A stretch of DNA of 32,000 bases, from contig NC_020409.1 in assembly GCF_000341895.1 (NCBI RefSeq), forward strand, positions 1,710,001 to 1,742,000, in the 5' to 3' direction. Origin of the DNA: Pseudodesulfovibrio piezophilus C1TLV30 (lineage in GTDB: Bacteria > Desulfobacterota > Desulfovibrionia > Desulfovibrionales > Desulfovibrionaceae). Position 1 is the first letter of the stretch. Every line of letters begins with the position of its first letter. Of this stretch, positions 1 through 32,000 are shown in pieces. The position numbers were made by a program, and so were the translations under genes. The notes below the pieces were generated by a model, which was not told the origin of the DNA, did not search any database, and worked only from the letters and a program-made list of their open reading frames with translations.

Positions 1-1283
1 AGAGCCAACATGCTGGAGATGACTTTATCCATATGGTCTGCGTTCTTGAGCACAGTCTCCAGAAAAAAACGTCCATCTTCGGGCTTGGCCGGAGGGTTGT
101 CCAACAAAGTCTCACTGTAGCCCTTGATGGAAGTCAACGGTGTCCGAAGCTGGTGAGACGCGTTCGCCACAAAATCCTTCAGCCCTTTCTCGCTCCGCTT
201 CATCTCGGTGATGTCATAAAAAACAAGAATAATTTTTCGAACACCCTTCTGATCGTGAAACGGAACAGCACTGACTTCAACAGTACGGGAATCCATCAGA
301 TCTATCTGAATAGTCCGCTCTCCCTCATCGGGAGCGTGCAGTAATTCGTCCACCAAATCCTGAATTTCAAATCGACGGGTGACTTCGATGGGGGTCCGGC
401 CAACAGTGGATTCAGCCAGGTTGAACATGACATCAAGGGCAGAGTTGTAGGACTCGATGCGTCCCTCCGAGTCAATGGACATAACTCCCTCGCGCATACC
501 CTCGAAAATAGCCTGGAGTTGTCCCTTCTGATCTTTGATGATCTGGACGTTCCGTTCGATATTCTCCGCCATCCGATTCACGGATTGAGCAAGCGGTTTG
601 AATTCGCCGCCAGGCAAGACCCGCAACCGTGTGCCATAATCCCCCTCACCGATAGACCGGGCAAGTTCGGAAAAAGCGGTAATCTCCCGGCTCATGTTGC
701 GCGACATGATGACACTGACCAATCCCGCACAGAGGAGGGTCAAAATAAATATCCAAAGGAAATTCTGCCTGAGAGAACTCAAGCGATGGCTGACATCGGA
801 AAACGGCACAGCCAATCGCAAAACCCCGGCAGGAAGGCTGACGGAGGCTCTGATCTTGGTGGCGACGTACAGCATATCCTTATGCAAGGTATCGGAATAC
901 CGGACATTGGTCCCATGGCCTTCTATATGCGCGGCAATGACTTCGGGACGCTCACTATGATTATCCAATTCAGCGAGATTGGCGAATGTCACTCCCGAAT
1001 CGGCAATAACCCGTCCGTCAGTAATGATATAGGTGATCCGTGCGCCCAGTCGTGGGCCAAGGGCATCGACCCATGTGGCAAAAGCCTCTTCCGTCGTGAA
1101 ACGGGGGTGCTCGTCAATGAGCCATTTGATGGATTCCAACTCGCTCATGGAGCGGAGTTTGGTCTCAGCCAACACATCGCTGGCAACAATACTCGTGGAA
1201 TAATAGAAAATCACGGCCATGGCCATGAGCAGCAAAGCCCAGGTCCACAGCAGAATCCGCATTTGAAAGGAGCGCAGTTTCAT
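1..1283 (-). CDS. Sensor histidine kinase, PhoR-like (TM-periplasmic-TM-HAMP-PAS-HisKA). Partial: the C-terminus lies beyond the left edge.
   Basis: The frame is missing from the ORF track because it runs off the window. Reverse-complement translation from the ATG at 1283..1281 gives MKLRSFQMRILLWTWALLLMAMAVIFYY (TM1). A second TM follows (FLWIFILTLLCAGLVSVIM), then a HAMP-like linker. A PAS-like block reads LQAIFEGMREGVMSIDSEGRIESYN, and the H-box reads FVANASHQLRTPLTSIKGY. The + ORFs 33..344 and 519..1394 are antisense shadows. Confidence 0.8.
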   Translation of the reverse strand, partial: MKLRSFQMRILLWTWALLLMAMAVIFYYSTSIVASDVLAETKLRSMSELESIKWLIDEHPRFTTEEAFATWVDALGPRLGARITYIITDGRVIADSGVTFANLAELDNHSERPEVIAAHIEGHGTNVRYSDTLHKDMLYVATKIRASVSLPAGVLRLAVPFSDVSHRLSSLRQNFLWIFILTLLCAGLVSVIMSRNMSREITAFSELARSIGEGDYGTRLRVLPGGEFKPLAQSVNRMAENIERNVQIIKDQKGQLQAIFEGMREGVMSIDSEGRIESYNSALDVMFNLAESTVGRTPIEVTRRFEIQDLVDELLHAPDEGERTIQIDLMDSRTVEVSAVPFHDQKGVRKIILVFYDITEMKRSEKGLKDFVANASHQLRTPLTSIKGYSETLLDNPPAKPEDGRFFLETVLKNADHMDKVISSMLA

Positions 1284-1357
1284 TCAAAATTTCCTTGTTT
1301 TTGTGTACACGGCCCCCCTGTAGCATGGATGGAGTTGCCAAGCACGACGCGAGGGTC

Positions 1358-1412
1358 TGTAACATGTTCGTCACACAAATGTAACGTTTTATAGTGTTAC
1401 GGTTTTGTTACG
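1358..1412 (-). promoter_or_regulatory. Array of five GT(A/T)AC-core heptamers phased at 11 bp; candidate response-regulator operator upstream of the kinase gene
   Basis: The + strand heptamers are TGTAACA (1358), CGTCACA (1369), TGTAACG (1380), TGTTACG (1395) and TGTTACG (1406). Spacings are 11, 11, 15 and 11 bp. The array lies 75-130 nt upstream of the ATG at 1283. The 7+4 bp phasing resembles Pho-box/OmpR-family sites. Confidence 0.3.
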
Positions 1413-1536
1413 ATAATATTTGTCAACCATATCAGCGTATTGCAACATTCATGCGACAGTTTTGAATCAAAAGCCGTACGATGGACGATCTCAAGATCAC
1501 CCTTCATACGTCTTTGCGCTCCTTGATCTCTTTAAA

Positions 1537-2012
1537 CTAACAGTCTGAAGTCATTATAAAATCGTGTCCAACTCGACCCATATGACACGCGATATACCCT
1601 TCAGGCTTCCCTTCTTTTTGCACCGTTCCACCCGAGGCATATTTTGCCCAAAACCAATCCCCGTACTCAGGGTTACATCCCTTAAGCTTACACATGATGG
1701 TGAGATCGGCCAGTCTCTTGTCTGCCGTGTAATCTTCCTTGACGAGGGGCGTACAAGTAAGGTCTTGGGCACCTTTGATACACCCTTCCATGTTCACATA
1801 CACGATGTGCAAGAGACCGTGTGGAGAACGACCGTATTGCATCCCCGAAGAATCCGGAAATTGCTCCTAGTGGACATGTCTTTCCAGCTTGAAAAAGTCC
1901 CGCCACACCGAGACTGATCCACATGAGGAGCAGAAGAATGGCTCCCTGCCGGGACAGTCCAGGCAAGACCGGCAAGAAACGCACACAGAATTGAAATCCC
2001 CTGTAATTTCAT
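1537..2012 (-). pseudogene. Cytochrome P460-like periplasmic protein, interrupted by one frame change near 1857..1862
   Basis: The ATG at 2012 has a GAGAGGA Shine-Dalgarno and opens a signal peptide, MKLQGISILCAFLAGLAWTVPA...FSSWKDMSTRSN (frame of ORF 1794..2054). The P460-like body is one frame away (ORF 1537..1842): FPDSSGMQYGRSPHGLLHIVYVN...NPEYGDWFWAKY...YIACH. A single -1 change would join them into about 158 aa. The heme motif reads YIACH rather than CxxCH. Confidence 0.4.
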
Positions 2013-2119
2013 GATCATCCTCTCTACGTCCTTGCTGATGTCCAATAAGGACAAGCATACACCGGAGACGCATGTTTCAGACCATTATTATTCTAAGGCA
2101 AAAGCTGTTGGCCCGACAG

Positions 2120-2146
2120 AAAAAAAGGGCACACCAGAGTGCGCCC
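2120..2146 (-). terminator. Rho-independent terminator ending the hldD-lptD-mutL-alr-hypothetical transcription unit
   Basis: The minus strand reads GGGCGCAC-tctg-GTGTGCCC, an 8 bp stem with one G.U pair. Seven U follow (the A-run at 2120..2126 on +). Confidence 0.65.
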
Positions 2147-2278
2147 CGCAGGGTACCGGTTGCGGAAAAGCGACTCTTTCAGTCATGGACCTCAGCCTCT
2201 CAGGCGGAAAAAGAATCGACACGCGAAAGAGCCCAGAAAAGCATTGAGGCCACACCTGTACAATGGTGACACAAATGC

Positions 2279-2500
2279 CTAGAATCCGCGCATGCACTCC
2301 ATGAGGTAGACAGAAACTTCGATGCGCACGACACCGTTCTCTTCAATGACTCGAACATTGTTTTCCGGGATAAGGGCCATATCCTCGGCCACATTCATCC
2401 ATTTTCCGGCCAGCCATTCTGGAGAAACTCCCTGTTCATCCATTTCAGTCCGGGCATAACTTTCGGCAACGGTCCATTCATCATCTTGTACTGCGGGCAT
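2279..2500 (-). CDS. Hypothetical small acidic protein (73 aa)
   Basis: This is ORF 2279..2563 trimmed to the internal ATG at 2500. That ATG is preceded by AAGGAGAAGAACA (strong SD, about 8 nt spacing). The product starts MPAVQDDEWTVAESYARTEMDEQG. I recognise no family. Confidence 0.5.
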   Translation of the reverse strand: MPAVQDDEWTVAESYARTEMDEQGVSPEWLAGKWMNVAEDMALIPENNVRVIEENGVVRIEVSVYLMECMRGF

Positions 2501-2570
2501 TGTTCTTCTCCTTGACAGAGCCGAGTGTTCCGCCGCCAATAGAGCATCAACGAAACTCGGCATTTATCCA

Positions 2571-3698
2571 TTAAATATAGTGTCGCTGGTTCATACCGAG
2601 CAGACAAAAAACTTCATACGTGATGGTTCCCCACCAATCGGCCAATTCTTCAACAGAAATACTCCCCGGCGCAGGGCCACCCAGCAGCCACGCTCGGTCT
2701 CCAGGCACGACACCAGTCCCTTCGCCCATAATATCCGAGACGTCAACCAGGGCCATCTGCATGCATATACGGCCAAGAATAGGGACACGATACCCCTTGA
2801 TATTCATGAAACCGGAATTCGAAAGCCCCCGGCTATAGTTGTCGGCGTAGCCCACTCCGATGACTGCCACAGTGCAGTCTTTTTCTGCAACATGCGTCCA
2901 ACCGTAGCTGATCCCCTCACCTTTTTTCAGACCATGCACCTGCATGACCGGAGCGGAAACTTCCATGGCCGGTTTAAGAGGACCGACTTGCCCCGCCCAA
3001 TCCGTCCCATAAAGCGGATCGGCCCCGTACAGGGAAATCCCGAGGCGCACACTGTCGAGACGGCAGACGTCATGCACCATTGATCCGGCGGAGTTGGCCA
3101 GATTGGCTTCCACCTGAAATCCGGCACCACGCACAGCCTCGACGATTCCTTGAAAACGCGCTGCCTGGAGTTCCACATCGGCCTTGTGTTCCGGCACATC
3201 CGCCGAGGCAAGATGAGACGTAATCATGACCGGATTAAGGGCCGGATTCGCCTTGAGAAATTCCACAACCTGCCTGACCTCTTCAGGGAGAAAACCAAGG
3301 CGACGCATACCAGTATCGAATTTGAGTCCAATATTCAGGCTCCCTCTGGATCGGGCCAGTTCAGCGAGGGTCTTCAGATGTCCCATATGGCTCATGGCAG
3401 CCAGGATATCATGCTCCCACAAGGCAACATAATCCGCTTCATCAACAGGCCCAAGCAATGCCATAATGCGTTTTTCGCACCCTGAATGACGCAGATGGAC
3501 TGCTTCGCTGACAAACCCGACGGCAAAAGTCTCGGCCTCTTCATCCAAGACTCCGGCCACCTCGGCCAGACCATGCCCATAGGCATCAGACTTGATAACA
3601 GGGATGACCGAGTCACTCACACCTTTGAACACCCTGTAGTTGTGACGGAGATTCTCTAACGTCACATGCACCTGAATCTTATTGTAATCAATAGTCAT
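2571..3698 (-). CDS. alr: Alanine racemase
   Basis: The PLP-lysine motif VIKSDAYGHG is present, and length and layout are typical (375 aa). The start is trimmed to MTIDYNKIQVHV (ATG 3698), 4 nt after the mutL stop. The longer track ORF would overlap mutL. Confidence 0.9.
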   Translation of the reverse strand: MTIDYNKIQVHVTLENLRHNYRVFKGVSDSVIPVIKSDAYGHGLAEVAGVLDEEAETFAVGFVSEAVHLRHSGCEKRIMALLGPVDEADYVALWEHDILAAMSHMGHLKTLAELARSRGSLNIGLKFDTGMRRLGFLPEEVRQVVEFLKANPALNPVMITSHLASADVPEHKADVELQAARFQGIVEAVRGAGFQVEANLANSAGSMVHDVCRLDSVRLGISLYGADPLYGTDWAGQVGPLKPAMEVSAPVMQVHGLKKGEGISYGWTHVAEKDCTVAVIGVGYADNYSRGLSNSGFMNIKGYRVPILGRICMQMALVDVSDIMGEGTGVVPGDRAWLLGGPAPGSISVEELADWWGTITYEVFCLLGMNQRHYI

Positions 3699-3702
3699 GC
3701 TA

Positions 3703-5565
3703 CTACTTTCGCTTGAAGAGCTTTTCGAGATCAAGAGGATTCCACCGAACCACGACAGGGCGGCCATGTGGACAAAAATCCCGCTCCGGCGTCTGCAACC
3801 ACACATCCAGCAGAGCCAGGGCTTCATCCACAGCCAGAGCCTGTCCGGCCTTGATAGCTGTCTTGCAAGACATCATAGTCCACAGATCATCAAGGGTCTT
3901 GGCCTTTTCCGCCAAGGCATCAACCAGATACTCCCTCGCCTTCCCCGTGTCCAGAGTCGGAGGAATTCCACGCACCAGCACCTTGGCAGGACCGTCCAAC
4001 TCCAAAAGAAACCCCATTGATTTCAAGTCATCCTTCACCCCCAGCAGGACATCAACTTCGCTGGGGTGCAGAGTAATTTCAAGCGGCAGGGCCAAGGGCT
4101 GCGAGTCTCCCTTGGTCCGGGCTTCACGCATGGCAGCGAGGAGAACTCGTTCATGTGCGGCATGTTGATCAATAAGCACCAGGGATTCCCCTTGCCGCAA
4201 GACCAGATAGGTGTCTGCCACCTGTCCCAGATACGTATAGTTGGTTCCGGCCAGGGTCACACCTTCGGCCCGCCCCGCAACCGCTCCTGAGATGTGAGTT
4301 TCATGAGTCCCGAATTCCGTCCGGTCATCTGAAAAAACCCTTTCCGAACTCGTTCTGGATGGTGGCACAGGCAAGGGGATGTCTTTTGGAGGATTGTAAT
4401 CCTGTTGATATTCCCGATAGGTCGCAAATTTCGGTTCGCTCCGAAGAGCCGAAGGCTGATGGCTCCGCTTGACCGGAGCAGCCCCTGTCCCGGCATAATC
4501 ATTCCCGATGTTTTCCAGGGGGCGTGAGTGTCCGGGGTGCGGCAACACAGGAGGTGCCTCTTCGGCAAAGGAGAGAGCCTGCATGACACCACCTCGAATA
4601 GTCGAGAAAACCCGACTTTCCTCCAGAAAACGCACCTCGAGCTTTGCCGGATGAACATTGACGTCCACTTCTTCATTCGGCACTTCCAGAAAAAGTACTA
4701 TCTGCGGGTATTCCCGAGAGAGAAGCATCCCCCGATAGGCCTGGCGGACAGCGCTGAGCATCATCTTGTCCTGCACCGAACGCCCGTTGACATAGAGCAG
4801 GATACGGTCTCCACGCCCCTGAGCCGTGGCCGGAGAACCCGCAACACCGTGGGCACGATAGCCCTCACGCTCGAAGTCAAAGGGGCGCAGCCCTTCGCAC
4901 ACGACCGGAGGCCAAAAAGTCTTGAGTCGGGCCGAAAGTTCCTGGTCCGGTGGCAGACGAAGGGCTTCTCGTCCTCCCATTGTCAGGGAAAAACCCGCGT
5001 GCAAATGAGCCAGACTGATGCGCATGAGCGTCTCCTGGCATCGTTTGTTTTCCGTGACTTCCGTCTTGAGGAATTTGAGTCGGGCCGGAGTATTTCCAAA
5101 CAGATCACGGACCTCGACCCGCGTGCCTGCCGCCAATGCAGCCGGACCTTCGCCCTCGATTTCTCCTCCCCGCACTTCGATGAAAGCAGCCTCATCCGCC
5201 CCTTCATGACAGGAAGTCATGGTGAAACGGGAAACCGATGCGATAGAGGGCAACGCTTCCCCCCGGAACCCGAATGAACCGATGGAGGTAATATCCTCAA
5301 ACCGCTGTATCTTGCTGGTAGCATGCCTTGTCACGGCCAGACTGAGTTGATTCGCGGCAATGCCGAACCCGTTATCCTGAACAAGGATCAAGGCTCGACC
5401 CCCCTTCTCCACGGTGACATCCACTCGTGAGGCTCCGGCATCCAACGAATTCTCCACCAGCTCCTTGACGACGCTGGAGGGGCGTTCGACCACCTCTCCC
5501 GCTGCGATCTGATTCTTCAGGCCCGCAGGCAAGACACGAATGACAGGCAAAGTGCCCACGCTCAT
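3703..5565 (-). CDS. mutL: DNA mismatch repair endonuclease MutL
   Basis: The N-terminal GHKL ATPase motifs are NQIAAGEVVERPSSVVKELVENSLDAG and DNGFGI. The C-terminal endonuclease motif is DQHAAHERVLL. The start is set at MSVGTLPVIRVLP (ATG 5565), preceded by GGAGGG. Confidence 0.9.
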   Translation of the reverse strand: MSVGTLPVIRVLPAGLKNQIAAGEVVERPSSVVKELVENSLDAGASRVDVTVEKGGRALILVQDNGFGIAANQLSLAVTRHATSKIQRFEDITSIGSFGFRGEALPSIASVSRFTMTSCHEGADEAAFIEVRGGEIEGEGPAALAAGTRVEVRDLFGNTPARLKFLKTEVTENKRCQETLMRISLAHLHAGFSLTMGGREALRLPPDQELSARLKTFWPPVVCEGLRPFDFEREGYRAHGVAGSPATAQGRGDRILLYVNGRSVQDKMMLSAVRQAYRGMLLSREYPQIVLFLEVPNEEVDVNVHPAKLEVRFLEESRVFSTIRGGVMQALSFAEEAPPVLPHPGHSRPLENIGNDYAGTGAAPVKRSHQPSALRSEPKFATYREYQQDYNPPKDIPLPVPPSRTSSERVFSDDRTEFGTHETHISGAVAGRAEGVTLAGTNYTYLGQVADTYLVLRQGESLVLIDQHAAHERVLLAAMREARTKGDSQPLALPLEITLHPSEVDVLLGVKDDLKSMGFLLELDGPAKVLVRGIPPTLDTGKAREYLVDALAEKAKTLDDLWTMMSCKTAIKAGQALAVDEALALLDVWLQTPERDFCPHGRPVVVRWNPLDLEKLFKRK

Positions 5566-5579
5566 ATACCCTCCGGTAT

Positions 5580-7967
5580 CTAGAAATTGAGGAGATCGAA
5601 ACTCAGCCCAAAACGATTGTCGCCGGGTTTCTGCGAAAACGTGAAATGCAAGGTGTAGCACTCTGCGGCCCAGTCAAGCTGAAGCGTCCGCTCAAGATCC
5701 TGCTGGTCATTGAAGTCATGACGGAATCTGGCACCCAAGGCGAATACATCATTGATTTCCCATTTGGCACCAAGATCGATAATCGACAAGGTATCGTCCC
5801 TGTACCGCTTGTATTCATCAATTTCGGCCTGATAGTCGTACCCGATGGAAAATTCACCCAGTCCGTCCTTATGAAAACGAATAGTATTTTCCGCCTGGGT
5901 CATGCTGGCATTATAAGGAGAAAACCAAACCCGGCTAATGAGGTCCACATAGTCTTCCGGTCTGATTTTCAGCTCCGTCAGAATATCCGAGAAAGGACGT
6001 CGTGCATAGGTAGACAACTCATCTTTGCGGGATGCTTCATTCATATCGTAAGACTGCTCTATCCGAAACAACAGAAAATCCAGATAATCCGTGGCCACCG
6101 AAGCCTGCGGTCCATCTTGGATTCCCGGAGATAATACGACCTTATCCCGGCGGCGATCCAACACATTGGTGATGGAATACGTGACCTCGTTTTTCCCGGA
6201 AATACGGTCAAATTCATCAAAATAAGGAAGATGGTCCTGTCCGGTGATTGTCGGCGTATACGCGTAAGAGACTCGAGGCACGATAGAATGTTTGAGGCTG
6301 GTCCAACGCGATGTTCCGGCCAGGCTTGGAGATGCCGTCATGGTTTCATCAAGCGAGAAGACGCGGGTCATTTCGCTAAATGCCGTGAACCCGGCCTCCC
6401 ATGTCGTTCGACTGCTGTAGCCGTCATCCGTGGCATTGGTGTTGATCTGGACATTCCGCCCGCCCGAGTCGACGATCGTCTGATTCCCATACCCCTCATG
6501 CGAGGTCAGGTTGTAGGACGTATGATCCGCCGATATCTCGGGAATGAACGTAAAGTAGTCCGTGGACATCGGCACCTTAATAGACGGGGTCACGCGCACA
6601 CGGTGCCCGGTATCGCCCTTGTTCCTGGTGAAATAATCATATTTTGTTTCAGCTGAAACTTCGATGGGTGTTCCGGCCAACTTCTGCTGAAAGAGAAAGG
6701 CCTCCAATTCAGGCAGGGTCTGTACCGTAGTATTGTCGTCCTCATCGCCATTCCCGTTCATGAATTCGAGATTCTCGGTAAACTGCGCTTTCCCGGCAAG
6801 CCCGAATCGATCCCAACTTCGAGAAATCAGAGCCGTGGAAGTGCGAGTGAAATCATCCTTGTTGTCGATATCACGCCCGAAAGTCTCAAGAAAATTCTCC
6901 CGAGTCTTGTCAAATCCGTTTTGCCCATCCTGGAAATCCCGAAGGTAATTCTGATCCGAAACCACATCCACATCAAGTTTGACTTGCAACTCAGGGCTTC
7001 CCAGCCAACCATCATACTTTCCGCGAACCCACCAACGGCTCCTGTTAGGTCGGGTCAATCCATCGTCCTGGTAGTCATCCCACTCGTCGGATTCCGAGAC
7101 AGCCCGCTTGGTGTCCTTGAGAAAATCAGCCATCCACAATCCCTTGGAAGAGGCATCTTCGGTATGCCGAAATTCAACACCCTGCATATACCCACGCCTG
7201 GACATGAAATTCTGGTAGAAGGTGGCGTCGGTTTCATCATCAATAACCCAATAATACGGGAGATTTGTTTGAAAACCGAGTTTGTCGCTGGAAGAGAGGC
7301 TTGGCATGAGAAAACCGCTTTGCCGATTCTTGCGGCCCGGCAAAGACATATATGGCCAATAAAAAACCGGAACATTCTTGATGCGAAAGGCCGAACGATA
7401 CAACCGGACATTCCCGTCCAGTTCAATGTCGCCTTCCTCGCTGGTGACCGACCATGCGGGTCTGTCTCCCTCGCAGGCCGTCACCTTGGCATTCTTGAAA
7501 GTATATGAGTCGCCCTTGGCCTTGCCCACACGCTCGGCTTCAACATAAATATGGGGCTTGGTCATGAACAATTTACCGTTCTTGAGCCAGCCGGTCATGT
7601 TATTGAGGTCGAACTCCCCTTCATCCGCCTGAAGAAAGTCGCCTCCCCAGTGCGCCCGGATATTTCCTTTGAGAAAAACCCACCCCGTGGATTGATAATA
7701 GCGGGCAAAATCCGCTCGCAACTGATCTTCACCCATGGACAAGGTGCAGTTGCCGAATGCCTCAACGTACTCGCTGGTGTAGTCGCCGACCACCCGGTCG
7801 GCGGAAAACACCCACTCGTCACTGGCCGGCACTTTCTTCGGAGCCTCGGGCACATATCGTCTGACCTTGTACAGCAAAGGATTTTTGCCGAGCAACGTCA
7901 AAGGCAGGGCCAGAGTGAAGGCCAATGCCAACACCGCCATTAATGCTATGGAGCGTTTACGCCTCAA
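5580..7967 (-). CDS. lptD: LPS-assembly outer membrane protein LptD (OstA family)
   Basis: The 795 aa product starts with signal peptide MRRKRSIALMAVLALAFTLALPL. An OstA-like N-terminal domain and a long beta-barrel-like C-terminus ending in ...LSFDLLNF follow. The TTG start has a GAGG SD overlapping the end of hldD. Confidence 0.85.
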   Translation of the reverse strand: MRRKRSIALMAVLALAFTLALPLTLLGKNPLLYKVRRYVPEAPKKVPASDEWVFSADRVVGDYTSEYVEAFGNCTLSMGEDQLRADFARYYQSTGWVFLKGNIRAHWGGDFLQADEGEFDLNNMTGWLKNGKLFMTKPHIYVEAERVGKAKGDSYTFKNAKVTACEGDRPAWSVTSEEGDIELDGNVRLYRSAFRIKNVPVFYWPYMSLPGRKNRQSGFLMPSLSSSDKLGFQTNLPYYWVIDDETDATFYQNFMSRRGYMQGVEFRHTEDASSKGLWMADFLKDTKRAVSESDEWDDYQDDGLTRPNRSRWWVRGKYDGWLGSPELQVKLDVDVVSDQNYLRDFQDGQNGFDKTRENFLETFGRDIDNKDDFTRTSTALISRSWDRFGLAGKAQFTENLEFMNGNGDEDDNTTVQTLPELEAFLFQQKLAGTPIEVSAETKYDYFTRNKGDTGHRVRVTPSIKVPMSTDYFTFIPEISADHTSYNLTSHEGYGNQTIVDSGGRNVQINTNATDDGYSSRTTWEAGFTAFSEMTRVFSLDETMTASPSLAGTSRWTSLKHSIVPRVSYAYTPTITGQDHLPYFDEFDRISGKNEVTYSITNVLDRRRDKVVLSPGIQDGPQASVATDYLDFLLFRIEQSYDMNEASRKDELSTYARRPFSDILTELKIRPEDYVDLISRVWFSPYNASMTQAENTIRFHKDGLGEFSIGYDYQAEIDEYKRYRDDTLSIIDLGAKWEINDVFALGARFRHDFNDQQDLERTLQLDWAAECYTLHFTFSQKPGDNRFGLSFDLLNF

Positions 7968-7979
7968 AAAAACCTCTGA

Positions 7980-8960
7980 CTAGCGAGACATGAGATAGGA
8001 GTTGTCTTTGTCCAGATAGTTCCGCACATAATCGGCAGCACCATCTTCAAGCGAAGTCATGACAACATCGCACCCGGCCTTGGTCAGCTTGTCCATATTG
8101 GCTTCGGTAAAATATTGATATTTATCCCGAATAGACTCAGGCATTTCAATATATTCAAGATTCGGCTCCCGGTCCATGGCGGCAAACACTGAATTCGCCA
8201 GATCATTCCAGGTACGGGCCGTACCGGTTCCGATATTGAAAATACCGTTTGTGTCCGGGTTCTCCAGAAACCACGCCATGATGTTGACGCAATCCTTGAT
8301 GTAGACAAAATCCCTTTTCTGCCCGCCGTGAGGATATTCCTCGCGATACGATTTGAAGAGCTTCAGCTTCCCTGTCTCCAGTATCTGCTTGTGTGCCTTG
8401 CAGATGACGCTTCGCATGTCATCCTTGTGAAATTCATTCGGCCCATACACATTGAAAAATTTGAGGCAGACAATCTTGTCGAGGATTTCCCCCTGCTTGG
8501 CCCAGATATCGAAAAGCTGCTTGGAGTATCCATACATGTTCAGAGGACGCAACCGATCTATTCCCTCGTGGTCATCATTGAACCCAAACTCGCCATTACC
8601 GTAGGTGGCGGCGCTGGAAGCATTGATGAACCGGGCATCGTGATTGAGGCAGTGACGGCAGACATACTGGGTGTAACGATAATTGTTTTCCATCAGGAAG
8701 TCGGCATCCAACTCCGTGGTGGCCGAACACGCCCCCATATGGATGACCGCATCAGTATCGAATGCGTCTTCTCCTTCCAATATGAGCTTGAGAAATTGAT
8801 CCCTATGCAGATAATCCTCATACCGCAGTCCAACGAGATTATTCCATTTCTCACTGGTCGAAAGGTTGTCGACGACCAGGATGTCATCAATACCCATCTG
8901 GTTGAGCTTCCAAACCATGGCGCTGCCGATGAACCCTGCGCCGCCCGTAACTATATACAT
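7980..8960 (-). CDS. hldD: ADP-L-glycero-D-manno-heptose 6-epimerase
   Basis: MYIVTGGAGFIGS (Rossmann GxxGxxG), ASSAATYG and YGYSK (SDR catalytic YxxxK) are collinear with the E. coli HldD/RfaD layout. The ATG at 8960 is preceded by AAGGAG. The track start at 8966 is a GTG two codons upstream. Confidence 0.9.
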   Translation of the reverse strand: MYIVTGGAGFIGSAMVWKLNQMGIDDILVVDNLSTSEKWNNLVGLRYEDYLHRDQFLKLILEGEDAFDTDAVIHMGACSATTELDADFLMENNYRYTQYVCRHCLNHDARFINASSAATYGNGEFGFNDDHEGIDRLRPLNMYGYSKQLFDIWAKQGEILDKIVCLKFFNVYGPNEFHKDDMRSVICKAHKQILETGKLKLFKSYREEYPHGGQKRDFVYIKDCVNIMAWFLENPDTNGIFNIGTGTARTWNDLANSVFAAMDREPNLEYIEMPESIRDKYQYFTEANMDKLTKAGCDVVMTSLEDGAADYVRNYLDKDNSYLMSR

Positions 8961-9110
8961 GCACACTCCTTCGCTGCACTGAAAACACCGTCAAAAGAAA
9001 CGGTAAACGCTTCTTTATACTGTGTTCACGCGTGAGACGCAACCGAAGTTCACATCTCAATCCCAGTCACGAAAAGTTCGCTCTATAACGTGTTTTTTCG
9101 TGCCCCCCCC

Positions 9111-9139
9111 TTGCGTGGGTCTGTTCTGTCGCGTATATA
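9111..9139 (+). promoter_or_regulatory. Candidate sigma70-type promoter for the VWA-OmpA gene
   Basis: TTGCGT (9111..9116), a 17 nt spacer, then TATATA (9134..9139), 64 nt upstream of the ATG at 9203. A C8 tract (9103..9110) abuts the -35 element. Confidence 0.35.
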
Positions 9140-9202
9140 AGGCAAATGAAGCTGATCACTATTGCCACACTTGAAAAATAATTCCCAAAGGAGAGAGGAC
9201 TC

Positions 9203-10255
9203 ATGAAACACCTGAACAAGCTCTTACTGACATCTTTTATCGCCATGTTGGCAGTGACCTTTGCTCTGGCGGCCCCTGCCAGTGCAAAAAAGGTCAAGAG
9301 AATCGACAACTTCATCTACTTCCTTGACCAGTCCGGGTCCATGGCACAAAAAGACGATGCCACGGGCAAGCTCAAGATCGACATGGCTGTGGAGACCATG
9401 CAGGCCATGACCAAAACGGTTCCGGCCCTGGATTATACATCTTCCATGTTCCTGTTCGCTCCCTTTGAAGAAGCCTCCCAACCCGGAGTTTTTAACAAGG
9501 CAGCCCTCATGGATGACGTTTCCGATGTCAGCACCGATTTCGACATCTTCAATCGCCAGACAGCCATGGGTAACGGTCTCATGGACATCGACCCCGTCAT
9601 CTCCGGCCTGTCCGGCACGACCGGATTGATCATTTTCACCGATGGAGACTCCAATCTCGGCGCCGACCCCGTGGCCCAAGCCAAAGCCTTGTACACCAAG
9701 TATGGCAATGACCTGTGCATTCATGTGGTCAGCTTTGCAGACACCAATCGCGGCAAAATGATCATTGACGAAATCCGCGGTCTGTCTTCCTGCTCTGAAG
9801 TTGCTGATTACAATTCGCTCATGGCCCCCGGTGCCATGGATGCATACGCCAAAAAGGTCTTCTATGCAGAAGAAGCTGAAGCTCCGGCCCCGGCCCCGGT
9901 TCCGGCTGTCTCCACTGCCAAGGAAACCATCACCTTCAGCCTGAACTTCGGCTTTGACAAGGACGCCATCACCGACGAAATGATTCCGGTTCTGGAAGAA
10001 GCCAAGGCCATTCTTGATGAAGACATGAACGCAGAATTCGAAGTTGCCGGACACACTGATGCAACGGGGCCCACCGCTTATAACCAGAGTCTCTCCGAAC
10101 GCCGCGCAGCTTCGGTCATGACATGGCTTGAGAACGCCGGCGTCTCCGCCTCCCGTCTCGAAGCAAAAGGATACGGCGAACTGAGTCCCAAGTATGACAA
10201 CGGGACCAAGGAAGGCCGCAAGCTCAATCGTAGGGTTGAAATCCAGACCAAGTAA
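9203..10255 (+). CDS. Envelope protein with an N-terminal von Willebrand factor A domain and a C-terminal OmpA-like peptidoglycan-binding domain
   Basis: SD AAAGGAGAG. Signal peptide MKHLNKLLLTSFIAMLAVTFALAAPASA. MIDAS DQSGS, then TAMGNG and FTDGDSN. An Ala/Pro linker (EAPAPAPVPA) follows. The OmpA_C motifs are GHTDATGPTAYNQSLSERRA and NRRVEI. Confidence 0.85.
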   Translation: MKHLNKLLLTSFIAMLAVTFALAAPASAKKVKRIDNFIYFLDQSGSMAQKDDATGKLKIDMAVETMQAMTKTVPALDYTSSMFLFAPFEEASQPGVFNKAALMDDVSDVSTDFDIFNRQTAMGNGLMDIDPVISGLSGTTGLIIFTDGDSNLGADPVAQAKALYTKYGNDLCIHVVSFADTNRGKMIIDEIRGLSSCSEVADYNSLMAPGAMDAYAKKVFYAEEAEAPAPAPVPAVSTAKETITFSLNFGFDKDAITDEMIPVLEEAKAILDEDMNAEFEVAGHTDATGPTAYNQSLSERRAASVMTWLENAGVSASRLEAKGYGELSPKYDNGTKEGRKLNRRVEIQTK

Positions 10256-10270
10256 AGGTATGTTCCATTC

Positions 10271-10295
10271 GGCTGGGCGGCACTGCCGCCCAGCC
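10271..10295 (+). terminator. GC-rich hairpin after the VWA-OmpA gene (attenuator or weak terminator)
   Basis: GGCTGGGCGGC-act-GCCGCCCAGCC is a perfect 11 bp stem, but no T-run follows. Confidence 0.4.
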
Positions 10296-10324
10296 TCATA
10301 GCCTTGGCCAAAGGATCTACCATC

Positions 10325-10846
10325 ATGCATAAAACTGTTTTCATTTTCTTTTTTGCGATATTTCTCAGTTGTTGGGGGAGTCTCCCCAACGTACTGGCTG
10401 CCGATGCCGAAACCCCCGACGCACCGGTCAATGTGGCTATCGCCACTCCGGGGTTGGGTGAAGTTCCCGTTGCCAGCACCAATCTCCCTGTCTTTCTCGA
10501 TCAAGACCTCGCCAACAAACACGCCAATTTTTCCCGCTTCGCCAAATCCAAAGTCTCGACTCTCAATCGCAATCACCGCATGTCACGCAGCCGTATGCAG
10601 ATAATCAAACAGGCAGACGGCACATACCGTGCCCGGTATCACAAAATCGATAGCAATTCATTGGTCTGTAAAGTCCGCCGATCCAAATCGAAGACCATTC
10701 CTTTTGTCGGTGTTCTTTCTTTCAAGGAAGAAGTCTTTGAAGCAATTGCCGATAGCCCGGATGCCTGCAAAAAAGCGGAATTCTCACCCGTTTCAATCAT
10801 TCCGAACCGTCATATTTTCAGTTATAAGAAAGGCCTCTGGCAATAG
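10325..10846 (+). CDS. Hypothetical secreted protein (173 aa)
   Basis: The ATG at 10325 (track start 10304 is TTG) follows an AGGA. The signal peptide is MHKTVFIFFFAIFLSCWGSLPNVLAA. No family recognised. Confidence 0.55.
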   Translation: MHKTVFIFFFAIFLSCWGSLPNVLAADAETPDAPVNVAIATPGLGEVPVASTNLPVFLDQDLANKHANFSRFAKSKVSTLNRNHRMSRSRMQIIKQADGTYRARYHKIDSNSLVCKVRRSKSKTIPFVGVLSFKEEVFEAIADSPDACKKAEFSPVSIIPNRHIFSYKKGLWQ

Positions 10847-10870
10847 CCGGATTTCACAGCCACAATGATT

Positions 10871-10895
10871 GCGGGCCACACGGTCCGCTTTTTTT
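10871..10895 (+). terminator. Rho-independent terminator
   Basis: GCGGGCC-acac-GGTCCGC is a 7 bp stem with one G.U pair, followed by TTTTTTT. Confidence 0.65.
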
Positions 10896-10924
10896 GTGCC
10901 TAGACCTCCACACAGGAAGTTTTT

Positions 10925-11122
10925 ATGGATGGCAGCACACGCAAAAATCTGAAACCCGGCATGCGGGTCAACATCGTCCTCAAAAAGGACCAACGAACCG
11001 GCACACTCACACAGGGCATCATTAAGAATCTCCTGACCAAATCTCCCACTCATCCGCACGGCATCAAAGTTCGTCTGGAAGACGGGCAGGTCGGGCGAGT
11101 CAAGGAAATCCTCGAAGACTAG
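10925..11122 (+). CDS. YwbE family protein (DUF2196)
   Basis: The 65 aa product carries the characteristic KPGMRVNIVLKKDQRTGTLTQGIIKNLLTKSPTHPHGIKVRLEDGQVGRV. Confidence 0.8.
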   Translation: MDGSTRKNLKPGMRVNIVLKKDQRTGTLTQGIIKNLLTKSPTHPHGIKVRLEDGQVGRVKEILED

Positions 11123-11130
11123 GAAGGACC

Positions 11131-11589
11131 ATGCAAATATGGGTGGACGCCGACGCGTGTCCGAACATCATCAAGGACGTTTTATACAAGGTGGCACAGA
11201 GACGTGATATTCAGCTGACACTGGTAGCCAATTCACCGCTCTCCGTCCCTCAATCCTCACTCATCAGTACAATCCGGGTTGGAGCGGGATTCAATGTGGC
11301 CGACCAGGAGATCATTGACCAAGTCGGGCCTGGCGATCTGGTCATTACAGCAGATATCCCCTTGGCTGATGCCATAGTGGATAAAGGGGCAACCGGTCTG
11401 AATCCTCGAGGGGAAGTCTATACCGAAGAAAATGTGAAGGGACTTCTGCGCATGCGCAATCTTATGGAAGAACTTCGAAGCGGCGGCATGGTCTCTGGCG
11501 GGCCTGCTCCCATAGGACCAAAAGACAGGCAGGAATTCACCAATCAGTTGGACCGATACCTCACCCGACAGGCAAACAAACAAAACTGA
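11131..11589 (+). CDS. YaiI/YqxD family protein (UPF0178/DUF188)
   Basis: MQIWVDADACP...VITADIPLA...GLNPRGEVYTEENV is the typical signature of this family. An AGGAAGGA SD precedes the start. Confidence 0.85.
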   Translation: MQIWVDADACPNIIKDVLYKVAQRRDIQLTLVANSPLSVPQSSLISTIRVGAGFNVADQEIIDQVGPGDLVITADIPLADAIVDKGATGLNPRGEVYTEENVKGLLRMRNLMEELRSGGMVSGGPAPIGPKDRQEFTNQLDRYLTRQANKQN

Positions 11590-11658
11590 ACAGCAGGCAG
11601 CCTGCCTTACAGACTCCCCACCATCTCGGCCCCTCTCTTACGTGAAGAAAGCTTCGAG

Positions 11659-13797
11659 TCAGGCTGTCTCTACTCTGTTCCGTCCCTTTTGCTTGGCCTG
11701 ATACATGGCCATATCCGCACGATTAAACAGATCATCAAAACTCTCTTCCCCATGGTTGCAGACAGAAATTCCCATACTCACTGTGAATCGAATTGTTTCA
11801 CCACTTTCATGCTGCAACTCGACCTGCTCAATGGCGGCCCTGATGCGCTCCGCAGCACCAACGGCTCCCTCCAGCGGAGTATCAGGTAACATAAGCAAAA
11901 ATTCCTCACCGCCAACCCGCCCGAGAATATCCACCTCGCGAACACAGGACAGGACAGTCGAAGCAAGAACTTGCAGCACCTCATCACCAAAAGCGTGTCC
12001 ATAGGTATCGTTGATATTCTTGAATTTATCCGCATCAAGCATCACCAGAGATATTGGGGAGCCACTTCGCTTACTGTGTTTCAGTTCATACTCGGTCATT
12101 TCAATGAAGGTTCTGCGATTAAAAAGCCCTGTCAGTTCGTCTGTGGAGGCAAGTTGTGCCAACTTTTCTTCCGCTTTTTTCCTTTCCGTAATATCACGTA
12201 GAACTCCCACAGCATAATAGGAGTCTCCCACCTGAAAGGCACTGACCGACCTCTCGACCGGAAAGTATTCGCCGTTTTTTCTGATGGCGGGAAGCTCAGA
12301 AATGGAATCAAGAACCGGCCCTTTTCCGGATTGCGCAAAATGATGAAGCCCCTCGAGTGCTGGTTCGATGTATTCGGGAGGAGTGATCAATTCATGCATT
12401 TTCTGCCCAAGGGCCTCTTCATTGGTCCACCCGAAGACTTTTTCCGCGGCCGGACTCCAAAAAAGGATTGTGTCCTGACTGTCTATCATAATGTACGGAT
12501 CATATGTGGCCTCGGCCATGGCCTGAAGTTTTGCCTGCTCGGATTCAAGGGCATTCACGATCTCTCTTTGTTCTGTAATATCATGAATGGTACCGAGAAA
12601 ACGGGTTGGCTCTCCTTTTTCATTACGAAGGTGTTTTCCCTGTCCCTGAACAAACCGAACTCCTCCATCCGGTCGAAGGATTCTGTACTTCAATGAAAAA
12701 GCATTTTCGCCCTTGGCAGATTGTCGGTAGGCCTCTTTCACCCGCACAAGGTCATTCGGGTGCACCTTTTGAAGAAACCCCTGCTCTGAGGGGACGAACT
12801 CATCCTTGGATACGCCAAAGATATTATAGACTTCATCTGACCACCAGAGAGTTTTCCGGCGTAAATCCTGCTCCCAACTTCCAAGGTGGGCGAAGGCCTG
12901 TGCTTCTCCGAGCTTTTCCTTCACATTCTGAATTTCGATACGATGCCGTATGTCCTTGTAACTCAGGAAAAGTCCGATAAGAAGAAGTCCCCCCATGAAA
13001 AGATGAATAGAGAGGGAGTAAGGGGACTCTTCCGGCCACCCACCAACAGGAAGCGCCGCTATCTGCCATGACCCCGAAGGGAAAAACACATCAACCAAAA
13101 CCGGATCGCCAGTGGGATCAAAGAGCGACTCTCTTCCCCAGAAGACCTCACCCTCGGCACCTTTGCCATCTATTCCTCGAATGGCAATTTTCAGCCCGGA
13201 AAGAGCATTTATATTGACGCTTTCGAAAAGGCGATCCATATCGATCACAGCCGAAACAATACCCCAGAAGGAATCTTCCCCTTCCACATTTTCCTTGTCG
13301 TTCTGCCTGACAAAGACGGGAGTACGCCCAATAAGTCCACTCCCTCCCTGAACAAGATCAAGAGGACCGGCAACAATAATACCACCGCTCAACCAAGCCA
13401 GCTGTACCTGTGGCCACTGCTTTGGCAAACTTCGATAATTGACACCCAGCATTTTTTCATTCCCGGCACGTGGGTACATGTAAGCCATGATGAAGTCGGG
13501 TGCTGCTCCGATATTTTTTAAAACAGGTGAGATGCGTAGCGCATTTTCGGCATAGAGCGCGAATTCTTTTTGCGTGAATGTCGGATGGATTGAAATATGA
13601 TTTGCCATCCCCTGTATAAGAAGTAGACCGCTGACAATCTCTTTTTCCAATCCGAATCGAACTGGAGATAATTCTTGTGTAATTTCAACAACTTGCTGAT
13701 TTCGATATCGATATAAGGCTGTTTGCTGAACCACTATATCCATTATGAGGATCAAAATCGTCACGAAAGTGATTTGAAGAAAGGACCGGATCTTCAA
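11659..13797 (-). CDS. Membrane sensor diguanylate cyclase: CHASE-like periplasmic domain, two PAS domains, GGDEF domain
   Basis: The TTG start has an AGGAGA SD, and TM1 is SFLQITFVTILILIMDIVV. A CHASE-like block reads YMYPRAGNEKMLGVNY...AGPLDLVQGGSGLIGRTPVF. Two PAS ends read DITEQRE and DITERKKAEE. The active site is GGEEF, with an RxxD I-site (REVD) five residues upstream. Confidence 0.85.
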   Translation of the reverse strand: MKIRSFLQITFVTILILIMDIVVQQTALYRYRNQQVVEITQELSPVRFGLEKEIVSGLLLIQGMANHISIHPTFTQKEFALYAENALRISPVLKNIGAAPDFIMAYMYPRAGNEKMLGVNYRSLPKQWPQVQLAWLSGGIIVAGPLDLVQGGSGLIGRTPVFVRQNDKENVEGEDSFWGIVSAVIDMDRLFESVNINALSGLKIAIRGIDGKGAEGEVFWGRESLFDPTGDPVLVDVFFPSGSWQIAALPVGGWPEESPYSLSIHLFMGGLLLIGLFLSYKDIRHRIEIQNVKEKLGEAQAFAHLGSWEQDLRRKTLWWSDEVYNIFGVSKDEFVPSEQGFLQKVHPNDLVRVKEAYRQSAKGENAFSLKYRILRPDGGVRFVQGQGKHLRNEKGEPTRFLGTIHDITEQREIVNALESEQAKLQAMAEATYDPYIMIDSQDTILFWSPAAEKVFGWTNEEALGQKMHELITPPEYIEPALEGLHHFAQSGKGPVLDSISELPAIRKNGEYFPVERSVSAFQVGDSYYAVGVLRDITERKKAEEKLAQLASTDELTGLFNRRTFIEMTEYELKHSKRSGSPISLVMLDADKFKNINDTYGHAFGDEVLQVLASTVLSCVREVDILGRVGGEEFLLMLPDTPLEGAVGAAERIRAAIEQVELQHESGETIRFTVSMGISVCNHGEESFDDLFNRADMAMYQAKQKGRNRVETA

Positions 13798-13979
13798 GGC
13801 AGATTCTCCTGCTCGGCATATTCGTAAGGGTGCACATGATCACAATTTCCACATGTGGTAAACTTATTATGCTGCCTGCACTGTGTTTTCAAATTATTAT
13901 ATAATTTTTCATCATGGCAACAGAAAGTCACTCCCAAACCGGAGCCTCCCCCCATCTCGACCGTCTGGCTCCACAGAGT

Positions 13980-16900
13980 TTATTCTTCCGGCGGCATGAT
14001 CTGTTCTATAATAGGATCGAGTAATTCCGTATTATCCGCAGCTCCGAGATCCCCATCGTTTGTGACGGGTTCTTCGAGAAGCGAATTATCCAGACTGTCG
14101 GCAATCATGTCCTGCCCGTTCAGAGTATGATCCAAAGCCTGGGCTAATGTTGCATCCGACCCATCATTCGTCTGGGTACCAAGACCGAGAATATCCGTAT
14201 ACAGTTGGGCCTCAGTGCTCAATCCGAGATCAACGGAAAGGACTTCCACACTGACATTCTCAGTCAAGGTGATGCTTGAACCATCCTGTTCTACAGTGGC
14301 TTCAACAGTCAAATCGAGCAACCCGGTAAACCCCTCGGGAGGATTCAGCGAAAGCCCCGGCACTTCGTCGGAAGAAAGCGTCCAAGATCCTCCCCCATTG
14401 TCTTGCCCTGCCGTCAAGCTGCCACCGTCAGGAACACCTGAAATCGTCACTGTAAGCAACTCGCCCGGTAAATCTGTCTGCGCATCTATGGAAAGAGCGA
14501 TAGGCTGGTCCTGATCGCCCAAAACATCGAGTACCGAAAATGTCGGCACATCAGGATCACCAATGACATCAACATTCAATGTCACTGTCGTGGAAGCCTC
14601 CGAAGAACCATCCAGAGCTGTTGCCGTGACTGTCAGGTCAAAATCTTCAGCGCTGTCAGGAGGCGGGGTCAAGGTCAATCCGTCAAGATCGGCCGCAAGC
14701 AGTGACCATGAACCATCGGGATTCTGTGTCCCGGCAGACAACGTCGCGTCTGTCGGCACACCTTCGATCGTTATTTCAAGAAGCTCTGAAGTATCCAAAA
14801 GGGATGTCTGAATATCCAAGGAGATGGCTGTATCCTCAAGCCCAACAGCCGGAAGAACAACAAGATTCGGCGTGTCCGCAACGGGCAGGATGGAGAGCGG
14901 CAGGTCAACCACAACCTCGGCTTCGGCCGCACCATCAAGGGCCGTGGCTGTCACTGTCAGGGTGTAATCCCCACTCTGATCCTCGGCCGGGAAGAGACGA
15001 AGGCCATCAAGATCGGCCGCAAGCAGCGACCACGAACCATCAGGATTCTGTGTCCCGGCAGACAACGTCGCGTCTGTCGGCACACCTTCGATCGTCACTT
15101 CAAGCACTTCAGAGGTGTCGAGCAACGCAGCCTGAATATCCAAGGAGATGGCTGTATCCTCAAGACCCACTGCCGGAGCGACAATCAGATTCGGCGTGTC
15201 CGCAACGGGCAGAATGGAGAGCGGCAGGTCAACCACAACCTCGGCTTCTGCCGCACCATCAAGGGCCGTGGCTGTCACTGTCAGGGTGTAATCCCCACTC
15301 TGATCCTCAGCCGGGAAGAGACGAAGGCCATCAAGATCGGCCGCAAGCAGCGACCACGAACCATCGGGATTCTGTGTCCCGGCAGACAACGTCGCGTCTG
15401 TCGGCACACCTTCGATCGTCACTTCAAGCACTTCAGAGGTGTCGAGCAACGCAGCCTGAATATCCAAGGAGATGGCTGTATCCTCAAGACCCACTGCCGG
15501 AGCGACAATCAGATTCGGCGTGTCCGCAACGGGTGTAATGGAAAGCGATAAATCAGAAATGGTTTCTGCTTGAGAGGCTCCATCCTGAGATGTTGCCGTC
15601 ACAGTAATTGTATAATCTCCACTCTGGTTATCAGCCGGAGTCAAGGTCAATCCAGGAAGATCTTCCGGTGCCAGAGTCCACGATCCATCCGGATTATTTA
15701 TCCCGGCGGAAAGGGATGCTCCTTCCGGCAACTGAGAGAGAGTCACACTCAGAACTTCCGAGATGTCAGTCAAGGAAGCCTCGATATCCAACGGGATAGT
15801 CGTATCTTCATCACCGGTCGCAGCGTCCACAATTAACGTTGGCGCATCGGCCACGGGCGTAATACTCACATCAAAAGTTGCCGAAGTTTGAGCAGTCTCA
15901 CCCGTCTCAGGTTCCGTGCTTGTGGCTGTGACGCTCAGCGTATAGTCACCACTCTGATTTTGGTCGGGAAGAAGTGTCAATCCAGGCAGGTCCGAGGCGG
16001 AAAGAGTCCACGATCCATCACTATTCTTCGTCCCGGCAGAGAGCGTTGCTCCTGCCGGAAGATCGGAAACCGACACTTCAAGTATTTCACCAGCATCACT
16101 CACGCTGGCCTGAAGGTCGAGCGGGATGGCCGTGTCTTCATCGCCCACCACGGATTGTGGGGAGAGATTCGGATTATCAGCCACAGGAATCACCTCGACT
16201 GAGAAATCAGTTCCTGTCGAAACAGAGTCGCCATCAGCTTCCGTTACGACTATTTCAGCATGGATATCGATACTTCCCGAGAAATCCAGAGGAGGTGTGA
16301 TGGTCAAATCAGGAAGATCTTCCCCCTGCACAAGCCACGATCCATCACCCTGAACCACTCCGGCAGAGAGAGATGCCCCTGCGGGAATACCCGTCAAGAC
16401 AGCAGTAACCGTCTCAGAACCATCCGTATCGATAGAAGAATAGCTGAGTTCAATAGGAATGGCCGTGTCTTCATCGCCACTCGTACCGATGGAATCGACC
16501 GGAACGTCATCAGCCTCGCCCTCCACACTAACCGTCACCGCCTGAGTGGAAACAGCAACCTCACCAGTGGACTCCTCAAGAGTATACACCGAAAGGGTCA
16601 ATTCGAAATCCCCGCTCGCATTGGGGGGAGGTGTAAAGGTCAACCCGTCAAGTTGTCCGGGAGTAAAAGTCCATGATCCGTCTCCATTGTTGATACCAGC
16701 AGAAAAAAGACTGTCAGTCGGGACACCTGAAAGCGTTAACGACGTTGTCTCCGACCCATCGGTATCCACAAGATCAACATCAATATTCAATGGAATGGCA
16801 GTATCTTCGAGACCGGATGCATCCGTCACCGAGATACTTGCCGGATCAGCCACGGCCTGTATGCTGACACCGAGATCACTGGAAAATGAGGATTGCGTTC

Positions 16901-19900
16901 CGTCGGACTCCTCAACCACGGCGTCCACGGTGAACGAGAAATCCCCATGCGCATTTTCAGGCGGCGAAAACTGAACTTGATCCAATTGATCCGGTCCCAC
17001 CTCAAACCGCCCGTCACCCAAATCTGTGGCCCCGAGAATCGTCGCCCCCGAAGGCAGATTGCTAATGACGACCGAGGTTATCTGTTCCGATCCGTCCGTC
17101 ACATTGACATTGAGGTCCAAAAGGAATGGTGTATCTTCAGTACCTTCCGGATTCCCCAAGCTGATCTGAGGACTATCAACAACCGGGTCGAGGGTGGCAG
17201 TCACAACGGTACTGGTCTGTTGTGTCAGGCCATCTTCACCGGTCTTGGCTATGGAAACAGTAAAATCAAGCGCACCGGCAAAATCAGCGGGTGGCGTTAT
17301 TTCAAGATTCTCCAGCAAGGAGGGATCATCGCCAGAGATAACCCACTGATCGTTAACTGGATCATAGTAGCCGGTATTCGGCCGCGCCCCTTCCGGGAGA
17401 TTGCTGATGATGACGCCATACTGGCTGCCACCTGTCCCGAAATCAGCCGAAATATCCACGGCAAAAGGCGAATCTTCGGACCCGGTCGGCTGGTTGACCT
17501 CAAGCGTCATGGGGGTTCCGATTATACTTCCATCAATAATGGTTCCCGGATCCGGCAAGCCGCCGCCCAAAAGATCACCACCCAAATCGATCGACGCCGA
17601 AACCTGTAAGAGCACACTCTCGGAAGTCACGGCAGTATCTCCGTTTTCCGCCTCGGTGGAAACCGCGTGGAGCGTGGCCAACAAAGTTGTGCCCAACGCG
17701 AGAGTATCAGAAGACAGGCTCAAACCGTCGAGTTGATCCTCGGTCAACAGATAGGAACCGTTACCAAGGTTGATGCCTGCCGACGGTGCTACATTCAATC
17801 CTAGAAATCCTGAAAGAATGAATGAGAGAGACTCAGAACCATCGGTGTCTGTCAAAGAAGCCTCTGCACCAAGGTTCACAAGCCCCAACAGACTGGTTGT
17901 TTCCAGAAGAGGCGCGTCAGCCACAGCATGAACTTCAACATGCAATTGTCCTTCAGAGACAACCGTGGCACCGCCCGACTCCTGAATGGTCGCCTGGACC
18001 GTCAAATCGAAATCAACATCCGAGTTCTCTGGCGGAGTGACCGTCAAGCCCGCAAATTCACTGGGAAGTATTCTGAAGACACCGGGATTATCCGGGTCTT
18101 CCGTTCCGGCAGAAAGAGTCGCCCCCACGGGCAGCCCGGAAACATCGACCCACAAGACCGTCTCCGAACCATCTGCATCAGTCAGCCCTGGGTCTACATT
18201 GAGCGCAATGGCGGTATCTTCAAGCCCTCCGGCAGTTCCATAGGATGCCGAACCGCCGACACTACCGCGATCGGTCTGGTCCACAACCGGATCGACCGTC
18301 ACCGGAACGCTATACTCTTCCTGCGATTGTCGTCCGTCATCTTCCTGAACGACAACTGTCACACTCAGGTCAAAAGTACCGGAATAATCGCTCGGAGGAG
18401 TCACAGACAGAGTCGGCATGTCTTCAGCGGAAACAGCCCAACGACCATTGCCGATAAAAGTACCGGCACTCAGACTCGCTCCGGCGGGAATATTACTCAC
18501 AACATAGCTGATTGTCTCGGAACCATCGGTGTCAGTGGATTCTGCCGTAAAATTGAGTGAGATGCTCGTGTCTTCATCCCCCCGCGCTCCCTCCATGGTC
18601 ACGATCGGAACATCAGGATCACCTTGCAGAGAAACATTGATGTCTTGCGGAACGGAATACACTCTGTCGCCATCGGCCTCGATAGCCAGGGACCGGGCCG
18701 TCAGGGTAAAGTCGACGTTGGAATCAGGTGGAGGTGTCATTGTCAGAGAATCGAGATCACCGGAAGGAATCAACCAGTTCCCGTTATCAAGCATGGTTCC
18801 GGCAGAGAACGTTGCTCCCTCAGGCACTCCCGAGAATTCGACATACAGACTCTCCGAACCATCCGCATCCTCCAATTCGGCACGCACAGTCAGTGCAATT
18901 TCCGTATCTTCTGTTCCTTGAACATCAACCACCGTGATTTCGGGGATATCCGCTACCCCGGTAACACCGACGGTGAATCCGGCAGTACGAGAAACCGTGT
19001 CGTTATTGGATGATTCCGTGGACGTCGCGGTAAATTCCAGCGCTATTTCCCCGGAAAAATGCTGTGGCGGCGTCAAGGTCACTGTTCCGAGATCAGCCGG
19101 GTCAATGGTCCATGAACCATCACCGTTATCGGTCCCACTCGAAAGGGATGCCCCGGCAGGCACACCTGATACCGTGACCTCCAATGTTTCGGAAAGATCA
19201 GTATCCGTCAGTTGGGCAAGAAGATCGAGTTGCACGGGAGTATCTTCAAGGGTCGTCACGTTGTTCGCCGTAATGATCGGCGCATCCGCGACAGCCTCAA
19301 AGGTGACATCAAAACTGCGAGAGGTCGTTCTGGTGCTCCCGTTCTCCGGTTCCAACGTGGTCACGTCAAAGCCCAAATTCACTGTTCCCGAATAATCCTG
19401 CGGCGCTCGGATTGACAAACTGTCCAGGCTCTCAGCCGGGACTGACCAATCACCGCCCAAATCAGTCCCGCCGACAATGGAAAAGCCTTCAGGAACACCA
19501 GTAATCACAACACTCTCAATGACTTCAGAGTCATCTCTCACCGAAGCTGATAAATCGAGAGGCACATCATTGTCTTCATCCCCTGACACATCCCTTGCAC
19601 GGCTTCGCGCCGCATCAGCAACAGCATTGACCGTCACGCTGACCGGCTCCGAGGCAGTGGCTATATCTCCATCGTTTTCAGTAGCGAGGGAGGTGACTGT
19701 GATGTCGAAAGTGCCACTGTAATTGGAAGGCGGACGAACATACAGATTCCCGATATCTTCGGAAGAAACATCCCATGAACCATCCGGGTTCTGTGTCCCA
19801 ACATTGAGACTTGCCCCTGTCGGCAGATCGGTAATCGAGAAGGAAAGGGACTCCGAAGAATCCGTATCTGTCAACGCTCCTCCTGCCTGAACCTGAATCC

Positions 19901-22166
19901 AGCTGTCTTCGTTGCCTTCGGCATCAATGGTGGTCACTGTTGGCGTGTCGGCAACTCCGGTGATACTCACAGGAAGCATCGCCACACTCTGCGCGGTACT
20001 TCCGTTGGGTTCACGAGCTGTCGATGTCACGGTCAAGGTGAAGTCAACATTGCTGTCCGCAGGCGGTGAAAGGATCAAGCCTTCCAGATCCGCAGGAGCC
20101 AAAGACCACGAGCCATCTCCATTGTCTGTTCCTGCTGAAAGCGTCGCGCCTGCGGGAAGTCCTGACACAACAACATCGGTAATACTCTCGGTTCCGCTCG
20201 TATCAGTGACACTGGTTTCAATCGTCAACGCCATGCTCGTATCTTCACTGGATACGGCAGGAATCACGGTCAGAGCAGGGGTGTCAGCCACGGCATTCAC
20301 GGTCACAGGAACCACAGCGGTCACGACGGCGGTCTCTCCCCCCACGCTCTCCGTACTGGTCGCTTCCACCGTAATATCGAAATTTCCCTTGTAATCACGA
20401 GGCATGGTCATGGTCAGCCCGGAAAGCTGCGGTGACGTAAGCGTCCATGAGCCATCGCCGTTATCGGTCCCTGCGCTCAGAGATATCCCGTCAGGAATCC
20501 CGGAGAGGTTGAGGGAAAGCGTTTCCGAACCGTCCGTATCCACAAGACTGGAAGCTATATCGAGTTGAACAGGAACATCTTCGCTGCCCACAGCCGCACT
20601 GGTGCTCAATGTCGGCGCATCAACCACAGCCGCGACATCCACCCGTAATGGAGCCGAAGTCGTAGCCGTATCACCATTGGCATCAGTACTGGTGGCCGCG
20701 ACTGTCAAATTAAGTGAACCGGAAAAGTGCTCCGGCGGCGTGATCGTCAGGTCGGTGAGTTCTTCGGCGGTCAGGGTCCAGGTGCCGTCGCCGTTGTCCG
20801 TGCCTGAGGAGAGTGTCGAGCCGTCCGGGATGTTGCTCACCACCACGCTGATGGTTTCCGAGCCGTCCGTGTCGGTCAGGGCTGCCGAAATATCAAGGGC
20901 AATGCTGCCGTCTTCGCTGCCAGTGGCATCGGACACGGTCACGTCCGGGGCATCTGCCACCGGCGTGAAGGAGCCGCTCACCGAGCTGGTGCTCGAGGCC
21001 GTGCTGCCGTCGGATTCCGTGGTAATGGCCGTGACGGTCAGATCCACGTCACCCGAGAAATCCGCCGGGGGAACCAGTTCCAGCCCGGACGCCTCGTCCG
21101 AAGTCAGGGTCCAGGTGCCGTCGCCGTTGTCCGTCCCCGCTGTCAGGCTGAACCCGTCGGGAATGTCCGAAACAACATAGGTCAGCGTCTCCGAGCCATC
21201 CGTATCCGTCAGGCTACCGGAAATATCAAACGGCATATTCTGGTCTTCCGTCGCCTCGCCAAGGCTCGCCGTGAAGTCCGCTTCATCGGCCACACCGATG
21301 ACATCGACCGGCAAGTCTTGTTCAACTGACGCCGTGGAGCCATCACTCCCCGTACTGGTCGCTGTCACGCTCAATGTGAAGTCTACATTTGAATCAGGAG
21401 GAGGACTCAAGGTCAGTCCGTCAAGGTCCTCGGCTGTCAACTCCCAAACACCATCACCAAGATCTGTTCCTGCTGAAAGAACCGCTCCTTCCGGCAGACC
21501 GGAAATCAGAATGGAAAGCGTCTCCCCGCCCTGGTCTGTGTCCTGAAGAGTCGCTTCAATAATCAAGGGGACCGTGCCATCCTCATTGACCTGAGCCAAT
21601 TCCACGTTGAGAGCCGGAGCCTGGGCAGTGGTAATGATCGGATCTTCACCCTCGGTCACAATGACATCCGCAGGGGGAGCCTCCGGAGCGCTCTCTTCGG
21701 TCTCTCCATCTGGTGCAGCCAAACTCACGTCAGGATCAGTACCTTCATTCCTGAGCACTGATGATGAGGAAGATGGCGCGGCCTGTGTGGCTCCGCCCGG
21801 TGCCGCTTGAGCTTCGGGAGGAGCTGCCGCATCTCCTGGTTGAACTGCATCGGCTTCAGGAGCAGGGGCTGCCTGGCTTTCAGGAGTTTCCACTCTGTTC
21901 ACGGCAATGGGATCAGTCCCTGGAGCCGTATCAGCGGCAGCGCCTTCCCCCTCGGAGAGAAGCGACTCGTCATCCTTGCGACTGCCAAAAGGTTGTTCGT
22001 CGTCACCGGTCAACAACCCTTGTTGAGGGAATTCTTCGGCCCTGAGCTTTTCGGCATCTTCCGAGGCCTGGCGCGCCCCTTCAGCTGCCTGCTCATCCTG
22101 TTGTTCTCGCAGGCTTTCTTCGTCACCATCCGGAATGGGGATATCGTTGACGTTATCATCGGCCAT
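13980..22166 (-). CDS. Giant (2728 aa) acidic repeat protein, putative T1SS-exported surface adhesin
   Basis: A single uninterrupted ORF. Its ATG at 22166 sits 15 nt after the HlyD stop and has an ACGAGG SD. There is no signal peptide, and I found no Cys by eye. It holds about 22 tandem units of 100-110 aa sharing (G/L)EDTxIxLxI...TDTDGSE...SG(I/V)PxGAxLSAGTxNGDGSW...PPxD(F/Y)SGxF. No GGxGxD RTX nonapeptides are present. Confidence 0.9.
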   Translation of the reverse strand: MADDNVNDIPIPDGDEESLREQQDEQAAEGARQASEDAEKLRAEEFPQQGLLTGDDEQPFGSRKDDESLLSEGEGAAADTAPGTDPIAVNRVETPESQAAPAPEADAVQPGDAAAPPEAQAAPGGATQAAPSSSSSVLRNEGTDPDVSLAAPDGETEESAPEAPPADVIVTEGEDPIITTAQAPALNVELAQVNEDGTVPLIIEATLQDTDQGGETLSILISGLPEGAVLSAGTDLGDGVWELTAEDLDGLTLSPPPDSNVDFTLSVTATSTGSDGSTASVEQDLPVDVIGVADEADFTASLGEATEDQNMPFDISGSLTDTDGSETLTYVVSDIPDGFSLTAGTDNGDGTWTLTSDEASGLELVPPADFSGDVDLTVTAITTESDGSTASSTSSVSGSFTPVADAPDVTVSDATGSEDGSIALDISAALTDTDGSETISVVVSNIPDGSTLSSGTDNGDGTWTLTAEELTDLTITPPEHFSGSLNLTVAATSTDANGDTATTSAPLRVDVAAVVDAPTLSTSAAVGSEDVPVQLDIASSLVDTDGSETLSLNLSGIPDGISLSAGTDNGDGSWTLTSPQLSGLTMTMPRDYKGNFDITVEATSTESVGGETAVVTAVVPVTVNAVADTPALTVIPAVSSEDTSMALTIETSVTDTSGTESITDVVVSGLPAGATLSAGTDNGDGSWSLAPADLEGLILSPPADSNVDFTLTVTSTAREPNGSTAQSVAMLPVSITGVADTPTVTTIDAEGNEDSWIQVQAGGALTDTDSSESLSFSITDLPTGASLNVGTQNPDGSWDVSSEDIGNLYVRPPSNYSGTFDITVTSLATENDGDIATASEPVSVTVNAVADAARSRARDVSGDEDNDVPLDLSASVRDDSEVIESVVITGVPEGFSIVGGTDLGGDWSVPAESLDSLSIRAPQDYSGTVNLGFDVTTLEPENGSTRTTSRSFDVTFEAVADAPIITANNVTTLEDTPVQLDLLAQLTDTDLSETLEVTVSGVPAGASLSSGTDNGDGSWTIDPADLGTVTLTPPQHFSGEIALEFTATSTESSNNDTVSRTAGFTVGVTGVADIPEITVVDVQGTEDTEIALTVRAELEDADGSESLYVEFSGVPEGATFSAGTMLDNGNWLIPSGDLDSLTMTPPPDSNVDFTLTARSLAIEADGDRVYSVPQDINVSLQGDPDVPIVTMEGARGDEDTSISLNFTAESTDTDGSETISYVVSNIPAGASLSAGTFIGNGRWAVSAEDMPTLSVTPPSDYSGTFDLSVTVVVQEDDGRQSQEEYSVPVTVDPVVDQTDRGSVGGSASYGTAGGLEDTAIALNVDPGLTDADGSETVLWVDVSGLPVGATLSAGTEDPDNPGVFRILPSEFAGLTVTPPENSDVDFDLTVQATIQESGGATVVSEGQLHVEVHAVADAPLLETTSLLGLVNLGAEASLTDTDGSESLSFILSGFLGLNVAPSAGINLGNGSYLLTEDQLDGLSLSSDTLALGTTLLATLHAVSTEAENGDTAVTSESVLLQVSASIDLGGDLLGGGLPDPGTIIDGSIIGTPMTLEVNQPTGSEDSPFAVDISADFGTGGSQYGVIISNLPEGARPNTGYYDPVNDQWVISGDDPSLLENLEITPPADFAGALDFTVSIAKTGEDGLTQQTSTVVTATLDPVVDSPQISLGNPEGTEDTPFLLDLNVNVTDGSEQITSVVISNLPSGATILGATDLGDGRFEVGPDQLDQVQFSPPENAHGDFSFTVDAVVEESDGTQSSFSSDLGVSIQAVADPASISVTDASGLEDTAIPLNIDVDLVDTDGSETTSLTLSGVPTDSLFSAGINNGDGSWTFTPGQLDGLTFTPPPNASGDFELTLSVYTLEESTGEVAVSTQAVTVSVEGEADDVPVDSIGTSGDEDTAIPIELSYSSIDTDGSETVTAVLTGIPAGASLSAGVVQGDGSWLVQGEDLPDLTITPPLDFSGSIDIHAEIVVTEADGDSVSTGTDFSVEVIPVADNPNLSPQSVVGDEDTAIPLDLQASVSDAGEILEVSVSDLPAGATLSAGTKNSDGSWTLSASDLPGLTLLPDQNQSGDYTLSVTATSTEPETGETAQTSATFDVSITPVADAPTLIVDAATGDEDTTIPLDIEASLTDISEVLSVTLSQLPEGASLSAGINNPDGSWTLAPEDLPGLTLTPADNQSGDYTITVTATSQDGASQAETISDLSLSITPVADTPNLIVAPAVGLEDTAISLDIQAALLDTSEVLEVTIEGVPTDATLSAGTQNPDGSWSLLAADLDGLRLFPAEDQSGDYTLTVTATALDGAAEAEVVVDLPLSILPVADTPNLIVAPAVGLEDTAISLDIQAALLDTSEVLEVTIEGVPTDATLSAGTQNPDGSWSLLAADLDGLRLFPAEDQSGDYTLTVTATALDGAAEAEVVVDLPLSILPVADTPNLVVLPAVGLEDTAISLDIQTSLLDTSELLEITIEGVPTDATLSAGTQNPDGSWSLLAADLDGLTLTPPPDSAEDFDLTVTATALDGSSEASTTVTLNVDVIGDPDVPTFSVLDVLGDQDQPIALSIDAQTDLPGELLTVTISGVPDGGSLTAGQDNGGGSWTLSSDEVPGLSLNPPEGFTGLLDLTVEATVEQDGSSITLTENVSVEVLSVDLGLSTEAQLYTDILGLGTQTNDGSDATLAQALDHTLNGQDMIADSLDNSLLEEPVTNDGDLGAADNTELLDPIIEQIMPPEE
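14240..21630. repeat. Coding tandem-repeat array of the giant protein (about 22 units of roughly 300-330 bp)
   Basis: I counted 22 occurrences of the SAGT/SSGT/TAGT ... GDGSW core in the translation. Boundaries are approximate. Confidence 0.8.
14547..15535. repeat. Three tandem 324 bp units, two of them nearly identical at DNA level
   Basis: The anchor cgtgtccgca recurs at 14871, 15195 and 15519, giving a 324 bp period. Units 14871..15194 and 15195..15518 differ at 4 positions by my manual alignment and encode identical 108 aa. Unit 14547..14870 is near-identical only in its 14700..14870 part. Confidence 0.9.
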
Positions 22167-22181
22167 GGCAAACCTCGTTTG

Positions 22182-23486
22182 TTATCTTTCCTGAAATCCC
22201 TTGCTGGCCATCGTAAAGACCGGCTTCAGCAAGTATTGGAAAACAGTTTTTTCTCCCGTAATAATATCAACCTCGGCGGTCATGCCGGGAAGCAACATAC
22301 TTTTCCCCGGTATGCTGCCAAGATATGATCGTACAGGCGTCACCTCTCCAACATAATACAATTCCCCGTTGGGACCCGTAAAAGTAGATGGACTGAGCTT
22401 GGTCAAAGTGCCTTCCAAAACGCCATATCTGGAGTAATCATAAGTATCGACCCTGATATTCACAGACTGCCCGGCATGAACAAAACCGATATCTCGCGGA
22501 GAAACTTGGACCTGGACAACAAGGTCCACATCCAGCGGAACAATCTCCGCAATGACCTCACTCGGATTGACCACTGCTCCCGGACTGGTAAACATCAACG
22601 ACTTGACGATGCCCTTTGTGGGAGAGGAAATGAGCAGACGATCAAGCGAGGTCTGACGTTCATTCAACCGCTGCCGATTCTCAGCAAGTTCGGACAACAT
22701 CTGTGCTCGTTTTGTCTGAGCTGCCGTGAAAAGGTTTTGGCGAACCCGCTCCTGATTCTCACGAACCTCACGAATCTCCTTGCGAAGAACCTGCCGCATC
22801 CCTCGCAACTCAGCCATTTCCTTTTGAAATTCAGATTCACGCTGCTGAGCCCCGAGCAATTCAACCCGTGAAGCAACACCTTTCTCCTTGAGTTTTCTGT
22901 ACATTTCGGAAATCTCAGAGGAGGCCTTGAGCTGCCTTTCAAGAACCGGGAGTTTCTTCCTGACCGCATTCAGGGATTGTTGTTTCTGTTCATACTGTTC
23001 ATGCCAGGCTCGCACTTCCGCCCTGAGTTCGGCTCGTTGGGCAATAAGAATCTCCATCTGCTGCTCAACAAAAAGCGGATAATTCTCTATCCACTGCGAG
23101 AAATCAGGATCGCGCTCATTGACAAAAGCTTTGAGACGTTCTGCTTCCAACTCCAGAAACACCATCCGGGACTGGAGCTGATTGACATCAGTCTCGGTTT
23201 GCAATGGTTCAAAACGGATAAGAGGTTCCCCTTTTTCAACGGACTGCCCTTCCTTGATAAGGATATCAACTATCTGACCACCCTCCAGACTCTGTACCAG
23301 TGAAATCTTCCCGTGGGGTTCCACTTGTCCACGGGTTCTGGCGACCTCCGGAATCTTGGCCACAAAAGACCAGGCCAAAAGCGACAGGATAAGGAGGGCC
23401 ACCAACCATGCGACACCACGCACCGGAGAGGGGCGACGATGCGGCATGATAGCTCGTTCTCGAAACATACTCTTGTGCTTGCTCAT
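22182..23486 (-). CDS. HlyD-family type I secretion periplasmic adaptor (membrane fusion protein)
   Basis: The 434 aa product has an N-terminal TM (VAWLVALLILSLLAWSFV) and a lipoyl-like motif (GGQIVDILIKEGQSVEKGEPL). A long coiled-coil region and a C-terminal beta domain follow. Its start overlaps the ABC stop (TAATG). Confidence 0.9.
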   Translation of the reverse strand: MSKHKSMFRERAIMPHRRPSPVRGVAWLVALLILSLLAWSFVAKIPEVARTRGQVEPHGKISLVQSLEGGQIVDILIKEGQSVEKGEPLIRFEPLQTETDVNQLQSRMVFLELEAERLKAFVNERDPDFSQWIENYPLFVEQQMEILIAQRAELRAEVRAWHEQYEQKQQSLNAVRKKLPVLERQLKASSEISEMYRKLKEKGVASRVELLGAQQRESEFQKEMAELRGMRQVLRKEIREVRENQERVRQNLFTAAQTKRAQMLSELAENRQRLNERQTSLDRLLISSPTKGIVKSLMFTSPGAVVNPSEVIAEIVPLDVDLVVQVQVSPRDIGFVHAGQSVNIRVDTYDYSRYGVLEGTLTKLSPSTFTGPNGELYYVGEVTPVRSYLGSIPGKSMLLPGMTAEVDIITGEKTVFQYLLKPVFTMASKGFQER

Positions 23487-25609
23487 TAGTTGGACTCCTG
23501 CGAAGTAGTGATAGTGGCGGATGTGGTCTTGGGAGCGGGTGGCGGTGTCGGTTTGCCAAAGCTGATCGGCATCCCCTGGTCCAGAAGCAGGACCTTGTCA
23601 CACCGAGCCAAGACATCTCGATCGTGGGAGGAAATCAGGACAGTCTTCTCACCTCGGAACTCATCGAGCAGCTTGTAAAAATTTTCCTGGTATCTGGGAT
23701 TATGGAAAATGGGTTCATCCAAAAGCAATATTCTGGGATTCTTGAGAAGTGCCCTGGCAATGCAAATTGCCTGCTGCATATCGTGTCCCACCCGGATACC
23801 GCGATCCAGATACATGAAGGAGTCAAGCCCTTCCGGAAGGGTATTGACAAGTGATCCTGCTCCCGCTTTCTCCAGAGCGTGCAAGAGTTCCTCTTCCGTG
23901 GCGTCAGACTTGGCTATGAGAAGATTACTCCGCAACGTTCCTCGGAACGGGATATCGTTTTCAGGCAAAAACCCGAGCCAGGAGCGGACATCTTCGGGAT
24001 GGAACTGCCGAAGGTCTCGCCCGCCGATCAGGACACTGCCACCCTGTGGCTGAATAAGACCAGCAACGGTTTGCAGGAGAGTGGTCTTTCCCGCTCCATT
24101 GGGACCGGTCACACCAATGACCTCTCCCTCCTCTATCTGGATTGAAACACCGGCAAGAGCGGGTTCGCCATTTGAGGTATGCCGGAACACAACCCGGTTG
24201 AGAGCAACTGTCGGCGGAAGATCCTGCAATGGAGAAACCAGAGACGCATCAAGATTCTCTCCCTGAAGTTCCATGAGCCTATCCATCTGCCGGGCGGAAT
24301 GCCGGAGTTGGAAATAACGGCTGAACGCAGTCCCCAGAGTCTGGGTCGGACCGGTGATCCGCCAGATGAACATCATTGACCCGATCATCGCTCCAGGCGT
24401 GATGGAACCCTCAAGAACCAACCACATTGCCACGGCCAGTGTCGCCAGCGCCGTACCCGATGACATAATCCTGGAAAGGATGCGGAAGCTCGCGGAAATC
24501 AGGGCGTAATTTCTGTTTGCAACTGCGGACCGAGCCATTACCCTGGAATAATTATCAATCCACCGCTCTTCCAGACCAACACCAATCAGACCTCTTAATT
24601 TATCAATGGTATCCTGCTGAATAGCGCTCCTTTCACTGTTGAGCTTGGCTGCCTTTCGCATAGCCCTGTCTTCAAGCATACTCAGAAAGGGGATCGTCAT
24701 GCAGTAGAGGATCAATGCTGTCAGAGGCACCAGAGCCAGGCGTCCGCCCATGACCCCCACGGCACCGAGATACAAAAGGATAAAAGGTGCATCCAGTAGC
24801 GTTGTGGCAAAGTTTCCCGAAACAAATTCCCGAACCCGTTCCAGGTCACGGAGACGCAAAAGGTGCGCATCCGTACTGCTTTTTGTCAGAATAGTTGTTG
24901 GTAGACTGAGAATCTTCCCGAAGGATTCTACCCCTGAGAGATAGGCCAGGCGTCCTCCGGCGTATGTCAGCAAACGGGACCGGACCAGCCGAAAAACCAT
25001 GCCGAAGATTACGGCTATCGACACACCACCGCCAAGGTAAAGCAAACCGGTTGAAGAATGGGCCGGGATGGCTCTGTCATAGACATAGCGCGTGAAGAAC
25101 GGGAGTGCCAATCCAACAACATTAATGAAGAAACTCGCGATGACAGCCCCGGAAACCTGACTCCAGAGACCGGAGACTGTCCAGGAAAGCCAGGAACCTT
25201 GAGCGGCTCCTGAAGCCAGATCGACTTTGGGAAAAACCAGGATGACAACGCCAGAACGAGGCGGATCGCTTTCCGGGGTCAAAACGGTCACAGTCTCCCC
25301 GGTCACATGGATGGCTGGAGTACTCAAGTCACCTATTTCCTTTGCGGAAAGGACTTCAGTATCATACCCGAGCCTGGCAAGAATATCCCGAAGGTCTTCA
25401 AAGCCGAGTGGCGTCCCTAGCGGCAAGGCGGACAAGAACTCCTTGGCCGATCCGTGCCAGCAGATCGAAGCAAGAACGCTGACCAGTGCATCAAGATAAG
25501 GCGAAGGTGGCAGATTTGCATTTTCCAGGGCAAAGAAAAAGTTTCCCTGACAGGATATTTCATCTTCGCAAAACTCCAGAGGGTGCATTTGATGGAAGCG
25601 TAAACTCAT
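23486..25609 (-). CDS. T1SS permease/ATPase with an LssB-type N-terminal C39-like domain. Walker A, Walker B and H-loop are intact; the signature motif is degenerate.
   Basis: The start is set at MSLRFHQMHPLEF (ATG 25609), which forms an ATGA overlap with the upstream ABC stop. The N-terminal domain reads SPYLDALVSVLASICWHGSAKEFLSALPLG...PAIHV. The TMD carries YVYDRAIP. Walker A is GPNGAGKTT, Walker B ILLLDEP and H-loop SSHD. The position of LSGGQ reads VGHDM, and the Q-loop reads PEND. Confidence 0.9.
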   Translation of the reverse strand: MSLRFHQMHPLEFCEDEISCQGNFFFALENANLPPSPYLDALVSVLASICWHGSAKEFLSALPLGTPLGFEDLRDILARLGYDTEVLSAKEIGDLSTPAIHVTGETVTVLTPESDPPRSGVVILVFPKVDLASGAAQGSWLSWTVSGLWSQVSGAVIASFFINVVGLALPFFTRYVYDRAIPAHSSTGLLYLGGGVSIAVIFGMVFRLVRSRLLTYAGGRLAYLSGVESFGKILSLPTTILTKSSTDAHLLRLRDLERVREFVSGNFATTLLDAPFILLYLGAVGVMGGRLALVPLTALILYCMTIPFLSMLEDRAMRKAAKLNSERSAIQQDTIDKLRGLIGVGLEERWIDNYSRVMARSAVANRNYALISASFRILSRIMSSGTALATLAVAMWLVLEGSITPGAMIGSMMFIWRITGPTQTLGTAFSRYFQLRHSARQMDRLMELQGENLDASLVSPLQDLPPTVALNRVVFRHTSNGEPALAGVSIQIEEGEVIGVTGPNGAGKTTLLQTVAGLIQPQGGSVLIGGRDLRQFHPEDVRSWLGFLPENDIPFRGTLRSNLLIAKSDATEEELLHALEKAGAGSLVNTLPEGLDSFMYLDRGIRVGHDMQQAICIARALLKNPRILLLDEPIFHNPRYQENFYKLLDEFRGEKTVLISSHDRDVLARCDKVLLLDQGMPISFGKPTPPPAPKTTSATITTSQESN

Positions 25610-27240
25610 GCCACCACCTCCATTGCTTCTGATTTGACGGTAACCGTACAATGTTCATCAAGCTTCAGTGAGTGTTCGAACACTGTTCGTAAGGTTGAAT
25701 CTGTCGGAAGCAGAAGGATTGTCGGCCCTTCCACCTTTTGGAGCATCTGGGCAAGCAACTGTTTTCCTGCAAGGTCTATCCCTTCATCTGCTTCATTGAG
25801 GAAAAGCAGGACTGGGTCCTGAGTCAAAGCCCGAACTATTGCCATGCGTTGGATGGTCCCCATTTCGAGCGGTCCACCCACGACATCACCGACCTGGGTT
25901 CGAAAGCCGTTAGGCATGGAATGGATAAATTTTGTCAATCCGACCTGATGAGAAAGCTCAATGGCCTTCAACTCCCTGGAAGGCTGATACAACGTCAGAT
26001 TGTCCATAATGGAGCCTCGGAACACCTGACTTCGGCGCGTCACGAATGCCACGGCGCGGCGATAGGTATTTCGGGCATAATTGGGCAGAGGATAATTGCC
26101 GACCAACACCTGTCCCTTGTCAGGCTGACGGCTCCCGATAAGCAAGCCCATGAACATCGGAAGGCTCGCCCCCATGGAATTACTCAACATGAACTTGCTC
26201 CCAGAAGGAATATCCATGTTGAATGTATACAGATTATCCCCCCGAGAAACCTGTGCATCCTTCATGACTATGGAACCGTCTTCAGGGGCCAATTCGGAAT
26301 CAACAGAAAAGGTATGATCTTCTTCGAGTTCCCAGAATTCATCCACGCGGTCCCGTGCCACCCAAATTCGTTGCAGATGTGGCCAAAGCCCCATCAGAGC
26401 GACGACCGGGCTAAGACTCCGCCCTGCGAGGATAGTACAGGCAGCAAGCCCGCCTGTGGTCAATTGGCCGTCCATAACGAATAAGGCTCCCACTACCACG
26501 GTCGCGATGGTGGTCAGTCCGCCAAGGAGCGAAATACAATCGGAAATAGTATGTCCTAGCCTGTCGAGCCGAGTGCGTTCCACAATCAGGCTCTGTGATT
26601 TATGACGGAAAATACGCAGCATCAATCGCTCACCTCCCAGGCATTTGATGGAGGAAAGCGTATTGAGAATATTAGTTATGAAATTCATCCTGTCGTCATC
26701 GGTCTCACTTGTCTTCCGTGACGCCGTTCGCAGGCTTCTTCCCGCTATCATTGTCGAGAGAATGGCCACCACATAGATTGTCAGTGGAACAAAAACAAGG
26801 TTCCCTCCGATATACCATATCGCCCCGAGGAAAAGCAGAGTAAAAGGCAAGTCGAACATGACCAGAAGGGTCTGCCCGGAATAGTGTTCACGCATACTCG
26901 CAATATCGGCAAGTCGCTGTTTGAGTGCCCCACTTCCCATATTCAACGCCTGGGCCAGATCGCACTCAAAGAGCTTGCGCATGGCCAGCAGCGCTGATGA
27001 ATACTCAAAAAATTCCCCGTAAAGGGAGAGTATATATGTTCGCATGAACCGGAATATTCCTTCGATAACCAGTGCCACAATGGCCCCGAGAAAGAGCAAT
27101 GCGGCCGTACTGAGGGCGGAATTTGGCAGAATGCGATCATAGACCTGAAGCAGGACGATCGGGACCGCCAGACTCAAAAGGTTTATCAGGAAACTGAGGA
27201 TGGTGATATCAAGACGTATTCCAAAAGTGAGTGTTTTCAT
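25606..27240 (-). CDS. T1SS-type ABC permease (no N-terminal accessory domain) with a degenerate, probably non-catalytic nucleotide-binding domain
   Basis: The TMD has the T1SS hallmark LLQVYDRILP. Aligned by eye to the neighbour, the NBD motifs are all altered:
- Walker A is SNSMGASLP (Lys replaced by Leu)
- Q-loop Gln is replaced by Arg (VTRRSQVF)
- the signature is LEMGT
- Walker B is LLFLNE (Asp replaced by Asn)
- the H-loop is LLPTDS (no His). Confidence 0.85.
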   Translation of the reverse strand: MKTLTFGIRLDITILSFLINLLSLAVPIVLLQVYDRILPNSALSTAALLFLGAIVALVIEGIFRFMRTYILSLYGEFFEYSSALLAMRKLFECDLAQALNMGSGALKQRLADIASMREHYSGQTLLVMFDLPFTLLFLGAIWYIGGNLVFVPLTIYVVAILSTMIAGRSLRTASRKTSETDDDRMNFITNILNTLSSIKCLGGERLMLRIFRHKSQSLIVERTRLDRLGHTISDCISLLGGLTTIATVVVGALFVMDGQLTTGGLAACTILAGRSLSPVVALMGLWPHLQRIWVARDRVDEFWELEEDHTFSVDSELAPEDGSIVMKDAQVSRGDNLYTFNMDIPSGSKFMLSNSMGASLPMFMGLLIGSRQPDKGQVLVGNYPLPNYARNTYRRAVAFVTRRSQVFRGSIMDNLTLYQPSRELKAIELSHQVGLTKFIHSMPNGFRTQVGDVVGGPLEMGTIQRMAIVRALTQDPVLLFLNEADEGIDLAGKQLLAQMLQKVEGPTILLLPTDSTLRTVFEHSLKLDEHCTVTVKSEAMEVVA

Positions 27241-27346
27241 GGGGTATCCTGGCTTGATGGCTCCATTGCAAAAAAAGATGGCACTTTAAAAATTTTTACG
27301 CATACTCCTTTATAGTTGATATGAGAAGTGCACTGCCATTATAATC
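27241..27346 (-). promoter_or_regulatory. AT-rich leader/promoter region of the T1SS-adhesin operon
   Basis: This is 106 nt between the terminator and the ATG at 27240. A minus-strand TATAAT lies at 27343..27338, but I see no convincing -35. An AGGA SD lies 9 nt before the ATG. Confidence 0.3.
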
Positions 27347-27394
27347 AAAAACCGCATTGTTCGTGACGTTACATGTCACAAACAATACGGTTTT
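27347..27394 (-). terminator. Strong intrinsic terminator after the two-component/HD-GYP operon
   Basis: A 20 bp stem (27348..27367 pairing with 27375..27394) with a 7 nt loop. Its two imperfections are G.U pairs in the minus-strand RNA but C.A mismatches in + strand RNA. A UUUUU run follows on the minus strand. The hairpin starts 28 nt after the stop at 27423. Confidence 0.7.
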
Positions 27395-27422
27395 GTAGAT
27401 AAACGCGATGGGATGAAAGGGG

Positions 27423-28529
27423 TCAGGCCATGGAATCCCCTTCGAAGCAATAAAGGCCATGGCATTCCTCATCCAAAAAGGTGTCCTTGATATGCATTAT
27501 TTTATCTAAAATTCTCATAAACGCGTCCGAGACATCTGGGTCGAAATTGGTTCCACGCATCCCTGCCATGATTTCCAATGTTTTATCCACCGAGAATGCC
27601 TCCTTATAGGGTCTGGGAGACAGCAGTGCATCAAAGACATCGGCAATGGAGACAATCCGTGCTGCAAGAGGAATCTTCCGGCCCGCCAGCCCTCGGGGGT
27701 AGCCTTTCCCATCCCACCGTTCATGGTGGTTAAGGGCGATAACCTCTCCGAGCCTCAAAATACCGGAAGGATCACCCTCAAGAATACGGGCACCGATAGT
27801 GGTGTGTCTTTTCATGATTTCCCATTCGTCCGGGTCCAGTTTGCCCGGCTTGAGCAGGATTCTATCAGGAATACCGATCTTGCCGATATCATGCAGTGGC
27901 GCGGCATACAGGATATGCTCGGCAACCGTATCGGAAAGGCCCATCTCGAGCGCGATAGCCGCAGAGTAATGACTCATGCGCTGAATATGCGCCCCTGTAT
28001 CCTCATCCTTGAATTCAGCTGTCCTGGAGAGACGAAAGATCGTCTGGAGTGAAGAGGAACGAAGCTTTTCGAGAGCCTTGGAAAGCTGTGCTGTCTTGCG
28101 TTCGACCTCTCGCTCAAGCTCTTGATGATAATGTATCAACTGTTCTGAATAATCCTTCAACTTGACGAGAGTCCTGACTCGTGCCAGCAGTTCAGTCCTG
28201 TCCACCGGTTTTGTCAGAAAATCATCGGCTCCGGACTCCAGGGCCTGCACTCTGTCGGACACATCATCCAGGCTGGTGACCATGACCACGGGAATGATAC
28301 CGGTTTGAGGGTTTTCCTTGATCTGCTTTGTCGCAACAAACCCGCTGATCCCCGGCATCATGACATCCATGAGAATGACAGCCGGGGAATATTTCACAGA
28401 GAACTCGACCCCTTCGTACCCATCCTTGGCAAGTTTCACGGAATACCCTTCAGGTATAAGCAATGCCTCCAGAAGTCGGCGGTTGCGGTCCTCATCATCG
28501 ACAACCAGGATAAGTGGCCCGTCAGACAT
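27423..28529 (-). CDS. Response regulator with an HD-GYP output domain (RpfG-type c-di-GMP phosphodiesterase)
   Basis: The receiver reads LILVVDDE...MDVMMPGISG...TKP. The HD-GYP motifs are LHDIGKIGIP and HHERWDGKGYPRGL. The start overlaps the upstream stop by 8 nt (ATGTCTGA) and follows a GGAGA SD. Confidence 0.9.
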   Translation of the reverse strand: MSDGPLILVVDDEDRNRRLLEALLIPEGYSVKLAKDGYEGVEFSVKYSPAVILMDVMMPGISGFVATKQIKENPQTGIIPVVMVTSLDDVSDRVQALESGADDFLTKPVDRTELLARVRTLVKLKDYSEQLIHYHQELEREVERKTAQLSKALEKLRSSSLQTIFRLSRTAEFKDEDTGAHIQRMSHYSAAIALEMGLSDTVAEHILYAAPLHDIGKIGIPDRILLKPGKLDPDEWEIMKRHTTIGARILEGDPSGILRLGEVIALNHHERWDGKGYPRGLAGRKIPLAARIVSIADVFDALLSPRPYKEAFSVDKTLEIMAGMRGTNFDPDVSDAFMRILDKIMHIKDTFLDEECHGLYCFEGDSMA

Positions 28530-29982
28530 TTTTCATCTCCTCTCTCCCCTCACCTGTGGGGCGACATGTTCCTGACAAAGGAACTGCCATATGAAAGCCG
28601 AAACTTGCATCAGCCTCATTTTTTTCGCACCAAACCCGTCCATCATGAAGTTCTGCATATTTTTTGGCCAAAACCGGGCCAATTCCCAATCCGGGACCGG
28701 CCCCGTAATGAATTCCCGAAAAAGGTTCGGTAATATCCGAACACGCCAAATGGCTCACATCCGTCTTCGAAAGGGTCACGGTCAGAGACAGCCAATCCCG
28801 ACTATCTTGTTCCGCCAAAAATTCAGCCGGAGGCAGGGAGGACTCCAAATTCACATGAAGATGAGCACCCTCCGAGGCCATACGAATGGAAGTATCGATC
28901 AAATACAATATGGATTGGTGAATCTTGTTTTGATCAAGTGCCATCATCGGTAATCTTTCAAGATCGGAACTCAAGATAATCCCACATTGTAACGCGCGCT
29001 CCTTGACCAGGGAAAGAACCCGACTCACGATCTCATCAGGCAGCACCGGGCGGCAATCTAGTGATAACCGCCCTGCTTCCACTCGGGCCAGCGCAAGAAT
29101 CTCATTGACCATTTCATTGAGAAGCTGTGCGCTCTGTTCGATATCCTTGACATACCCTCGCTGTTTTTCATTCAGCTCCCCGTAGTATCTGTCCGTCAGT
29201 ATTTGTGAAAAACCCAATATCGAATTGAGCGGTGTCCTGAACTCGTGACTGACACTGGCTAGGAACAGGGCTTTGACCTGAATGGCGGACTCCGCTTCTT
29301 CCTGTGCGGCTTTCAGCTCTTTATTAGCGTCGGCCAGCACCTGAACATGGCGGTGTTCACGATAAAAAACACCATTCCAGATGCCGAGCAAAAATAAAAT
29401 CCCCCCCCCCAACAGGGCATTCCTCTGGATATGATGACCCGAATTCTCATCACCGTCATGTACCCGTGAAAGGTGATTTTGTGACATTTCAACAGCGAGC
29501 TTAAACCGCTCCCTGAGACTCTTGTACTCATCGGAAACAAGAAATGACGCAAAAGCAGACCCCACAGAAGAACCATTCAAGAGAGAAACTTCCAACTCCT
29601 CAAGCTGTCTGAAGGATGTGACGACATCATGCAAAATCCCCTGTTCCGCCACGGGAATTTTCTCGATCTGAGCCAAAACATTCACCATGCTCGCTTGCAA
29701 CCGGGCTATGGAAGGGGACTGCTCTCCCTCTTTCATTTCTCCCGAATTCACTATGGCCGTATGGAGTTTTTCTTCGAAATATCGAAGATCGCTCATCACC
29801 AGTAAAGCCCTAATCTCTGCATCAAGATGCTCATCATATCGTCGTTCCATATCAACGATAAAAAAAATTCCCAGAAAGACGATGGAGATGGACAGAATCA
29901 ACCGTCCCCACAAGGTGACGAAAAGAGGGGCCTCAAAACCGAAAAAAAGACCTCGTGAGGAAATTCTTTGCAGAATACCCAT
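28522..29982 (-). CDS. Membrane histidine-kinase-like protein with an intact DHp H-box and a degenerate catalytic ATP-binding domain
   Basis: Two TM segments (RLILSISIVFLGIFFIV and LLGGGILFLLGIWNGVF) flank a region of about 150 aa. The H-box is ASVSHEFRTPLNSILGF. Aligned to the neighbouring kinase, the N-box FNLLSNA becomes LYLIDTS (both Asn lost). G1 DTGIGI becomes LSKTDV. G2 (GPGLGIG) is retained. Confidence 0.8.
   Translation of the reverse strand: MGILQRISSRGLFFGFEAPLFVTLWGRLILSISIVFLGIFFIVDMERRYDEHLDAEIRALLVMSDLRYFEEKLHTAIVNSGEMKEGEQSPSIARLQASMVNVLAQIEKIPVAEQGILHDVVTSFRQLEELEVSLLNGSSVGSAFASFLVSDEYKSLRERFKLAVEMSQNHLSRVHDGDENSGHHIQRNALLGGGILFLLGIWNGVFYREHRHVQVLADANKELKAAQEEAESAIQVKALFLASVSHEFRTPLNSILGFSQILTDRYYGELNEKQRGYVKDIEQSAQLLNEMVNEILALARVEAGRLSLDCRPVLPDEIVSRVLSLVKERALQCGIILSSDLERLPMMALDQNKIHQSILYLIDTSIRMASEGAHLHVNLESSLPPAEFLAEQDSRDWLSLTVTLSKTDVSHLACSDITEPFSGIHYGAGPGLGIGPVLAKKYAELHDGRVWCEKNEADASFGFHMAVPLSGTCRPTGEGREEMKNV
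29401..29410. repeat. Homopolymer: C10 on +, G10 on the coding strand, inside the kinase-like gene
   Basis: Read directly: ...aaaataaaat cccccccccc aacaggg... It encodes the GGG of LLGGGILF in the second TM segment. It is the longest homopolymer I found in the window. Confidence 0.95.
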
Positions 29983-30353
29983 CAGGCTGCCCCGAGATAT
30001 TCATGCAGAAGCGCAACCAATCGACGCGTATCTATCGGTTTTGTCATCAGATCATTACAGCCGGAAGCACGAATCTCGCTTTCCTCAGTCGGAAGAGAAT
30101 ACGCCGTGAGAACAATTATGGGGATGGAATTGTTGGAGGGCAATGCTCGTATTCGCTTGATAGCTTCCAACCCATCCATCACCGGCATCTGAATGTCCAT
30201 GAAAATAAGATCAGGATGCTGTTCTTCGGCCATGATGACCCCGTCCAGCCCGTTCATTGCCTCCAGGGCCTGGTAACCCAACGCTTCCACAAGGTCTCTT
30301 ACCAACTTCAGGCTACGGGGATCATCCTCAACAACAAGAACTTTTTTCGACAT
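29982..30353 (-). CDS. Single-domain CheY-like response regulator
   Basis: The 123 aa product reads KVLVVEDD...LIFMDIQMPVMDG...TAY...TKP. An AGGAG SD overlaps the upstream stop. Its own stop overlaps the next start (TGATG). Confidence 0.9.
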   Translation of the reverse strand: MSKKVLVVEDDPRSLKLVRDLVEALGYQALEAMNGLDGVIMAEEQHPDLIFMDIQMPVMDGLEAIKRIRALPSNNSIPIIVLTAYSLPTEESEIRASGCNDLMTKPIDTRRLVALLHEYLGAA

Positions 30354-30358
30354 GAGTG

Positions 30359-32000
30359 CTACTCCTGATTTTCCGGTCGAGGATTCGTGGATTGCTGACC
30401 GGGAAACACGAAAACAAACCGACTGCCCTGATCTTCACCTGAACTCTCAGCCCATATGGTGCCGCCCTGTAATCGCAAAAGCTGGGCAGAAAGGGGAAGT
30501 CCCAGACCTGTCCCCGGAGTTTTATCGATTTTGCCCGATTTGACCTGATAAAAGGAATCAAAAATCTTGAAAAGTTGCGATTCGTCAATCCCGATACCCG
30601 TATCCGTGATCGAGACGAGAAGCCAATCAGATTGATCTGAAGCCAATTCTCCCCAAAGTGTCTCTGGGACCTTCTCCCGTACCGAACCAAAATCAAGCCG
30701 ACTTGCAGCAAGAGTTATTTGTCCGCCATCCGGTGTAAACTTGGAGGCATTGGAAAGGAGATTGAACAAAACCTGCTTGATCTTCCGTTCATCAGCACTC
30801 ACCATCCCTATATCTTCTGGAAAATCCGTCACCAACTCTATATTGTGTTTTTTTGCCTTTTCCCTGATATAAATGAGACTTGTGCTCAAAAGCATATCCA
30901 GATCAAATTGGGAAAGCTGGATTTCCATTTTGCCTGCTTCAATCTTGGAGAGATCAAGAACATCATTGATCAGTGCCAGAAGGTGCTGCCCGCTTTGCAG
31001 GATATCGACGATATATTCGTCCTGTTTCTCTGTCAGCGGTCCAAAGTATTTATCCTGAAGTACTTCTGCAAAACCGATAACCGCGTTGAGTGGAGTCCGT
31101 AATTCATGACTCATGCTCGCCAGAAAATTCGACTTTGCCTGACTGGCCGCTTCCGCGATTTCCTGGGCAGTCTGAGCCTCATTACGTGCGTCGATGAGGC
31201 TTTGCTCAGACCGTTTGCGCTCTGTAATATCCGAAATAAAACAACACATGAAATGAGTCTCTTCAGCGATCAGAAAATAGGTTACCAATTCGACGGCAAG
31301 CCGGGTTCCATCACTGCGCCGCAGCATCGTTTCAAAACTCACTCCTTCGAGTTTGCGTGCCCGTTCGAAAACTTCTGTCAAATGTTCCGAATCAAGATCA
31401 GGAAGAATTTCGTTGATGGAAAGGGTCAACAATGCATCCTTCTCCCTCCCTATCTGCCTGACCGCACCATCATTGACATCGAAAATGGAACCATCCGGCC
31501 GTACCCAATAAATCCCCTCTCGAGATCGATCCACAGAAAGGCGGGTTCGCCGTAAGGCTTCATCCATTTGCTTTCTTTTAGAAATATCCTCTATCACTGA
31601 AATGAAATGGATTGGTTCACCATCTATGTCTCTCATGAGCGAGACTGTGAGATTGACCCAAACCAGACCTCCGTCCTTGGTCCAGTACCGTTTTTCCATT
31701 CGGTAGTTCTGAATCTCGCCGGAAATCACTTTGCCGACCAACTCCAGATCCGTTGCCAGGTCATCGGGATGAGTGATGTCCTGAAAGGTCTTGTGGATCA
31801 ATTCACTCCTCGGGTATCCGACAATCTCACAAAGCTTGTCATTAATTCGAATCCAGGAACCATCCAATCCCACGTGGGCAAGCCCGACTGCCGCCTGATC
31901 AAAAGTGGCCCGAAAGCGCGCCTGGCTGATCTGAGCAGCCTTTTCAGCCTTCCGTATTTCGGTCAAATCCCTCAGTGTCGCAGTGAAAAAGCGCTCTCTG
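30359..32000 (-). CDS. Cytoplasmic multi-PAS sensor histidine kinase. Partial: the N-terminus lies beyond the right edge.
   Basis: The frame stays open to the window edge. Upstream of the track start (a TTG) it reads ...RERFFTATLRDLTEIRKAEKA, the end of another PAS domain. Two further PAS ends read EDISKRKQ and SDITERKRSE. The H-box is ASMSHELRTPLNAVIGF, with a complete N-box (NLLSNASKF), G1 (DTGIGI) and G2 (GTGLGL). Confidence 0.85.
   Translation of the reverse strand, partial: RERFFTATLRDLTEIRKAEKAAQISQARFRATFDQAAVGLAHVGLDGSWIRINDKLCEIVGYPRSELIHKTFQDITHPDDLATDLELVGKVISGEIQNYRMEKRYWTKDGGLVWVNLTVSLMRDIDGEPIHFISVIEDISKRKQMDEALRRTRLSVDRSREGIYWVRPDGSIFDVNDGAVRQIGREKDALLTLSINEILPDLDSEHLTEVFERARKLEGVSFETMLRRSDGTRLAVELVTYFLIAEETHFMCCFISDITERKRSEQSLIDARNEAQTAQEIAEAASQAKSNFLASMSHELRTPLNAVIGFAEVLQDKYFGPLTEKQDEYIVDILQSGQHLLALINDVLDLSKIEAGKMEIQLSQFDLDMLLSTSLIYIREKAKKHNIELVTDFPEDIGMVSADERKIKQVLFNLLSNASKFTPDGGQITLAASRLDFGSVREKVPETLWGELASDQSDWLLVSITDTGIGIDESQLFKIFDSFYQVKSGKIDKTPGTGLGLPLSAQLLRLQGGTIWAESSGEDQGSRFVFVFPGQQSTNPRPENQE

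Follow-up and report, generated by a model that had tools for sequence, protein, structure and literature searches.

The genome of the deep-sea sulfate reducer Pseudodesulfovibrio piezophilus C1TLV30 encodes a giant protein and its type I secretion system (T1SS) between an enzyme predicted to break down c-di-GMP and one predicted to make it, and the question is whether these enzymes belong to the secretion system. An earlier note on this DNA, a stretch of 32,000 nucleotides (the window), proposed an undescribed coupling of c-di-GMP to surface display or release of the protein. All of the genes listed there were identified, with the domains stated and in one orientation (minus strand; window proteins WP_015414932-40). 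Judged from the sequence, the 20-kb block splits into three probable units, and we conclude that it probably consists of three neighbouring, separately transcribed units and is not one integrated system. The best explanation of the data as a whole, to which we assign a probability of about 0.6, is that the units are separate and that their bracketing arrangement is not a feature of the secretion system.

The first unit would comprise a sensor kinase (1062 aa), a CheY-like receiver, a kinase-dead HisKA protein and a REC-HD-GYP response regulator. Only the C-terminal half of the kinase, a membrane protein, is encoded in the window (30359..32000; PAS-PAS-HisKA-HATPase_c by Pfam), as the gene continues past the right end; the full gene, found in metagenome contigs L001 and L002, also encodes HK_sensor_dom_bact and several PAS domains. 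The 10 kb beyond that end carry oxidative-stress genes, an MCP and a cytochrome. Also present are genes for a CheY/DivK-like single-domain response regulator (29982..30353; Response_reg 92.4 bits, divK-like in UniRef) and a histidine-kinase-like protein of 486 aa with two transmembrane segments (28522..29982; HisKA 72 bits). The latter is degenerate, as previously noted: HATPase_c scores 22.9 bits (cut-off 26.4), and in an alignment with the neighbouring kinase the H-box is intact and neither the N-box nor the G1 box remains. It is probably a phosphotransfer or phosphatase partner. The REC-HD-GYP protein (27423..28529; HD_5 124 bits, Response_reg 97.5 bits) is soluble, lacking transmembrane segments by hydropathy. 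It retains the full set of metal-binding residues and the GYP motif (H, HD, H, HH, D, GYP) and aligns to the active PmGH (4mcw, E 9e-61), whereas the DvhD receptor (9rc0) has SQ for HD. From these residues we predict that it is a catalytically intact c-di-GMP phosphodiesterase. It resembles RpfG-type proteins in its full set of catalytic residues and adjoining kinase operon, and the output of the unit would be an enzymatically competent RpfG-type phosphodiesterase, with a strong terminator closing the operon. This probable intrinsic terminator (27338..27394, minus strand), a perfect 20-bp hairpin with a trailing U-run, lies about 25 nt downstream of the HD-GYP stop codon and has an RNA fold of -33 kcal/mol (z = -5.4; 0 of 200 shuffles equally stable). 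It is a probable insulator of the phosphorelay operon from the secretion operon.

At the other end of the block is a membrane diguanylate cyclase with CHASE-PAS-PAS-GGDEF architecture (11659..13797; GGDEF 169.6 bits, CHASE 63 bits, PAS), which would form the third unit under its own promoter-like site. The protein has transmembrane segments and carries GGEEF and an RxxD I-site (REVDILGRVGGEEF at residues 620-633). It is similar to PleD/WspR-type signalling cyclases in GGEEF and I-site, and its CHASE and PAS domains are sensory. The 182-bp gap 5' of the gene contains a sigma-70-like promoter, TTGCCA-16-AATAAT (13893..13920, minus strand), that matches at 10 of 12 positions in a consensus scan and is a consensus match only. 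A weak terminator-like hairpin precedes this site (13930-13945), and another terminator-like hairpin occurs 3' of the gene (11592-11606). The catalytic residues of the phosphodiesterase and the GGEEF and I-site of the cyclase support the statement that an active-looking c-di-GMP breaker and maker immediately flank the secretion genes. Both enzymes are ordinary in themselves; only their placement around a T1SS cassette stands out.

The second unit begins with two ABC subunits. ABC1 (25606..27240; ABC_membrane 85 bits) is a short form of 544 aa without an N-terminal domain. Its ABC_tran score is only 27.6 bits, and the top NCBIfam match is the LssB model TIGR03375 (294 bits; cut-off 693). The nucleotide-binding domain appears to be dead, as Walker A, Q-loop and H-loop are absent, Walker B has a D to N change and the signature reads LEMGT. 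ABC2 (23486..25609; Pfam, NCBIfam) is a long form of 707 aa with intact Walker A, Walker B and H-loop; relative to canonical ABC domains, VGHDM replaces LSGGQ and the D-loop is degenerate. The N-terminal domain of ABC2 (about 150 aa) has a profile match to 3b79 at E 1.1, Peptidase_C39 was weakly matched there by five of 20 family members, and the domain is probably C39-like. An HlyD-family periplasmic adaptor follows (22182..23486; TIGR01843 378 bits, cut-off 209). The start of ABC2 overlaps the stop of ABC1 (ATGA), hlyD overlaps the ABC2 stop by 1 nt and the giant-protein gene begins 15 nt past hlyD; on this spacing we predict that the four-gene cassette is translationally coupled. As a self-contained cassette, the unit would belong to a two-ABC T1SS class that is widespread but uncharacterised. 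ABC2 would supply ATP hydrolysis and substrate recognition, ABC1 with its dead domain would be the structural half of a heterodimeric channel, and HlyD would connect the two to an outer-membrane protein of TolC type whose gene lies elsewhere. The vicinity of the cassette encodes no outer-membrane component.

Two known exporter types share this use of paired ABC subunits. The MARTX T1SS of Vibrio (RtxB, RtxD, RtxE and TolC), described as an 'atypical four-component T1SS' (PMC3034196), also requires two ABC proteins and one adaptor for a very large substrate, with TolC encoded elsewhere; the comparison is by description. Gene order differs, however (ABC-ABC-MFP in the window, ABC-MFP-ABC in rtxBDE), the window substrate has Ig-like repeats without RTX and is no toxin, and one ATPase domain is dead in the window. 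NHLP-type bacteriocin exporters (TIGR03796/TIGR03797 with TIGR03794) likewise have adjacent ABC genes and an HlyD-like adaptor, and one of their ABC proteins has an N-terminal C39-type domain, as is probable here (PMC6959600). The window proteins score only 111-181 bits against those models (cut-offs 709-853), far under the score of the LssB T1SS model, and the NHLP substrate is a leader-peptide bacteriocin rather than a protein of 2728 aa.

The predicted secreted giant protein (13980..22166; NCBIfam tandem-95 repeat 157.5 bits, cut-off 90) contains 477 D+E and 35 K+R, and no cysteine. Together with the adjoining transport genes, it supports the assignment of the locus to a T1SS with a giant repeat substrate. 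The earlier note described the N-terminus as acidic and of low complexity, not as a folded plug. This holds for the charge (-37 net over residues 1-190) and for the AlphaFold model, in which a helix (residues 16-45) is followed by disorder and then by the first beta-sandwich repeat. It does not hold for the first ~75 residues, a conserved module (residues 1-78; 21933..22166) with 46-59% identity in relatives, in which the helix (pLDDT 70-85) precedes an EQPFGxRKDD motif. A variable, Ala/Pro-rich acidic linker (residues ~79-194; 21585..21932) is predicted to be disordered, cannot be aligned between relatives and has no Pfam match; pLDDT is below 50 over residues 49-175. Twenty-two tandem Ig/cadherin-like beta-sandwich repeats of about 100-108 aa follow (residues 195-2645; 14232..21584; repeat HMM), with Big_9 and Cadherin_4 matches and a DTDGSE-type acidic motif in many. 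The first repeat is modelled at pLDDT ~90, and fold matches of the repeats are generic Ig-like only. The protein ends in an acidic non-repeat tail of about 83 aa (13983..14231), delimited by C-terminus alignment, with an AQxLDxTLNG motif conserved in the clade and no Pfam or NCBIfam match. This tail is the presumed secretion signal. In keeping with standard T1SS behaviour, the giant protein would be exported C-terminus first and then stiffened by Ca2+ outside the cell.

In the Lap system of Pseudomonas fluorescens, the LapA adhesin is accompanied by the LapBCE T1SS, the LapG protease and the c-di-GMP receptor LapD. The window is similar in that a giant Ig-like repeat protein adjoins an LssB/LapB-like ABC protein and an HlyD-type adaptor, and true Lap loci that encode LapD and LapG (L075, L089) can likewise contain tandem-95 repeat proteins. 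It differs in having two ABC subunits instead of one, neither with LSGGQ, and no outer-membrane component nearby. A motif scan of the whole protein (2728 residues) found neither RTX nonapeptides nor a [T/A/P]AAG site; its conserved di-alanine has a QAAE context, within a helix. With the AlphaFold model and the LapG HMM, this corroborates the claim that the protein lacks a Lap-type retention module and di-alanine cleavage site. As it has no folded N-terminal plug, no [T/A/P]AAG and no RTX, it would not be held or released by a LapG/DvhG-type protease; it would be either released or retained otherwise, through the helix and PFGxRKDD of its conserved N-terminal module. With an HMM that detects LapG and a DvhG-type protease, translation of the window in all six frames gave no match at E<=1, and no LapD-type protein was found in the window by Pfam and NCBIfam. 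The reported lack of LapD/LapG-like ORFs is therefore correct locally (window and 10 kb upstream), but it does not extend to the genome as a whole, which encodes the Desulfovibrio Lap equivalent elsewhere (DvhG, WP_015416032; DvhD, WP_015416033; Font et al., 2026, PMC13090378). That pair adjoins a separate single-ABC T1SS ABC protein and HlyD, about 1100 accession numbers from the window proteins. The Dvh system of D. vulgaris includes DvhA/DVU1545 adhesins, the DvhG protease and the dCache-PAS-HD-GYP receptor DvhD (Font et al., 2026, PMC13090378). It belongs to the same order as the window and likewise involves a T1SS adhesin and an HD-GYP-domain protein, and P. piezophilus has the orthologues; the window HD-GYP protein is soluble with an intact catalytic site, however, whereas DvhD is a dCache-PAS receptor of the membrane whose HD motif is degenerate. 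Among the loci sampled, the LapG HMM had matches in 11 single-ABC loci, in one of DvhG type and in no two-ABC locus; LapD-like or DvhD-like proteins occur in 14 of 75 single-ABC loci. No LapG/LapD linkage was found among the two-ABC cassettes of 73 lineages.

The cassette occurs in the same gene order in six Desulfovibrionales lineages, among them Maridesulfovibrio sp., Desulfovibrio sp. UBA2564, a Halodesulfovibrio lineage and Desulfobaculum bizertense, and in two Microvirga species. The combination of short ABC, long ABC and HlyD is present in all 80 sufficiently long metagenome loci recovered with an ABC1 profile. The c-di-GMP neighbours are far less constant. Co-conservation is poor, as HD-GYP and GGDEF neighbours are retained in only two of the six Desulfovibrionales lineages, P. 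piezophilus and one sister; no c-di-GMP gene adjoins the cassette in the other four, two of which were sampled only upstream. Across 683 kb of flanks from 73 two-ABC lineages we identified seven c-di-GMP-domain ORFs, about one per 100 kb, which we judge to be ordinary background. A c-di-GMP gene adjoins the cassette in Microvirga sp. TS319 but not in M. terrae, and lies within 1.5 kb of three other two-ABC loci (L095, L120, L173). Because the enzymes adjoin the cassette only in P. piezophilus and its closest relative, a new c-di-GMP switch is unsupported; the Lap-type pair elsewhere and the terminator and promoter-like site between units also count against the proposed coupling. The bracketing is most likely a feature of these two species, not of the secretion system.

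Could the flanking phosphorelay-HD-GYP and cyclase nevertheless be a local c-di-GMP module for a Lap-independent adhesin in this lineage, controlling its expression, secretion or surface retention via an undescribed effector, such as a transcription factor encoded elsewhere or the dead domain of ABC1? The sister (locus L092) retains all nine genes in the same order between different outer flanks, with proteins 41-82% identical (the cyclase colinear at 57%). This is more than we would expect for unrelated neighbours, so a lineage-specific link is possible but unproven. Chance alone is an improbable source of active-looking c-di-GMP enzymes as both immediate neighbours (~1e-4, a post hoc value that assumes that ~1% of genes are of this type). 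Sporadic independent adjacencies (Microvirga sp. TS319, L120, L173) and the pocket left where ABC1 has lost its ATP site throughout the Desulfovibrionales clade are also in keeping with such control. However, ABC1 is also dead in four lineages without neighbouring c-di-GMP genes, the units are separated as described, the sister shows no conservation of the intergenic regions, c-di-GMP genes are not enriched across the class, and no c-di-GMP riboswitch, PilZ, MshEN or degenerate GGDEF/EAL was found in the block. We consider dedicated control doubtful.

Somewhat less probable still is that a mobile cassette landed in an ordinary c-di-GMP locus before the two species diverged; the enzymes would already have been neighbours, and their bracketing would have no functional meaning. 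Elsewhere the cassette is found in unrelated contexts, sometimes adjoining mobility genes (integrase, L004; transposase fragment, L006; IS1595, L093), and the giant gene has higher G+C (53-59%) than the flanking signalling genes (47-50%), although this may just reflect its Asp/Gly/Ala/Thr-rich repeats. It is very improbable that the distant DvhG/DvhD pair processes the giant protein, such that canonical logic applies after all. The pair is encoded in the same genome with no adhesin gene within four genes, so its substrate must be elsewhere, and in D. vulgaris DvhG acts on the remotely encoded DVU1545 (PMC13090378). But the giant protein lacks both the cleavage site and a folded retention domain, its conserved di-alanine lies in a helical context, it is served by its own dedicated T1SS, and none of the two-ABC cassettes of the 73 lineages is linked to LapG/LapD while single-ABC loci often are. 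We found no indication that DvhG/DvhD cleaves it.

Given our preferred reading of three separate units, both c-di-GMP enzymes would most likely feed the cellular pool, including that sensed by DvhD, the receptor encoded at the separate DvhG/DvhD-T1SS locus, and any influence on the cassette would be indirect or lineage-specific. The more interesting by-product of the analysis is the two-ABC T1SS class itself, in which both subunits are without the LSGGQ signature and which, sampled here in 73 lineages, is widespread and uncharacterised.

Proteins encoded in the window are exact matches to WP_015414932 to WP_015414940, and the window is chromosomal in Pseudodesulfovibrio piezophilus C1TLV30 (former genus name Desulfovibrio). 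Every gene of the block described in the earlier note is on the minus strand. The domain assignments made there were borne out by Pfam and NCBIfam, and so was the observation itself, that a giant-adhesin type I secretion (T1SS) locus lies between an enzyme that breaks c-di-GMP and one that makes it. What was called a 'PAS kinase' covers the C-terminal half of a sensor kinase of 1062 aa, whose gene continues past the window end; the 535-aa ORF lacks an exact database match because it is truncated there. A 486-aa kinase retains the phospho-acceptor H-box, but from its ATP-binding domain both the N-box and the G1 box are gone. The REC-HD-GYP protein (27423-28529) aligns residue by residue with the active phosphodiesterase PmGH (4mcw; E 9e-61), and the alignment and Pfam indicate that it keeps the GYP motif and every residue of the metal-binding set (H, HD, H, HH and D). 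We predict that it is a c-di-GMP phosphodiesterase of the RpfG type. The CHASE-PAS-GGDEF protein (11659-13797) has a GGDEF domain (169.6 bits, Pfam) and, at residues 620-633, the active site GGEEF with an RxxD I-site (REVDILGRVGGEEF). This is the combination that we used to recognize diguanylate cyclases (GG[DE]EF, with an optional RxxD I-site five residues upstream).

The genes of the phosphorelay (kinase, CheY, kinase-like protein and HD-GYP) overlap or nearly abut. About 25 nt past the HD-GYP stop codon, a perfect hairpin of 20 bp leads into a U-run (-33 kcal/mol, z -5.4) and is probably an intrinsic terminator. This inverted repeat (27338-27394, minus strand) lies between an A-run and the U-run and resembles a strong, possibly bidirectional intrinsic terminator, though it could also be a protein-binding palindrome. 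The genes of the secretion cassette are coupled, with an ATGA overlap between the genes for the short ABC subunit, ABC1 (25606-27240), and the long one, ABC2 (23486-25609), a 1-nt overlap between ABC2 and hlyD (22182-23486), and a 15-nt gap between hlyD and the giant gene (13980-22166). The 182-bp gap before the cyclase gene contains a weak terminator-like hairpin and a promoter-like site with 10 of 12 consensus matches. Judged by these signals, the phosphorelay, cassette and cyclase genes look like three transcriptionally separate units. Control by a riboswitch was considered and dropped after an Rfam search without a match: no family reached its gathering score anywhere in the window, and in the ABC1 leader nothing at E ≤ 10 corresponded to the GEMM-I/II c-di-GMP riboswitches. 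Alignment of the intergenic regions with those of the sister species identified no conserved operator-like element.

The gene order ABC1-ABC2-HlyD-giant recurs in the sister and in four further lineages of Desulfovibrionales. Upstream of the cassette are an integrase and CRISPR-Cas genes in Maridesulfovibrio sp. and MFS and NQR genes in Desulfovibrio sp. UBA2564 (upstream side only for both). In the Halodesulfovibrio lineage, a TRAP transporter and an aldehyde dehydrogenase are encoded upstream, and DUF190, an ArsR-type regulator and RND efflux downstream; in Desulfobaculum bizertense there are oxidoreductases upstream and an ECF sigma factor downstream. None of these four lineages has a c-di-GMP gene beside the cassette on the visible sides. 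The complete nine-gene arrangement of cassette and flanking signalling genes is kept in one metagenomic sister only, where ABC1, HlyD and HD-GYP are 77%, 82% and 79% identical to those of the window and a colinear CHASE-PAS-GGDEF orthologue is 57% identical. The outer flanks of the sister differ: nif/anf genes lie downstream of the block, and upstream there is a transposase fragment. Co-conservation of the flanking enzymes with the cassette among relatives, on which the idea of a c-di-GMP coupling in part depended, is thus poor: within these lineages the flanking is confined to P. piezophilus and its sister. A scan of a genome collection by HlyD alignment recovered only two close relatives; all other loci from it were T1SS loci of the ordinary single-ABC kind and served as the control set.

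Just to the right of the window, an oxidative-stress cluster (2774-6481 of L001, a metagenome contig of the same organism) adjoins the sensor kinase gene on its upstream side. It encodes a Fur/PerR-like regulator, rubrerythrin, desulfoferrodoxin, rubredoxin and a Roo-type flavoprotein, followed by an MCP and a multihaem cytochrome. This flank is absent from the sister species. At the other end, genes for a small DUF2196 (YwbE-like) protein and a DUF188 (YaiI/YqxD) protein (10925-11589, plus strand) are divergent from the cyclase gene, and further left are housekeeping genes for an epimerase, LptD, MutL and alanine racemase. Also present on the plus strand (9203-10255) is a gene for a lipoprotein-like product that carries a signal sequence and a C-terminal peptidoglycan-binding domain of the OmpA type, together with a region weakly similar to vWA (VWA_2, E 0.055). 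It was considered as a partner of the cassette, and its adjacency to the cassette is not kept in the sister. A 450-aa antisense ORF (9224-10576) has no family match and is probably spurious.

The two ABC proteins are unusual. ABC1 (544 aa) is without an N-terminal domain, and its nucleotide-binding domain lacks Walker A, the Q-loop and the H-loop, has Asn in place of the Walker B Asp and has LEMGT at the LSGGQ position; this domain is predicted to be dead. ABC2 (707 aa) has intact Walker A, Walker B and H-loop motifs, VGHDM at the LSGGQ position and a degenerate D-loop. Its N-terminal domain of ~150 aa is conserved throughout the class of T1SS with paired ABC genes (the two-ABC class). Apart from a weak profile match to the C39-like structure 3b79 (E 1.1), comparison of this domain with the PDB by sequence gave noise only; Peptidase_C39 matched weakly in 5 of 20 members, and a single-sequence AlphaFold model had a pLDDT of 39.6. 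We tentatively regard the domain as C39-like. HlyD exceeds the cut-off of the T1SS adaptor model TIGR01843 (378 bits against 208.65). Neither ABC protein scored above the cut-off of a named T1SS permease/ATPase subfamily (LssB TIGR03375, HlyB TIGR01846, PrtD TIGR01842). For both, LssB was the best of these models; the scores of 294 and 360 bits fall below its cut-off of 693, and the two proteins are divergent relatives that the curated family does not include.

The giant protein (2728 aa) matches the tandem-95 model NF012211 (157.5 bits, cut-off 90), with 22 repeats at residues 195-2645. It contains 477 acidic but only 35 basic residues, and no cysteine. We did not identify an RTX nonapeptide in it, either as GG.G.D or as PF00353 (HemolysinCabind), and by its motif content it would not be classed as an RTX protein. 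In an AlphaFold model based on the N-termini of four orthologues, a helix at residues 16-45 and disorder at 49-175 precede a confident beta-sandwich formed by the first repeat; a Foldseek search with this model returned generic Ig-like matches only, all at E ≥ 1e-3. A homology search with the first 200 residues gave no match, the protein itself included, probably owing to composition filtering. The earlier description of this N-terminus as a low-complexity region rather than a plug is therefore correct in that no folded plug is modelled, but it overlooks a short conserved module that precedes a variable disordered linker. The first ~75 residues are conserved among Desulfovibrionales relatives (MAD..EExLR..QAAE..EDA..L.AEE...EQPFGxRKDD). 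This module (21933-22166, residues 1-78), consisting of the helix and EQPFGxRKDD, is common to the giant proteins of Desulfovibrionales two-ABC cassettes, was not found in those of Microvirga and Pikeienuella, and may be a recognition or anchoring element. At the DNA level, the giant gene contains a recent tandem duplication (14683-15547), in which a 324-bp unit that encodes 108 aa is present in 2.7 copies with 93% identity. The organism's metagenome contigs, L001 and L002, end inside this gene, possibly because its repeats disrupt assembly.

The absence of a LapG- or LapD-like ORF, also claimed earlier, holds within the window. Nine proteins whose genes adjoin LapD-like genes in ordinary T1SS loci were the seeds of a LapG HMM (five of five seeds checked in Pfam are Peptidase_C93). 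It also detects a DvhG-type protease (8e-27) in L039, a locus of a Rhodospirillales MAG, and it gave nothing at E ≤ 1, either in the window translated in six frames or in any two-ABC locus among the matches listed. In L039 (12420-15279), a single-ABC T1SS is followed by this protease and by a 719-aa PAS-HD-GYP protein, a Dvh-type switch outside Desulfovibrionales that fits the distribution in Font et al. (2026; PMC13090378). Pfam and NCBIfam identified neither the LapD architecture (LapD_MoxY_N-HAMP-GGDEF-EAL) nor that of DvhD (dCache-PAS-degenerate HD-GYP) in the window. The sole HD-GYP protein there is soluble and linked to REC; it was considered as a DvhD-like receptor and ruled out, as its catalytic residues are intact (DvhD has SQ where this protein has HD) and it has no membrane or dCache part.

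The genome as a whole is not Lap-less, however. In Desulfovibrio, DvhD, a dCache-PAS-HD-GYP receptor, takes the place of LapD, and its partner is DvhG, which is LapG-like (Font et al., 2026; PMC13090378). The supplement of that paper lists WP_015416032 as DvhG and WP_015416033 as DvhD of P. piezophilus, adjoining the T1SS ABC protein WP_015416030 and HlyD WP_015416031. No adhesin gene is present within four genes of the pair, which is ~1100 accession numbers from the window proteins. The window locus differs from Lap systems in several respects. Lap adhesins have a folded N-terminal retention module followed by [T/A/P]AAG; the giant protein is without both (the pattern [TAP]AAG has no match in its 2728 residues). 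The Lap T1SS consists of one LapB-type ABC protein with a canonical nucleotide-binding domain, LapC and the outer-membrane protein LapE, encoded in the locus, whereas the window has two ABC genes, both without LSGGQ, and no outer-membrane channel (OEP/TolC) gene by Pfam. These features point to a T1SS that is independent of Lap and has a giant substrate without a plug.

A profile of ABC1 relatives identified at least 80 metagenome loci. The matches listed are 30-35% identical and include none of the close clade. In each of these loci that is long enough, a short ABC, a long ABC and HlyD are encoded, and a tandem-95 giant gene often accompanies them; two Microvirga genomes carry the same cassette. 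Based on the translational coupling and on gene order (a giant tandem-95 gene adjoins the cassette in 33 of 81 two-ABC loci among the matches listed), we infer that the cassette exports the adjacent giant protein. LSGGQ is absent from both subunits in 70 two-ABC lineages among the matches listed; the sequence at this position is typically LPRGIKQ in ABC1, and MPTSLLQ or FSASFLQ in ABC2. Across the window genes (23486-27240), the metagenome loci L096-L175, D. bizertense (L093) and the two Microvirga genomes (L095, L177), most two-ABC lineages listed retain Walker A, Walker B and the H-loop; the entire ATP site of ABC1 is additionally gone in the Desulfovibrionales clade. T1SS with two ABC proteins have precedents in the MARTX toxins, with RtxB/RtxE (PMC3034196), and in NHLP bacteriocins (PMC6959600). 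In architecture, the four-component MARTX system shares with the window two ABC proteins, one adaptor and one very large substrate. A limited literature search found no published description of the LssB-like two-ABC class.

Genes for c-di-GMP turnover show no general attachment to this class. Seven ORFs with c-di-GMP domains occur in 683 kb of flanks from 73 non-redundant lineages among the matches listed, about 1 per 100 kb, which we judge to be an ordinary background density. Among these matches, such a gene lies within 1.5 kb of the cassette only in the window lineage (L001), the sister (L092), Microvirga sp. TS319 (L095) and two metagenome loci (L120 and L173). Outside the species pair the occurrences are sporadic: an MHYT-GGDEF-EAL gene directly upstream in Microvirga sp. 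TS319 (L095 1878-4271) and none in M. terrae (L177), a GGDEF gene adjoining the cassette in L120 (8178-9476), and a GAF-HD-GYP gene right after hlyD in L173 (16029-17777). By contrast, single-ABC T1SS loci contain a LapD-like or DvhD-like gene in 14 of 75 cases and a LapG-type gene in 12 of 75; the Lap association is clear for these loci, and the same method reveals no comparable association for the two-ABC class, in which none of the loci sampled has a link to LapG or LapD. The evidence is thus mostly against a general link of the class to c-di-GMP.

The most likely reading, to which we assign a probability of roughly 0.6, is that these are three neighbouring units whose two c-di-GMP enzymes would feed the general c-di-GMP pool. 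The earlier interpretation went further and proposed a new way of coupling c-di-GMP to the adhesin. Its description of a Lap-independent, plug-less system with a breaker and a maker on its flanks stands, but the coupling itself is weakened by the restriction of the flanking to one species pair, by units that look separate, by the lack of a visible effector and by the presence of a Dvh switch elsewhere in the genome. A dedicated link of c-di-GMP to the cassette that is specific to this lineage we consider improbable; the main reason to entertain it is that all nine genes stay together in the sister although what lies on either side differs. Less probable still is that a local module (phosphorelay to HD-GYP, plus CHASE-GGDEF) was recruited in the P. 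piezophilus lineage and directly controls secretion or surface retention of the giant protein, for which c-di-GMP might, as one possible route, bind the nucleotide-binding domain of ABC1, which is ATP-dead, or the ABC2/ABC1 interface, which has no signature motif. If true, such direct control would be a second, mechanistically different coupling of c-di-GMP to a T1SS adhesin. Any real c-di-GMP link would provide a route beyond LapD/LapG and DvhD/DvhG that ties surface attachment to this messenger, and would be relevant to biofilms of corrosion-causing sulfate reducers.

The firmer result is on type I secretion, where a widespread class of transporters has two ABC proteins that are both without LSGGQ, one of which appears to be ATP-dead in Desulfovibrionales. 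This raises the questions of how transporters without LSGGQ hydrolyse ATP, and of how their giant products are retained on the cell or leave it.

Follow-up and report, generated by a model that had tools for sequence, protein, structure and literature searches.

Can a histidine kinase-like protein that has lost its ATP site be an obligatory link in a phosphorelay, or was it added to a pathway that could function without it? This question is raised by a signaling gene cluster of Pseudodesulfovibrio piezophilus C1TLV30 located in the 32,000-nucleotide stretch of DNA analyzed here (the window; contig NC_020409.1, positions 1,710,001 to 1,742,000). Four co-directional genes on the minus strand follow one another in the order HK1, REC2, HK3, and REC-HD-GYP, and the initial annotation had seen in them a His-Asp-His-Asp phosphorelay that ends in an HD-GYP phosphodiesterase. 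The junctions that it gave, a gap of 5 nt (HK1/REC2) and overlaps of 1 nt (REC2/HK3) and 8 nt (HK3/REC-HD-GYP), agree with the coordinates of the four genes. Its description of the first gene as a complete PAS kinase does not hold in the window, where the frame is still open at base 32000. That all four are real genes and not chance open reading frames is established by domain E-values of 1e-20 to 1e-36 and by the recurrence of the gene order on independent contigs. The components of the unit are:

30359..>32000, minus strand: 3' part of HK1, its C-terminal 547 codons (Pfam PAS-HisKA-HATPase_c)
29982..30353, minus strand: REC2, a 123-aa stand-alone DivK-type receiver (Pfam Response_reg, 92 bits)
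28522..29982, minus strand: HK3, a 486-aa membrane-anchored kinase-like protein (Pfam HisKA, 72 bits)
27423..28529, minus strand: REC-HD-GYP, a 368-aa response regulator of the RpfG family (Pfam Response_reg, 97.5 bits; HD_5/HD, with HD_5 at 124 bits)
27348..27394, minus strand: likely intrinsic terminator, a 20-bp hairpin then a U run, 29 nt past the HD-GYP stop codon

RNA folding places strong hairpins on both sides of this unit. The downstream one (-30.2 kcal/mol, z = -6.2; equalled by 0 of 200 shuffled sequences) is likely the terminator that closes it, and on the source contig a matching hairpin of -40.5 kcal/mol lies after the gene that precedes HK1. We propose that the four genes form one transcription unit bounded by these hairpins; translational coupling of HK3 between the single-domain receiver and the REC-HD-GYP protein is supported.

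The first, second, and last proteins are orthodox in their motifs:

31085..31117, minus strand: HK1 H-box SMSHELRTPLN (motif in translation)
30186..30206, minus strand: REC2 phospho-acceptor Asp, in IFMDIQM (motif in translation)
28356..28376, minus strand: REC-HD-GYP acceptor Asp, in ILMDVMM (motif in translation)
27876..27902, minus strand: REC-HD-GYP HD motif APLHDIGKI (motif in translation)
27684..27734, minus strand: REC-HD-GYP motif HHERWDGKGYP (motif in translation)

The HK1 gene extends beyond the window (L001:6436-9624 on the source contig) and encodes 1062 aa, with a transmembrane segment, a dCache-like sensor, a second transmembrane segment, HAMP, three PAS domains, HisKA (Pfam, 84 bits), and HATPase_c (81 bits); the frame runs open to the end of the window, and the TTG at 31966 is an artefact of the ORF listing. 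Its ATP-site motifs are intact (N-box NLLSNASKF, G1 DTGIGI, G2 GTGLGL) and, on sequence grounds, HK1 is the sole ATP-competent kinase of the operon. Among solved structures, REC2 best matches DivK (1m5t, 88 bits; runner-up 72.6 bits), and it is 74% identical to its L004 orthologue. The receiver of REC-HD-GYP best matches PleD REC1 and the HD-GYP part PmGH (4mcw, 208 bits); the protein is predicted to be an active c-di-GMP phosphodiesterase.

It is the third protein that departs from the rule:

29842..29931, minus strand: HK3 first transmembrane segment (hydropathy, aa 18-47)
29419..29841, minus strand: HK3 helical extracytoplasmic region, between the transmembrane segments (loop of ~141 aa)
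29362..29418, minus strand: HK3 second transmembrane segment (hydropathy, aa 189-207)
29224..29256, minus strand: HK3 H-box SVSHEFRTPLN, with His246 at 29245..29247
28876..28917, minus strand: HK3 degenerate N-box QSILYLIDTSIRMA (comparison with 47 kinase cores)
28753..28779, minus strand: HK3 degenerate G1 VTLSKTDVS (same comparison)
28675..28692, minus strand: HK3 retained G2 GLGIGP (same comparison)

The HATPase_c domain of HK3 scores only 22.9 bits in Pfam, under the gathering cut-off of 26.4, and the ATP-site columns were read from an alignment with the 47 nearest kinase cores. Where every core (47/47) carries the Mg-binding Asn, HK3 has T; it has Y in place of the first N-box Asn (45/47), and L, K, and D in place of the D, G, and G of the G1 box (each 47/47). 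The adenine-binding Asp is thereby lost along with the Mg-binding Asn. That alignment also shows HK3 with an intact H-box (SHEFRTPLN) and G2 box (GxGxG); its DHp domain is fully canonical (His246, Glu247, and Thr250 kept), and the CA fold survives together with some of the F box. Judged by its sequence, HK3 is almost certainly unable to bind ATP canonically, while its phosphorylatable His is kept. The loss of the N-box Asn residues and of G1 beside a conserved H-box had been pointed out in the initial annotation, as had the membrane anchor and an extracytoplasmic region of about 150 aa, and these observations are confirmed here. In the AF2 model (pLDDT 80.9 overall, above 90 in the CA domain), one continuous helix leads from the second transmembrane segment into the DHp. 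The kinase cores of HK1 and HK3 are 32% identical, and the DHp alpha-1 of HK3 closely resembles that of HK1-type kinases. The earlier likening of HK3 to ChpT and Spo0B fared less well: Pfam returned no PF10090 or SPOB match, neither protein appeared in the PDB sequence search or the Foldseek top 50, and the best matches were GacS, RetS, HK853, and DivL. Membership in either family is ruled out by these sequence and fold searches.

A search among billions of proteins recovered only two other full-length members of the HK3 family, both with the identical gene order and both missing the N-box Asn residues, and three lineages carry REC2, HK3, and REC-HD-GYP in this order, with junctions that overlap or nearly abut; with n=3, little weight can be put on conservation, and the family is too small for covariation analysis. 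The N-box loss is common to 3/3 members, but P0003, the most distant of them, still has an intact G1, which argues for a stepwise decay after ATP use was given up. The orthologues are 33-41% identical overall; in one pair, identity falls from 69% in the DHp to 44% in the CA domain and 24% in the sensor region, with the reading frame maintained, and the H-E-x-x-T motif is invariant in 3/3. HK3 is also the fastest-evolving gene of the cluster (40% identity versus 62-79% for its neighbors), which could reflect a weakly constrained accessory role. Its kinase core apparently comes from the same subfamily as HK1 and was fused to a new two-transmembrane helical sensor. A fusion protein considered as "Rosetta stone" support for the role of HK3 was rejected, both its kinase cores being intact.

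The nearest homologues of REC-HD-GYP (49-62% identity) lie in three-gene modules that consist of an orthodox HK, a DivK-like REC, and a REC-HD-GYP; neither a second HK nor an HPt was found around them. This argues that HK3 is a lineage-specific, later insertion into a pathway that functioned without it, and that the ancestral pathway needed no His2 step. Moreover, the receiver alpha-1 helix of REC-HD-GYP, which serves in partner recognition, hardly differs between three-gene and four-gene modules, so that direct transfer from HK1 to REC-HD-GYP, as in the relatives, has likely been retained. What stands of the proposed relay layout is the position, kept in 3/3 orthologues, of a kinase-dead HK3 between a receiver and REC-HD-GYP; what is weakened is the necessity of the second histidine.

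We tentatively favor, as the most plausible of several readings, that HK3 is an ATP-independent phosphoryl-exchange protein acting in a branched pathway. The four-gene unit would set the phosphorylation state of the REC-HD-GYP enzyme. HK1, the sole ATP user, would phosphorylate REC2 and probably also REC-HD-GYP directly, as its relatives must in the common three-gene modules. REC2~P would pass its phosphate to His246 of HK3, which would accept it without ATP and exchange it with the HD-GYP enzyme's receiver. The extracytoplasmic domain of HK3 would gate this exchange as a second input, making HK3 a gated shunt or drain and not an obligatory link. The output would be c-di-GMP hydrolysis, for which a connection with the type I secretion system and giant adhesin encoded alongside is plausible. 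The neighboring genes (Pfam) are given as context, with no co-regulation implied:

13980..27240, minus strand: conserved neighbor genes, as a block
25606..27240, minus strand: type I secretion ABC protein
23486..25651, minus strand: second type I secretion ABC protein
22182..23486, minus strand: HlyD/AprE-type membrane fusion protein
13980..22166, minus strand: cadherin/Big_9 repeat protein, 2728 aa
11659..13797, minus strand: CHASE-PAS-PAS-GGDEF diguanylate cyclase (GGDEF 170 bits, CHASE 63 bits)

The secretion and giant repeat protein genes come after the four signaling genes in unchanged order in L004 and L005. The diguanylate cyclase gene directly follows the repeat protein gene and is a possible functional counterpart of the HD-GYP enzyme.

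The strongest competitor, though unlikely, is a strictly linear relay in which HK1 would phosphorylate REC2 only and His246 would be the sole donor to REC-HD-GYP, with no physiologically relevant direct route. Gene order would then be the order of flow through translationally coupled junctions, the conserved layout and the kinase-dead HK3 with its retained His would be accounted for, and in the PhyT system the receiver-PhyT relay dominates in vivo even though the kinases can phosphorylate the terminal regulator in vitro (PMC5898713). Against this stand the homologous modules, whose lack of HK3 or any HPt makes the direct route ancestral, the undiverged recognition helix, and the near likeness of the HK1 and HK3 DHp alpha-1 helices, which gives no sign of insulation between steps. 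HK3 might instead be only a phosphatase, its DHp dephosphorylating REC2~P and/or REC-HD-GYP~P on an extracytoplasmic signal and so opposing HK1, with no productive His~P. Work on EnvZ and HK853 identified H-E-x-x-T as the motif that phosphatase-only HisKA proteins require, phosphatase activity in HisKA kinases depends above all on the Thr at H+4, and EnvZ N347D is kinase-negative but phosphatase-positive. The invariant motif in the HK3 family fits such a PleC- or EnvZ N347D-like protein equally well, as do the DivK- and PleD-like receivers and an ancestral module that already had a complete kinase-to-receiver route. Bound nucleotide, however, stimulates phosphatase activity in several HisKA kinases, and HK3 is predicted unable to bind it. 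PhyT, first assigned as a phosphatase, showed clear phosphotransfer and no phosphatase activity (PMC5898713). We rank this reading, also unlikely, behind the linear relay.

Two other possibilities are markedly less probable. A non-catalytic pseudokinase of the DivL/RetS type would bind REC2~P, or heterodimerize with HK1 through their similar DHp helices, and switch the kinase/phosphatase state of HK1 without phosphate exchange. The DivK-like character of REC2, the resemblance of the HK1 and HK3 cores, and the presence of the RetS and DivL kinase regions among the best matches suit this improbable idea, but the similarity is no greater than to the ordinary kinases GacS and HK853, and HK3 strictly keeps the whole H-box, unlike DivL, which has Tyr in place of the phosphorylatable His. 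Least probable of all is that HK3 still works as a kinase through an unusual nucleotide site or, at the other extreme, is a functionless decaying gene. The missing Mg-binding Asn and adenine-binding Asp speak against activity despite the retained G2 box, partial F box, CA fold, and intact G1 of P0003; rapid divergence might suggest decay, but an open frame of 486 codons and a DHp 69% identical at 33-41% overall identity are not those of neutral decay.

How, then, does the preferred gated shunt compare with known systems? ChpT (Caulobacter) and Spo0B (Bacillus) share with HK3 a dimeric DHp-like four-helix bundle bearing a phosphorylatable His and a CA-like domain without ATP binding. They are, however, soluble and without sensor domains, whereas HK3 is membrane-anchored with a sensor and retains the canonical HisKA/HATPase_c core at full length, G2 box included; neither the sequence searches nor the top-ranked fold matches relate it to either protein. 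The Caulobacter DivJ/PleC-DivK-PleD system similarly combines one or two HisKA kinases, a DivK-type receiver, and an adjacently encoded receiver-coupled c-di-GMP enzyme. In it DivK and PleD are acted on by the kinase/phosphatase pair DivJ and PleC, PleC retains an active ATP site, the genes are not all together as in the HK3 operon, and the output is a cyclase (GGDEF) instead of a phosphodiesterase. RpfC of Xanthomonas is a hybrid polypeptide carrying both a receiver and an HPt domain, unlike the proteins of the four-gene operon, in which Pfam found no HPt. The RpfC-RpfG design is nonetheless also a multistep His-Asp-His-Asp one ending in a REC-HD-GYP of the RpfG family (bioRxiv 10.1101/2021.11.05.467447).

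Transfer from a receiver to the His of a kinase-like protein has experimental precedent in PhyT (PMC5898713) and RedE (PMC2755868), both membrane-anchored. Like HK3, PhyT stands between a single-domain receiver and a terminal response regulator that upstream kinases can also reach directly, as HK1 probably does. It differs in its HRxxN-type DHp (HK3 has a classical HisKA with HEFRTP), in its output, the anti-anti-sigma factor PhyR, in the scattering of its components through the genome, and in its wide alphaproteobacterial distribution; of the HK3 family three members are known, from Desulfovibrionaceae-like genomes. The "four-component" RedCDEF system of Myxococcus xanthus likewise comprises one true kinase, one kinase-like protein, and two receiver proteins; RedE does not autophosphorylate, takes phosphate from one receiver, and acts on the other (PMC2755868). 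The claim of novelty in the initial annotation, which knew of no membrane-embedded, sensor-bearing ChpT/Spo0B analogue feeding a c-di-GMP phosphodiesterase, was in this light overstated. Differences remain: RedD is a dual-receiver protein, the Red system has the single-domain RedF as its output and governs development without a c-di-GMP enzyme, and the loss of autokinase activity, experimentally shown for RedE (PMC2755868), is only predicted for HK3. The HK3 operon would thus appear to be a rare variant, in a deep-sea sulfate reducer, of a design that other bacteria are already known to use.

Four co-directional genes, all on the minus strand, occupy the region 27423-32000. In order of transcription they encode a histidine kinase (HK1), a single receiver (REC2), a kinase-like membrane protein (HK3) and a receiver joined to an HD-GYP domain (REC-HD-GYP).

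30359 to beyond 32000, minus strand: HK1 (Pfam PAS, HisKA and HATPase_c)
29982..30353, minus strand: REC2, 123 aa (Pfam Response_reg, 92 bits)
28522..29982, minus strand: HK3, 486 aa (Pfam HisKA, 72.2 bits; HATPase_c, 22.9 bits)
27423..28529, minus strand: REC-HD-GYP, 368 aa (Pfam Response_reg and HD_5/HD)
27348-27394: 20-bp hairpin with a U run, 3' of the HD-GYP gene (-30.2 kcal/mol, z = -6.2)

The junctions are as tight as the initial annotation had reported (a 5 nt gap, a 1 nt overlap and an 8 nt overlap). Its description of the first gene as a complete PAS kinase has to be amended; the HK1 frame is open to base 32000 and the gene runs past the end of the window, and the TTG at 31966 listed as its start is an artefact. 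The full-length protein, encoded on a contig that reaches farther (L001), has 1062 aa and consists of a transmembrane segment, a dCache-like sensor, a second transmembrane segment, a HAMP domain, three PAS domains, HisKA and HATPase_c; Pfam found neither a receiver nor an HPt domain in it. Contigs that encode the identical HK3 protein come from JGI metagenomes 3300009847-9, and NCBI annotates this protein in Pseudodesulfovibrio piezophilus (Desulfovibrionaceae). A 23-bp hairpin 3' of the flavodiiron-protein gene upstream of HK1 (-40.5 kcal/mol, z = -10.8) and the 20-bp hairpin at the other end delimit the four genes as a single unit. Both were obtained by direct folding; a scan for consensus promoters and terminators was uninformative, its counts being the same as in shuffled sequences. 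Directly upstream of HK1 (L001:88-6110) there is a HAMP-PAS chemoreceptor gene together with an oxidative-stress cluster (a Fur-family regulator, rubrerythrin, desulfoferrodoxin, rubredoxin and the flavodiiron protein), at the end of which lies the very strong hairpin.

The alignments make a solid case that HK3 has lost canonical ATP binding and has maintained its phospho-acceptor helix. Its HisKA domain (aa 237-304) scores 72.2 bits against a Pfam cut-off of 26.9 and carries the H-box His (His246) in the motif SHEFRTPLN, an exact match to the consensus of 47 relatives. An HMM alignment of 28522..29982 to HATPase_c, proposed earlier as a check, falls below the cut-off (22.9 versus 26.4 bits), and the ATP-binding columns are substituted. 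These diagnostic columns were read from an alignment of HK3, its two orthologues (P0002 and P0003) and the 47 nearest kinase cores.

Diagnostic ATP-site columns in the 47 nearest kinase cores and in the HK3 family
Column: relatives; HK3; P0002; P0003
N-box Mg-binding Asn: N in 47/47; T; A; T
First N-box Asn: N in 45/47; Y; C; C
N-box Lys: K in 45/47; R; R; R
Aromatic residue after N-box Lys: F in 45/47; M; I; H
G1 box D, G, G: 47/47 each; L-K-D; V-D-N; D-G-G (intact)

All three proteins have a canonical H-box (S-H-E-F/L-R-T-P-L-N) and a canonical G2 box (GxGxG). Since related cores almost always carry all of the boxes (motif scan of the top matches of an exhaustive profile search), the loss is specific to the small HK3 family. 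The alignment thus bears out the initial annotation, which had read HK3 as keeping its H-box and lacking the N-box Asn residues and the G1 box. The AF2 model (mean pLDDT 80.9) predicts an alpha/beta fold for the catalytic-type (CA, HATPase_c) domain with pLDDT >90, an all-helical extracytoplasmic region and a single unbroken helix running from the second transmembrane segment into the acceptor (DHp, HisKA) domain; hydropathy places the transmembrane segments at aa 18-47 and 189-207. Across the DHp and CA alignment HK1 and HK3 are 32% identical.

HK3 had also been credited with the architecture of ChpT and Spo0B. What stands of this is the phosphorylatable His in a DHp domain and the CA domain without ATP-binding residues; membership of either family, by sequence or by fold, does not. 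There was no match to PF10090 (HPTransfase) at E <= 0.1 and no ChpT in the PDB at E <= 0.001, nor was there a Spo0B-type Pfam match or a Spo0B chain among the PDB sequence matches. The structural comparison with ChpT and Spo0B that had been called for came out negative, neither being among the Foldseek top 50. The best fold matches were GacS, RetS, HK853, DivL and ShkA, and the DHp and CA domains aligned to the first three with target-normalised TM-scores of 0.65-0.82. HK3 belongs, in degenerate form, to the ordinary HisKA/HATPase_c family and lies outside the ChpT and Spo0B families. This result lowers the case that HK3 is a ChpT; it leaves unaffected the idea that it works like one.

The family is exceedingly small. 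A word-indexed search of 5.8 billion proteins yielded only two other full-length homologues, P0002 (41% identical to HK3) and P0003 (33%), and with HMMER, run exhaustively against 1.84 billion cluster representatives, no further full-length member came to light; with only three, covariation analysis is impossible. P0002 is encoded on two contigs (L004 and L005) whose gene neighbours are alike and match the order in the window: a kinase (1065 aa), a receiver (123 aa), the HK3 orthologue and a REC-HD-GYP protein, with two ABC proteins, a membrane fusion protein and a cadherin-like protein of 3226 aa on the 3' side. The contig of P0003 is 2.3 kb long and has P0003 between a fragment of a DivK-like receiver and a fragment of a REC-HD-GYP protein.

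Protein identity between P. piezophilus and L004
HK1: whole 62%; DHp 90%, CA 69%
REC2: whole 74%
REC-HD-GYP: whole 79%
First ABC protein: whole 77%
HK3: whole 40%; sensor 24%, DHp 69%, CA 44%

HK3 has the lowest identity of the proteins compared and is therefore the fastest-evolving member, and its pattern of identities clearly points to selection, strongest on the DHp domain. Loss of the N-box is common to all three family members and loss of G1 is confined to the two closer ones, so the ATP site appears to have decayed stepwise (N-box only, then N-box and G1), after ATP use had been abandoned.

A comparison with related loci places HK3 as a late addition. The REC-HD-GYP protein was used as a query against one genome per species, and the flanks were annotated by phmmer searches (80 loci). 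Its closest homologues (49-62% identical; L007, L008, L009, L010 and L012) all belong to three-gene modules, and several more distant ones have the same arrangement. The first gene of these modules encodes an orthodox PAS/GAF kinase in which the N, G1 and G2 boxes are intact and whose core shares 42-51% identity with HK1; a single receiver of DivK-like type (33-44% identity to REC2) and the REC-HD-GYP gene follow. Pfam found no receiver or HPt domain in the kinases of the three-gene modules, and in no other of the 80 loci are the receiver and the HD-GYP gene separated by a degenerate kinase. Because these modules have neither HK3 nor an HPt, HK3 is, by this comparison, a lineage-specific insertion, an add-on to a module that would work without a second His step. 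In the HD-GYP receiver, the alpha-1 helix, on which partner recognition mainly depends, is DDEDRNRRLLEALL in the four-gene operon versus DDEDRNLRLMEALL in L007 and L010; this comparison gave no sign that the terminal receiver has been rewired away from HK1. The DHp alpha-1 of HK3, TPLNSILGFSQIL, is near to that of HK1-type kinases, and it gave no sign that HK1 has been insulated from HK3.

Several candidate relatives of the arrangement were rejected. On a MAG contig (L011:298-2973, DAIPLW010000409.1), directly 5' of a REC-HD-GYP gene whose product is 53% identical to that of the window, is a gene for an 892-aa protein with a multi-pass membrane region, a kinase core, a receiver and a second core (VHDLKNP). 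This HK-REC-HK fusion does not serve as a "Rosetta stone" for a dead-kinase relay; its second core has intact N, G1 and G2 boxes and another type of H-box. The proteins of ~890 aa that top the profile search after the HK3 family are not fused HK1-REC2-HK3 proteins either, as they hold two HisKA-HATPase_c units in tandem with no receiver between them. They form a sizeable family of ~870-900 aa (P0121-P0164, all outside the window), in which a motif scan found the second core of P0147, P0151, P0154 and P0159, among others, to lack the N, G1 and G2 boxes; such proteins may represent another route to kinase-dead DHp modules. Three apparent degenerate kinases near REC-HD-GYP genes (L070, L044 and L075) turned out to be a plain receiver or shortened ORFs.

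The remaining components have recognizable counterparts. In PDB sequence searches the best match of REC2 is DivK (88 bits); the receiver of the HD-GYP protein is closest to PleD REC1, and for its HD-GYP domain the match is PmGH (4mcw, 208 bits), an active enzyme. The HD, HHE and GYP motifs of this predicted phosphodiesterase are all present (LHDIGK and HHERWDGKGYP), its receiver carries the acceptor Asp, and by Pfam it has the features of the RpfG family (Response_reg, 97.5 bits; HD_5, 124 bits). The RpfG family (REC-HD-GYP) is the commonest HD-GYP architecture, and its Desulfovibrio members are active phosphodiesterases (bioRxiv 10.1101/2021.11.05.467447; PMC4114195).

On its 3' side the operon is followed by genes for two type I secretion ABC proteins, an HlyD/AprE-type fusion protein, a giant repeat protein and a cyclase. 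L004 and L005 show synteny for the secretion genes and the giant protein.

25606..27240, minus strand: first ABC protein, 544 aa (ABC_tran 27.6 bits); no Walker A, SNSMGASLP where GxxGxGK[ST] is expected
23486..25651, minus strand: second ABC protein, 721 aa (ABC_tran 86.8 bits); GPNGAGKT
13980..22166, minus strand: Big_9/bacterial cadherin-like repeat protein, 2728 aa, directly after the secretion genes (L004 counterpart, 3226 aa)
11659..13797, minus strand: CHASE-PAS-PAS-GGDEF diguanylate cyclase, immediately 3' of the giant protein gene
9224..10576, minus strand: 450-aa ORF with no Pfam match at E <= 0.001, overlapping a 350-aa ORF (9203..10255, plus strand)

The ABC pair resembles a heterodimeric exporter in which one ATP site is degenerate, and its missing Walker A is a second ATP-site loss within this gene cluster. 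The 2728-aa protein is probably a secreted giant adhesin. Its gene and the secretion genes thus lie between a c-di-GMP synthase gene on one side and the operon of the REC-HD-GYP hydrolase on the other. The ORFs scanned showed neither a LapG/DvhG-type protease nor a LapD/DvhD-type receptor, and no TolC-like outer membrane component was identified in the window. The hairpin 3' of the HD-GYP gene suggests that the operon and the secretion genes are transcribed separately. In Desulfovibrio vulgaris, type I secreted giant adhesins are under c-di-GMP control via DvhD and DvhG (PMC13090378); by analogy, and given the neighbouring genes, a role of the operon in adhesin-dependent attachment is plausible.

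How HK3 would act can be modelled in several ways. The one that we prefer, tentatively and with somewhat less than even confidence, makes HK1 the sole ATP-using donor and keeps its ancestral, direct route to REC-HD-GYP. HK3 would be a gated protein of ATP-independent phosphoryl exchange: His246 would take phosphate from REC2~P and swap it with the HD-GYP receiver, and the extracytoplasmic domain would gate the exchange. The strict linear relay of the initial annotation, from kinase to CheY to phosphotransferase to HD-GYP, is plausible in itself, but it is not favoured over a shunt or a phosphatase, and the three-gene modules mark HK3 as an add-on; we consider it unlikely. Ranked after it, and likewise unlikely, is a HK3 that acts only as a phosphatase, of the PleC or EnvZ-N347D type, although the invariant H-E-x-x-T motif fits this as well as it fits exchange. 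Roles in phosphotransfer, as a phosphatase and as a scaffold are not separable on sequence data.

A non-catalytic pseudokinase or heterodimer partner, like DivL or RetS, is an improbable role. The acceptor position of DivL is a Tyr, whereas HK3 has kept His246, as have both orthologues. Least probable of all, beside the substituted ATP site and the apparent selection on the DHp domain, is a HK3 with residual kinase activity or without any function. Beyond the preferred exchange model there is a bolder proposition, which we hold to be doubtful: HK3 would be an independently evolved, signal-gated, membrane-integral His phosphotransferase of the classical HisKA type, whose recent insertion between a DivK-like receiver and a REC-HD-GYP enzyme would have turned a branched pathway of one kinase and two receivers into a gated His-Asp-His-Asp relay. 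If this were true, the three- and four-gene modules would be a natural before-and-after pair for the birth of a phosphorelay, and the operon would be the first split relay to feed an HD-GYP phosphodiesterase.

With only three known members, the family has limited practical reach. HK3 nonetheless offers an independent case of an ATP-dead, His-retaining protein in a classical HisKA scaffold, and the survival of the ancestral three-gene state in related bacteria, together with an ATP-site decay caught at two stages, makes the system a tractable one. It opens to study the fate of a dead kinase as phosphotransferase, phosphatase or scaffold, as well as the coupling of c-di-GMP turnover to a giant adhesin exported by type I secretion in sulfate reducers, for which control of such adhesins by c-di-GMP was described recently (PMC13090378). 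It is most valuable as a natural before-and-after pair for asking how extra steps and inputs are grafted onto two-component pathways.

Kinase-like proteins in which ATP binding is dead and the acceptor His is kept are known in Spo0B, ChpT, PhyT and RedE, each of which, to our knowledge, was found by genetics in a model organism. With the kinase-derived His phosphotransferases among these (ChpT, Spo0B and PhyT) HK3 appears to share the DHp His and a CA-like domain without ATP binding. It differs from the classical multistep phosphorelay, built on a hybrid kinase and an HPt, in that neither full-length HK1 nor HK3 has an Hpt or Response_reg match. The initial annotation knew of no membrane-embedded, sensor-bearing analogue of Spo0B or ChpT; PhyT is one (PMC5898713). 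In vitro, PhyT passes phosphate from the single-domain receiver SdrG to PhyR via a conserved His; it had earlier been taken for a phosphatase, an activity that was not found (PMC5898713). Its DHp is of the HRxxN type (HWE/HisKA_2 lineage; PMC5898713), whereas the H-box of HK3, HEFRTP, is of the HisKA type. RedE, the kinase-like protein of the RedCDEF system, does not autophosphorylate; it takes phosphate from the receiver protein RedD and removes phosphate from RedF (PMC2755868). The design thus has experimental precedents, and the operon described here adds a variant to a known design, not a new one.
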